Source of the DNA: Raja brachyura
Lineage: Eukaryota
NCBI GenBank assembly: GCA_963514005.1
Contig: OY740805.1
Coordinates: 18,104,001-18,168,000 of the forward strand
Length of the DNA stretch: 64,000 nt
Reading direction: 5' to 3'
The position numbers and the translations under genes were made by a program. Under the pieces are notes generated by a model. It was not told the origin of the DNA. It saw only the letters and a list, made by a program, of their open reading frames with translations, and ran no database searches. Shown one piece after another: positions 1-64,000 of the stretch. The stretch's first letter is position 1. Each line of letters starts with the position of its first letter.

Positions 1-1417
1 AACGAACAGTGATGTATATGTTGTAAGCTATCATCCCAAATTTCTGGACTAATTGTTTGACCTAATTCATTTTCCCATGATTGCCTATATAAATCCGTCT
101 TTGGAGCATCACTATCTAATACAATACTATAAATATATGGTATCAGTTTTTCTGTGTTCGGATGTTTATTCAAACATTCATCAAAAATTTCTATCTTTCT
201 AAATCTATATTCATTTGTAATTGACTTAACATAGTCTCTGATTTGTAAATATCTAATGTAATCCTTGGATTGAAGCCCATAAATTTGTTGCAATTCCTGA
301 AATGAGAGAAATGTATTTTTCCTATAGAGATCACCCATCTTTGTAATTCCATTGTTTTTCCATTGTAAAAAACCCTTATCCATCCATGAGGGTTTAAATG
401 CTACGTTGTTTACAATAGAAAGAGATAATGGTATATAATCCAATTTTAATGTTTTCTTTATTTGTTTCCAAGTGCGTATTCCACTATCTATTATAGGGTT
501 TTCTTTATAGTTTTTTTTGCTTAATTTGGTAATAGCAAATAGATTGACCCAATTTCAAAAGGTAAACAATCTTCTTTTTCCATTTTTAACCAGTCTGGTT
601 GTTTATCTAATTCTTCCAACCAAAAGTTCATATTCTTGATATTAACTGCCCAGAAATAAAACATAAAATTTGGTAATGCTAAGCCTCCATTTACTTTTGA
701 TTTACATAAATGTTTCTTGGTTATTCTGTGGTTCTTATAATCCCATATAAAATTAGTAAGTATAGAATCAACCTTTTTAGAAAAGGTTTTGGGAGATATA
801 TCGGGATTAATTGAAAAAGGTATAATAGTTGCGGGAGAAAAATCATTTTTATCGCATTAATTCTATCCATCATAGAAATGGGTAATGTTTTCCAATACAA
901 AATATTCTTATCTAATTTATTCAGTAAAGGCGGAAAATTAGGTTTAAATAAAGAAGTATATCTCTTTGTTACATAAATTCCAAGATATTTAAGTTTTTCT
1001 TTTACTATTTTAAAAGGGAATTGTTGTAAAATATGTGGGTTACTTTCCCTTATTTGGCATAATTTCGCTTTTGTTCCAATTAATTCTGTATCCTGATAAC
1101 GAACCATATTGAGTTATTAAATTTAGTAGATTTGGGATACTAACTTCAGGTTTAGTAATTTAAACTAATACATCATCTGCGTATAATGAGATTTTGTTTT
1201 CCGTATCTTTGGTTGTATACCCATATATTTCAGGATTGGACCTCACACTTTCTGCTAATGGTTCTATTACCAATGCAAATAATAACAGGGATAATGGACA
1301 TCCTTGTCTACAATCTCTGGATAAATTAAATTTAGTTGATAACACTTGATTTGTTGATATTCTAGCTGTTGGATTAGTATATAGAAATTTTATCCATGTA
1401 CTAAACCTCTCGCCCAT
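1..1417 (-). mobile_element. Decayed L1-clade LINE ORF2 (reverse transcriptase) fragment
   Basis: ORFs 1160-1417 and 721-1107 carry L1-type RT motifs RQGCPLSLLLFALVIEPLA, KISLYADDVL, LKYLGIYVT and RINAIKMIFLP. The frame is broken and the element runs off the window start. Confidence 0.85.
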
Positions 1418-1439
1418 CTTGACTTAGAAATGAATCACC

Positions 1440-1900
1440 ATTTGTTCATAATTGAGTTTAGTTTAGAGATATGTCATGCCGGCAGTTTGAAATAAACAGG
1501 TTGTAAGAGGGTGGAATGCCAGCACAGGGGGTCAAAGATGAGGGGGAATGTTGGATACAGAGGACGGTGTTTTCACTGGGAGGCGAAGACTCCTTCCCAT
1601 AGAAAAAAGCTTGGAGGCGGAGGCAACTGAAGAAGAGCTCTACATCATGGTGAGCCTGTTCTGTGTCAGAAGGAAGTCGGTGGGGGGGGGGGGGGGGGTG
1701 GGAGGACCCCGGAGATCTTTACCGTACATTGTGGGGGCCAGCAGCGTAGAGGCCAATGGCCGGAAACTGGGCCTACAAACAATGTAAGTTGATGTCTTCA
1801 GCCGGCTAGTGGCCAATGAAGAGGCGAGGATCGGCGGAGTCAATGGGCCCAGGAGCGGCAGGAGTACAGGTAAAGGTTGGCGGCAAACATGACCTGGAGG
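1440..1900 (-). mobile_element. Probable Penelope-like element ORF N-terminal fragment
   Basis: The minus strand reads HDVELFFSCLRLQAF.. and DLFISNCRHDI, resembling the region upstream of PLE reverse transcriptases. Frameshifted. Confidence 0.5.
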
Positions 1901-2188
1901 CTTTGTGGGCCGATGGTGGCATCGGCAACAATGTCAGTATGTCAGGCCTGGAAGCTCCATTAACCATTCTTCAGCCCACTTGTCTCGCTGATCCAGATCC
2001 AGCTGTAATTGTTGATAACTATGTTCACTGTTTATGATACCAACTACATCAATGTCATCTGCAAAGTTTCTAATCATGCCGCACATTTTCATCTAAGTCA
2101 CTTATATAAACCACAATCAGCAATGGGCCCTCCACTGATCATTGAGGGACACCTCTAGTCACAGGCCTCCAGCGTGAAAAGCAAACTT

Positions 2189-2212
2189 CTACATATATAC
2201 GAATATATATAT

Positions 2213-2259
<47 letters not shown>

Positions 2260-2260
2260 C
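2189..2260. repeat. (TA)n/(CA)n microsatellite
   Basis: Directly visible dinucleotide runs. Confidence 0.9.
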
Positions 2261-2457
2261 ATATGTGCACACAAAAAACAAACAATTATGGTGCAACAAT
2301 AACAATAATAGTCTATGTAGTCAAGGGCTTGTTTGAGGTTGTAGTGTTTAATAGTAGAAAATCTAACTCTAATCTAATTTTGGGAAGTCAAATCAAGGCT
2401 GGTCAAATCTATTGCAGGATTCTAAATGGAGCTGTACCTTGGTGTATAATTACATAG

Positions 2458-2681
2458 GGTTACACAAAAAGCTGGAGAAACTCAGCGGGTGCAGCAGCAT
2501 CTAAGGAGCGAAGGAGATAGGCGACGTTTCGGGTCGAGACCCTTCTTCAGTCTGAAGAAGGGTCTCGACCCGAAACGTCGCCTATCTCCTTCGCTCCTTA
2601 GATGCTGCTGCACCCGCTGAGTTTCTCCAGCTTTTTGTGTAACCCTCGATTCTCCAGCATCTGCAGTTCCTTCTTTAACAC
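2458..2681 (+). mobile_element. Short Penelope-derived fold-back retroelement with hammerhead-like core
   Basis: Perfect 94-bp inverted arms at 2457-2550 and 2552-2645. 15-bp TSD TGTATAATTACATAG at 2443-2457 and 2682-2696. The sequence is homologous to the 3' terminal repeat that follows the GIY-YIG ORFs at 14196-14453 and 43050-43397. Confidence 0.85.
2552..2579 (+). ncRNA. Minimal hammerhead ribozyme-like motif (PLE type)
   Basis: CTGAAGA-A-GGGT(CTCG)ACCC-GAAAC-GTC: CUGANGA box, stem II, GAAA box, palindromic ACGT in place of stem III, and a GUC site. Identical copies lie at 9961-9988 (+), 2523-2550 (-) and 18095-18122 (-). Confidence 0.65.
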
Positions 2682-3241
2682 TGTATAATTACATAGTTCC
2701 CTGAAAATGATATCATAGTTTAATAGGGTAGTGAAGGGAATATATGTCTGAAGAATCGCCTCGACCCAAAACGTAACCCATTCCTTCTCTCCAGAAATAT
2801 TGCCGCTGAGTCTCTCTAGCTTTTTGTGTCTATCTTCGGTTTAAATTAGCATCTGCTGTTCATTCCTATGCAGAATATATGTTATGCCTTGTTTCCTCAG
2901 CCATGGTACTGAGGACTAGAGTTGTGGTGTCATATTCCAGTTGTACAGAATGTTGAACAGGCAACCATTAATCTGTCTAGGGCCTCAGCTGACTTGTTGC
3001 AAAAAAGACTCTAATCCAAGGTCTGAACTCTGAAAAGAAAATCAAGAAATTCAAGTTGCCACTCATCCAGGGACTGAATAACAAAACACATCTTAGTGTG
3101 CATAGGCAGACAAAAGTGCTGGAAAAACTCAGCGGGTGCAGCAGCATCTATGGACCGAAGGAAATGGGCAACGTTTCGGGCCAAAACCCTTCTTCAGACT
3201 CTTAGTTTTACTTATCTGGCTTGAGAACTCTTAACATTATC

Positions 3242-4264
3242 TAGCAATGTTACAAAATTTTGAGATTTAAAAAATCAAGTCTGCAATTTATCCCATCAGA
3301 TAAAGCATAAAAAGAAGTTTAATTTGACACCTAATTTACTTTCATATCTTCAGTATTAAGAAAGTTATGGCCATTTTCATACTCGGAAATTAGCATCTTG
3401 CTCCCCATTGCCTTTCAATTGACTTAACTCAAAAGCTGTGAAAGTTAAAAGTCCATAACTTTCTTAAAAATTAAGAGAACTCAATGAAATTTTCAGTTAT
3501 TATAGATTGAAGCATTCTGAAACAAATATGAAACAATCTTACTTGGATGACCTGAAATTAAAGCATATAATTAGTTATCTAATTGTAGCTAATTACAAAA
3601 TTCAATGAGTAGATCTAAACATCTATCCATTTCTTAAGAAAAGATAAACTTTTTTTAAATTGCCTAAGTATCCAAATAACATTCACACAATATTCCACAA
3701 TATAACATAATTTTTAAATCTCATTTTCATGAATTTCTGGGCCAAATGGAAGGAATTTAGTGTTTTATGCCTGTAAATTAATGGCCATTTAAATCAACTA
3801 GCGAGTGGGTTTTATTGGAATGCGGTGGATTAGAACGTTGCGGTTAGCGGTGAAGTCGGGGGGAAAAATACTGTTTGTTCATACATTTTTGGGGAGCCCA
3901 TTTCTCAGCATAAAAATATTATTAAAGCCTCCCGAAAAACCAACTTTTAATATAAAAATAAACTATTTACCTTTTCTTCTCCCCTACGCTAAATCCTTCC
4001 GGTTGACAGTGCTCACGGCTTTTGAAGGTGATTTTTAAATTACTCTAGTTAATAAATAACTTAGAGTAATTTAAAAATACCTTTACTGATGAAATGTCGG
4101 AGCGATTTTTCTTCCGCAACCAAATCGCCCGACATTCATCGATTTGTCCTGCCTGTTGAAAAACGGCACTTTAGGCCCGCCCCCCTCGGAAAGGCGCCAA
4201 AATCGCGCACACGGGGAGCGGCAGAAGTGCAGCGCTGCGCAAGGTAAGTTTTGCAACATACCTA
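3242..4264. mobile_element. Non-autonomous TIR DNA transposon, superfamily unresolved
   Basis: Imperfect TIRs TAGCAATGTTACAAAATTT / AAGTTTTGCAACATACCTA. Flanking direct repeat ACATTATCTA at 3234-3243 and 4264-4273. No transposase ORF. Confidence 0.7.
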
Positions 4265-4384
4265 CATTATCTATTTTGCTTCGTAGTGTAATCCCTTTAT
4301 AAAATGGCCATCCCCAGACATCCTGTGTCCACACAGTTTTCCAAGGGACCTCACCTATTTTCAGCTCTGCTCTCAAAAATATCA

Positions 4385-4535
4385 ATCTCATTATCCCTCT
4401 CTCTATCTATCATCTCTCCCCATCTCGCTATCTCTCTCTCTCTCTCTCTCTCTCTCCAAATCTCTCTCCATCTATTTATTTCTCCATCTCTCATCCTTCA
4501 GCTCTATCTCTCTTTCCTTCATCTCTTTCATTTCT
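4385..4535. repeat. CT-rich low-complexity tract
   Basis: Degenerate (CT)n. Confidence 0.85.
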
Positions 4536-4744
4536 GCAGTCTGAGAGCACTGTGTGTGACTGATTGACATCAGAGCATCAGTCCCTGAGGCATACCACTG
4601 TCACAGACTTCCTACGTAAAAAAAAACAACCCTCCACTACCATTCTCTGACTCCTACCACCAAGCCTCTAATTGACTATCTCACCCTGGATCCCATGTTT
4701 TCCAACCTAATGGACCTGCCACCCACGTGGAACCTTGCTGTACG

Positions 4745-5056
4745 ATGGCATGGTGGCATAGTCGTAGGGTTACTGCTTTACAGCGCCAGAGACCCGGGTT
4801 CAATCCTGACTACAGGTTCTTTTCTATATGGAGTTTGTACGTTCTCCTCGTGACCTGCGTAGGTTTTCTACAAGATCTTCAGTTTCCTCCCACATTCCAA
4901 AGACGTACAGGTTTGTATGTTACTTGGCTTGGTATAAAAGGTCAAATTACCCCTAGTGTGTGTAGGGTCGCGTTAATATGTGGGGATGGCTGGTCGATGC
5001 AGACATGGTGGGCTGTCGGGTCTGTTTCCTCACTGTATCTCTAAACTAAACTAAAC
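4745..5056 (+). mobile_element. HE1-type tRNA-derived V-SINE (representative of roughly 25 or more copies in the window)
   Basis: Pol III A/B-box-like head (TGGCATAGTCG..GGTTCAATCC), V-domain (GGAGTTTGTACGTTCTCC..GTTTCCTCCCAC), CR1-like 3' end and (TAAAC)n tail. Confidence 0.9.
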
Positions 5057-5299
5057 ATAGACAACATCTGTCATCCAATTACACACTGGGCAATTTACAG
5101 CATTCAATTAACCAACCAACTCGCATGTCTTTCAGATATAGGAGGAACGGAGCATTTGGTGGAGATCCACGTGACATAGGGAGAACATGAAAATGATACA
5201 CGCAGTACCCGAGATCAGGATTGAATCCAAGTTGCTGGAGCAGAGGGGCACCAATTCTGCCATCTGTCTCAATGTACTGCCTTTTAAAAAGAAAAGTCA

Positions 5300-5616
5300 A
5301 AGCCTGTCCCACTGTATGAGGTAATTCAAGAGAATTCTCGCGTGTTAAAAGAATCAAACGCGTGGTAAGCACATAATGAATGTACGTAGCGGGTACGTCG
5401 GAGTTCGGGACGTCTCTTAGCGGTTCGTAAAGCTAACGGCAGGTACTCGGGAAATGCGGTAAGCTCGTGAAGACTAGTGAAGATTTTTCAACACGTTGAA
5501 AAATGTCCACGAGAGCCCCGAGTACCTACGAGCGGCTGTTACCGTATTTCTCCGAGTTCGAATCAGGGGAAACTCGGGAGAACTCTTGAAATAGCTCGTA
5601 CAGTGGGACAGGGCCT
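5300..5616. mobile_element. PIF/Harbinger-type MITE, family A
   Basis: TIR GCCTGTCCCACTGTA..TACAGTGGGACAGGGCC followed by TAA. An inverted homologous copy lies at 22042-22372. Confidence 0.75.
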
Positions 5617-6494
5617 TAAGCTGTGTCTGCATTGTCCAAACACACACTCTCAGGGCAGAATTAGTTTAGTTTACAGTTTACAGTTTGAGATGCAGCGTGA
5701 AAACAGGCTTTTCGGCCTAGCAAGTTTGCGAAGACCAATGATCCCTTTACATTGGCACTATCCTTCGCACACTAGGGGCAATTTACAATTTGCAAGCCAA
5801 TTAACCTAATTAGAATTAACCTAAAGGAAACTGGAGCACCCGGAGAAAAACAATGCATTCACCTAACATACAAACTCTCGTATAGGCTTCACCCATAAGT
5901 CAGGATCAAACCCGGGTGTCTGATGCTATAAGGCAGCAACTCTACTGCTGTGCCACCCTGTATAGATATATGGAATGATACAGCAGCCTGAAAACTGTGA
6001 CAACCAGATTCAAGAACAGCCTCTTCTCAGCAATCAACAGGCTCTTCAATACTATGAAAAACTAACTTCAGCATCTATGATCATCTTTGAATGTACTATG
6101 AATTTTGTTTTTGCACTATTATGAACTTCTTCTTTCGTGTGTCGTGCACAGCCTAAAGTTGTCGGACAACTTGTTCTATTTGATCTTCAGTTTGTGCACA
6201 TTGAGTTGATTGTATTAGTCAAAACAGGGTGGACCACGTGAAGGTTGCAATGTTCTACCCACACTATTATGATAGTCCAGCATTACAATTTAATTTATTG
6301 CTTTATTTGTTGTCTAATATTCTGTGTTATTGCAGTTACGTGCAGGTGAAGCTGCAGCAAGCAGGAATTTTGTTGTTCTATTGTTGATACATATGACAAT
6401 GAAACTACTCTTACCTCACATTTGATTTTGGGCAAAGCTGACTCCATATTACCCCCACCATACACTCAGGAAAACTACAAAGAACAAGTACATG

Positions 6495-7786
6495 TTTAAG
6501 AAAGAACTGCAGATGCTGGAAAAATCGAAGGTAGACAAAAATGTTGGAGAAACTCAGTGGTGAGGCAGCATCTATGGAGTAAAGGAACAAGTGACGTTTT
6601 GGGTCAAGACCCTTCTTCAGACGTGGGGGTGGGGGGCGGGAAGAAGAAAGGAAGACGTGGAGACTGGCTGTGGCAGGGGAGGGGAAGGAGGGAGAAAGCA
6701 GGGACCAAAGATCCTATGGGCCACTCCTGCTAAATGCTGACGTGTAGTACGCAACGGAACTGAACGTGGGTGGGCCTTTTTTTCATCCATTTCCGTAACC
6801 GGATCCGACCTGACTCGCCGTGTAATCAACGTTGCAGGGGAAGAGTTTGTGTTAATAAATTAAATTTCTGAAAATGAGGAGAAGAATTTTACCAAATAAC
6901 TTTTATTTTTACGAGGTTGTTTCCGTAACCGGCTTCCATCTCCGCACTACTATCCTATGGGATTTTTGGTGTGGACACGGAAGCCGGTTACGGAAATGGG
7001 GCCTTAAATTACCCATGAATCTGCCCATGACCGTACTACATATCTTTCGTCGAGCGGACTATCTTGTCGCTATAGGATCTTTGGCAAGATCTACCTGAAA
7101 ATGGAGAAGTCAATGTTCATACCGCTGGGGTGTAAACTACCCAAGTGAAAAATGATATGCTGCTCCTCCATTTGGAGGTGTTGGGCGAAGTGATTGCCAA
7201 GCCTGCGCTTAGTCAAACCGATGTAGAGCAGTTGACACCTAGAGCAGCGGATGCAATAGATGAGGTTGGAGGAGGAGCAGGTGAACCTCTGCCTCACCTG
7301 AAAAGACTGCGTAGGTCTTTGGATGGAATCAAGGGGGGAGGTAAAGAGACAAGTGTAGCATTTCCTGCGGTGGCAACGAAAAGTACCAGGGGAGGAGAAG
7401 GTTAGGGAACGGGGCTTCCTCTCTTCGACTATTGATGAGGCTCTCACCAGGGTATCTTCTATATCCCATTGCTCCGCTCTCACTCCCCATCCCCCCACTC
7501 ATGACAAGTCCCCCTTGTCCTCACCTTTCACCCTAGCAGCCGTCACATACAACAGATAATCCTCCGACATTTTCGTCACCTCCAACGGGATCCCATCACT
7601 GGCCACATCTGCTCATCTTCTCCCCTTTTGGCTTTCTGCAGAGACCGCTCCCACTGCAACTACCTGGTCAATTTATCCCTTCCCAACCAAACCACCCCCT
7701 CCCCTGGTATTCTCCCTTGCAACCGCAGGAAATGCTGCACTTGTCGCTTTACCTCCACCCTTGACTCAATCCAAGCACCTAAGCAA
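6495..7786 (-). mobile_element. Penelope-like element 3' part with inverted upstream segment
   Basis: ORF 7091-7498 has the GIY-YIG motif NLIYCIRCSRCQLLYIG.TKRRL. The terminal repeat is at 6495-6620. 7406-7786 is upstream PLE coding sequence in the opposite orientation. Confidence 0.85.
6706..7083. mobile_element. Non-autonomous TIR element (CAAAGATCCTAT ends) nested in the Penelope 3' region
   Basis: TIR CAAAGATCCTAT / ATAGGATCTTTG. Homologous to 26698-26988. Confidence 0.75.
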
Positions 7787-8564
7787 GCCATGCTATCCAA
7801 GCAGATTATATATACCATACACAGATATAATCAATTCAAAGGGGAAGAATATCATGCAGAATAATGCTCAGCATTGTAGCGCATCAGTTCCAGAGAGAAA
7901 GACTAATGATCTCAGTGGATAGAGGTAAATCAGACCTTACCATAACCAACGGAAAAACTGTTTAGCAGTCAGATAACAGAAGCTGTCGCTGAGGTTGGTG
8001 GTACGTGCCTTAAATCTTCTGCACCTTCTACCCATCCATGTCTTTCATAATTTTACACACAACTCCCCTCAACTAATTGGAGCAGGGAAACAATGTAAGG
8101 ACTCAGTTTTGGCAATTATACAAAATAGATGAAATGGCATGGTTTAATGAGGATAGTATGATTCTACAACAGGATATAGATAGCTTGAGTGATTAGTCAA
8201 TACCTGGCTAATGTGTTTAATGTAGGAAACTGTGAGGTCATGCTGAAGATAAACACAAAATGCTGGATTAACTCAGCGGGACAGGCAGCATCTCTAGATA
8301 GAAGGAATGGGTGACGTTTCAGTTTGAGACCCATTTTCGGACTCTAGAACTCTCTTGGAGAGAGGAGGAGAACTTCTTCAAAGTAGACATACCTTGAGGA
8401 GATCTCCTAGTGGAGCAGACAAATTGTGTGGGAAGGAACTGCAGATGCTGCTTCACACTGAAGATAGACACAAAATGCTGGAGTAACTTAGCAGGACAAG
8501 CAACATCTCTAGGTAGAAGGAATGGGTGATGTTTCGAGTCATGCTCTTTGACATGAGGAATCAA

Positions 8565-9315
8565 GTCAGCATGCCCCAATCAGTATCAATGGTGCCAAAG
8601 TAGAAATGGTTGAGAGCTTCAAATTCATTGGTGTAAGTATTACCAACGAACCTTGATGGACCAACCACACAGAAGGGACAGTCAAGAAGGCACACCAATG
8701 CCTCCACTTCCTCAGCCGACAGAGGAAATTTGGTATGTGTCCAATGACTCTTACCAACTTCCACAGATGCACCATAGAAAGCATCCTATCAGGTTACGTC
8801 ACAGCTTGTTTTCAGAATAGCTATGCTCAAGACCACTAGAAATTGCAGAGAGATGTGGATGTAGCCCAGTCCATGCCGCAGACCAGACGGCCCATTATTG
8901 TCTCCATTTACATTTCCTGCTGCTTCAGGAAGGAAGCCAACATAGTCAAAAACCTTTCTCACACTAGTGATTCATTTTTTCTCTACTCCCATCAGGCAGA
9001 AGATGCAGAGCTTGAAGGTGTAGAGCACCAGACACAGGAACAACTTCTTCTCCTCTGTATCAGGCTTTTGAATGGTCATTGCAAATGCTATGACCCAGTC
9101 CCAATTCTCATTTACCTCAATATGACCATTGGATTTTGTCTCTGGAACTGTTGTACAATAATGTTGAGAGCTATATTCTTCACTCTGTATCTTATCCTTC
9201 AGTCTGCATATTGTACTTGTCTTTGGCTTGATAGTATTTATGTATACAGCAGCAGAAACAGTGCTTTTCATCATACTTTGGTACACATCACAATAACAAA
9301 CCCCAAGCTAAACCT
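8565..9315 (+). mobile_element. Rex1/Babar-like LINE 3' fragment
   Basis: Translates INGAKVEMVESFKFIGVSITN..KKAHQCLHFLSR..FHRCTIESILSG with stops, followed by a ..ACAATAA-type tail. Confidence 0.75.
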
Positions 9316-9329
9316 TAAATGGTTGATTA

Positions 9330-9950
9330 TTGTCTAAATGGAGAGAGACTGTAAATGAGTGAAGTTCAGATGGGATCTTGGTATTCAAGTGCATGCATCA
9401 AAAATAGTTAGCAGCAGGCCCAATAACCAATGGGAAAAATGCAGTCTTTACTGCAAAGGGGATGTAATTTAAGAATAGGGATATTATATTGGAATTATGC
9501 AGGTGAGTCAATAACTGGAATACTGCACACAGTTTTTAAATTAAAAAGGGTATAGGAGGATCGGATGCAGCCCAGATGAAATTCAGAAAACCAAGTCAAG
9601 GGATGAAAAGGTTGTCCCATCAAGAGCGGTAAACAGTTTAGGTCTGCATCTGGAGTGTAGAAAGTGATGAGTGACCTTATTCACACATGCAATATCTAAA
9701 GGGGCTTTTCATGATAGAAGTTGAGATGTTTCACTGGTGGTAAAGTCTAAAAACAATGGGAAACAACTACAGAATAAGGGACCAGTTGTTTAAAACTAAG
9801 GTACATAAAAATTACTTATTTCAGAAGGAAGTGAATCACTGGAATTCTGTGCCCAGAGGTGGTGGTGGCTAAGGCATTAATGCTTAAGAACAGTTAGTGA
9901 AATCTTTGAAAGATTCAGGTAATTGAGGGTTATGGGGTAATGGAACAGAG
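9330..9950 (+). mobile_element. Old CR1 LINE 3' fragment
   Basis: Diverged similarity to the 3' half of the CR1 at 59730-61562. Confidence 0.65.
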
Positions 9951-10180
9951 GAGCTGGGGTCTGAAGAAGGGTCTCGACCCGAAACGTCGCCTATCTCCTT
10001 CGCTCCTTAGATGCTGCTGCACCCGCTGAGTTTCTCCAGCTTTTTGTGTAACCCTCGATTCTCCAGCATCTGCAGTTCCTTCTTTGAGACTACTTCTTAG
10101 TCTGCTCCTGTTATATTTTCTTGTGTTCTTGACGATTGCCCTCATGAATAAAGTTACAACTAGCAACCAACATTTCAGAC

Positions 10181-10700
10181 AGCGGGGCCTCACAGTGGCA
10201 CAGCAGTGGAGTTACTTCCTTGCAGTGCCTGTGACTCAGGTTTCATCCTGACTATGGGTGCTGTCTGTACCAACTTTGCATGTTCTCTCGGTGACTGCAT
10301 GGGTTTTCCCCTGGTGCTTCGGTTTCCTCCCAGTTCCAAAGACCTGTAGGTTAATTGGCATCTGTAAATTGTCCCACGTGTATAGGATAGAACTGTGTAG
10401 GCAGCACGGTGACGCAAAGGGTGGTACAGAAGTGCAGCGGTAGAGATACTACAGTGCCAGAGACCCAGGTTTGATCTTAACCATGGGTGCTGTATGTATA
10501 GATTTTTTATGTTCTCCCCATGACCTGTGTGGGTTTTCCCTGGGGATACCAACTTCCTCCCACACTCCAAAGATATGCAGGTTAATTGGCCCCAAGTGCG
10601 TGTAGGATAGTGTTAGTGTATGGGGATCACTGGTCAGCGCAGACTCAGTGGGACTAAGGGCCTGTTTCAATGCTGCACCCCTAAACCAAACTAATCTAAG
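10181..10700 (+). mobile_element. Two tandem HE1-type SINEs
   Basis: Two successive head plus V-domain units; the second ends in a TAAAC-like tail. Confidence 0.85.
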
Positions 10701-13272
10701 GAGCTGAGACCAACTGAACAGTGATCATTTCATTGAATGGTGGGACAAATTTGGTTCCTATTCTCAGGGGCTGATAGCCTACTCCTGTTCTATTTCCTCC
10801 TGTTCTTGATAGTTCCCCTCATGGAGGAAACTAGACCTCGGACGCCAGGTTTTCAAAGTGAGGAGAATTTGTTTTTATTTTTCTCCCAGATGATAATGAA
10901 TTGTGGGAATTTTCAACTGCAGAGTGTAGTTTCATTACATTACTGAGAAGGATGGATTTGTTTCTTTGAGAAGTTGTGGGTTACTGGTTACAGACTCTTC
11001 TGGACAAGAGTAGGTCAGTCATGACCTAATTGAGCTGCAGAACAGACTTTACACACGGCCAACAAATGCTTCATTTTTCTTGCGATCTCTACAATTACCC
11101 ACTACGATCATTACATTCTTACTTGTCTGTGATTGGACTCATGTATGATGTATTATGACTGGAGAGCATGCAAGACATAGTATTTCACTGTATTTTTGTA
11201 CACATTACAATAATAAACTAAACTAAACTTTAGGGAGAAGGGAGCAGAATAATGTGGCCCCAATCAGTGGATGATTAATATGGACCCAAACATTCCTTTG
11301 AACTAGTTCTGCCAGTGACTTGTGGGCCTAATCCTGCTTCCCGTTTCTTGTGTTCATGCATTTGATGTCTCTTGCTTACTGTGGTCACTGCTGTGAGTTA
11401 TAACTTCAGTAACATAAGTGAATTAGTTCAGCACTATCCGAGCAAAATTAACAGCCTCTTTAAAAGTGCAGACTTAAATCTGGTGTCGTGAGGGAGAAAC
11501 AAGGTCATCTTTGGGTTGATTGAAATGATTTTGGTTAAGAGCTGAAAATTAAAATGAATAGAAATTAACATTTTGACTTTAGACTTCAGAGGTACGTCAC
11601 GGAAATAGGCCCTTGGCCCACTGAGTCCTCGCTGACCCCCATACACTAGTACTATAGCACGGCAAGTGACAATTTACAATTTTACCAAAGCCAATTAACC
11701 TGAAATCCTGCACTTCTTTGAGATGTGGGAGGAAACTGGAGCACCCAGAGAAAAACATCGCCATCACAGGGCGAATGTACAAACACTGTACAGACAGCAC
11801 CGTTGGTCAGAATCGACCCGAGTCCCTGCTGCTATGGGCACCAACTCTACTCTTGCAACACTGAGGAGATCTTGAATTACAAAATCAATATTTTGGGCTC
11901 ATCACCAAGCATACCAGCACTTGGATTCTTTATATGGTACATTAATATGGAGTTTATTGCATTGAAACAGCCCCCACAAGCCTGCCCTGTCATTTAGTAC
12001 AATCCCTCAGTCATTCCTGATCTGATTTGGTTAGCACGCAAACAAAAACGTTTCACTGTATCTCAATACAAGTGACAATAATAAATCAATAGCAATGCTA
12101 TTGTCTAAGTTCTCCCCATATCTGGTAGATAGGTCCTTGATAACTTCACAGACACCGTTGCCGTCGATATCCACCACTATGTGCTGCACAGTTTCAATGT
12201 CCAAACTAGCTTCCAATAGAATGTCTTTACAGAATTCCATTTTGAGTTGAAAGATACAATATGGACACAGGCCCTTCAGCCCATCATGCAGACCATCGGT
12301 CACCCGTTCACAATAGTTCAATGTTATCCCACTTTTATGTCCAACCCCACACACACACTAGGGGAAATTTACAATTAACTGACAAACCCACACATCTGTG
12401 GAATGTGGGAGAAAACAAGAGCACCCGGGAAGAACCCAGCTGGTCACAGGAAGAACGAGCAAAATCTACGCTGAAGATAGGGAAAAATGCTGGAGAAACT
12501 CAGCAGGTGAGGCAGCATCTATGGAGTGAAGGAATAGGTGACTTTTCGGGTCGAGACCCTCCAAGTAGGGTCTGACCCGAAACGTTGCCTATTCCTTAGC
12601 TCCATAGATGCTGCCTCACCCACTGAGTTTCTCCAGCATTTTTGTCTACCTTCGATTTTTCCAGTATCTGCAGTTCTTTCTTAAAGAAAACCTACACAGA
12701 CAATGCGTGAGGTCAGGATCTAACGCTGGTCTCTGGTGTTGTGAGTGAGGCGGCAGCTCTACCAGCTGTGGACAGTGTTTGGTTTCCTCCTTTTTGTTCT
12801 GCATTGTAATGATTCAAGTTAGGACAGGTGATTGGATTTATGGGTCTCCTGAATCATAAAATAACATTAGGAGCAGTTAGCAGCACAAGAATGGAGCGGT
12901 ATCTGAAATGTAATTACAGTTCCAGGCAACTACGCCCTGCCATTCCATTCCATTTGCTATAGAGTGCGAAAAAAACAAAGTGCTGTAGTAACTCAGCAGG
13001 TCGGGCAACATCTCTGCAGGACATTGACAGGCGCTGTTTCAGATTGGGAACCTACTTCAGACTGACAATAGTCACCCATCCTTTTTCTCCAAAGATGCTG
13101 CTCGATTCCTTGCGTTACTCCAGTGCTTTGTGTCTATCGTCGCCAATCTATGCTCTCCGGAGTTGCGAGCTGACCTGCTGAGTTACACCAGCACTTTGTG
13201 TCTTTTTCTTTGTTGTAAATCGGCAACAACACCTCCTCGCGTCTCCATTGCAGTCAATTGTTTTGTGCTGGT

Positions 13273-13327
13273 CCAATGGCACCGCTCGACAACTGGTGAC
13301 GACCCGTCGTATTTTTATTCTGATTGC
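13273..13327 (+). promoter_or_regulatory. Putative SXY-like (X1-X2-Y) promoter module of the MHC class I gene
   Basis: CCAAT 13273-13277, X1-like CTCGACAACTGG 13285-13296, CRE half-site TGACG 13297-13301 and Y-like CTGATTGC 13320-13327. Locally CpG-rich and about 75-130 bp upstream of the ATG. Confidence 0.5.
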
Positions 13328-13401
13328 ATGATGAGATCCTGCTTTGATGTTGGTGAAGTTTGGCTCAGTTGCTGCTGTTGATGCGAGATGTTGTGCGCGA
13401 A

Positions 13402-13453
13402 ATGATTCTGTTCGTCTTGCTGAGTTTTATTTGTGTACTAGGGGCTCTAGCCG
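13402..13453 (+). CDS. MHC class I heavy chain exon 1 (signal peptide)
   Basis: MILFVLLSFICVLGALA followed by G|GTAAGT, a consensus phase-1 donor that joins in frame to the alpha1 exon (A-G-P-H-T-L). An in-frame upstream ATG is at 13381. Confidence 0.75.
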
Positions 13454-13825
13454 GTAAGTTAATGATTCTAATTTTATTCTCTACTGGCTAAAAGCGTCTT
13501 GACTTAATCTCAATCTGGACAGGAGGCGACTAAATTTAAAAATGCGCGTTAGTCTGAGGAACATGCAGACGTTAAAAAGGTTGCCTCCGAAAATGTCGGA
13601 TGGATTTTTCGCACGGTTGATGTATTGTAAATATTTATTACTTGAATAACGTCTATTTTGAAATTAAAAAAAAAAAAGTTGAAAAGGTTTAATCTCTCCT
13701 GTTTCAGTAAAATCCAGACTGATATTTCTGCTTTGATTTGCACCATGCCCCGTTTCCTTTGAGGAAGAAAGAACTGCAGATCTTGGTTTAAACTGATTTT
13801 AACTCGTGTAAAACAAACAAGGGCG

Positions 13826-14755
13826 AGGCCACTCACCAGGGTTTCCTCGATGCTCCGCTGTTGCTTCCCCCCCCCCCCTCCATTCCCCCCATTCGTATCA
13901 ATGACAAAGTCCCCCTTGTCCTCACCTTCCACCCCATTAGCCGTTGCACACAGCATATAATCCTCCATCATTTTTCCCACCTCCAACAGGATCCCAGTAC
14001 TGGCCACATCTTCCCATCTCCACCCCTTTCTGCTTTCCGTGGAGACCGTTCCCCTGAAATTCCCTGGTCAACTCGTCCTTTTCCACCCAAACTGCCCCCT
14101 CCCCAGGTACTTTCCCCAGCACCGGCAGGAAATGCAACACATGTCCCTTTCCCTCCCCCCTCGACTCCATCCAAGGACCCAAACAGTCTTTCCAGGTGAG
14201 GCAGAGGTTCACTTGCACCTCCTCCAACCTCATCTACTGTTTCCGCAGTTGCAGGTGGCAACCTCTCTCCATCAGCGAGGCCAAGCGCAGGCTCGGCAAT
14301 CATTTTGCTGAACTACTCTGCTCAGTCCATCTTAACCTACCTGATCTCCTGGTTGCTCAGCACTTCAATATCTCCTCCCATTCCCAATCTGACCTTTCTG
14401 TCCTGGGCCTCCTCCATTGTCAGAGTGAGGCGCAGTGCAAATTGGAGGAATAGCACCTCATATTTTGCTTGGGTAGTTTACAATCAAGCGGCATGAACAT
14501 TGACTTCTCCAGCTTTAAATAGCCCTTGCTTTCCCTCTCTATCCCCTCCCCTTTCCCAGTTCTCCCACCAGTCTTACTGTCGTTGCCTACATTCTATATT
14601 TGTCCCATCCACTCCCCTGACATCAGTCTGAAGAAGGGCCTCGACCCGATAGGTCGCCCATTCCTTCTCTCCAGAGATGCTGCCTGCCTGCTGAGTACTC
14701 CAGCATTTTGTGTCTACCTTCGAGTTAAACTAGCATCTGCAGTTCTTTCCTACAC
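13826..14755 (+). mobile_element. Penelope-like element 3' fragment
   Basis: VPLVLTFHP and decayed GIY-YIG NLIYCFRSCRWQPLSISEAKRRL, followed by the terminal repeat with CTGAAGAAGGG.. Confidence 0.85.
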
Positions 14756-14854
14756 AAAGTGCCTTGTTTGACAGGTTCAAGTTTATGGCCAAATGTCGGA
14801 AGAGAGAGAGGCATGAGTACAATGCAAAATCAGGAAAAGATTAGCACAGTCACT

Positions 14855-16805
14855 AAAGATTAGCAAAGTCAAATGTGGGTCCCTTGAAGGTTGGCACAGG
14901 TGAAATTAGTATGGGCAACAAGGAAATGGCAGAGGAGTTGAATAGGTACTTTGGATCAGTCTTCACTAAAGAAGACACAAACAATCTCCCAGATGTACTG
15001 GGGGACAGAGGGCCTAAGGGGGTAGAGGAATTGAAATACATGTTCATTAGGCGAGAAATAGTATTGGGTAGGCTAATGGGAATGAAGAATGATAAATCCC
15101 CTGGGCCTGATGGTCTGCATCCCAGGGTCCTCAGGGAGGAGGCTCTGGAAATAGTGGACGCGTTGGTGATCATTTTCCAATGTTCAAAAGATTCAGGATC
15201 AGCTCCTGTGGTTTGGAGGATAGCTAATGTTATCCCACTTTTCAAGAAAGGAGCGAGAGAGAAAACGGGGAATTACAGACCAGTTTGTCTGACTTCGGTG
15301 GTGGGAGGAATGCAGGAGTCAATTATTAAAGAGGTAATAATGGGGCATTTGGATAGCAGTAAAATGATTAGTCCAAGTCAACATGGATTTATGAAATGGA
15401 AATCATGCTTGACTAATCTTCTGGAATGTTCCACACACTGTGGATTTTGCTATTGACTGAGTGACAACTCTTAGCTCCAAACGTGCGGTCATCGTGTTTA
15501 CGTGGTAAGGTTCTGTGGCCAGGTTTGCAGTTGATGCTAAAATAGGTGGAGGGACAGGCAGTGTAGAGAAAGCAAGGACTTTGCAGAAGGACTTGTTCAG
15601 GTTAGCAGAGTGGGCAGAGAGGTGGCAGATGAAATTCAGTATAGCAAAGTGTGGAGTCATGCATTTTGGTAATACAAATAAAGGCGTAGATTATTTTACA
15701 AATGGAGGGAGAATCCAGAAATCTGAGGTGCACAGTGACATGGGTGTGTTGGTGCAGGATTCCCAAAAAGTTAATTTCCAAATTGAATCGGTAGTCAGGA
15801 AGGTGATTTATATCAAGAGGACTGGAATACAAAAACAGAGATGTCATTCTGAGGCTCCAAAAGGCCACATTTGGAGTACAGTGTGCAAATTTGGGCCCCC
15901 GATCCGAGGAAGGATGTGCTGGCTCTGGTTCAGAGGAGGTTAACAAGAATGATTCCATGAATGAGTGGGTTAGCATATGATGAGCGTTTGACAGCACTGG
16001 GCATCTACTCGCTGGAGTTGAGAATGTTCAGGGGGGAACCTCATTGAAATTTACAGAATAATGAAAAGCAAAGATAGAGTGGATGTGGAAAGGATGTTTC
16101 CACTGGTGGGTGAGTCTAGGACCAGAGGTCATAGCCTCAGAATTAAAGGGTGCTCTTTTAGAAAGGAGGTGAGGAGGAATTTCTTTAGTCAGAGGGTAGT
16201 TAATCTGTGGAACTCATTGCCACAGAGGGCAGTGGAAGCCACGGTGGTGGATATTTTTAAGGCAGAGATCGACACATTGTTGATTAGAACGGGTTATCAT
16301 TGGGAGAAGGCAGGAAAATGGGATTAGGAGGCACAGATCAGCCATAATCAAATGGTGGAGTAGACTCGATGGGCCGAATGGCCTAATTCTACTCCTGTAA
16401 CGTGAACGTGTACAGGTTGGGAGAGTGGGCAGAGAAGAGGCAGATGAAATTCAGTATAGCAAAGTGTGGAGACATGCATTTTGGTAATAAGAATAAAGGC
16501 ATAGACTATTTTACAAATGGAGATAGAATCCAGAAATCGGAGGAGCAAAGTGACTTGCGAGTGTTGGTGCAGGACTCCCAAAAGGTTAATTTGCAAATTG
16601 AACCGGTAGTCAGGAAGGTGATTTATATCACGAGGACTGGAATACAAACCCAGAAAATGCCAGCATGTCGCCAGATTTCAAAGAGTGTCAAAGGTCACAG
16701 AGAGATGACAGGAGAATGGCGTTGAAAGGGAACGATAGGTCAGCCATGATTAAATTGTGGAGTAAACTCGAAGGGCTGAACATCCAAATTCTGCACTTTA
16801 TGAAG
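14855..16805 (+). mobile_element. Decayed CR1 LINE fragments
   Basis: ORFs 14875-15456, 15515-15943 and 16061-16327 match the CR1 RT (KSPGPDGLHPRVL, NYRPVCLTSVV, FFSQRVVNLWNSLP). Confidence 0.9.
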
Positions 16806-18028
16806 CGAGTCAAAGTTCAGAACATGAGGGAGGGTCTTTTTATTTCTCCCCAGACTGGTGTGTCTGAAACCAAAATTCACAGTTTACAAATAAGGCTTCA
16901 GACATTCTTATGGCACCAAAACATGGTGACACTTGTGTATTGCCTAGGTTAGATCTGCTATATGATTTTACTGAGTTGTATACGGAACAAAACTTTTCAC
17001 TGTACCTAGGTGCCTGTGATAATAAAATACTATTGAATCATTGAATTCAGTGTAGTAAAGAGATTAAATTATTTCACCCAGAGGGGAATTAGTCTTTCAA
17101 ATTCTCTGTCCATGAAGGCTGTGGGCATTCAGTCAATCAGATGCTTGAGGCAGGGTTGGAAGATGCTTGGATACAAAAGGAAAAGGTTAGTTTGGAAAAA
17201 TGGTGGTCTGCTAGAGGATCATTATGATCTAATAGAATATCAGAGATTGGGGACAAAGGATGAATGGCACCACTTTACTTATGTTAGGTTTGTTCCCACT
17301 CCACAAGAGAGTCCAGAAGGAAAGAGAGTATAGAGTGTTCAATTGTCATATGTGCTGACTACAAATCAATGACATTCTCGTAGCAGCTGAGCAGAACTGT
17401 AAGACAATACAAATAAATAACATACTAAAAATTCAGCAAATTGATAGTCCCAATGCGTGCAAAAAACACCTTGAATGCTTAGTCTAACCAAAGACTGTCC
17501 ATAGGTCTACAGGGTCTGACTTGACACATCACCTATCCACTGTCACCAGCGATGCTGCCTGATCTGCTGAGTTACTCCAACACTTTGGCTTTATTTTGTT
17601 CATTATTCATAGTTGAGTGTACTGTAGTTCAGGGTTCAATATACGGGAAGATTTTAATGATCACATTCCAGCACACATCAAATGATCACATTCCAGCAGC
17701 ACACAAAAAATGACATTCTCCTTTGATGGTAATAATCTAAGTTGGTGAAAGGGGAAACAGACATAGATATAAAGAATAACATATTTAAAGCAGTTCCAAT
17801 GTAGGAAAATGCTTCAATGAGAATGCTTCAAGTAAGAATATTATTCTGTAACATTTTACTTCGAGCAGTATAATGACATTGCATGACAATTAGCAAAATA
17901 AACATTTAAGGTGCATCTTAAAGAAAAAAATAGAGGAAGGGATATATAGAGAGCAATTCTACGACTTAGGCCTACTCTTCAGATGAAGTACTTACATTTG
18001 TGAATAATCAGGATATTATACTGCCCGG

Positions 18029-18155
18029 GGGTTACACAAAAGGCTGGAGAAACTCAGCGGGTGCAGCAGCATCTAAGGAGTGAAGGAGATAGGCGACGTT
18101 TCGGGTCGAGACCCTTCTTCAGATTCTCCAGCATCTGCAGTTCCTTCTTTAACAC
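18029..18155 (+). mobile_element. Short Penelope-derived element with one arm missing
   Basis: 15-bp TSD TATTATACTGCCCGG at 18014-18028 and 18156-18170. Nearly identical to 2458-2681 but lacking the second arm. Confidence 0.85.
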
Positions 18156-21100
18156 TATTATACTGCCCGGTTCATCATGGGTACTGACCTCACCACCATT
18201 GAAGGGATCCACACGAGACGCTGTCTCAAAAAGGTAGCCAACATCATCACCCTGGCCACACTCTCATTACCTCCTACCATGGGGAAGAAAGTACATGTGC
18301 TTGAAAACCATAGCCACCAGGTTGAAGAATAGCTTCTTCCCAACAACTATCATGCAAATGAACACTACACAATGCTAACCTCAACTGTGAAATTCTATGG
18401 ACTGTCTTTGGTTGCACTAAGGACTTTCAGATTTTGTTTGCCCTAGTAGTGAGGTTAGTAATTGATTGATTTTGTTAGTTGTATTATGTATTTTCTATGT
18501 TTATTGTCTGTACAGACCTGTTATCATGCTCTGAGTAAAAATCTCATTGTTCCGTTTCTCGTTGTGTATATGTGTGTATATATAATTTGGTGCAGGGGGA
18601 AGATATATATATATATATATATGATAATTAAGCACTCAACTCTTGATTAAAACTGGAAGATGGTTTGCAATGCTGAGGAACAATGACGAGGGAAGAGCTG
18701 CGTAGGGAGGAACTGCAGATGCTGGTTTAAACCGAAGATAGACTCAAACAGCTGGAGTAACTCAGCGGGTCAGACAGCAACGCTGGAGAAAAGGAATAGG
18801 TGGCATTTCAGCTCGAGACCTTCTCTCCAGAGATGCTGCGTGTCCCACTGAGTTACTCCAGCATTTTGTGTCAATCTCTAAGTGCTGGAGTAACTCAGCT
18901 GGTCAGGCAGCATCTCCAGCAAACATGGATAGATGACGTTTAGGATCAACACCCTTCCACTGGGTGAAGAAGGGGTCTTGACCCGAAACATCTATCCATC
19001 ATCACATATCCATGTTCTCCAGGGATGCTGCCTTACCCACTAAGATGATCCAGCACTTTACGCATCTATCTTTGTGAACCAACATTTGTAGTTCCTTGTT
19101 TCTAGTGTAAATTGACTTTCATTTGTAGGTAAGTAATATGATCTGGAGAGATATGATGGGAATTTGCAGAGAATAAGAATGGGTTGGTCGAGAGCAAGAG
19201 TTTAATTGTCATCTGTACTGGCAATTGGACAATGAAATTCTCATGCACATATTGAATATAAGATAATCAATGACACAATAAATTAATATTAGTTATACTA
19301 GGTAACCAAACCATAACAGTGGAAAAACAAAACTTCCTTACTGCAAGCAAAATAAAGTCCATCACAGATCAGAGTTGTTGAGGTAAGGTTGTGGTTAGTG
19401 TTGTGCAGTGTTTAAAAGCCTGTTGCTCGTCAGAAAAAAACTGCTCTTAAACCTGGAGCTAACAGTTCTCAGGCTCTCTAACCTCAAAGGTAGTTCATTG
19501 TTTCAATGGTATTTTATTTGTGGCATGTACCAAGGTACAGTGACATTTATTTTTGTATACAGTTTAATACAGATATCACTATATATATATAAGCCCTTAG
19601 ATATATCTTAGATAAGCATCTCAGATGCAGTACGTGTCGCCAGTTATTTGTGCCATTTTCACATCCCAGTTGTTGTAAGTGAGGGTTCTTGGCCTGACCA
19701 TGAGCCCCACTGTCCTGGTGTTGTTCCAGGGTCGGCCTGGCCAAGCGAAGCTGTGGTGTCCTCTACTGCTGCAGGGAGTAACTGGTCCATGCGCCCGGCC
19801 TCTTGGAGCGGCGCCTGGAACAGCCAAGCCCCAGGCTGCTGTAGGGCCTCCAGCGCCCACTCCACTGTTGAGGCAGTGCATTCCCTCATGCAGCCAGTCT
19901 GTCTATCAGCCATCCATCTGACTCCTTCCACTCTGGGCCGACGAGTTGAGCCTTCCAGATGGTTCCTCCATCCTTGGTCCACAGCGACCAAGAACTCGGT
20001 CCATGATGGATGGGCCCGATCTTCCGGGCGAATTCCCGGTCCAGGGTGGCCGGCCCTGAGAGTATGGCCAGGGTGGTGTGGGTCTCTGATGACATTAGCT
20101 GTCTTTCTGAGGCAGCACCTCCTGTAGATCCATTAAATGATGGAATGGAATGGTATGGAATTTGTGCTTCATGGTCAGTGGACTCTGGCGGCTGATGAGT
20201 CTTTTTGTGTGTCTCTGTGACTATATGTGTGGAGAATGCTTTGAAAGTAAGAGTAGGTGAAGGGGCATTCCAAATGATGGGATGCACATGTCATTGTAAA
20301 TGGGGCCCTCAAAGTATTGATCTTTAAAATGCTAAATCCTTCTATCCGGGGATGCTGCCTGTTCCACTGCGTTACTCCAGCATTTTGTCTCGATCTTTGG
20401 TGTAAACCAGCATCTGCAATGCCTTCCTACACAGGCAAAAGAAGGTTTCCAACAATGGATTCTGTTTGTATGGAGTTTATATGTTCTTCCTGTGACCGCT
20501 CGGGTTTCCTCTGGGTGCTCCGGTTTCCTCCCGCGTTCCAACAACGTGTGGGTTTGTAGGTTTATTGGCCTCTGTAAATTGCCCTGAGTGTGTAGGATGT
20601 GAAACAGGGAAAACATAGAACTAGTGTATGGGTGATTGATGGTCAGTGCAGACTCAGTGGGCAGAAAGGCCTGTTTCCATGCTGCATCTGTTAAAAAAGA
20701 TTGGTGAGCATGATACCCGAATTCAAACGTCACGGAAAAACCAACACATTTTAGTTTGTTCAGACAAGAACACCCAATAATGTTTTTATTCAAAGAGAAC
20801 AACAAAGTACTAAAGGTTTGCAGGTACAAAGTCCAACAGTGAGCATTGCTTAATCTAATGTTATACTTTGAACATTGTAGCAGTAGGGCATTCAGCACAG
20901 GGAGGCTGTCCCATTGAGGGGGGACGAGGACAAAGGGGGAACTGTGGGGGTGGGAGTGCCACCAAGAATGAAGGGGGAACTGGTGGGGATGTGGTCTGCT
21001 GCCATGTGTGACAACAGGCAGTGGATAGGACTGTTCGGTACTTTTGTAACTTTGTCTGTACCAACACATGGCGACACTTTTGTACTGCCTAGGTTCAGTT

Positions 21101-22041
21101 TGGTTTATTGTCACGTGTACCGAGGTACAGTGAAAAGCTTTTTGTTGCATGCTAACCAGTCAGTAGAAATACAATACATGATTACAATCAATGCATTTGC
21201 AGTGTAGAGACGCATGATAAGGGAATAATGTTTAGTGCAAAGTGAAGCCTGCAAAGTCCAGTCTAGGATAGACCGAGGTTGTATGGAAAACAAAGCATTT
21301 CACTATACCCAGGTACCCTGGGTACATGTCACAATGGAGTATCATTCATTCTTTCCTTCATTCATCGATCCTATTCCTCCCACCATATGTTCCATAAAAC
21401 ACAGTCACTCATGGCTGTCAATGCTCCTTTGATTTGTTTTTTCCATTAACCTGTGTTGAGCTGGTTAATGGGTTTTGTGAAATGCAGCACAGTGGTGCAA
21501 TGGTAGAGAGCTGCTGCCTCATCGTGCCAGAGACCTAGGTTCAATCCTGACCTCGGGTCTGTCTGTGTGGAGTTGCACGTTTTCGCCGTGACCGCTGTGG
21601 TTCCTCTGGGTGCTCTGGTTTTATGCCACACCGCAAAGGCATGCAAGTTTGTAGGTTAATTTGCCTATGTAAATTGCCCCTAGTGTAATGAGTGGATGAG
21701 AATGTGGAATAACTAGAGTGAATGGGAGATCAATGGTCAGCATGGACTCTGTGGGCTGAAGGGCCCTGAAGGAGACCCGGGTTCGATCCCGATGTCTGTA
21801 TGGAGTTCAAACGTTCTACCCTTGACCTGCGTGGGTTTTCTCTGAGATCTTTGGTTTCCTGCCACATTCCAAAGACGTGCAGGTTTGTAGGTTAATTGGC
21901 TTGGTAAATGTAAAAAATGTCCCAGGTGCGCGTTAATGTGCAGGGATCACTGGTCAGCACGGACCTGGTGGGCCAAAGGGCCTGTTTCCGCGCTGTATCT
22001 CGAAACATAGCCATGTTGAACATTGTTGAAAAGGATAGTAA

Positions 22042-22372
22042 AAGCCTTGTCCCACTGTACGAGTACATTCGAAGAGTTCTCCCGAGTTTGCCCTGATTCG
22101 AACTCAGAGATTTACGGTAATGGCCACTCGTCGGTACTCGGGGCTCTCGTGGACATTTTTCAACATGTTGAAAAATCTTCATGAGTCTTCCCGAGCTTAC
22201 CTGCCATTAGCAAGTCTTCCCGAGTACCTGCCGTTAGCGTTACGATCCGCTAAGAGACGTCCCCGAGCTCCGACATACCCACTACATTCATTCTCCGTGC
22301 TTCCCACGAGTTAGATTTTTTTTTAAACTCGGAAGAGCTCTTGAATGAACGCGCATCGTGGGACAGGGCCCA
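22042..22372. mobile_element. PIF/Harbinger-type MITE, family A
   Basis: TIRs TGTCCCACTGTAC / GTGGGACAGGGCC, flanked by TAA and TTA. Interior is the reverse complement of 5300-5616. Confidence 0.75.
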
Positions 22373-25220
22373 TTAATTCATTAATGCTCGCAAGAATAGT
22401 AATGTTAAAATTGACTTTAGTAAAATACAGAAAACACTTTGCAATATGCAGTAGGTCATATGTGGGAATAAAAGCAGAGCTAATGTTTCAGGCCAGAGGC
22501 CCTTCAGTACCGGGAATGAGTAGAAAGAAGAATTGAGGAACTGAAGATGCTAGTTAACAAAAAAAGACACAGTGTTGGAATAGCTCAGTGGGACGGGCAG
22601 CATTACTGGAGAATGTGGGATGGTGATGATTCTGGTTGGGGCCATTCTTCAGACTGATTGTGAGGGTAAATAAAGCTGGAAGCGAGGAGGGGCAGGACAA
22701 AGTGTGGCAGATGATAGATGATAGATACCGACATTATCGCCTCCTCACCTATGTTCACCTATTACCTGCCCCTCCTCTAAAGAAGGGATTCGGCCTGAAA
22801 CATTACCTATTGTCTTCGCTCCATAGATGCTGCCTCATCCGCTGAGTTTCTCCAGCACTTTTGTCTAACTCCTCTCATCCAGATTCCTTCATCGCCTCCT
22901 CCCCATCCACACTGCCCATACCAACCTCCTATAATTAGTCTGAAGAAGGATCCTTTTCCACAACAACTCATATCCATGTTCTCCAGTGATACTGCCTGAC
23001 CTGTCCAGTTGTCCCAGCACTTTGTTTATTTTTCTAGGAGAAAAAAGAAGCATGTTAAGTTGCAGGAAGTGTGGGGGAGGGAGAATGTCTTTCAAAGATA
23101 AACACAGAAAGTTGGAATAACTCAGCGGGACATGCAGCATATCTGGAGAGAAGGAATGGGTGACATTTCAGGTCGAGGCTCTTTTCCAGCCTTTCGAAGC
23201 ATTATCTGGTAGAATTTAATGAGATAGACATCTGTTCGTGGTCAAATGCGTTATCTGAAAGCTGAATGTAAATTGCACTGTTAAGGCTTTACAATACGTA
23301 ATTGGTTAAAATGTGCAAGGAATTAACATATGGGCTTAATTGTCCTCGTGTTTTGAAGGGAAGCTCACAGCATGTCTCAATTGCATGTCAACCTAGTATC
23401 ATAAAAATGACTGCTGCAGGAATTCAGGTGGTGGTGGAACACCTTTGTAAGAAGGAACTGCTGATGCAGGAACTGAAGATAGACACAAAATGCTGGAGAA
23501 ACTCAGTGGGTCAAGCAGCATTTCTGACAAAAAGAAATCGGTGACGTTACAGGTTGAGACCCTTCCTCACATCTTCAACAGTCAAGAGTGTTTTATTGTC
23601 ACATGTCCCAGAGAGGACAATGAGATTCTTCCTTGCTGCACATCAGAATGGAATGAAATTTGGAGGGAATTAAATTTTTCACAATGATTTTTAACTGGTA
23701 CAGTAAGTCACTTCTATTATTCATAAACCATTTGCTGGGGTATGTAGTAATATTTTAAATGACATAAGACCAAGCCTGCATGAGAAGTCATCTTGTGATA
23801 CAGTTTAGGATTTGGCAGGAAATGCTAAAAATATGGTTCGGCACGGTGGTGCAGCGGCAGAGCTGCTGCCTCACAGCACAAGGACATGGGTTCAATCCTG
23901 ACTACGGTTTCTGTCGGTTCATACGGTTTTTACGAACTTCCCATCCCATGACCGGCGCGGGTTTCCTCCGGGTGCTCCGGTTTCCTCCCACACGCCAATG
24001 ACATACCAATTACGTTAGTAAAATTCTAAATTGTCCCAAGTGTGTGCATAGAATAGTGATAGTGTGCAGGGATCGCTGGTCGGCATGGAATCGGTGGGCT
24101 GAAGGACCTGTTTCTGCACTGTATCTCTAAATCAAAATAAATTCCCAGAAAGCATGGAAAATGTTAAGCTTAAGGAGAGGAAATCTGAATTCACGTTCTG
24201 GACCGTCATCATTTAATTTGGCAACTAAAATGTCGCAACTCTATTTACCTCCACAGATGCTGTTGGACCATTTCCAACATGTTATATTTCTGTGTCAAGT
24301 TTATAGCACCACAACATTATTTTACATTATTTTCTACTGAAAACGGAAAGGTTATTTGGTAGTTTTTGTAATGTAATCATACCCTAGAACATGGGTCTTT
24401 TGCTGATTAATATTGAGAGTCGAGTCCAGCAATACAATCCTCAGGACTCGAGCAATTGTTCTCTTGACCTGTTGTGGATTTATCAGAGAGAACAGTAAGG
24501 ATGTGTATGAGTGCAGTTATGCCTGCTGAAGTATGTACATTTTTGAGAAGGGAGGGAAAATGGGAGATAAAGATTAATCACCAGTTCAGAAGACATTTAA
24601 CAAGGTTACACTTAAAGCGTTTGTAAACATTTGTGAGGTAGGATCAGGTTATTTTACTGGAAGGTAATTTTCCCCGAGTAAATGTGGGTGATGGGAAAAT
24701 TGAGAGGCGAGGGAAGTTAATGGGAATGTGAGATTTACATGGAAACAAAGAAACATGGAAAATACTGTAGGTGCAGGAAGAGGCCATTCGGCCCTTCGAA
24801 CCAGCCTGTTTCTGCTCTGTATCTGTAAACTAAACTATTAACGTCTGTATCTATGCAATATGATCATGGCTGATCATCCAAAATCAGTACCTCGTTCCTG
24901 CTTTTCCCACCATATCATTTGATTCCAATAGCTAAGAGCTAAATCTAACTCTTAGTCTTGTCTTGAAAACATCCAGTGAATTAGTCTCCACTGCCTTCGG
25001 TGGCAGAGAATACCACAGATTCACAACTATCTGGTTGAAAAGTTCTTCCTCATCTCAGTTCTAAATTGCCTACCGCTTAGTTTTAAACTGACCCCTGGTT
25101 CTGGACTCCCGCAACATTTGGAACAGTTTTGTGTGGGATTAGTGCTTGACCGCTCGCACAGACACAAGTTTCCGTGTTCGATGACTTTATTTTCATCAGT
25201 ATTTTGATACAGACGTTAAT

Positions 25221-25540
25221 AGTTTAGTTTAGAGATACAGAACAGAAACAGGCCCTTCGGCCGACCGAGTCCGCACCGGCCAGCGATTACCGCACTATCG
25301 CCACTTTACACACACATACACGCACACACTAGGGACAATCTGATATTTACACCAAGCCCATTAATCTACAAACCTGTACGTCTTTGGAGTGTGGGAGGAA
25401 ATCAAAGGTCTTGGAGGAAACCCATGCGGGTCACTGGGAGAATGTACAAACTCCATACAGACAGCACCTGTAGTCAGGATCGAACCCGGGTCACTGGCGC
25501 TGTCAGGCAGTAACTCTACCTCTACTGCACCGTGCCGCCC
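25221..25540 (-). mobile_element. HE1-type SINE
   Basis: Full-length reverse-complement copy with (GTTTA)n at the left end. Confidence 0.9.
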
Positions 25541-26697
25541 ATAATAATGCTGCCCACTGGAACAGTTTCCATGTTTTTCAATCAGCAATATTCTCACTAG
25601 AATGGGCCATAAAAAAGTACTCCCTGTGGAAAACGTTCAGTAACTTGGGGAAAAAAGATTAAAAATAATTGTTAAATTACATTGTAAAGGACAATGTCAA
25701 CAGAAAACAAATGTGATCCATGAACTAGTTGATCGTTGCCTTACCTCAGCCACCATCCACTGAATGCTGCCACTGAGTGGTATATTTGTGGGATACTTTG
25801 TAGGATTACGTGGAATAAAAACATACATCAATCATAATTGATTTAAATGGTACACAGGATGCCAGGTTTTATTTACACTGTATTTGTAAACACAGAACAA
25901 TGATGCACAAGGCAGGATGTACAGGAAGGAACTGCTGAAGCTGGTTAAAACAGAACATAGACACAAAAAGCTGGAGCAACACAGCGGGACAGGCAGCATC
26001 TCTGTTTCTGGGTGATGTTTCTGGTCGAGACCCTTTTTCAGACCCTATTAATTCCACGTCACCATGTGGTCTATACCCCTCTATTTCCTGCCTGTTCATG
26101 TGTGTGAATGCTTATCCACATATATTGTGCTGTAGCATCTGCATCCACCTCTCCTGAGAGTGTGTTCCAGGCATCTACCACTTTCTGTGTCCCAAAGCAG
26201 CCTCTTTTGCATCGGCATAGACTGGACGACCATTTAAAAAGCACTTGCATTCTGTCTGTCAATGCCCGCTGGATCTCCCAGCTCCTAACCTTTCAACTCC
26301 CCTTCCCAGTACCAGACCAACCATCCTGTCTTTAGCTTCTGCCATTGCCAGAGTGAGGACACATGAAATCTGGAGGAACAGCACTCCATGTTCTATTTGG
26401 ATAGCTTACAGTCCAATGATATCAACATTGTTAAAGAAGGAACTGCAGATGCTGGAGAATCGAGGGTTTTACACAAAAAGCTGGAGAAACTCAGCGGGTG
26501 CAGCAGCATCTAAGGAGCGAAGGAGATAGGCAACGTTTCGGGTCGAGACCCTTCTTCACATTGAATTGTTCAATTTGAGGCAATACCCACCCCTTCCTCT
26601 AATCCGACAACCCCCCCTCCCCCCCCCCCCCCAACACCCGCTCTTTCCTGTCCACCCTGGTGTGCACCTATTCACCTATTTCTCCCACTCTCCCAAT

Positions 26698-26988
26698 CAA
26701 AGATCCTATGGCAAGCAAGATAGATCACTCGACAAACAGAAGCCAGTTACGGAAACATCCTCGTAAAAATAAAAGTAATTTGGTAAAAATCTTCTCCTCG
26801 TTTTCAGAATTTTAATTTATTAACACAAACTGTTCCCCCGCAACGTTGATTACACTGCGAGTCGGGTCGGGTCGGTTTACGGAAATGGATGAAAAAAAGG
26901 CCCTTATTCCGTTCCGTTGCGTACTCCATGTCAGCCCATTGCATTTGGCAGGAGTGATCTATCTTGCCCCCCCGCTTTAGGATCTTTC
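26698..26988. mobile_element. Non-autonomous DNA transposon with 8-bp TSD (hAT- or P-like)
   Basis: TIR CAAAGATCCTA..GCAAGATAGATCACTC / GAGTGATCTATCTTGC..TAGGATCTTT. TSD CTCCCAAT at 26690-26697 and 26989-26996. Confidence 0.8.
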
Positions 26989-29900
26989 CTCCCAATCACT
27001 CAGTTCCTTTCCCCTTTGTTTATGCATCTCCCCTCCTCAATTCTCTCATTGCACTTTTATCCCCTATCTTTCTCCTCCCCCCCCCCCCCACCCCCTTGTC
27101 TCCTTCCACCTTTGGCCCTTCATCTGGCTTTAGATTTCACTCCTCTTATCTCCTTACCTGACACCCTTTGTCTCTTGTGTAAGAAGGAACTGCAGATGCT
27201 GGTTTAAACCGAAGATAGAAACAAAAAGCTGGAGTAACTCAGCGGGACAGGCAGTATCTCTGGAGAGAAGGAATGGGTGATGTTTCTGGTCGAGACCCAT
27301 CTTCAGACCCTTTGTCACCTTTTCACCTCTAGCCGTTGCCACTTACTCCACCCATCTACTTATCAAATCTGTTCTCAAGTCGCACCAGCTTCTCGTTTTC
27401 ACCCAACAAATAGCTTACAATGGCCTGTTTCCCTTATCATCATTACTTTTTTGCATATCTTTCATTCACTGTTCTTTACCTCTCTACACCATTGTCTATA
27501 TCTCTTGTTTCCCTTATCTAGTCTGATGAAGAATCTTGACCTAAAATGTCACCCATTCCTTCTCTCCAGGGATGCTGCTTGGCCCGCTGAGTTGCTCCAG
27601 CATTTTATGTCTTATCACCTGTATCACTTGTCAGGCTTTGTCCCAGCCCCACCTCTCTTTTTCAGCTTTCTATTACAGTCAGTCTGAAGAAGTGTCTGAC
27701 CCAAAACATCATCTGTCCATTCTAGACTGCAGGAGTACGTGCTGAGTGGAAAACATTGCTCCAGATATTACCTGACCTGCTGCGTCCCTGCAGCCCTTTG
27801 TGTTTTGCAGTGCATAGTATATATGATGTGGATGTGAATATAGGTGGTTTGATTACTAGGTTTGCAGATGACATGTACATTGATGGATTCATAAACATTG
27901 AATAAGGTTGTCTATGGATACAGTGGGATACAGATTATCTCGAGAGCTGGATGGAGCAATAGTAGAAGAAATGTAATCTGGACATGTGTGAAGTTGTGTG
28001 CATCCTCATGTCATGTTCTGGTAGGACATAAAAGGTCAGAACTTGAGGGGTGTTAATGTACAGAGTCTCTTTGGATTGCAAGTTCATAAGTTACGTAAAA
28101 ATGCCGACAAGGGTAGACAGGAAAGCAAAGAATGCACTTTGGCATGTTTGTCCGCTTAGACATAGAAGCATAGAAAATTGGTGCAGGAGTCGGCCATTCG
28201 GCCCTTCAAGCCAGCACCACCATTCAATATGGTCATGGCTGATCAACCAAAATCAGTACCCCGTTCCTGCTTTCTCCCCATATCCCTTGATTCCGTTAAC
28301 CCTAAGAGCTAACTCTCTCTTGAATACATTCAGTGAATTGGTCTCCGCTGTCTTCTGTGGCACAGAATTCCACAGATTCACAACACTCTGGGTGAAAATG
28401 TTTTTCCCCATCTCAATCCTAAATGGTCTTCCCCTTATTTTCCTGCATCTAGCCTGTCAAATCCCTTTATCGTTTTCGGCGTTTCCGTAAGATCCCCTCT
28501 CATCCTTCTGAATTCCAGTGAATATAAGCCCAGTTGATTCATTATTTTATCATATGTTAGTCCTGCCGTCCTGGTGAACTTTGTTGCATTCCCTCAATAG
28601 CAAGAATGTACTTCTTCAAACTAGGAGACAAAGACTGCACACAGTATTCCAGGTGGAGTCTCATCAGGGCCATGTATAACTGAATGGACTCAGTCATCAA
28701 GTATATGAGTTGAGAAATCAAACAAAACATTGGTTAGGCTGCACATGGAGTATTGTTTAGAGTTGTGGTCGTTCCAGTACTAACGTTACTGTGCGGGGAT
28801 CACTGGTCGGCTGTGGGCTGAAGGGCCTGTTTCTGCAATGTATCTCTAAACTAAAAAGGATGCGATGAATAGTGCAGAAGGGTTTTGCCAGGTTGTTGCC
28901 TGGAATAAAGGTGTGTGGTTATGTGAAGAGATTGGATAGGCTGCATTTATTCTCACTGGAATGCAGGAGTGAGATAATGAGGGCTATAGGTAGTGTCGGA
29001 AGGATATGCAGATACTGGTTTAAACTGAAGAAAGACACAAAAAGCTGGAGTAACTCAGTGGGACAGGCAGCATCACTGGAGAGAAGGAATTAGTGACATT
29101 TCGGCTCAAGACCCTTTTTATTCAGGTTTTGACCCTTCTTCAGGAAGGTTCAACAGATGCTGGTTTACACAGGAGACAGACATAAAATGCTGGCGTAACG
29201 CAGTAGGACAGGCAGCATCACTGGAGAGAAGGAATGAGTGCCATTTCTAAACATTATCCATTCCTTCTCTCCAGAAGTACTGCCTACCCTGCTGAGTTAC
29301 TCCAGCATTTTGGGACAATATTTGGGGTATAGATAGTATAGAGGGTAACTGCCTCTTTCCCAGGGCAGTGGAGACTAGAACTGGAGTTTTAACGTGATGG
29401 GAGAGAAATGTCAAGGGGATCTGAGCAGATGTTTCTCACTGTAGTAGTTATCTGGAATGAGCTGCAGGGGAGATGGTAGAGGCAGATATAACCACAATGT
29501 CTATACAACATTTGGGCTTTTGGTAGGAAAGTCAGGGAGGGATAAGGGCATAATTCATGTAATTGTAGATAAGCATCTCGGTCAGCATAGACAAGATTGG
29601 GCAAAAGGGCCTGTTTATATGCTGCATGATTCAGTTTTTTTAAGATTATTTCTGTGGTTTTCATGTTGCTAACTCTATTAGCCAGAATAAGCACTGAAAA
29701 TGACTATCAAGCAGGCTTCACCGGAGAGAACACTGCCTGAACCAAAGGAAGTGAGATATGTAAAATAGGTTCTTTCGTTTTTTTAGTTTAGCTATACAGC
29801 ATGGAAGCAGGCCTTTCGGCCCACCAAGTCTGCACCGGCCAGCGACTAACCCGCACACTAACACTATCCTATGGACACGAGGGCCAATTTAACACGTGCA

Positions 29901-31529
29901 TCAAGCCAGTTAACCTACATTCCTGCACGTCTTTGGAGTGCGGGAGGAAATCGAAGATCTCGACAAAAATCCACGCAGGTCACTGGGAGAACGTACTATC
30001 TCCGTAGAGACATCATCCATAGTCAGGATTGAAACCGGGTCTCTGGCACTGCAAACACTAGGCAGCAACTCTACCGCTGTGCCTCTGTGCCGCCCTTATT
30101 GGTAACTTTGTGTGATCTTATTTTGTTTGGATGCAAATTCTATCGGAACGCTTTCTCAAAAAGATACATAATGATGTAGAAACAACGAACTGCAGATGCT
30201 GGTTTGTACCAAAGTGTGTCACAAAATGCTGGAGTAACTCAACGGGTCAGACAGCATCTCTGTAGAAAAAGGATGGGTGATGCTGGGTGAAGCTTCAGGT
30301 TGGGACCCTTCTTCAGACTGATGCGTTGGGTTTGGGAACCTTCTTCAGACTAAACCTGCATGAGACTGAAGTAGGGTCCTGACACGAAGTGCCATCCAGC
30401 CTTTTTCTCCAGAGATGCTGTGGTCTTGCTGAGTTACTTTAGCACTTAGTGTCTAAGGTTGATAATGAGTTGTTCAATCTTGATTTATTTGTGATGTTAA
30501 TTTCTGCATGTTCACAGGGCAGACTGTGAGAGTTAACAGTTGAAAAACTAGTCGAACAGGAAATGTGTGGTATTTGAGGAAGTGTGAATGTGGGGCCTCT
30601 CCAGTGAGATAATAGTGGAACTCCCTGACAAAAGGGGATGTGGTGAACTATCAGAAAGTCACCAGGTGGTTCTATCAAAACAGAAGTTAAATGTTACATT
30701 AATATTTATAGAGTCTGCTCTTGATGTACTGGCATGATGCAAACCGATTTGGCCAGCCTACTGTATATTGCAGCTCAAGATGATATAGAGATATAGCATG
30801 GGAGCAGGCTCTTCAGCCCACCAAGTCCATGCTGAACAGCGATCCCCGTACAGTAGAAATATCTAATAGACTTGCAACAATTTATAATCTTTACCAAAGC
30901 CTATTAAACTACAAACCCGTCTTTGGAGTGTGGGAGGAAACTTAAGCACCCAGGGAAAACCCACAGGTAGAATGTAAAAACTCCATACAGACAGCACCCA
31001 TGGTCAGGATTGAACCTGGCCATCTCTCGTGCTGTAAGGCAGTAACTCTACCGTTGTTCCACCGTCACCCTTTTGTTTGGAATCGTGACAGAAGTCTCGT
31101 CGTGGCGATCCCCGGAACCGACGGCACAATGTACTCTGTGACGTGTCGGGCGACCAATTCTGTCAACATGTTGGATGACGACAGGAGCCAACAGCGAGCT
31201 ACATGTCGTCTGACACACAAGTGAATGAACCCTTGTTAGACTAATCAAATGCAGGTTACGACATAAATATGATGTGATGCAACTAATTGAGAGTGCAGCA
31301 TAGAGAGTGCAGCACAGAAACAAGCCCTTTGACCCACTAAGTCCATGCTAACCTTTTTGGGACCTGATCTCTTTTTATCTTCCTGATATTTCCAATACCC
31401 ACCCCTAGATTTTACTATTTAATGACACACGGTGTAATAAATGGTGGCCTGGGAACCAAATAACTGCCGTGACTCACCTTTGTGGGTGGAATATCTGAAT
31501 ATCATATCATTTCCAAATGTTGATCAGTA

Positions 31530-31820
31530 AGGGCGGCACAGTGGGGCTGTGATAGAGTTGCTGCTTTAAAGTGCCAGAGCCCCAGGTCCGATCCTGACTA
31601 TGGGTGCTGTCTGTAGGGAGTTTGTACGTTCTCCCCATGACCAGTGTGGGTTTTCTCGAAGATCTTCAGTTTCCTCCCGCACTCCAAAGACGTACAGGTT
31701 TGTAGGTTAATTGGCTTGATATAAACGTAAATTGTCCTTCGTGTGTAGGATAGTGTTAATGTGCGCACTCGTGCCGAAGGGCCTGTTTCCACACTGTATG
31801 TCTAAGCTAAACTAAAATAA
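31530..31820 (+). mobile_element. HE1-type SINE
   Basis: GGGCGGCACAGTGG head, V-domain and TAAAC tail. Confidence 0.9.
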
Positions 31821-32169
31821 TCTAAGTTAGCTTGACATTTGGAATCATATAAGCATAGAAACAGGCCCTTCAGCCCACCTTATCTATGCCGGCCAAGATG
31901 CCCCATCTAATCTTGACCCACCTACCTATATTTTAGCTTAATTGAATTGATTATTAATGTCACGTGAAAATGTTTTGTGTGTGCTATCCAGTCAGTGAAA
32001 AGTCTACATTACTATGAAGCCGTTCACAATATATAGATACAGGATAAAGGGTATCATGTTTAGTGCAAATTAAGTCCAATTGGTGTTTTGCCGGTTTCCC
32101 TCCAAACCTTTCCTATCCATAGAAATGTCTATTGCTTGACAATAATTGTATTATTTTATTTGTGTCTAG

Positions 32170-32430
32170 GGCCTCACACACTGATCTATTACTACACCCT
32201 GAACCACGGGAATACTCATCTACCAGAATATAGTGTGGTGGGTGTTCTGGACGGTTGTGAGATACAGTATCATGACAAAAACATGGCCATTACAGTTCCA
32301 AGACAGAAATGGATGGCGGCTGCATTTGACAGGAGTTACTGGGTAAGAAATACGGTTTTCACAACTGGTTTCCATGGAATCATCAAAGGGGAAGTCGCCG
32401 AATGGATGCGGAGGCATAGCAAAACAACAG
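32170..32430 (+). CDS. MHC class I heavy chain exon 2 (alpha1 domain)
   Basis: 261-nt open exon bounded by ctag| and |gttagt, phase 1/1. GPHTLIYYYT..PEYSVVGVLDG..VPRQKWM..DRSYWVRNT matches class I alpha1 (H3, Y7, G26, D29, P47-R48, W51, Y59-W60, T64). Confidence 0.93.
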
Positions 32431-33731
32431 GTTAGTTCATTCATTTGAATAAAGTTGGATTGTGATCAATGTAAATGAAAAAATCTCTCAGAAATACCGC
32501 GCTGTGCCAGAGATCCAGGTTAGATCCTGACCTCAAGCCAGTTGGCACGTTCACCCTGTGACCACACATATTTCCTCCGGGTGCTCCATTTTTGTCCTAT
32601 ATCGTGCAAACGTGCAGGTTTGTTGTTAATTGGGCACTGTAAATTGCTCTTGTTGTGCAGAGATTGGGTGAGAGTGTGGATAACATACTGTAGATGTGTA
32701 GGAATGAACTGCAGATGCTGGTTTACAGCATAGACACAAAATGCTGGAGTAACTCAGCGGGACAGGCAGCATCTCTGGATAGAAGACTCTGCATACCTTG
32801 GGTATTCATTATGAACACATATTCATCTATTCATGATTCATGATTAATTACTTTTTAAGACATTGCTTTTTGTTACCTCTTTGGTTACACATTAAACAAA
32901 TTATATTGAAACCATAACTCTGGACAGGATAAGGTGTGTACAATACATCAAAATATTATGCACTGGGCATAATTTCTATCAATTTTCCATACCTTGCAAT
33001 ATTTATTATTATTTTCAAATTGCATGTGAATTAATGTGAATAAGACATTTATTGGATTATCGTCAGATTGATTGAACCATGTTTATCGAATCATATTGCC
33101 TTAAAAAATATGATGTTTTATTTGCATTAATCATGGTGCGCATATTATCTGCAACATTGTTATGTTTATGAGATTTATGAGCATATTGCCGGGGCTCAAG
33201 GGTGTGAACAAGAGTGAGAGATTGGGCAAGCCAGGGCTTTATTCCATGGAGCACAGTAGGCTAAGGGGTGATCATATAGGGGTGCTTAAAATCATGAGGG
33301 GAATTGATAGAGTGTATGCGCGGAGCCTTTTACCCAGAGAAGGGGAATAAAATACCAGAGGACATGGGTTTAATGTGAGAGAGGGAAGATTTGATTGGAA
33401 CCTGGGGGGCAATCTTTGTGCTCAGATAGTGGTAAGTATATGGAATGAGCTGCCAGAGAATGGAGTTGAGGCAGGTACAATGACAATATTTAAAAGACAC
33501 TTGGACAGGGCATGGGAAAGGTTTCGAATGATACAGTATCTACTCTTTGCAGGGTAAATAGGACTAGCTTAGATGGGGTATCTAGATTAGCATGAACAAG
33601 TTGAGCCAAAGGGCTTGTTTCCATGCTGTGCGACTCTCTCTATGACTGCTTTTGTAGCAAAGAGCCCTGCTGCCTCACAGCTCCAGTGATCCGGGTTCAA
33701 TCATCTCCAGTGCAGCCTGTGTGGAGTATAA

Positions 33732-34425
33732 AGGGCCTGTCCCACTTGCGTGTCCTTGGCAAGCAAATTAATCGACCTCGTCGTTGCGTTGAGGCGCACG
33801 GGCATCCAGTGGCCGCGCGGGGCCGGTCCCACTGAGAGGCGCGGAGGGGTATGTAGTTGTGCGCGGCATCGTGCGGCGCTCCGAAACTTTGTAGCGAACT
33901 AAATCTTCGGGCGCCACCGGCCTGTTGCGTAACTGACGGCCAAAGTGGGACAGGCCCAAGACTCTGGCGCGATGCAACGTCTCACCTCCAGCAGCAGCAG
34001 AAGCAGGCAAACGATCGCCGAGCTCGGCCTGGGGATCACGGCCGTTGCGGTCCGGATCTGCCCCCGCTTCTACTCCCAGAGCGGGGCCAAGAAAATTGAA
34101 GATAGACACAAAATGCTGGAGTAACTCGGCGGGACAGGCAGCATCTCTGGAGAGAAGGAATGGATGACGTTTCGGGTCAAGACCCTTCTTTCAGACTGAA
34201 GAAGAGTCTCGACTTGAAACATCACCCATTGCTTCTCTCCAGAGATGCTGCTGGTCCCGCTGAGTTACTCCAGCATTTGGTGTCCATCTTCAAATGACGT
34301 AACGCGCTCCAGACGGCTGTGCAGGCGTATGAAGTCGCACGCGACCTTGACTGGACCGTCGCGCTTCAACGCGACCACGAGGTCGCTTAATTAGCGTGTC
34401 AAGGACATGTAAGTGGGACAGGGGT
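33732..34425. mobile_element. PIF/Harbinger-type MITE, family B, inserted in a SINE and containing a Penelope fold-back
   Basis: About 70-bp imperfect TIRs (CCTGTCCCACTTGCGTGTCCTTGGCA.. / ..TGTCAAGGACATGTAAGTGGGACAGG). An extra internal right TIR is at 33944-33958 and a PLE hairpin at about 34098-34291. Confidence 0.7.
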
Positions 34426-34759
34426 TTAAGCATTCTCCCTGTGACAATGTTTGTTCTCCAGTTTCCTCCCACATACCAAAAATGTGCTGATTTAGTAGAT
34501 TAATCCACCCGTGCAAATTTCTCTTCGTAAAGGTGCATTTGTGGCATTGATAGAAGTGAGGAAGATCCGTGTTGTTCTCAGGGATAAAGTGGGCTCAGGA
34601 GGCTGTTCTTTATCTCTGGGCTAAAGTTCACAGACTCTTCTTTTCAAGGATTGAGCAGTTTTTAAGCAAACTCACCAGCAAATCCTTACAAATTTCTACA
34701 CCCCCTCCTCCACCCTCCTTTGATTCATCAATCAATGCCAGAGGGAATGATTCAACTAA

Positions 34760-36390
34760 AGCTCCTGTCCCACTTGGGTGACCTCTACCGCGACCCATAG
34801 TCGCGGCAAGGTCGCCACGAGGTCGTAGGAGGTCTTCGTCACTCTCCTTCATGGTCGAGAGTGGTCTCCGCGTAGTCCAGGGTTCAGCTAGGCCGTGGCG
34901 TATTTTTCAAAATGTTAAAAGTTGACCGCGACTAAAAATAGGTCGCCGTGGGAAAAATCTATTTTTTTAGTTGTTGGTCTAGTCGAAGCCGGTCGTAGTT
35001 GGCCGTGATGCTAGTCGTAGGTAGTCGAAGATAATAGAAACAAAGAAACATAGAAAATAGGTGCAGGAGGTGGCCATTCGGCCCTTTGAGGCAGCACCGC
35101 CATTCATTGTGATCATGGCTGATCAATAACCCGTGCCTGCCTTCTCCCCATATCCCTTGACTCCACTCGCCGCTAGAGCTCTATCTAACTCTCTCTTAAA
35201 TCCATCCAGTGACTTGGCCTCCACTGCCCTCTGTGGCAGGGAATTCCATAAATTCACAACACTCTAGGTGAAAAAGTTTTTTTCTCACCACAGTCTTAAA
35301 TGACCTCCCCTGCATTCTAAGAGTGTGGCCCCTGGTTCCGGACTTGCCCAACATTGGGAACATTTTTCCTGCATCAAGCTTGTCCAGTCCTTTTAGAATT
35401 TTGTAATAGCTCCGGGGTGAAAGAAAGTTCAGTGGAAAAAAACGGTAATTTAAACAGCAGAACGTCACCTCTTTCACACCAAGGCATGTTCATTCATAGC
35501 TGGAGAGTTTTTTGCAGAGGAGACTTGTGTTTTAGAGATGGCACCAAAATGACAGCATCGCAGGGGGAGGGCACAACCCTAAAAAAATCCTGCCATACAG
35601 GTGTTGCCCACCCAGGAGGAGGAGTGGCAGGAGGTGCTGCCACAGGAGGAGATAGTGCAGGAGGAGGTAGCCCTGCATGAGAGACCCCTGCGGGGGAAGG
35701 CCAGGGTGGTAATATATGTCCCCACCACCACCCCATCCTTCACTGCCTCATTTGAATGCAGCAAAGCAGCCCTTTCTCCTGTGTCTGACACAGCATCAGT
35801 TGCAGATGCCCCATTGGTGGTGAGGGAGGGCTGGAGGAAGGTTATGCCCTACACCTTCACCAGGCAGCAGGAGGGGAACCTTGAGGAATGGTTCCAGCAG
35901 AATGCCATCCTGCACTAAAAGGAAAATGAGGGGTACAGGGGCAGGGACAAGAATGGCATGCTTGCCATCCACTGCCCCTGATGTGTACTTAAAGTTCCAT
36001 ATTTTGTCAAAGCCCAGCGCCACTCTCTTCCAGTCATCTGGTGTACTGGGACAGTCCATCACATCATCTCCATTCACCCATTGAGACCACTTCTTGTGCT
36101 TCCTCTTCACTATTGCTCTTCCCCTTCTGCCTTTCTTAAAAGGCTGCTGAAGCAAAAGGGCTACTGCAAACAACAGCAGTTGTATTTTTAGTAACATCAT
36201 CCAAACTAGTTCCTTCCTTGCTTGCATGGTTCAGAATGATTTTTTAAAAAAACAACCTGGAAGGCATGTTTTAGTGAGGAAAAATATGCAGACATAACGT
36301 CATTTTATCAGGTGATCATTTGAGCTGTAGACACTCGTCACTGGTCGTTGTTGGTTTTCGGTGTGGTTCTCTGAGGTGGAAGGGGGTCGT
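34760..36390. mobile_element. Internally deleted PIF/Harbinger transposon (transposase plus MADF/Myb-like gene relics)
   Basis: Left TIR TAA|AGCTCCTGTCCCACT. Minus ORF 35796-36227 contains CPSTPDDWKRVALGFDKIWNFKYTSGAVDGKH (DDE_Tnp_4/HARBI1-type first Asp). Plus ORF 35601-35918 ends in YTFTRQQEGNLEEWFQQNAIL. Interrupted by a CR1 3' end at about 35035-35405; right TIR not found. Confidence 0.8.
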
Positions 36391-37607
36391 GCTAATTCAC
36401 GGACCAATTTGCCAGCGACCATCCTCGAGTAAGAATACGAAGGAAAGGTAGTGCAGTTACACAGCACTGGATATCTTTATGCAATGCAAGCCCGAGTGTA
36501 CTCGGGTCATGGCCAATAGTACAAATAAACTTGGCAATGAACAGCTTAATGGTCTGCATATATTGGAGAAAGCCTTCAATGCCCATGAGGGGTGAGCCTT
36601 ATTATATCCATGTTTCTCTAAAAATAGGAAGCACTTTTGTGGCGAAAGGGGCAGCTCGGAGCTTGAAAGGATCTAACCTTATGTGCAGCTTTACATTTGT
36701 TTATAGGCAAAAAGCAAAAAAAAAAACACAATATAAGATTAATACATGATCATAATTATAAACAAAGCCAAGAGATTGTGCTGCACGGTGGCACAGTGGT
36801 AGAGTTGCTGCCTTACAGCACTTGCAACGCCACAGACGTGGGTTTGATTCTGGCTATGAGTGGTCTCTGTACGGAGTTTGTACGTTCTTGTTGATTCACG
36901 TTTTTCTCTCACATCGGTTGTTTCGACAATAATCGACCAGGCACCGGGGTCACTTTAAACGTACGTTTATTGAGCAGGAGTCTCCACACAGGTTAACAAC
37001 CTAGCAAAGAGTCAAGCTCTCTGCCCTTAATTGCAATAGAAACATAGAAACATAGAAAATAGGTGCAGGAGTAGGCCATTCGGCCCTTCAAGCCTGCACC
37101 GCCATTCAATGTGATCATGGCTGATCATCCAACTCAGTATCCCGTACCTGCCTTCTCTCCATACACCCTGATTCCAGAACAAGGGGTCACAGTCTAAGGA
37201 TAAGGGGGAATTCCTTTAGGACCGAAATGAGGAAAACATTCTTTACACAGAGAGTGGTGAGTCTCTGGAATTCTCTGCCACAGAAGGTAGTTGAGGCCAG
37301 TTCATTGGCTATATTTAAGAGGGCATTAGATGTGGCACTTGTGGCTAAAGGGATCAGGGGGTATGGAGAGAAGGCAGGTACGGGATACTGAGTTGGATGA
37401 TCAGCCATGATCACATTGAATGGCGGTGCAGGCTCGAAGGGCCGAATGGCCTACTCCTGCACCTATTTTCTATGTTTCTATGATCCCTTTAGCCACACGT
37501 GCCACATCTAACGCCCTCTTAAATATAGCCAATGAACTGGCCTCAACTACCTTCTGTGGCAGAGAATTCCAGAGACTCACCACTCTCTGTGTAAAGAATG
37601 TTTTCCT

Positions 37608-38233
37608 GAATTGAATTGAATTGAATTGAATTCCTTTATTGTCATTCAGACCTTTCGGTCTGAACGAAATTACGTGCCTGCAGTCATACATATATAAAAA
37701 TAACAATACCGTACAATAAACACAAAATTAACATCCACCACAGTGAGTTCACCAAACCTCCTCACTGTGGTGGAAGGCAAAAGTCTTAGGGTCACTGTCT
37801 TTCTCCCCTCCTTATTCTCCCTCTGCGCTGAGGAGATCCCGGCCTCCGCCACCGCTGACGCCGGAACACCGCCACAGGCCCGCTGCTGGAACACCGCCAC
37901 AGGGCCCGCCGCTGGAACACCGCCACAGGGCCCGCCGCTGGAACCCCGCCACAGGGCCCGCCGCTGGAACACCGCCACAGGGCCCGCCGCTGGAACACCG
38001 CCCCAGGGCCCGCCGTTGGAACACCGCCCCAGGGCCCGCCGCTGGAACACCGCCACAGGGCCCGCCGCCGGAACGTCGCTGGAGCACCGCAGCTCCCGAG
38101 ACCCAGGTCGCCGCTGGAGCACCGCAGCTCAGAGGGAACCAGGCCGCCGCTGGAGCACCGCAGCTCTCGAATCCCAGGCCGCCGCTGGAGCACCGCAGCT
38201 CTCGAATCCCAGGCCGCCGCTGGAGCACCGCAG
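37608..38233 (-). mobile_element. VNTR-containing non-coding retroelement with (TTCAA)n tail
   Basis: 12-bp TSD GAATGTTTTCCT at 37596-37607 and 38234-38245. The minus strand ends TGACAATAAAGGAA(TTCAA)n. Confidence 0.8.
37858..38232. repeat. GC-rich compound minisatellite (26-bp then 35-bp units)
   Basis: About 8 copies of GCCGCTGGAACACCGCCACAGGGCCC, then about 4.5 copies of GCCGCTGGAGCACCGCAGCTCTCGAATCCCAGGCC. Confidence 0.95.
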
Positions 38234-38707
38234 GAATGTTTTCCTCATTTCGGTCCTAAAGGAATTCCCCCTTATCCTTAGACTGTGACCCCTTGTTCTG
38301 GACTCCCCCAACATCGGGAACAATCTTCCAGCATCTAGCTTGTCCAACCCCTTAAGACTTGGGCTTGTCCAACCCCAATGCTTTATATATGTTAATGCCA
38401 CCGTTTAGCCCCTCCCACATTACCCAATTAACCAACAGACCTGTACATAATGGTCATGATAACAGGCACGTACGCAATGGGAGATGTTAATTAGTGGAAC
38501 AACACTAGAGCTAAGACAGGGACATTTCTCAGACTTTCGGGAGCCAGTGGTTTGCATATTCTTCAGCCTTCTGAAAATCAGCCACCTCAATCAGACGGGT
38601 GCGAGGAATATCAAAGTAGCGATCAGCAGATCAGCATCAGCAGGATAATGTGTATTTCTCAGGATCACAACTTTCTGAAACCTGCAGCCACATAGTCAGC
38701 AACTTTG

Positions 38708-38897
38708 TGTTAAAGAAGGAACTGCAGATGCTGGAGAATCGAGGGTTACACAAAAAGCTGGAGAAACTCAGCGGGTGCAGCAGCATCTAAGTAGCGAAGG
38801 AGATAGGCGACGTTTCGGGTCGAAAACCCGAAACGTCGCCTATCTCCTTCGCTCCTTAGATGCTGCTGCACCCGCTGAGTTTCTCCAGCTTTTTGTG
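38708..38897 (-). mobile_element. Short Penelope-derived fold-back element
   Basis: 15-bp TSD TAGTCAGCAACTTTG at 38693-38707 and 38898-38912. Inverted arms are centred near 38823. Confidence 0.85.
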
Positions 38898-40240
38898 TAG
38901 TCAGCAACTTTGGTCAGCAGAGATTTTAAGTTTCAACCCAGTTCGCCTGACCTCCATTTTCCCTTCACAGAACCATTTTACAGTGTTGATTCAAGATTTA
39001 CATTCACATTCTCACCGTGATCTGTGTGGGTTTTCCCCGCTATCTTCAGTTTCCACACACGCTCCAAAGGCGTACAGGTTTGTAGGTTAATTGGCTCGGT
39101 ATAAATGTAAATAGTCCCCAGTGCGTGTAGGATATTGTTAATGTGTTGGGATCACTGGTTGGTGCAGACTCCGTGGGCTGAAGGGCCTGTTTCTGCACTG
39201 TATCTCTAAACTAAACTAAATCAAACTTGCACTAAGGAGGTTCCCAAAGAGTTCAGCCATCCAATAACTCAGCCTAATAAGGTGGAACGAGGAACTGCTT
39301 GGTCTACTGAAAATGCATAGAGGTTTGGAGAGAGTTGCCATAATCACTGATGGAAACATTTCAGCGCACAATACTAATGACAACAGGGTAGCGTGGTGGC
39401 ACAGCGGTGGAGCTGCTGCTTCACAGCTCCAGAGACCTGGGTTCGATCCTGACTCCGGGTGCTGTCAGTACGGAGTTTGTACATTTTCGCTGTGAATGTG
39501 AGGGTTTTCTCTGGGTGCTGCAGTTTCCTCCAACACTCCAAAGACACACATGTTTGTAGGTTAATTGGCTTCGGTAAAAATTGTAGATTGTACCTCGTAT
39601 GTAGGATTGTGCTGATGTACAGAGATTGCTGGTCAATGTGGGTACAGTGGGCTGAAGGGCCTGTTTTCATGCTTTATCTCTAACCTATACGAAATAATTG
39701 TCCTTGTAACAAATATGAGCTTATTTCACACCTGGGGCATAGATCCAGGGTTTCTTTCCTTTCATCTTAATTCCAGGTTCTCTGATAGGAAGAGCCATCC
39801 ATAAGATAGGATCAGGTTGGGATTCTGCAGTGGTGTTTCTGGCACAGGCATAATTCTTCCAACTTTTGTAAACATATTGCTGCCTCAAAGTGCCATAGAC
39901 CAAGGTACAAGCCTGCTGTCTGTATGGAGGTTGTACTTTTTCCCCGTGACCGCATGAGGTTTCTCAGAGATCTTGGTTTCCTCCCACACTTGAAAGACAT
40001 ACAGGTTTGTAGGCTAATTGGCTTTATATAAATATAAATTGTCCCTAGTGTGTGTGGGATAATGTTAATGTGCGGGTATCACTGGTCAGTGCGGACTGGC
40101 TGGGCCGAAGTGCCTGTTTCCATGCTTCCATTGTCCACGTCATGCTCCTCGTCCTTCCATTTTCCTCTTTGGGAAGCGGGAGCAAAGTAGAAGGGGTAAC
40201 ACAGCTCCCTCTCACTATGTGGAGATGCTACCAGACCCTT

Positions 40241-40775
40241 GGTCCGGTACCCGGACGTGGCACTGACGGACGAGAAGCTGAAGCAAAGACGTCGAAGCCA
40301 AAGAACCAAATAGAAATGAGGCCGAAACGCCAATAAACCGAATGAGGACGAAGACGAAACCCCTACTAACCGAAAGGATGGGACGCCTAAACACAAAGTA
40401 ACCAAAAGGGTGGGACGCCTAAAAGCCAACGAGCCGAAAAGCTGCATCGCCAAAAGCAAACTTACCGAATGGCTGCTCTGTCGAAACACCACCTATCCGA
40501 AAGGCGGCATCACCTCCAAGCTAAAGGACCGACTACCGCTCAACAGATCAGTCCAATAACGGTCTTGACGTTGCCGGGGGCGGGACTTGTCAGCGATTGG
40601 TCCAGACCCCCGCGTCCATCACATCACTGTGAACGGATGAACATTGTCCCACATCTCGGCTCCATCCGACCCGCAGCCCACAGAGTGTGGTCGTGGGAGA
40701 GTGGGGGCTGAACCGAGGGGTGCGCACCTTCGGCCGCTTTCAACTTGGTGCTTGGGTTCGGATTACCCAGTCACC
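40241..40775. repeat. CpG-rich element with a 16-bp-phased CCGAA array (probable DNA transposon end)
   Basis: Fifteen CCGAA-like pentamers between 40278 and 40501, mostly at 16-bp spacing. Inverted TTCGG motifs occur near 40729-40761. Confidence 0.55.
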
Positions 40776-41702
40776 TATGGCTTGTGTGGGGAAAATGAAC
40801 CCCACGCTCCCGTCTCCCCTCTTCTCTCTCTCCCCCTTCTCTCTCCCCCCTCTGTCTTCCCCCTCTCTCTCACCTGGTCTTGGATCAAAAACTTGTACTG
40901 AAGTCCCCACATTCTGTCCACACCTTGTTAATCTGTTGCTGCCACGTTTTTATTTCACTATTGGCCATGACCCGAGTATACCCGGGGGTGGCAACTGAAC
41001 AGATTAATCAGGAACAGTTTCCTAGGAAACGGCAAGCAGATGGACCTAAAGATCGTAGCCTGTGTATTATCCAGAGATGCTGCCCGACCGGCTGAGTTAC
41101 CCCAACACTTTGTGTCTTTCTTAATTTTAGGAAGGAACTGCGGATGCTGATTGAAACCGAAGATTAACACAAAAAGCTGGAGTCACTCAGTGGGTCAGGC
41201 AGCAAGTCTGGAGAAAGGGAATAGGTGATGTTTCTGGTTGAGACCTCCTTCACACCTGCCACCAAAATGTCACATTCCTTTTCACCTGAGATGCTGAGTG
41301 ACTCCAGCTTCTGGTGTCTATCTTGTGTCCTTCTTAAATTGTGTTGACTTCATGCATGTGGCAATCAGGTGGTTTATATTATTGGCAGAAAATCCCATTG
41401 AAAGTAGGAAGTATTCTGCATTATAAGCACAGGTGGAATGGATATGCACATGTTACAATGTCCTGGTACATTGTCCTGTTACCGTGACTCCCATTACTTA
41501 TGTATGAGTTATTTAATCACCAGTTCCAGTGTGAAGAAGGATGAGAATGGCAAAGGAATGGAAGCTTGCATAACCAAAAAGGTGATAAACTTAACTAGAA
41601 AGAAACAAAAAGAAAGTGCATGTAAGGATCAGGAGGATGGAATCAGGCAGGAGCTATGAGGAATGTAAAGAAAGGAGGGAATAACTCGAGTGGGTGAGTA
41701 GA

Positions 41703-41970
41703 GGGTGGCACAGTGGCACAGCTGGAGAGTTGCTGCCTTGCAGCACCTGCAGCGTTGGAGACCCGCCTTTGATCCTGACTACGGGTGCTGCCTGTAAGGA
41801 GTTTGTACGCTCTCCCCATGACTACGTGGGTTTTCTCCGAGATCTTCGGTTTCCTCCCGCACTCCAAAGACGTACAGGTATGTAGGTAAATCGGCTTAGA
41901 ATAAATGTAAATTGTCCCTAGTGTGGGCTGAAGGGCCTGTTTCTGCGCTGTATCTCTAAAGCTTAAAACT
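41703..41970 (+). mobile_element. HE1-type SINE
   Basis: Head, V-domain and tail present, with a short internal deletion near the 3' end. Confidence 0.88.
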
Positions 41971-42269
41971 AAAGGGGCCAATAGAGGCTACAAAGTGGCT
42001 TTGGCGAGTCGGATTACAGAAAATCCCACATATTTTTCAAGGTTTCAAGGTCAGTTTATTGTCACATGTACCAATTAAGGTTCAACGAAATTCAGATTAC
42101 AATACAGTCACACTTAAAAAAAAAGCAAAGGCCGCCAACACCTCGATGTTAGGCCCCAGTGTGGCCGGAGATACGATACCAAAAAAAACAGCTTCTACAT
42201 CGAGGTAAGAGATTAGAAAAAGTTTCCTCCATCCCCCAACCCCCACCCAAAACAAGCTATGAACACTAA

Positions 42270-42592
42270 TGGGCCTGTCCCACTTAGGCGATTTTTCAGG
42301 CAACTGCAGGTGACTAGTTTATTTCCACATGCTCGCCGGTGGTCGCCGGGGGTAGTCTCAGTCACGGAAAACGTTGTAGTGTCTTTCTGCTCACCGCTAA
42401 ATTTTGAACGTTGAAAATTTTACAGCGACAGTGGGTTTGACTCCATTGAGCAGAGCTTAACTTCTCCTGACATAGGTGCTGTCGTAGGTTGTCGCCAGGA
42501 TGACGTAGGTTGTTACTGCTTTTTCGTCGACCTGCTACAGCTATGACAGTTGCCGGCAGTTGCCTAAAAAATCACCAAGTGGGACAGGCCCA
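42270..42592. mobile_element. PIF/Harbinger-type MITE, family C
   Basis: TIR TGGGCCTGTCCCACTTAGGCGATTTTTCAGGCAACTGC / GCAGTTGCCTAAAAAATCACCAAGTGGGACAGGCCCA, flanked by TAA and TGA. Confidence 0.8.
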
Positions 42593-42829
42593 TGAAGACA
42601 TACATTCAATACATACAAAACCGACACAAAGAAGGAAGGGACAGGCAGAGTTTTGGCGAGGCATCCATTGCACCAAAACACGAGGGAGAAGGTGGGATTG
42701 CTTAAAGATGTAGCGGCGAATATGTGCTTGGTGTTTTTGGACGGAGGCGAGGTACGAAACAAATACTTTGCATTTGGTTTCACCAAGAAAGACATGGAGA
42801 AAAGTAAGGACTTTTAATAGTAAGTACAG

Positions 42830-43622
42830 CATGTAATCCTCCAACATTTTCACCACCTGCAACAGGATCTGACTACTGGCCACATCTTCCCATCTCCACC
42901 ACTTTCTGCTTTCCGCAGAGATCGTTCCCTCCGAAACTCCCTGGTCAACTCGTCCCTTCGCACCCGAACGACCCACTCCCCCGATACTTTCTCCTGCATC
43001 CGCAGGAAATGCAACACCCGTTCCTTTACCTCCCCCCTCGACTACATCCATGAACCCAAAGTCTTTCCAGGTGAGGCAGAGGTTCACTTGCTCCTCCCCC
43101 AACCTCATCTACTGTATCTGCTGTTTCAGTTGTCAACTTCTCTACATCAGCGAGACCAAGCGCAGGCTCGGCGAACGTTTTGCTGAACACCTCCACTCAG
43201 TCCGTCTTATCCTACCTGATCTCCCAGTGGCTCAGCACTTGAACTCCCCCTCCCATTCCCAATCTGACCTTTCTGTCCTGGGCCTCCTCGATTGTCAGAG
43301 TGAGGCCCAGCACAAATTGGAGGAACAGCACCTCGTATTTCGCTTGGGCAGTCTACACTTCAGCGTTATGAACATTGACTTCTATAACTTTCGATAGCCC
43401 TCCATTTATCTCTCCATCCCCTCCCCCTTTGCAATTCTCCCACCAGTCTTACTGTCACCGCCTACATTCTATCTTTGTCCCTCCCCTGACATCAGTCTGA
43501 AGAAGGGTCTCGACCCAAAATAACGCCCATTCCTTCTCTCCAGAGAAGCTGCCTGACCTGCTGAGTTACTCCAGCATTTAGTGTCTACCTTCGATTTTAA
43601 CATCTGCAGTTCTTTCTTACAC
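42830..43622 (+). mobile_element. Penelope-like element 3' fragment (GIY-YIG endonuclease plus terminal repeat)
   Basis: ORF 43050-43397: NLIYCICCFSCQLLYISETKRRLGERFAEHL..EEQHLVFRLGSL. Confidence 0.9.
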
Positions 43623-43744
43623 ATGGAGAATCAATGTGGAGAATGTTAACATGCAGGGGCACTTTGAAGTTAAGTAAGAAGGAGATGTGGGGTCACTTCA
43701 AGAGAAATGTGGGTAAATCCCCAGGATAGAGGGGTGTAGTGGAT

Positions 43745-44190
43745 GATAATAATAATACTAATCGTTGATAACATTAGTGCCATGCTGGTTTCTGACGGGC
43801 ACGATGACGGATGCAACACACATCTCTGTCCTCTATTCAGCTGGCAAGCTCCTCTTTTGTCTCTGCAGATGGGTCTTCCATAAACATCTTCAGCATCGTC
43901 TTGATTGGTCGTCCCGGGTCGAGTCTTACATGGGTGGGTTCCCACAGCACAACTTTGTTTGCTGGCATTTCTGGGTGGCGGTGGCAGTGACCTGCGAGCC
44001 TCATCCTTCTCAACGTGATCTTCTCGGCCAGAGGTGGAGTCTCCCCATGGAGCTGGGCATTGGTGATGTGGTTTTGAACTATTCTGAGCATTCGGGTGTA
44101 GGTACCATCGAGAGACGGACAGTGCTGGAGTGAGAGTCCATGCCTCACACCCGTACAATAATATGGTCTCTACAGTTGCACGGAAGGCCA
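43745..44190 (-). mobile_element. RTE-clade LINE 3' fragment
   Basis: FRATVETILLYGCEAWTL, LDGTYTRMLR and RMRLAGHCHRHPE..VVLWEP..GRP, with an (ATT)n-like tail. Sits inside a CR1 remnant. Confidence 0.8.
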
Positions 44191-44330
44191 AATATTCAGG
44201 GTGTAGTTCAGTGACAAGTAGAGTTCTGCAGGGGTCTGTGCTGTGAACCTTGCTACTTGTGACATATATAAATGACTTGGACCCTGGTGTCATAACAATT
44301 AATCAAATAATGATTTTGTCTTTCTTTCAG

Positions 44331-44606
44331 ATTATCACTATATTCAAGGACAGTTTGGTTGTGAGGTGAACGATCACAGTCCCAATGTAGGGATATTGAA
44401 GTTGGCTTATGATGGAAGATATGCATTTAGTTTTGATAAGAACACACTAAAGTGGACAGTGCATGATCCAGTAGCTGAGCCCTTCAAAGAGAAATGGGAC
44501 AAGAATGTAAAAATGAACCGTTATTTCAAGAGCTTGTTAGAAAATGACTGTGTGGAACGATGGCATACATACTATGCAATTGGAAAGACATACCTGACCA
44601 GGGAAG
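44331..44606 (+). CDS. MHC class I heavy chain exon 3 (alpha2 domain)
   Basis: 276-nt open exon bounded by tttctttcag| and |gtgagt, phase 1/1. DYHYIQGQFGCE..LAYDG..FDKNTLKW..KEKWD..LENDCVE..TYY with the C101-C164 pair. Confidence 0.95.
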
Positions 44607-44919
44607 GTGAGTTCAGAACAAAGGATGTTGTTTTTTGATCGTGGGCGATGAGTAATATTTCACTCTGAGGCAATGAGTAATATTATCTCTGACCCAATCA
44701 TGACAGAGGGAAAGGTAATTCGGCCCATTTAGTCTATGCTAGTTTTCAATGCAATGTCGACGAACTGCTCAACAGCTCTCTCTCACAACTTGCACTCAGC
44801 TTCCTCGGATTCTCCATTCATTCAGCTCCACTTCAGATAATTTGCAATGTCCAACTAACTTACCGGCACGTCCTTGGTACATGGGACAAAACTGGAGCAC
44901 GTGGAGGAAGCCAACTGAT

Positions 44920-45408
44920 GCATAAGGTCATAAGTGATGTGTGCAGCATTAGAACATTCGGCCCATCAAGTCTACTCCGCCATTCAATCATGGCTGATCT
45001 ATCTCTCCCTCCTAACCCCATTCTCCTGCCTTCTCCCCATAACCCCTAACATGCATAATAATCAAGAATCCATCTATGCCTTAAAAAATATCCATTGACG
45101 GATTCCAAAGCCTTCTGTGGCAAATAATTCTACAGAATCACCACCCTCTGACAAAATAAATTCCACCTCATCTCTTTCCTAAAGGAATGTCCTTTAATAT
45201 TGAGACAATGACCTCTAGTCGTAGACTCTCCCACCAGTGGAGACATTCTCTCCACATCCACTCTATCCAACCCTTTCACTGTTTGATATGATTCAATGAG
45301 GTCCCCCCTTATTCTTCTAAATTCCAGCGAGTACAGGTTCTCTGCCATCAAATGCTCATCATATGTTAACCCATTCATTCCTGGGATCATTCTTGTACAC
45401 CTCTTTTA
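44920..45408 (-). mobile_element. CR1 LINE 3' fragment in MHC intron 3
   Basis: ORF 45130-45390 reads LYSLEFRRIRGDLIESYQTVKGLDRVD. Confidence 0.85.
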
Positions 45409-45559
45409 AACCACGTGGTTGGTTGATGGTGACGAAAGAGGTAAAATGGGGCAGATGTGGACAGTAACTTGGTTGTTGTAGTAAACTGAAGAATATTTTG
45501 TGGTGGGTGACTGTGCAAGTATTACTGAAGTTGAAAATAACCAACTTACTGCCTTGTAG

Positions 45560-45826
45560 TTTCCCCTGAGGTCACTCTCGCTGCCCGCCCTGATGATCAT
45601 TCAGTCCTGTACTGCACTGTGTTTGGATTTTACCCACCGGCCATCAATGTCAGCTGGTTGCAGAATGGTCAACATGTCTCTGAGACCAAATCTTCTGGGA
45701 TCATACCCAACAACGATGGAACATATCATCTAAAGTCTGTCCTTGAGTATGATCCGTATGATGGGAAACAGTATTCCTGTCATGTCGATCACAGCAGCCT
45801 GCCCGGTGGGAAGACCATCATCTGGG
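45560..45826 (+). CDS. MHC class I heavy chain exon 4 (alpha3, Ig C1-set domain)
   Basis: 267-nt open exon bounded by ttgtag| and |gtaaga. VSPEV..LYCTVFGFYPPAINVSWLQNG..IPNNDGTYHL..YSCHVDHSSL..IW. Confidence 0.95.
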
Positions 45827-46134
45827 GTAAGAACGTTAAATATTCTTTCATAGATCATCATTATCGTCTGTTGTTTCCATTTTAATCATTGTGACTACAT
45901 CCCATATTCCAAAATGCGTAAACTTTCTTTGTTCAATGCTGTTGCTCTAAGTAATCACGTAATCAGCACCCACTCTCCACTTGAGCAGAAGACTTTGTCA
46001 ACAGAAAATTTATCAAAATAAATAAATAACTAATATACAAGGAAGGAGTATTTGGGTTTCTCAGTGGTGGAACTGAAATCCCAGAAATGTATGTTTAAAT
46101 AAAAAATGAATCTTTCCTCATGATGTGATTAACA

Positions 46135-46850
46135 GCAAGGCACTGGGGGAGTACATGCCCCAATCCGAATCAATGGTCCGAAGTGGAAATGATTGAGAGC
46201 TTCATGTTCCTTGGCATGAATATATACAATAATCTGTCATGGACTGACCACATAGCCAAGGAGGCACACCGACACCTCTACTTCCTCAGGAGACTGAGAA
46301 CATTCATAATGTCTCTGGCGACTCTAGCAAACATCTATAGATGCCGCTAGAGAAAGCATGTTGTTGGGTTGCATCACATCTTGATTTGGGAACTGCACTG
46401 CCTAAGACTGCAAGAATATACAAAGAGTTAAAGATCGTCACACAAGCCAGACTTCCCACTATTGAGTCAATCTACACCAGGTTGCCTTGGTCCACCCTGG
46501 TCATTCCTCCTTCCTGCTCCCATCACACAATTGGTATAGGAAGTTGAAAATATGCACTGCCAGGCTCGGGAACACCCCCTTTCCATCTGTTATCAGGCTT
46601 CGGAAGGGTCCTTCCATAATGTAGGTTTAATGCCCGATTCACCTCAACCTCATTGCACATTGAACATTGTCTATGGAACGGATGCGTTACAATGTTGAGA
46701 ACTATATTCTGTACTCTGTATCCTCCTCTTTGCTCTATCTATTATTTTGTATTTGTATTTATGTATAGTCTTATCTAATTTCTTTGGATAGCATACAAAC
46801 ACCACCTTTTCACTGTGTCTTGAAACATCTGGCATTAATAAAACTAAACC
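46135..46850 (+). mobile_element. Rex1/Babar-like LINE 3' fragment
   Basis: Homologous to 8565-9315 (INGPKWK..ESFMFLG..HLYFLRRLR) with a TAAAC-like tail. Confidence 0.7.
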
Positions 46851-47320
46851 TAATGAAGTAAGTTCAGTGACACAAGTTACAGCTTCTGCAACGAACAATA
46901 TAACTGCCTGACAAACAGTGATCATAACAGATTGATTCAATGTATGCTGCACTAACCTACACAAATGCTCACTTTTGAAGATTCCATCGAACAATGCACA
47001 ACTAAGCAATCTGATGTTTCACTCTGAAGACTGTTGACATACTCCAAAACTTAATTTCCAACCTATCTATGTATCATCAGCAATCTAGGCTACAGCACCA
47101 TCAGTCCCTTCATCTGCTCTTAATGCCAACGATAAGTAGTTCACTTTCTTGCATTGATTCCCAACTTGCAGATGCAGTTTCGCAACCTGAACACTCCTTT
47201 AAGACAACTCTCTGCTTGCTCTTAATTGTTTTTCCATTCATGCTAATTATTACCCCCAGTGTCATAAGCCATGTGCCTTTGCATCAATTGATCAGATATC
47301 TTATGAAATTCCAGATATTC

Positions 47321-47340
47321 TGGCGACATCTGGTGGTCGG
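47321..47340 (-). promoter_or_regulatory. Candidate CTCF site
   Basis: The minus strand reads CCGACCACCAGATGTCGCCA, close to the CCACCAG(G/A)(G/T)GGCGC core. Confidence 0.45.
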
Positions 47341-47976
47341 GCCACTTATTGCTAGAACCCTCGTCAGGGGAGCTGGGTCTATCACGTGACAGGGTTTTCG
47401 TGGGAGTTGGTGATGAGTTCATCGCCAGTCAACTGGTGTGCCTGATTGCAACGGCAGGAACTTTGCTCGTTCTTAAAAAACGCACGTGTGTGCAAAAACT
47501 GTATTTCTTTAAAAAACATTGATTTGTTCACAACGTTTGGATCTCCACAATATCTTGTATTTCTTTTGTTTCCCATTCCAATGTTGTTACCTATTCTGCT
47601 TTTCCATCATATTATTTTAGAATTGTAGGCTGTGCACACCTGCAAACTACTGCTGCTTGAATATACATTATCTACGGGTTCCGGTAGCATTTTCAAAGAC
47701 TTCTAATCAATTTCTCAAACAAAGTTTGAAGAAGGGTCCCAAAACGAAACGTCCCCTGTCCATGTGTAAGGATCAACTGCAAATGCTGGTTTACACTGAA
47801 GATGGACACAAATTGCTGGAATAACTCAGCTGGTCAGGCAGTATCTCTGGAGAAAAGGATGAGGTGGCATTTCGGGTCGAGACCCTTCTTCATCCTGAAG
47901 TCCTCAGACAGTGCCAATCTATTTAGCTGCACAGCTTAACAATTGATTTGTAAAGTTATGCATTCTTATTTTTCAG

Positions 47977-48084
47977 AAGGAAATAGGAGGAAAGACAGGC
48001 ACATCGGCCTTATTGCCGTGTGTGTGCTGATATTGCTGGCTATTGTCTTGGCAGTAATTGTTTGGTGGAGAAAAAAGAGGAGAG
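47977..48084 (+). CDS. MHC class I heavy chain exon 5 (connecting peptide and transmembrane)
   Basis: 108-nt exon bounded by ttttcag| and |gtaaga, phase 1/1. EGNRRKDRH-IGLIAVCVLILLAIVLAVIVWW-RKKRR is a hydrophobic span with a basic stop-transfer. Confidence 0.9.
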
Positions 48085-51000
48085 GTAAGATGGAAATGTG
48101 TGATGCACTGTTGCTAATAAAGGTATTGGGCTTGAATAAATGATTGATCTCAAGTAGAATAAGGCAGCAGCTACACCTGAAATTCCTCGAGTCACCAATG
48201 TCAACTAGCCTTTGTGCTGTTGTTAAATGTTTCAGATAATCAGATATTTGAAAATTGTGAATTCAGAGTAAAATAAAAAGGTAGACATTATGGATTAATT
48301 GCACCAAATCCTAGAGATATCATTGAAAAGTACAGCATGCAAGCAGTCCTTTTGGCCCACTGAGTCCATGCCAACCACCTGTTCTCATGAATTCTATCTC
48401 ATTGCACCTTCTCATCCAGTCACCCACCCACTAGGGGTAATTTACAGTGGCCAATTAAACTATACACTGAACCATCTTAGGATGTGTGAGGAAACCGGAG
48501 CCCCTGGAGGGATCCAATGCGGTTACACGGAGAATGTGCAAACTCCACATAGATGGCACTCAAGGTGAAAATTGAACCCGGGTCTGTGTTGCTGTGAGGC
48601 ATCAGCTCTACTAGTTGTGACACTGTGCTGCTCTGTTGGGGCTCGCACTGCTCATAATCCAAGTCAGCTACGAGGCAGATTGGTTGCAGTTTAACATTTA
48701 CTAGTTTAGTTTAGTTTAATTTAGAGAAACAGGCTCTTCGGCCCACCGAGTCTGCGCTGACCAGCAATCCCCGCACATTAACACTATCCTACACACACAC
48801 ACCAAGCCAATTAACCTACATACCTGTAAGTCTTTGGAATGTGGGAGGAAACCTTAGATCTCGTAGAAAACCCACGGGGGGGAACGTACAAACTCTGTAC
48901 AGACAGCATATGTAGTCAGGATTGAACCTGGGTCTCCGGTGCTGCAAGCACTGTAATGCTGCAACTCTACCGCTGCGCACAGTGGCCGCCTCCGTGGCCA
49001 CGGTTACAGGAAGACTCAAAATTGTGGGAATGTGAGTAGTGGTGGGAAAAATGGTTCAAGGTGGAAAGCCGATTGAATGAGCAACAACATGACAGGTGGA
49101 TTACAATGTGAAACAGGGCAGCACGGAGTCAGAGACCTGAATGAACTACCAACATCGGCTGTTATATCTGTAGACTTTGCATGTTGTTCCTGTGACCATG
49201 TGGGTTTCCCCAGGTGCTCTGGTTTCCTCCCACATCCCCAAAACATGGTTTGGTTGGTTAGTTGTCCCCTAGATTGTGCATGATACAATTTGTGGAGTGC
49301 TGATAAGAATGTGGGGCAAATGTAGGATCAGTGTACATGAATGGTTGGTGCAAACTCAATGGGACAAAGGCCATGTTGGTGTATTTCCATGCCTCTTTAT
49401 GGTGTAGAAAGATGCTGACTATTTTTGGAATATAAGACTGGGAAAGACTGCGAGGGGCAGTAACTCTGAGTAACTCAGCAGGTCAGGCAACATCCCTGGA
49501 GACCATGGATAAGTGGTATTCTGGTTCGAGAATCTTCTGGCAAATTACATTGGGTATTCCTCCGGTTAAGTCTGACCGTAGTGTGTAGATGCACCTCAAC
49601 CACTGACTTGCTCAACAAGTGCCACAATTAGTTGAATTAAAGTATGTTTGGAGTAACATGCAGCAGTCCTTAAAATCTACCATTTCCCAAATCCCAAGAG
49701 AGCCGGATGATCAAGGTTTAAGTGTAAATTCAGTCATCTATATCACTAGTTTCTTGCCTGTGATCACACTGTTGTAAGAGATATTCTGGCGATGAATTGC
49801 AGTTCACTTTCCTCCTGTGTATAGGAGTTATTCTGTTGAATATAACAAGTGGAAGGGAAAGTCAATGTAGGATTTAGAGTTTGTATGTAAGGCAGCATGG
49901 TAGTTCAGCTGGTAGAACTGCTGCCTCACAACGCCGGAGACCCAGGTTCAATCTGGACCTCGGGTACTGTCTATGTGGAGTTTGCATATTCTCCTTGTGA
50001 CGATGTGGGCTTCCTCAGGGAGCTCCGGTTTCCTCCCATATCCCAAAGATGAGCGGGGTTTGCATGTAATCATCCTCTGTAAATCAATCTGATAGTGTAG
50101 GGAGTGGATGGGAAATCTATTATGAATAGGTGATTGCTGGTGAGTATGGATTTGGTGGCACAAAGGGCCTGTTTACACACTGAATCACTGTTTTCAAGAT
50201 AGTTATATTTAGCTTTTAGGGCTAAGGGAATCAAGGGATATGGGGAAAAAGCCGGAACGGAGTACTGATTTTGGATGATTAGCCATGATTTTATTGAATG
50301 GCGGTGCTGGTTTGAAGGGCCGAATAGTCTATTCCTGCACCCATTTTTTTATGTTTCTATCTTTCTATTAAATAAACTAAATTGGAAGACAGAAGGTATT
50401 GACTGATGCATCTTCATGCCAGCTGTAAATGTCATACACTGTAAGAATTGATTGCAAATGTTATATAATATTATAAACAAAACTGGGTGATCAGAATGAC
50501 AAGATGGATGAAGAGCAGAGTTTTCATTGAAATAACAGACGTGCTGCTTTCTCGAGCACTTGGCCTTGTTTGTTTCATATTTCCTCTTCAAAATACAATG
50601 TTCCCTGGCATTGCTGGTCTGAGACACCTAGCAGCAAGTATATTTCCTGAAACGGGGGTTCTACTTTCATGGTATCAAGATGTCTACCAGTTCCAGCACC
50701 CAGATCAGAACCAAGACATTTCTCACCTTAACCTCTCGCAAAAACCAAAAATGCAGCAACAATTTAGTCATTGAACATCAACAACATGCACATTTGAATT
50801 GAGGCAATGGTTAGCTTATTATCACTGCAAACCAGTCGTGGTCATGGCTTTCCCATTGTGGTCACTATACGTGAGGGTGATTAACTAACATTTAGCAATG
50901 AAACAGAAAGGAATTGGCTTTCCAAACCCACTGAGCCATAGCGTCATTCGGCATGGAAACAGGTCCTTTGCCTCAACTTGGCCTTGCCAACCAAGATGCC

Positions 51001-52641
51001 ATGTTTAAACTAGACCGCTGTTCCTACAATTGACCCATATCTCACTGAACCTTTCCTATCTACAGTATGTACCTGTCCAAGTGTGTTCTAAATCCTTTTT
51101 TAATATCTGCCTCAACTCCTTCCCCTGGAATGTTGTTCCATATTTCCACTTCCTCTGGTTCCAAGTAACTCGTTTCCTTCTCACCTTAAACCTAAGTCCT
51201 CTGGTTCTTGATTACACAAGGCTGGTTAAAACATTCTGTGCATTAAATCTATCTATGCTCCTTGATTTTATAAACCTCCATAAGATCACCCCTCAGCCTC
51301 TTGCGTGCCAAAGAATAAAGCCCAAGCATGCCCATCCTCTCCCTGAATCTCAGGCCCTGTTAATGACATCCTTCCGATAGTGGGGTGACAACAACTTAAC
51401 ACAATACTCCATATGTGGCCTCACCAACATCTTGTACAACTGTAGCAGAACATCCCAACTGTTTTATTCAGTACCATGACATGTTATTGATGTTCACGAT
51501 TATTCTGATCTTTGTGCCTGTCCATTTTGTCTTTGTCACATTTTACTTGGTTTATGATATTGTACAAGATTTGCAATCACACCTCCCAATTGACTAAAAT
51601 TATCCCAATTAACTAAATGCCTACTATGGCATTTAACTTATTGCATTATATTCAGTGCAGGGTACAAGCTGCAGTTTTTTTTAAAGGGCAGGTTTTTATT
51701 ACACACTATGTGGTGTGTGCCTGGAAAGCACTGCCAGGGATGGTGGCGTCTGGGGTGTACCTTCGTGTGTGCATGGAGATGCAGGGGTTGGAGGGACATG
51801 AATCATTTGCAGGCAGGTACTGCCTAACTGATGTCTGTCTGACTGATCTGGAGGCATTTCAATGGGATCTGATGGTCAGGCAGGGAATACTTCCAGTGAC
51901 CCAATGGTGCTGAGTTCGCTGAATTTTACGATGCATGGGAATGCCCCTCTAATAGAGGAACAGGTCCTTTGTCCAACACCGTTTGTGCTGAACATGACGC
52001 AACCTGAGGCAGAGTGGCGCAGCTGATAGAGCTGCTGCCTCAGAGCGTCAGAGACATCAGTTCAATCCTAACCTCGGTTGTCGGCTGTGTGAAGGTTGCA
52101 TGTTTTCCCTATGACCGCATGGGTTTCCACTGTACTCCAGTCTCCACATACATACTAATGATGGCAGGGTTTATGGGTTAATTGGTTTCTGTAATTTGAC
52201 CCTAGTGTGGAAACGAAAGTTGGATAACATAGAACTTGTGTGAACGAAAGTATTTGAAGGAGTATTGAGTTTTTGATTAGTTCCGAGAGAGAGCATTGAA
52301 ACAGACACTTCGGCCCACTGAGTCCACACCAACCAACGATCACCCACATTAGCTTGGGACACAAGTCAATTAACATACAAACCTGCACGTCTGTCTTTGG
52401 AATGTGGGAGGAAACTGGAGCACCCGGAGAAAACCTATGCAGTCACATGGATAAGGTACAAATTCCGTACAGACATCACCCTGTCAGGATCAAACCCGGG
52501 TGTCTGGCGCTGTGCCATTATATCTGGAAGGTAGATGTTACATGCGATGAATCAACAGTTAAAGCGAATAAACAAGTTGCATTTTCTGAGTTCTGTTCCC
52601 TGCCATTTCTTAGTTGTGTAATATTTAATTTCCATCCTCAG

Positions 52642-52682
52642 ATGATCAAAATATTCAACCAAACCAGAACGTGCACTGCTGA
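52642..52682 (+). CDS. Candidate terminal cytoplasmic exon of the MHC class I gene
   Basis: Acceptor ttccatcctcag|. Phase-1 reading gives DDQNIQPNQNVHC*. ATTAAA (52715-52720) and AATAAA (52734-52739) follow. An alternative candidate lies at 55780. Confidence 0.3.
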
Positions 52683-53915
52683 CCAATCGCTGAGTAGTAG
52701 ATTTCATGGATGTGATTAAAATACAGGAACTGAAATAAATGGAAAGAGTTAAATTAAGTTCATCAAACATGACAGAAATTCTCAATAGACTGCCGTGGAT
52801 TTGTACAAATTAGAGCTATCTAGCAATTTATGTTGATAATAGCTGATATGACTGAGGCTTCAACTCCTTCAATGTGCTTATTCCACACAATTCCCTGTTC
52901 TTTTAGAATATATCCACGGATTATCCACCAATTCACCACCCCACCATGCCTCTTTAATACATTCATACGGTTCACTCTGTTTCTTGTCATCTCCAAGGGA
53001 CACAGAACCAGTGATTTCAGCCATTCATGGTTAGGCATATTCCAGAAATCTCTTCAGGGTGATATCCAATATTAATATATCCTTTCTTAAATCTGAGGAC
53101 CAAGCTGTGCACAGTGCTCCTGATATGTCCTTAGCAACATAATGTACCATAATTACAATAGTAACCTACCTTTGAATGCCAATATGCTAATCACCTTCTG
53201 AGTTGTGTGCTGCACCTACCTGCTGGCATTTTTTTTGCACTTTAAGCACTTGAATCTCTTGTACTCCACTAATTTGCAATCTCACTCCATTTAGATAATA
53301 GCTTCCCTTTAATTGCTCTTACCAGTGTGCGTAAGCACATATTTTCCATTATTAAACTCCATTTGCCATGTTTATGTTCATCTAACAAAGAGTCATAGAG
53401 CCATATAGCACGGAAGCAGGTACCTCTGCCTAATGCTCCAAGCTGAACAAAACGCTATATTTAGGTCACATCTGCCAGCATTTGGCCCACTTTCCTCTCA
53501 ACAGGTTCTATCCATGTACCTGTCCAAGTGTCTTTTCAATGTTGTTATTCTACCTTCTCTGGCTTCATCCAGTAACCTCTTAATAGAAAAAGTTGTCTCT
53601 CAGGTTCCTACTAAATCTTCCTCCTCACCTTAAACCCAGGGGTGCAGTGCTGCCGGAGCTGACCGGAGCACCGATCCGGCAACTCAGTTTAAAAAAAATA
53701 ATAAACAGCGTGTAATTTTAACTAGCGGATGTGTGATCGGGGTATCCTTATTAAAAGAGGGGTAAGGGGAAGAACCATCACTACTGAGGTTCCCTGTTGG
53801 AGGGGGAGCACTAGGATGCAGCAGAGTCTGGCCATGTGATGTGTGCATTGTTTGTGGTTGTGGGCCTGTTGATGAGCCTGGAACTCGGGTGGGTGGGTGA
53901 GTGGGTGTGAGGGTG

Positions 53916-53937
53916 AGTGTGTGTGTGTGTGTGTGTG
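53916..53937. repeat. (GT)n microsatellite
   Basis: Directly visible. Confidence 0.9.
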
Positions 53938-54439
53938 AAGGCCCAGAGCTGCGGGATAGTCAGGGTGTGTCGGTGTGTTGCCGGCACCTCTGTAAAAATA
54001 CATGATAACCGTATATCTCTTTACTTGCTTCATAATTATAGTTTGTGATAATCAGTGAGTGCAATCGTGCAATATTTTGTCATTATTAAATTAAGTATTA
54101 TATGTTTGAATGTACTATCTATACACTGGGATGTAGTGATAGGCTATAATCTTGTTTGACCCTCTAGGGAGACTATCTTGCCCCCCAGCAAAATCTGAAA
54201 TGACGCCGCAGTTTGATAGCTTTGACACCTAAAGAATTAGCATTGAACACTGCTTACACCTGTTTTTGCTGGTTCTTGAAACCCTACCCTGGGTAAAATA
54301 AATCCTGGTCAATCACCCTCATGATTTTAGATAGCTCTCTCAGATCACCAATTAAATGGTTTCAATTATAGATAGAGTAAGACTTTGTGGTTATTTCCAA
54401 CAAGAATTTTAGACTAAAGAAAGGCCAGTGGAAGCACTT

Positions 54440-54975
54440 GGTCAAATAGCATCTGTGGAGGCAAGTGACATATACCAACATTTCAAGTCAAGGCACTGCA
54501 TTAGATTTGAAGGAGAGGATGGCCAGATTCTAACAGGTTGAAGGAGGAATGGGACAGAGGCTGGTAAGTGGCAGGTGGGATCAGCTGGGAAGGGGATGAT
54601 GGGCAGATGGAGCAAAGTTAGTGTAGGGGTGGTTGTGGGAGAACAAATGAACACCAGTGGTATGGATAAGCTGAAATGTGAAACCTTTATATTCATACCA
54701 TTGGCTTGTAAGGTACCCAGGTGGATTATCAGACATTTTACTTGAAACTTTCAGTGCCCAAGGTTAACGACAGATGGGTCAGTGTGAGAGTGGGAAAAGG
54801 GGTTAAAATACCATACAACGTCTCAGGATTCTGTTTACTTCAAAGGGTAGGTGCTCTACAAAATGGTTGACGTCTAAGCTAGTTTCTCCAATGTAGAGAA
54901 GACCACGGTGTGAGCAGTGAATGCAGTAGGGAAATTTGAAAGAGGTGCAAGTGAACCTCTGTCTCACCTGAAAAG
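54440..54975 (-). mobile_element. Old Penelope-like 3' fragment
   Basis: Reverse complement of CAGGTGAGACAGAGGTTCACTTGCACCTC.., with a terminal-repeat remnant near 54445-54500. Confidence 0.65.
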
Positions 54976-57900
54976 TTTATTCTCCTGCGGTTCACGTCTT
55001 CTTCCTCCTCTCCTACCTGTTTCCATTTACCCATTATCCTCTCCCCACCTGGTTCTACATTTTATGCACCAGCCTCGCCCTATTCCTCCCTGCCATCCTC
55101 TTCCCTCACATGTCGGGTGCAGGTTCTTGACCCTATTTGTGATATCAACAATTTGTTCCAATTATTTTGCTTGAGCCATTAAATGCTTTCAGTCTTCTGT
55201 TTTTAGTTGGAGATTCCATTAGCTACAGTCATTATTGGATAGAATATATTTTGTTTTAACATTGCATTTAGTCTGAGACTCAGCACCAATAAATGTTGTT
55301 ACAAAATGCTTGGTTATTTGATTATGTCAAAACGTCTTGATTGTTTGTACTTTGTACATTTCTAATCTAATGCAAAGAATTTATCATCTATATGAATATA
55401 AAATTGCCCACAGTGATTGGTGGCACAGTAATCAAGTTCATTTTATGTGGCTGATTTGGAACAAGTGCTGCTCTTGTGATTTCACCTAATAATAGTTGCC
55501 TGTAGAATGTGCTTGATGAATAGACCATTGAGTACAAGATTTTTGGAAATAGATGGGCATGAAATTCAAGTAAACACATTGGATTGCACCCTGTTTTATA
55601 GTGGCTTCATGTTGCAAAGTGAAGGCAAGATATATGGAATATGCAAGATATAATATGAAAGATATAATATGCAAGGCAAATAATTAAATTGTCGTTAAGA
55701 AAATGTAATGCCTCCATTTATTTGCAACAGCATCAATCACAGTTATCTTATGTCAAAGTTGATTTTGTATTTTTTACAGAAAGAATGGGAACAAAATGAT
55801 CAAAAATGAATTGGCAGTCAACGTAATACAAGGTTGTAGTGGAAACAAGTGTGTAGAAACAGGCCACTCTGCCTACCCTGTCAACACTGCTGCATATAGT
55901 CCACATGAGCCTCTTCCCACCTTATGCGATCTGCAAAATAGTTGGCTAGTCTATGCTGGATTCTCCAATGTAGAACCGACTGTTCCTTTCTCTTTTGTGT
56001 TTGCCCAGCCTTCCCCTAAATGCAATTAATTGATCTGGATCCTCATTCTCACCAGCATTGGGTGGGAGGGGAGGAGAGGGAGCATTCTCTGTAGAATTCC
56101 CTGCTGGATTTTATGGTGGAAATGCTTTCACCAAAGTGCTTCATTTAAAACCTTTATGTATTTTAACATCACCCTTCAGCCACTTCTCAAAGGGGTGGAG
56201 GGCAGGGGGTGGAAGACTTACCCGGGGAGATTCGATGACCATGTTATGTTTATTTTATCCAAAAACGTTTTTAATATAGGTTAGTACATTTTTAGTGCAG
56301 TGCTTATCAACACAGTAGTATTCATTTTTTTGCATCTTGAGTAAACACATTGAAATGAGTTATTTCTGATTTGTCCTTGCTTTGTGAACAGCAATGTATG
56401 CATCTGTCTTATCTGCAAAAAAGGCATAGGCACCAGGGTATATTTTCCTTTTAAGTTATCATGCTCGTCAATGCAGAGGAAATGTGGCCAGGATAAATAC
56501 AAAAATGTTGAAATACAGCATATAAAATTAATAGGAATTCAGGCATTTAAGCCTCAACTATTATTCCATGTGATAAATTGTGACCCACATTTATTACCTT
56601 GATCCTTTTATTTCTCCTCATCATCTGTGATCCTTTGACCATACAAATAACATATAACTGCTTGAATAAATGTAATGATCTGTGTTCAACTGCTTCCAGT
56701 GGTATAACATTCCACACGTTCATCATTCTGTGGGAGAAGTAATCGCTCTTCATCTCAACGTTATGCCTGAGCTTCAGATTCTGACTACTGGGTTCTGAAC
56801 TGACCTGATTTCCCTCTTGAATATATGTATGGGTACATATATACACATATATGTCTGTGTACCCGTGAGTACGCGTGTATATATATGCACACTGATTTTT
56901 TTTTCTCGTTTTTCATATTGTTTACCGTGTACTATGTTTACATATTCCGTGTGCTGCTGCGAGTAAGAATGTCACTGTAATATCTGGGACAAATGACAAT
57001 AAAACACTCTTGGCTCTCTTGAATCTGTACAGACCCTTAAGAATTTTGTAGTTGTTTTAGAATGGTCCTAATCTCAGATGTAAAACTAATCGCCCATATT
57101 GTCCATCATACATTAGTCCTCCCATCCCTGAAATCTGATGACCATTCAGAACACTCCCTCCATAACCAGAACATTCTTCCTAAGAGCAGGAGACAAAAAC
57201 TGCAGATGTTGTGGTCTTGCCAAGTATATTTCTCAGAATAACATGATGTATCTTTAGAAAGGGATCAGGAGGAATCCCTTCAGTCAGAGGGTGGTGAATC
57301 ACAAATTAATTTCTTGGAGCTGTGGAAAGTGATCAATCCTTGATGGGAAGAATGGATGGGGAGGCCGTTCACGTTGCTGGAGGGTTTGAGGGCTAGATGT
57401 CACAGGGAGAGAGGACGAGGAATTTTATGCAATGTGGGTTTGGAATTTCAAATGTATGCCACGTAGATGTTGTGTAGTTGGGTCCATTATGCCCTTAATG
57501 CAATGCAAAAGATAAACAGGGTTTTCACCTAAGATGAAATGTTCTGCTAACAGCACCGAATGGTAAGCAAGTAGGCTGGCTTTGGGAAACGATTAAATGC
57601 TTGAGAAAATGCCTGGGCTCGCTTATAATAACTGGGTAATTATGGAGCAGCCTACAAGGATATTTACAGTGCAATGAAAGGATAAGATAAACTTTTCTTT
57701 CTAAGAGACATGCAAGAATAGCTCGCTGCTTGACTTAATGAAGAACCTTTGAAAGACAGTGGCTGGGCCCGCAAGATCTCCATACCAGCCGTCATAAATA
57801 GGGGTCTCCAATGGGCAGAAGAATGAGACTTGATGGTATTTGCCACTGCTTCTATCATTTAACACATTGAGCCGAAAGCTATGAGACTCGTTGCTTTTTT

Positions 57901-59729
57901 TTAATGCTTTGTCATGTAATTTGATGCAATAAAGATAATAATTTGTACCCCTGAAACTTTCTTGCTCCGTTCATTGATCCGAATCCTATTTATGTTTCAT
58001 AACAAAGAGAGAATTGGATACACTTATTGTGAGCAGAAAAATGCAAAAGTACAGTCGAAGGGCTGGGGTTGAACAAGTGACTTTCTCCAGTAGAGATGTG
58101 GCATTGGCCTGATAGGATGAATGGTCTCCATCAGCACAGTAAACATTTAAATGATCCATTGTTTTGTATTTATCATTGTATATCAAATAAACTGAGGGAT
58201 ACGGATGGAGAAATATTTTGGCCTGTTTACATGGTGCAAAAGAACCCACCCCAGAACAATAAATAGTTGTGAATTTACACTTAATATTATTTGTCACTGA
58301 AGCAGAGTGCAGAGGTTCTCAAATTAATTGAAGAAATGGTATTAAGGCGACTGTATAGAAAATGATGGGTCTTGCTTGGCAGCAAGATGTGAGCAGTATT
58401 GTAGTGGTAGTGATGAGGTGTTTTGGTGGCAATTATCATAATTTAGCATGATTAAAGTAGAAATGTGCACTAGGGACGCAGTTTCGCAGCTGAGGTGAAA
58501 ACAGCTGCAAGACTGCAACATAATTTAACAGAAATGTAATACAAAATGTAATAAAATAGGGCAAACGAATGGTAACAGTTAACAGATTTATTGCGATACT
58601 AGAAACGGCAGATCGTTGAGCAAAACCGTTGACAGTGGGTCAGGCAACATCTGTGGGATGGAATGAACCAACGACTTTTCAGGCTGGAACTCTTGTTCGG
58701 ACTGGTGACTTCAAAACGTAGTCAGTCGATTCCCACCACAGATGCTGCCTGACCCACTGAATTCTTCATGCACTTTGTTTTTAACACACCAGCTGGAAAG
58801 AGTCAAGAGAAGATTTACAAGGAGACTAATTGTCGCATTTGACGTCTCTAGAAAAGCATAGATATGCAGGGAAAGGGGTGGATATGGAACATGTGTTGGT
58901 AGAGCAGATTAGTTCAACTTGGCATCACGTTCGGAACAGAAGGTGTGGACCCAAGGGCCTGTTCCTATGCTGAACTGTTCTGCAAGTCAGCGAGTCTATG
59001 TTCAGTGAGGGTGATGTTGAGAAGGCTCTGATTTCATTCCTTAGAGTGCAAAAGGATGGGGTGATCTGAAAGAGGTTTACTAAATTATGAGATCAATCAA
59101 TCGGGTAAATGCGCATGAGTTTTTGCCCACAATATGGGACTGGAGAACTAGAGGATATTGATTTATGGTGAGAGCGGGTGAGTGTGGAGATTTAATAGGA
59201 ACCTGGGGATAATATTTTTACATAACGGGTGGTGGGTATATGGAACGAGCTGCCAGATGAGGAGGTTGAGGCAGGTACTATCATAACAATTAACAGACAA
59301 TTGGACAGGTACATGCATGGGATGGGTTTTGAGGGTTATGAGCCAAGTGTGGGGAGTTGGGACTAATATATATGGGGCATGCTGTGCCGAAAAGCCTGTT
59401 TCAACGCAGTGTGATTCGATGACTCAATCCCACTTTGGCACCTTACACATCTTACTTGGGGCAATTAACGTGTAAACCTGCACGAGTTTGGAATGTGGGT
59501 GGAAACCAGCGCCCGGAGAAAACCCACGCAGTCAGTGTGAACGTACGACCTTCACACAGACAGCATCCGTCGTCGGGATCAAACCCGGGTCTCTGACGCT
59601 GCGAGGCATCCGTTTGACTGCTGCGAAGCTGCCCTTAATTTTTGTTTGTAATTTCTGAATTAAATCAAGGATTTTGGTATAGATATGAGTTCCATGTTTA
59701 GGAAATGTGTGAATGACAGCAAAGTTGTG

Positions 59730-61562
59730 AAGAGAAATAGATTAGTTAAAACAAATGTAGGTCCCTTGCTGTCAGAAACAGGTGAGTTGATCATGGGGAA
59801 CAAGGATATGGCGGACCAATTGAATAACTACTTTGGTTCCGTCTTCACTAAGGAAGACATAAATAATCTGCCGGAAATAGCAGGGGACCGCGGGTCAAAG
59901 GAGTACTTGAGTGAAATCCAGGTTAGTCGGGAAATGGTGTTGGGTAAATTGAATGGATTAAAGGCCGATAAATCCCCAGGGCCAGATAGGCTGCATCCCA
60001 GAGTACTTAAGGAAGTAGCTCCGGAAATAGTGGATGCATTAGTGATAATCTTTCAAAACTCTTTAGATTCTGGATTAGTTCCTGAGGATTGGCGGGTAGC
60101 AAACGTAACCCCTCTTTTTAAGAAGGGGGGGGGGAGAGAGAAAACGGGGAATTACAGACCAGTTAATCTAACATCAGTAGTGGGGAAACTGCTAGAGTCA
60201 GTTATTAAAGATGGGATAGCAGCACATTTGGAAAGTGGTGAAATCATTGGACAAAGTCAGCATGGATTTACGAAAGGTAAATCATGTCTGACGAATCTTG
60301 TGGAATTTATCGAGGATGTAACTAGTAGCGTGGATGGGGGAGAACCAGTGGATGTGGTGTATCTGGACTTCCAGAAGGCTTTCGACAAGGTCCCACATAA
60401 GCGATTAGTATATAAACTTAAAGCATACGGCATTGAGGGTTCAGTATTGATGTGGATAGAGAACTGGCTGGCAAACAGGAAGCAAAGAGTAGGAGTAAAC
60501 GGGTCGTTTTCACAACGGCAGGCAGTGACTAGTGGGGTACCGCAAGGCTCAGTGCTGGGACCCCAGCTATTTACAATATACATAAATGATCTGGATGAGG
60601 GAATTGAAGGCAATATCTCCAAGTTTGCGGATGACACTAAGCTGGGGGGCAGTGTTAGCTGTGAGGAGGATGCTAGGAGAATGCAAGGTGACTTGGATAG
60701 GCTGGGTGAGTGGGCAAATGTTTGGCAGATGCAGTATAATGTGGATAAATGTGAGGTTATCCACTTTGGTGGCAAAAATAGGAAAACCGACTACTATCTA
60801 AATGGTGGCCGATTAGGAAAAGGGGAGATGCAGCGCGACCTGGGTGTCATGGCACACCAGTCATTGAAAGTAGGCATGCAGGTACAGCAGGCAGTGAAGA
60901 AAGCCAATGGTATGTTAGCTTTCATTGCAAAAGGATTTGAGTATAGGAGCAGGGAGGTTCTACTTCAGTTGTATAGGGTTTTGGTGAGACCACACCTGGA
61001 GTATTGCGTACAGTTCTGGTCTCCAAATCTGAGGAAGGACATTATTGCCATAGAGGGAGTGCAGCGAAGGTTCACCAGACTGATTCCTGGGATGTCAGGA
61101 CTGTCTTATGAACAAAGACTGCATAGACTCGGTTTATACTCTCTAGAATTTAGGAGATTGAGAGAGGATCTTATAGAAACTTACAAGATTCTTAAGGGGT
61201 TGGACAGGCTAGATGCAGGAAGATTGTTCCCGATGTTGGGGAGGTCCAGGACAAGGGGTCACAGCTTAAGGATAAGGGGGAAATCCTTTAGGACCGAGAT
61301 GAGAAGGATTTTTTTCACACAGAGAGTGGTGGGTCTCTGGAACTCTCTGCCACAGAGGGTAGTTGAGGCCAGTTCATTGGCTATATTTAAGATGGAGTTA
61401 GATGTGGCCCTTGTGGCTAAGGGGATCAGAGGGTATGGAGAGAAGGCAGGTACGGGATACTGAGTTGGATGATCAGCCATGATCATATTGAATGGCGGTG
61501 CAGGCTCGAAGGGCCGAATGGCCTACTCCTGCACCTAATTTCTAGGTTTCTATGTTTCTATG
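59730..61562 (+). mobile_element. Young 5'-truncated CR1 LINE with open RT frame
   Basis: ORF 59685-61463 (592 aa) has YLDFQKAFDKVPH, GVPQGSVLGP and KFADDTKLG. No APE domain. The 3' UTR and TTTCTATG-type tail are intact. Confidence 0.95.
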
Positions 61563-62809
61563 TTGTTTGCAGGTGTTGTATTAGGCAAGATGTAACATTC
61601 AATAATATTGCCAAGCTAACTCCCCCGCCATCAGTCTCTGTTCAAATAATAATTGAATCACCATCATTTTGACCAGACAGTGGGACTCGCCCGAACTTGG
61701 AAATGGCAAGTGCTTGCAAGTGCCGATGTCCTGGGAAGAAAAGACTCATTTGGACAAGTATTACTTTTAGCCACTGAATGGAAGATTATAATCATTTTCC
61801 TCTGGACGGTAAAATCAACACCCTTTCGCATTCCAAGCGGGCAATTATGGTTAGTCCCCCTTAGAAATCTACAGAGTAAAAATAGCTCCTGCAGATCAAG
61901 ATCCAAATTGACCGCCATTCTGATTTGGAAATATGTCGCTGATACTCAGTATTGCAAATGCCGAAACGCCCCACGCCGACAGAATATTGTGCTTGCGCAT
62001 GGATGTCTTCAGCAGTGGGGAAAAAGGATGGCTCTTCACCACGTAGTCAAACGCAAAAAGAAACCTTACTAAAACCTTGCTACCTGCTTAAAATAAACAC
62101 TAGATGCTGCAATCGATAGATATAACGTATTGGTTTATTATTGACGCGGGTAACCAGATACAGCGAGAAACCTTGTGCGTGGTATTCAGCAACATCATAC
62201 TATGCATGAATATAATTAAGCCATTCATAAGTTGTGTAAAGATAAAAAAATATACAAGCGTGCAGAATATAGTTTTACCGCGTTCTGACGCTGCGTTTAC
62301 AGCTAATGTGCAGATAAAATAAATGTACAAGTATACATTGCCTAACGTAAACGGGCTTGGCGATTTGCAACGGTGCATAAAAGGCTTCTATCAAAGATGA
62401 TTTTCTCCGCGGTTGCATGAAGCTGATATAGAAATACGATGCATGAATTCATAATGGGACTGGGAGAGGGAACTGTGTGGTGCGAACTTTCGTGCATTTT
62501 AGTGAGTTTCTGTGCTACGTCAGGATGACAATAATTCGATTTGGTGATATCACAAAGAAATACGATAGTAATTGACAATATTAAAAGCTGTTCCATGGAG
62601 ACGTCGCATTGAACACGACGAATAGCATTTACAAGATATGACCAAAGAACAATCTATCGGAGGAACTCTGTGGATCAGGCAGCATCCGTGGTGAGGAGGA
62701 ACAGATGACGTTTCGCGTAGAGACCCTTGGCTTCCTTCAGAAAGGTGTTTTTTTTTGCTCAAGATTCAAGCTTCTGCAACCTCGTGCCTCCATTTGCAAG
62801 ACATATTGA

Positions 62810-63135
62810 GTAATGAAAGGCCTGGATAGAATGTATATCGAGGGAATGTTTCCACTACTGGGAAAGTCCACGACAAGAGGCCACAACCTAAGAACAGTTG
62901 GAGGGTGGTGAATATGTGGAATTGGTTGCCACAGAAGGCTGTGGAGGCCAATTCGATGGATATTTTTTCAGGTGGAGGTGGATAGATACTTGATTAGTAC
63001 GGGTGTCAGTGGTTAAGGGGGTAAGGCAGGAGAATGGTGTAAGGAATGATAGATAGATCTGTCATAATTGAACGGAAGAGTAGTCATGATGGGCAGAATG
63101 GACTAATTGTGTTTTTGCAAAGCGTCATTTTATGA
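62810..63135 (+). mobile_element. Old CR1 3' fragment
   Basis: Similarity to the 3' end of 59730-61562. Confidence 0.7.
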
Positions 63136-63259
63136 ACATATGAAGACTTCTTTAGGTTAGTTGATCAATACTTCAGAGATGCTTTCGTGGCATGCCATCT
63201 ATGCTCTGTTCAAACATTTTTTATTAGGCGACAACAGGTAAATGGATTTAGATAATGGA

Positions 63260-64000
63260 TTATTGAAAAACGCTGCGTGGTCTCTGGTCCGAGGTTAGAA
63301 CTAATCTATTCACGAAAGTAAACGGATATTTCAGCGTATTCGTCAATGATTCTCTGAACTTTGCCTGAGCCACCGCATAAATAAATGTGTTTGTGCACGA
63401 ATTCAAGCACTGCAGCATATACCCAGTGTGCTCCATAATGGCGAAATGATCGTTGTAATCTGTGAGCATGAACTCAACGCCTGCAAATTGTGTGCATATG
63501 TAATGTACAAATGTTACCATCCATAGCAGTATGAAACAGCTTGAGATGGAGAGCAGTAAAATGATCGATTTTCTGCGGTTTACAATCTCCGGATCAGTGC
63601 AATCCTCGCTTTTCCCGTCCCCCCGGAGTCCCCTCCTTATCCGACTGGCCTGTAAAATATGTCTGGTGGTCAGGGCATTAAGCAGCACAATCAAAAGGAA
63701 AGGTACAAACGGTGTTAAGGTAATGTCGAAGAAGAAGTACGCAACCCATATTGGTAAACTGGAGAGACTTGACTTCACTTTGCAGAACCATGGCACGTTG
63801 TCAATAATCAGCAGATGCTCGTTTTCAAAATAAATAGGGATATTCTGCACAAAGCTTAATCCAAACACAATCACTATTACAATAGCGGCAGTTCTTTCGG
63901 CGCAGTCTTTTGCTCTCAGCTTCTGACAACAAATGGCGATGTATCGATCAAATGTGAAGGCAACGGTTAGCCAGACCGAACAATCAATGGCTGTGAACAC
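63260..64000 (-). CDS. Class A GPCR, GPR139/142-like (chondrichthyan expanded type); TM3 to C-terminus, 5' part outside the window
   Basis: 246-aa uninterrupted frame: DCSVWLTVAFTFDRYIAICC (TM3/DRY), PFVPFLLIVLLNALT (TM5), RRKSIILL..FILLW (TM6), LNSCTNTFIY (TM7). Confidence 0.9.
   Translation of the reverse strand: MFTAIDCSVWLTVAFTFDRYIAICCQKLRAKDCAERTAAIVIVIVFGLSFVQNIPIYFENEHLLIIDNVPWFCKVKSSLSSLPIWVAYFFFDITLTPFVPFLLIVLLNALTTRHILQASRIRRGLRGDGKSEDCTDPEIVNRRKSIILLLSISSCFILLWMVTFVHYICTQFAGVEFMLTDYNDHFAIMEHTGYMLQCLNSCTNTFIYAVAQAKFRESLTNTLKYPFTFVNRLVLTSDQRPRSVFQ

Follow-up and report, generated by a model that had tools for sequence, protein, structure and literature searches.

The five near-identical insertions that recur across the window (the whole 64-kb stretch of skate DNA analysed, which is repeat-rich animal DNA with 44% GC) raise the question of whether they constitute a new, self-propagating kind of element or products of a known retrotransposon, and of what the 15-bp target-site duplications (TSDs) flanking some of them record. 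The sequence-only reading had described five near-identical copies of one young subfamily. This was confirmed by a BLAST search of the window with positions 2552-2681, which recovered five copies displaying 96.9-100% identity to the query, while the next-best relatives reached at most 88%. Positions within the repeat are given relative to a 132-nt monomer reference (2550..2681), with window position 2550 as position 1. The copies and their parts are as follows.

2443..2457, plus strand: left 15-bp TSD of copy 1; its last 2 nt double as the outer end of the inverted arm (microhomology)
2456..2550, minus strand: inverted arm of copy 1, which covers monomer positions 3-97 and reaches to the inner 3' end class (the tail start)
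2550..2681, plus strand: forward monomer of copy 1, 132 nt
2647..2681, plus strand: tail of copy 1 as in Penelope-like elements (PLEs), 35 nt, unpaired and at one end only (compare PMC8557442, PMC3846280, PMC11167929)
2682..2696, plus strand: right 15-bp TSD of copy 1
9959..10085, plus strand: copy 2, a single-orientation monomer (1-127); TSD not found
18014..18170, plus strand: copy 3, with TSDs at 18014-18028 and 18156-18170; positions ~2-96 inverted, then 99-132 forward
26425..26563, minus strand: copy 4, a single-orientation monomer (4-131) with a 5-6-bp TSD, inside an old PLE endonuclease remnant
38693..38912, minus strand: copy 5, head-to-head, with TSDs at 38693-38707 and 38898-38912 and its junction within hammerhead stem II

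Divergence from the monomer is zero in both arms of copy 1 and over the 127 nt of copy 2, and comprises two substitutions in the inverted arm of copy 3, one substitution and a 2-nt insertion in copy 4 (element boundaries 26429-26558), and one substitution plus junction changes in copy 5. With 0-3 differences per copy, the subfamily is thus young. The inserts, of ~126-224 nt, contain terminal-repeat (pLTR) sequence only, as had been proposed, and upstream body sequence is absent from all five. Other parts of the initial description required revision. Of the two diagnostic motifs attributed to every copy, copy 3 has no exact match to either and copy 4 lacks the second. The supposed perfect palindrome with 94-bp arms at copy 1 has arms of 95 nt each (2456-2550 and 2552-2646), 100% identical, which extend 2 nt into the left TSD; the reported 1-nt spacer stands, and because a 35-nt unpaired tail follows the arms the insert is not a symmetric palindrome. 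Copy 3 is not palindromic either, since positions ~1-96 inverted are joined to ~99-132 forward in a classical twin-priming layout, with a 2-nt junction microhomology and no duplicated segment. The inverted arm of copy 5 ends at ~90-92, and its two arms differ from each other once. In copy 5 the terminal C is common to the TSD, and copy 2 extends no further than monomer position 127 and so lacks the AACAC end.

Judged from their sequence relationships, the young copies are the ~132-nt pLTR (as defined in PMC8969392) of a Neptune-like Penelope element. Older pLTR relatives, 80-83% identical, lie directly downstream of remnants of a GIY-YIG-region ORF at 6493, 14626 and 43495, and the homologues of these remnants combine RT and GIY-YIG domains, in agreement with the PLE origin first suggested. 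Three decayed bodies were identified.

42824..43623, plus strand: decayed, 5'-truncated PLE body with Cys-linker, GIY-YIG region and pyrimidine-rich 3' UTR; a related pLTR, with ATCA before it, forms its end
13906..14755, plus strand: second decayed PLE body, likewise terminated by a related pLTR
6493..7390, minus strand: third decayed PLE body, whose pLTR is 83% identical to the young monomer

A search with one PLE remnant against 1.84 billion protein representatives revealed 951 matches at E<=0.001. Among the 150 matches listed were four long homologues of 816-891 aa, which contain GIY-YIG (4/4) and RT (3/4) domains, with one match per domain above the curated cut-off. A CxxxxCxxC-type Cys linker is present in the window remnants and in the two homologue sequences inspected (P0028 and P0056). 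A Zn-finger-like Cys linker is described as common to Neptune and Nematis (PMC8557442), so this linker points to one of these two clades; the Neptune-like label for the homologues is a reading of such sequence features. The closest proteins to the PLE endonuclease remnant are from Leucoraja erinacea (2 matches among 128 candidates). A Pfam search of seven window ORFs left the PLE remnants unmatched, the sole match being a CR1-type RT at 59664-61460, and the 64-kb window comprises neither an ORF-bearing parent of the young subfamily nor a core PLE RT.

The 5' part of the monomer reads as a minimal hammerhead, a predicted ribozyme.

2552..2579, plus strand: minimal type I hammerhead core, read by eye against the features described in PMC4209133

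The core spans monomer positions 3-30 and displays CUGAAGA, an extra A, stem II, GAAA, a self-complementary ACGU replacing stem III and a GUC cleavage triplet, with a helix I of only ~2 bp. No Rfam model matched the whole window at gathering score. For 2430-2710 at E<=10, ten sub-gathering matches, mostly to generic hairpin (miRNA) models and none to a hammerhead, were dismissed as effects of the palindrome. Compensatory changes were observed at none of six pairs in 17 aligned copies, which thus lend no independent support to a conserved RNA fold, and the monomer folds modestly better than shuffled sequences (z -1.86). The exact 28-nt repeat motif was found at no locus in bacterial or archaeal genomes, as expected for an animal repeat.

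The exact 15-bp direct repeats previously noted at 2443/2682, 18014/18156 and 38693/38898 were all reproduced, the chance of an exact 15-mer being ~1e-9 at a fixed register and ~1e-7 per locus with a slack of +/-4 on each side. The proposed constancy of this length applies within the head-to-head class and fails for the subfamily, as the TSDs of copies 1 to 5 comprise 15, none, 15, 5-6 and 15 bp, respectively. The short TSD of copy 4 (26425/26558) is supported by the uninterrupted endonuclease-end homologues at 43340 (plus), 7070 (minus) and 14480 (plus), which carry the motif once. In copy 5 the nick spacing is 14 or 15, given the terminal C common to the TSD. No clear nick-site consensus was observed among four sites inspected, and a flank search for a target deletion of ~60 bp in a CR1 3' end by copy 2 gave no usable empty-site homologue.

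With boundaries set by hand, TSD length was compared between 11 head-to-head loci (counting the nested pair at 18.7-19.1 kb as one) and 13 of 29 single loci, chosen for definable ends, two of which later looked body-attached; 552 mismatched flank pairs served as the null. A 15-bp signal is present in six of the 11 head-to-head loci, with 15, 15, 15, 14, 11 and 11 matches of 15 (p<=0.009), and absent from the other five, which are old or nested (5, 8, 6, 7 and 8 matches of 15). Besides the three young copies, the signal is carried by the following loci.

41110..41337, minus strand: head-to-head copy of an older subfamily with a 14/15 TSD (41110-41124, 41323-41337), its target being the end of another pLTR remnant
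30160..30468, minus strand: old head-to-head copy with a degenerate 11/15 TSD in the expected register
12460..12700, plus strand: old head-to-head copy with a degenerate 11/15 TSD in the expected register

The 14/15 TSD at 41110/41323, where the target is itself a pLTR end, reveals that the 15-bp spacing is not peculiar to the young subfamily, while the two 11/15 cases, with boundaries set by hand, fix the diagonal rather than the exact length. Single copies yielded an exact 10-bp TSD (2746), an exact 10-bp or 12/15 one (27177), 6 bp (26430), 9/11 (23093) and little else. As the single-orientation copy at 27177 reaches 12/15 at 15 bp (p=0.005), the split between classes is not absolute. In this small sample of exact TSDs (three exact and one near-exact), TSD length tracks insertion class, 15 bp going with head-to-head copies. 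A 15/21 repeat at 27522 and a 13/22 repeat at 12.9k were set aside as TSDs, being element-derived or low-complexity. Several pLTR copies are nested in or abut other pLTRs (18700-19099, 28994-29328, 12969-13236, 41068-41328) and copy 4 lies in a PLE remnant, suggesting insertion into the element's own repeat; two older pLTR copies, 2746-2871 (the one with the exact 10-bp TSD) and 3104-3198, lie within 520 nt of copy 1.

A profile built from 13 copies produced 53 matches in the window, which group into 41 loci; automatic pairing classed 12 as head-to-head. The 3' ends form two classes ~35 nt apart, with 20 at positions 85-105, 27 at position 122 or beyond (a class limited above by profile length), four between and two shorter. 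The arms of the three young inverted copies divide between these classes, every inverted arm terminating in the inner one and every forward arm in the outer one, and the layout of an inverted pLTR plus a 30-40-bp tail is present in miniature, with a 35-nt tail in copy 1. At the other end, 38 of the 53 matches reach position 10 or lower, the remaining 15 starting further in. The sequence 5' of these 38 is, by our own classification, pyrimidine-rich and 3'-UTR-like (8), an inverted arm (15), unrelated flank (14) or another pLTR (1). The 5' ends therefore do not form a gradual series: the majority stop immediately ahead of the hammerhead, and the common stop lies ~30 nt upstream of the cleavage triplet. 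The two 3' end classes and the sharp 5' stop favour one of the two origins initially envisaged, a stereotyped product of short or abortive PLE retrotransposition.

Older subfamilies occur both solo and body-attached. In several body-attached older copies ATCA or GTCA precedes position 1, generating TCAGTCT, which we take to fit the initiator consensus; the upstream ATCA was seen only in older subfamilies, and the body-attached relative at 6493 lacks it. In five of seven solos whose 5' end is intact, the base immediately preceding the element is a G (p ~0.03, uncorrected and post hoc), a weak hint of a capped RNA end. Interpretation of the 5' stop as a 3' splice site (pyrimidine tract plus CAG before position 2) was disfavoured, the position-1 G being kept in the seven solos counted and the position-0 A in three of seven.

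The junctions differ from copy to copy. The short palindrome TCAG-N-CTGA forms the centre of copy 1 (N=T) and of an old fold-back at 34190 (N=A), and two identical cDNA ends annealing at this word would leave one central mismatch, which explains the 1-nt spacer of copy 1. In copy 5 the join falls within the self-complementary stem II. In copy 3 a 2-nt match links position ~2 to ~99; having no duplicated segment, this copy was not made by DNA fold-back. Three young fold-backs with three different junctions indicate that each inversion was made anew and that the fold-back is not a replicating unit, contrary to the self-propagating fold-back once entertained. Many older junctions are located elsewhere than at self-complementary words. 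At 30182-30455 a head-to-head copy carries at its junction an additional short duplicate of sequence from the repeat's 5' end, which suggests a template jump.

The positions and the class association are observed directly; from them we infer an enzymology in which the copies are, probably, miniature and independently made insertions of an endonuclease-bearing Neptune-like PLE, generated through a double nick, two-site priming and a microhomology join. An RNA-bound PLE protein would nick both target strands ~15 nt apart, leaving 15-nt 3' overhangs. Reverse transcription would then start internally at monomer ~89-97 or ~127-132, two sites ~35 nt apart, as found in vitro for another PLE. The anatomy of the head-to-head copies suggests that in these both nicked ends acted as primers, a start at the outer site producing the forward arm with the tail and a start at the inner site the inverted arm without it; because both DNA ends would serve directly as primers, the full 15-bp stagger would be kept as TSD. 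Synthesis of the cDNAs usually terminates at monomer 0-5, immediately 5' of the hammerhead, and the likeliest cause would be run-off from an RNA that starts at this stop. Transcription is reported to start inside the pLTR in Penelope and Chlamys (PMC8557442; PMC2377424), and run-off from the transcript's first pLTR is for this reason the preferred cause. Finally, the cDNA ends would anneal via short words, namely TCAG-N-CTGA in copy 1, stem II in copy 5 and the 2-nt match in copy 3. Where only one end is primed, the other would be trimmed and joined by microhomology, leaving a TSD of 5-10 bp or none. The inverted arm of copy 3 has no counterpart in the forward arm of that copy and so must have been primed separately on RNA.

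The components of this scheme are not equally secure. A PLE two-primer origin of the copies is highly probable, we favour with less assurance the view that 15 bp is the true nick spacing, and for the 5' stop as transcript start the chances fall just short of even. A stricter version, in which a fixed 15-nt staggered double nick is followed by priming of both ends at two fixed RNA positions within the first pLTR of a capped transcript, most insertions being strong-stop-like run-off cDNAs of ~97 or 132 nt, is tentative and rather unlikely; solo copies retaining the start site may then amplify as a PLE-driven SINE. If true, this fixed-nick, two-site rule would be a complete one for the tandem, inverted and tail structures of PLEs. 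The old head-to-head copy at 34093-34293, both arms of which end at the inner site (tail-less) and which has no 15-bp TSD, may be a true exception to the two-primer model.

Other origins were weighed against the two-primer scheme. The pLTR could spread as a SINE-like, non-autonomous and PLE-dependent solo, ~132-nt solos being transcribed from an internal promoter so that the monomer itself amplifies while the integration chemistry is unchanged. Such an origin, which we consider unlikely, would suit the lack of body sequence in 5/5 young copies and the 5' stop shared by most older ones; furthermore, non-autonomous PLEs exist (PMC8557442) and a pLTR suffices in cis for mobilisation in trans (PMC3846280). 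However, priming on the first pLTR of a normal transcript would give the same products, the older subfamilies are both solo and body-attached, and the young monomer forms no tandem arrays. Self-priming, in which a single cDNA (or antisense RNA) would fold back on a short internal palindrome and serve as its own template, has been proposed for the inverted junctions of rotifer Penelope and is the published reading of the palindromes found there (PMC3846280). The junctions of copies 1, 5 and 34190 do fall on short self-complementary words, but self-priming cannot produce copy 3, whose inverted arm has no template in the forward arm, needs a second rule for the fold-back to stop at the tail start, and is at odds with the many older junctions located elsewhere; it is quite improbable. 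The retrozyme-like unit that had been suggested, a metazoan element processed by its hammerhead into circular RNA and retro-inserted as tandem repeats, is hardly tenable. A predicted type I hammerhead core is present, the unit size is near the lower end of the retrozyme range and PLEs are proposed mobilisers of retrozymes (PMC7229834), yet none of the five young copies forms a head-to-tail array or begins at the hammerhead cleavage site, 38 of the 53 matches start upstream of the cleavage triplet (position 30), the hammerhead is minimal rather than canonical with loop-loop contacts and Rfam is negative, and the repeat is collinear with PLE ends.

Rather than the GIY-YIG nuclease, general target-primed geometry, host repair or an L1-type enzyme working in trans might set the 15-bp length itself. 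The window contains an L1-like ORF2 fragment at 721-1113, the TSDs of L1 peak at 14-16 bp, and short TSDs are enriched in its 5'-truncated, not its inverted, copies (PMC2912911). On the other side, there are no poly(A) tails, no TT/AAAA target at the four sites inspected, and the two-site ends are specific to PLEs, all of which speaks against L1 in trans; general target-primed geometry may still play a part, and the explanation as a whole is unlikely. The earlier proposal that the 15-bp TSD reports the nick stagger of the GIY-YIG endonuclease is accordingly kept as plausible only, given that L1, with an unrelated endonuclease, also displays 14-16 bp. That the copies are assembly artefacts (chimeric fold-back reads) or a MITE-like fold-back moving as DNA can be given very little credence. 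Perfect palindromes belong to a known class of assembly artefact, but the asymmetric tail, the exact TSDs, the diverged old equivalents, the three different junctions and the arm-to-arm difference in copy 5 all speak against such an origin. From a MITE-like fold-back one would expect the same junction and the same two ends in every copy, whereas here the inverted-arm ends spread over ~90-97, and TSD length is not uniform across the five young copies.

Copy 5 is located in an intron between exons 32169-32429 and 44327-44605 of an MHC class I-like gene on the plus strand, whose further exons comprise 45559-45834 and 47940-48083; this intron, of ~11.9 kb, holds several other repeats, and intronic hairpin copies could be a source of double-stranded RNA. 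The exons are 85-90% identical to a Rhinoraja protein over three alpha domains, with matches to one exon in Rhinoraja, Leucoraja, Mobula and Hemitrygon (5 among 18 candidates). Together with the Leucoraja erinacea matches of the PLE endonuclease region, these point to a skate-like host. Other repeats are abundant in the window. A 5'-truncated LINE at 59664-61563 (plus), which we take to be CR1-type, retains a 599-aa uninterrupted frame with an RT match (E=1e-32) and is probably young. The 3' end of the same family recurs at 37036-37632, broken by two inversions into three segments (minus 37036-37175, plus 37173-37482, minus 37478-37598) that share 91-95% identity with the 61-kb copy and are followed by a TGAAT run, an arrangement that reads as a doubly inverted LINE insertion. 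GC-rich minisatellites occupy 37859-38233, with a 26-bp unit (x8.3) directly followed by a 35-bp unit (x4.5). A second abundant dispersed family of ~300 nt, SINE-like by size and corresponding to repeat families D7-D9 and D12-D18, is found at 4766-5062, 10208-10702, 21507-22022, 31554-31823, 39409-39701, 49914-50209 and other positions. The ORF2-like fragment at 721-1113 (minus) has no Pfam match and presumably resembles an L1/Tx1-type ORF2.

Taken together, the copies are real and young: miniature PLE insertions of canonical type, which reveal no new kind of element. The architecture of an inverted pLTR plus tail, the tail itself, solo and opposite-strand hammerhead pairs and short insertions have already been described. 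In the open literature we found no class-linked 15-bp PLE TSD, no sharp 5' stop, no run-off explanation and no study of this skate family. The formation of tandem and inverted PLE insertions is described as still open (PMC8557442, PMC11167929), and the class-linked 15-bp TSD is a modest, testable clue to how PLEs cut and copy. Young insertions of this size preserve, within ~200 bp, the traces of the two nicks, the two priming sites and the joining of the cDNAs; with five young copies and 53 repeat matches per 64 kb, the genome should offer enough of them for nick spacing, priming microhomology and the 5' end of the RNA to be measured with no need for biochemical assays.

Among known systems, the metazoan non-LTR retrozymes (PMC7229834) share with the skate copies a short non-coding unit and a type I hammerhead, a predicted one in the skate; retrozymes carry canonical hammerheads head-to-tail and are expressed as circles, whereas the skate copies are solo or head-to-head and minimal. 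The minimal hammerheads of metazoan PLEs (PMC4209133) have the core read in the skate repeat, with an extra base after A9, a G10.1-C11.1 pair and a palindromic 15.2-16.2. They are mostly single motifs, with pairs on opposite strands 100-700 bp apart in Schistosoma, and the stem II (4-5 bp) and helix I (~2 bp) of the skate motif are shorter than those of Schistosoma (PMC4209133). The Chlamys PLE of Chlamydomonas resembles the skate family in its very short insertions, with a median of 128 bp for de novo events, and in its non-autonomous partners, and differs in belonging to an N-terminal-endonuclease clade, in the lack of a canonical hammerhead and in its microsatellite target (PMC9977147). L1 twin priming (PMC2912911) generates the same 5' inversions with microhomologies, in the layout of copy 3, and likewise ~15-bp TSDs in inverted and short TSDs in truncated copies. 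In contrast with L1, which uses another endonuclease, the skate copies have no poly(A), their breakpoints are fixed at an internal RNA site and the arms of copies 1 and 5 overlap by 75-95 nt. The split in human L1 thus supports the notion that twin-primed ends keep the stagger, and also cautions against tying 15 bp to GIY-YIG alone.

The closest parallels are with other PLEs. For Anolis carolinensis Poseidon, in vitro work revealed that both strands are cut and extended and that two internal RT starts bound the tail; its hammerhead is followed ~65-100 nt on by the two apparent RT start sites (PMC11167929). Poseidon belongs to a different clade, for which the Cys-linker is not reported in the sources cited; the main text of that study gives no nick stagger, TSD length or explanation of inversions. 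EN+ PLEs in general (Penelope/Poseidon, Neptune and Nematis; PMC3846280, PMC8557442) display the same head-to-head pLTRs with an inverted copy ~35 nt shorter, the same 30-40-bp tail at one end, a palindromic word at the junction, either a TSD or a microhomology junction, and solo pLTRs. Rotifer Pen2a has an inverted pLTR shorter by 37 bp and an optional 31-bp tail, and its insertions have TSDs of 8-10 bp or TSD-less microhomology junctions (PMC3846280). The skate inserts differ from these EN+ elements in being restricted to the pLTR (126-224 nt) and in the 15-bp TSDs of their head-to-head copies, compared with 8-10 bp in the rotifer.

What the first reader, a model, noticed from the sequence alone, without database searches (positions are those of the whole stretch)
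13402..48084. Intact non-classical MHC class I gene with a remodelled, hydrophobic groove
Seen: five open exons splice in phase 1 into a complete leader-alpha1-alpha2-alpha3-TM chain. By-eye alignment to HLA numbering keeps Y7, Y59, R84, K146, W147 and Y171. It replaces T143 with F, Y159 with L, W167 with R and F/Y123 with A. Groove-facing positions are mostly bulky and apolar (Y9, F66, F70, I73, I74, W81, F99, L114, L116, F143, M152, F156, L159). Established: loss of these peptide-anchoring residues marks class Ib molecules, and cartilaginous fish have several such lineages besides classical UAA. Inference: the groove may be occluded or bind a lipid or metabolite rather than diverse peptides. 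The lineage cannot be assigned here and could be known or new.
Basis: partly seen in the sequence, partly recalled or inferred. Interest (0 to 1): 0.75.

Follow-up and report, generated by a model that had tools for sequence, protein, structure and literature searches.

The report
Divergent skate copy of MHC UGA
This is an intact skate copy of UGA, an already known shark-and-ray immune gene family that likely displays lipids rather than peptides; this copy lacks a sugar-attachment site and a predicted sorting signal that its relatives keep, so it may be a specialised or a decaying duplicate.

Summary
Its alpha1 and alpha2 hit PDB 9CH4, 'shark nonclassical MHC class I, UGA', far above all else, and it sits among skate UGA at 100/100. 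The hydrophobic groove (G97, F99, L114, F143, F156, L159) is family-wide, and UGA is already reported as CD1-like and lipid-binding (PMC12562908, on personal communication). What is particular: this copy differs from all 34 aligned relatives at H36, F66, T67, S86 (N-glycan site lost) and R167, and its tail lacks the tyrosine motif kept in 14 of 14 skate tails. Public contigs show a window-identical alpha1 end joined to alpha2, beside two more typical copies, and S86 copies in a second organism. So skate UGA is multicopy with a derived branch. Specialisation versus relaxed decay is undecided. Verdict: new variant of a known kind, modest interest.

The parts
13381..13401 (+). possible upstream in-frame start, 7 more leader residues
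   Evidence: matches the N-termini of Amblyraja and Leucoraja gene models, tblastn E 4e-7 and 3e-7; which ATG is used is untested
13402..13453 (+). exon 1, leader peptide
   Evidence: ATG to GT donor, phase 1; aligns with skate UGA leaders
32170..32430 (+). exon 2, alpha1 domain; carries the copy-specific H36, F66, T67, E77, A79, S86, K87
   Evidence: contigs
44331..44606 (+). exon 3, alpha2 domain; G97, F99, L114, L116, A123, F143, F156, L159 and copy-specific R167
45560..45826 (+). exon 4, alpha3 C1-set Ig domain; holds the only N-glycan sequon of the chain
47977..48084 (+). exon 5, connecting peptide, transmembrane helix and basic stop-transfer
52642..52682 (+). exon 6, cytoplasmic tail and stop; Asp in place of the Tyr of the family's YxxI motif
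   Evidence: junction not seen in reads

Best explanation
This is an intact six-exon skate gene of the elasmobranch non-classical class I lineage UGA, whose product likely pairs with beta2-microglobulin and likely holds a lipid in its hydrophobic groove for display to T cells; it is one derived copy of a multicopy skate UGA family. Shown: exon structure, UGA membership, family-wide apolar groove, copy-specific changes, and a spliced alpha1-alpha2 junction of this type in a public run. Inferred: lipid ligand (from the report on shark UGA), beta2m pairing and T-cell display (from class I biology). Predicted for this copy: F66, T67, E77 and R167 would alter the groove mouth and its charge; loss of the N86 glycan would weaken lectin-chaperone and tapasin handling and lower surface levels; loss of the tail tyrosine would remove adaptor-mediated endosomal sorting, so it would sample lipids at the surface or in early compartments.
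For: Alpha1 and alpha2 hit 9ch4_A at E 1e-33 and 1e-34; next best 1.5e-10 (nurse shark classical, 6lup) and 6e-15. 9CH4 is titled 'shark nonclassical MHC CLASS I, UGA', and the stretches shown match by eye the nurse shark UGA sequence in Supplemental File 10 of PMC10751288; its little skate UGA matches P0033 and kin. Tree of 43 rows: window in a skate set, a batoid set and a 22-row elasmobranch set, each 100/100, apart from UAA-, UBA-, UCA- and UDA-like rows. Among 34 relatives: F99, L114, F156, L159, W147 34 of 34; G97, W81, Y9 33; M152, I74 32; F143 27; no T143, Y159 or W167. PMC12562908 (passage): UFA and UGA are CD1-like; crystal structure and mass spectrometry suggest lipids. Run X5 contig 31 covers 32305-32434 with one difference and runs on into the first letters of alpha2. 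Tail YxxPhi in 24 of 34 rows, 14 of 14 skate rows with a tail exon. Roles of the tail motif and of N86 from PMC2194227 and PMC6859791 (passages).
Against: Lipid binding rests on a review citing a personal communication; the primary paper was not found and the ligand in 9CH4 could not be seen. Six classical anchor residues (Y7, Y59, R84, K146, W147, Y171) are kept, unlike CD1. No groove volume was measured; the model made was of the Rhinoraja orthologue P0001 and only moderate (pLDDT 70.9, pTM 0.50). The tail Asp and R167 were seen only in the window and may be private alleles or assembly errors. H36 is Y in all laid contigs of three of the four runs. Runs X5 and X12 are not on record as RNA; a retrocopy would give the same junction. 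The same copy-specific changes fit loss of constraint.
Confidence: 0.62

Rival explanations
1. A UGA duplicate under relaxed constraint: still open and spliced but drifting toward a pseudogene, as in birth-and-death evolution of class Ib genes.
For: It breaks several family-invariant sites at once (N86 34 of 34, aromatic 36 in 33 of 33, tail tyrosine). UGA is multicopy in skates (10 Rhinoraja models; three alpha1 types in run X2). Eight of eight differences from the nearest other copy are non-synonymous, which neutrality gives with P 0.14 on exon sites alone. N86 loss lowers surface expression of HLA-A2 (PMC6859791).
Against: No stop, frameshift or bad splice site in six exons; alpha3 is 91-94% identical to skate relatives while alpha1 is 78-86%; S86, F66, T67 recur in a second organism (X4, X12); no difference in the 30 adjoining intron bases (P about 0.01 if counted, a post hoc test).
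Confidence: 0.25
2. A non-classical molecule that binds a small set of hydrophobic or lipidated peptides, or works empty as a receptor ligand, rather than a CD1-like lipid carrier.
For: Y7, Y59, K146, W147 and Y171 are kept in 31, 33, 33, 34 and 32 of 34 relatives. Fold neighbours after 9CH4 (ZAG, HFE, chicken CD1-1, BF2, MR1, YF1) are tied within about 1 Z unit and do not pick a ligand class.
Against: T143, Y159 and W167 are absent in all 34 relatives; the review reports lipids comparable to CD1d ligands for UFA and UGA.
Confidence: 0.11
3. A classical UAA allele, or a new, unnamed class I lineage.
For: Only the class I domain layout and six retained anchors.
Against: all place it in UGA; 83-87% identity to Rhinoraja models.
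Confidence: 0.02

Closest known systems
Elasmobranch MHC class Ib lineage UGA (nurse shark UGA, PDB 9CH4; little skate UGA in PMC10751288 Supplemental File 10)
   Same: Same clade at 100/100; same apolar groove set and G97; six-exon layout; 78-94% identity per domain to skate members, 51-70% to shark members.
   Different: H36, F66, T67, A79, S86, K87, D91, R167 are found in none of 34 relatives; N86 sequon and tail tyrosine motif lost; described as single- or low-copy but multicopy in skates.
CD1 (tetrapods)
   Same: Works-like only: hydrophobic groove, reported lipid binding of UGA, tail YxxPhi motif in typical UGA.
   Different: Orthology untested (no CD1 row in the tree); UGA keeps several peptide-anchor residues; this copy lacks the tyrosine motif, as CD1a does (recalled; PMC2194227 passages only contrast CD1a and CD1b routes).
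UFA, the other CD1-like elasmobranch lineage
   Same: Same MHC class Ib cluster and reported lipid binding.
   Different: By eye the labelled UFA alpha1 and alpha2 are unlike this protein; not in the tree.
Classical UAA and the UBA, UCA, UDA lineages
   Same: Class I fold and exon phases.
   Different: Separate clades; UAA and UDA keep T143, Y159, W167 in the supplement alignment.

Membership tests
UGA | Groups with named UGA sequences | tested here: met
   100/100 with P0033 and kin, which match the labelled little skate UGA by eye; best PDB hit is shark UGA
UGA | Lineage groove residues (Y9, F70, I73, I74, W81, G97, F99, L114, F143, M152, F156, L159) | tested here: met
   all 12 present in the window; 27-34 of 34 relatives each; list derived here, not from a published definition
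UGA | N86 sequon and tail YxxPhi as in other members | tested here: not met
   S86 against N in 34 of 34; tail Asp against Tyr in 14 of 14 skate tails; family habits, not published criteria
UGA | Single or low copy number | tested here: inconclusive
   one copy in the window; no genome held; 10 Rhinoraja models, 3 Pristis, three alpha1 types in X2
UGA | Located in the MHC class Ib cluster | tested here: inconclusive
   GPR139-like neighbour; such genes lie beside class Ib genes on the sawfish MHC map but are a large family
UGA | Binds lipids | not testable with these tools
   reported for shark UFA/UGA in PMC12562908
Classical UAA | Full set of peptide-end anchors (Y7, Y59, R84, T143, K146, W147, Y159, W167, Y171) | tested here: not met
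   6 of 9 kept; F143, L159, R167
Classical UAA | Groups with UAA | tested here: not met
   UAA row P0110 is a Triakis MHC class I antigen, called UAA by likeness
Classical UAA | High allelic polymorphism, ubiquitous expression | not testable with these tools
   alleles and paralogues cannot be told apart in contigs
UDA | Groups with UDA and keeps T143, Y159, W167 | tested here: not met
   UDA-like rows labelled by eye
CD1 | Orthology with tetrapod CD1 | not tested
   no CD1 sequence was available as a stored protein for the tree
CD1 | Deep hydrophobic A' and F' pockets | not testable with these tools

The most novel reading that the evidence does not exclude
Skates have expanded the lipid-presenting UGA gene and split it into two trafficking classes: a typical form with N86 glycan and tail tyrosine motif that surveys endosomes, and a positively selected form, this gene, with a recharged groove mouth, no alpha1 glycan and no sorting motif that samples surface lipids, an independent parallel to the CD1b/d versus CD1a division in mammals.
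Probability: 0.2. Interest if true: 0.6.

Novelty: new variant of a known kind. Interest (0 to 1): 0.32.

Why it matters
The lineage, its structure and its proposed lipid ligand are known, so the gene itself adds little. If the derived copy is functional, skates offer a natural pair of near-identical lipid-presenting molecules that differ in groove mouth, glycan and tail, which would make it testable whether division of labour among lipid-presenting molecules arose independently in cartilaginous fish.

Tried and rejected
No whole genome is held, so copy number and MHC linkage in this organism were not tested. A search for short alpha1 fragments found no candidate. The window's own protein was not among the hits. 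Paper searches for the primary 9CH4/UGA paper found none; the UDA and UEA papers are not held, and their supplements, unseen, may already describe skate UGA copies. The word searches of the supplement for our accession and GPR139 symbol gave nothing. Earlier findings of this scan: none. First splice attempt used a wrong TM acceptor and gave a false frameshift, corrected. Positive selection: not significant on exon sites alone (P 0.14-0.17); the P of 0.01 with intron bases is post hoc and on about 110 bases. The fold search ranks 9CH4 first (Z 21.7, rmsd 6.1, 252 aligned) but the rest are tied and do not show a ligand class. Rejected: classical UAA, UDA, UFA, a new lineage, a frameshifted pseudogene, a second class I copy in the window. 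No complex prediction was run.

Full report
Observation. Scanning for open phase-1 exons found alpha1 at 32170-32430, alpha2 at 44331-44606 and alpha3 at 45560-45826; the leader (13402-13453) and transmembrane exon (47977-48084) were read from the sequence. tblastn with relatives added a tail exon at 52642-52682 and an in-frame ATG at 13381. The six exons have AG/GT ends and give 334 residues and one final stop; introns are 18.7, 11.9, 1.0, 2.2 and 4.6 kb. A profile of 34 relatives, without the window, scores the four main exons at 49-186 bits against at most 9.8 in 10 shuffled windows; leader and tail are too short to pass that test alone.

Identity. Alpha1 and alpha2 each hit PDB chain 9ch4_A at E about 1e-33, more than 19 orders above the next hit. 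A model of the Rhinoraja orthologue P0001 (pLDDT 70.9) retrieved the same entry first, titled 'Crystal structure of shark nonclassical MHC CLASS I, UGA', released March 2026. Supplemental File 10 of PMC10751288 labels nurse shark and little skate UGA; by eye the first equals the 9CH4 stretches and the second equals P0033 and kin. Orthologues were found in skates, sawfish, stingrays, mobulids and eight shark genera. In a 43-row maximum-likelihood tree (window, 21 family rows, 21 outgroups picked from the 150 hits) the window lies in skate, batoid and elasmobranch UGA sets, each 100/100, apart from UAA-, UBA-, UCA- and UDA-like rows. Outgroup labels are by-eye likeness to the supplement; UFA, UEA and CD1 were not in the tree.

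The groove. The family alignment used 34 of the 51 proteins then stored (isoforms, GPCR fusions and GPCR-only members left out); the rows are not independent (10 are Rhinoraja). F99, L114, F156, L159 and W147 are in 34 of 34; Y9, W81, G97, Y59 and K146 in 33; I74, M152 and Y171 in 32; Y7 in 31; F70 and I73 in 28; F143 in 27; position 167 is L (31) or Y (3), never W. So the apolar groove is a lineage trait held in sharks and rays. G97 and A123 argue for a cavity rather than a filled groove (inference; which positions face the groove is recalled from HLA-A2). [quoted passage not shown] I found no primary paper. Typical UGA tails carry YxxI/V (24 of 34 rows; the other ten lack a tail model or end otherwise), the kind of motif that sorts CD1d to endosomes (PMC2194227, passages).

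What is particular to this copy. H36, F66, T67, A79, S86, K87, D91 and R167 occur in none of the 34 rows, E77 in one; the N86 sequon (34 of 34) is gone, leaving one sequon in alpha3; the tail has Asp for Tyr, against 14 of 14 skate tails. Alpha1 is 78-86% identical to skate rows, alpha3 91-94%. Four public runs (two samples, two coded organisms) were laid on alpha1 (codons read). Run X2 holds three 3' types: one identical to the window over 32329-32460, one differing at 8 bases, all non-synonymous and all toward the family consensus (S66, E67, Q77, D79, N86, E87, N91), and one more distant. Run X5, same sample, covers the exon but not its flanks; its contig 31 matches the window through the exon end and continues with the first letters of alpha2, so this type is spliced, as are the others. 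In the second organism, 177 of 192 units of summed contig depth at codon 86 read Ser (X4), and one 899-base contig of X12 (depth 5) keeps H36, F66, T67 and S86 with Q77, D79 and E87. Eight of eight non-synonymous changes is not significant on exon sites (P 0.14) and reaches 0.01 only if 30 identical intron bases are counted, post hoc.

Mechanism. Most likely (0.62) a beta2m-associated, lipid-holding UGA molecule, a derived but expressed member of a skate expansion (10 Rhinoraja models). Predicted consequences: changed groove mouth and charge; weaker tapasin-pathway handling and lower surface level without the N86 glycan, as for HLA-A2 (PMC6859791, passages); no tyrosine-based endosomal sorting. 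Rivals: a duplicate in early decay (0.25), a peptide-binding or empty class Ib molecule (0.11), classical or new lineage (0.02).

Setting. A GPR139-like gene ends at 63260 on the minus strand; on the sawfish MHC map a run of such genes lies between class Ib genes (supplement part 18), which fits but does not prove MHC linkage.

Verdict. Observation confirmed, interpretation right but already known at lineage level. The residual novelty is a skate UGA expansion with a branch that lost the alpha1 glycan and probably the tail motif; I did not find it in the searches named above, but two key papers and their supplements could not be read. New variant of a known kind; interest 0.32; boldest reading (CD1a-like split of UGA in skates) probability 0.2, interest 0.6.

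Noticed in passing
window 63260-64000, minus strand: Open 246-residue end of a rhodopsin-family GPCR, 55% identical to a little skate GPR139-like protein; convergent with the UGA gene. In little skate, gene models fuse UGA exons with such a GPCR (P0002, P0028), probably annotation of read-through.
   Followed up: partly
P0073 (Leucoraja XP_055486430.1): Divergent class I protein on a contig of the same length as little skate UGA P0033, with the next accession; sister to the UGA clade at 100/97 on a long branch; by eye matches none of the labelled lineages in the supplement (UEA was not among them). Possibly an unnamed UGA-sister lineage.
   Followed up: partly
P0135, P0111 (Callorhinchus milii): The holocephalan sequence labelled UGA in the supplement (P0135 by eye) did not join the elasmobranch UGA clade in the tree; its placement is unsupported.
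   Followed up: no
P0001, P0018-P0026: Ten near-identical Rhinoraja longicauda UGA models on a contig of one length, none named as an isoform: a recent expansion of a gene described as single or low copy. All keep N86.
   Followed up: partly
window 45827-45882: Alpha3 reads on into the intron for 18 codons to a stop; models P0020 and P0033 end this way. Could give a secreted form or be an annotation artefact.
   Followed up: no
window 32168, runs X5 and X12: Loose 5' ends before alpha1 in two contigs do not match the window's leader exon; alternative 5' exons or contig artefacts.
   Followed up: no
window 37859-38233: GC-rich tandem arrays (26-mer x 8.3, 35-mer x 4.5) in intron 2; LINE-like reverse transcriptase fragments elsewhere (for example 14857-15940, 60067-60324).
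   Followed up: no
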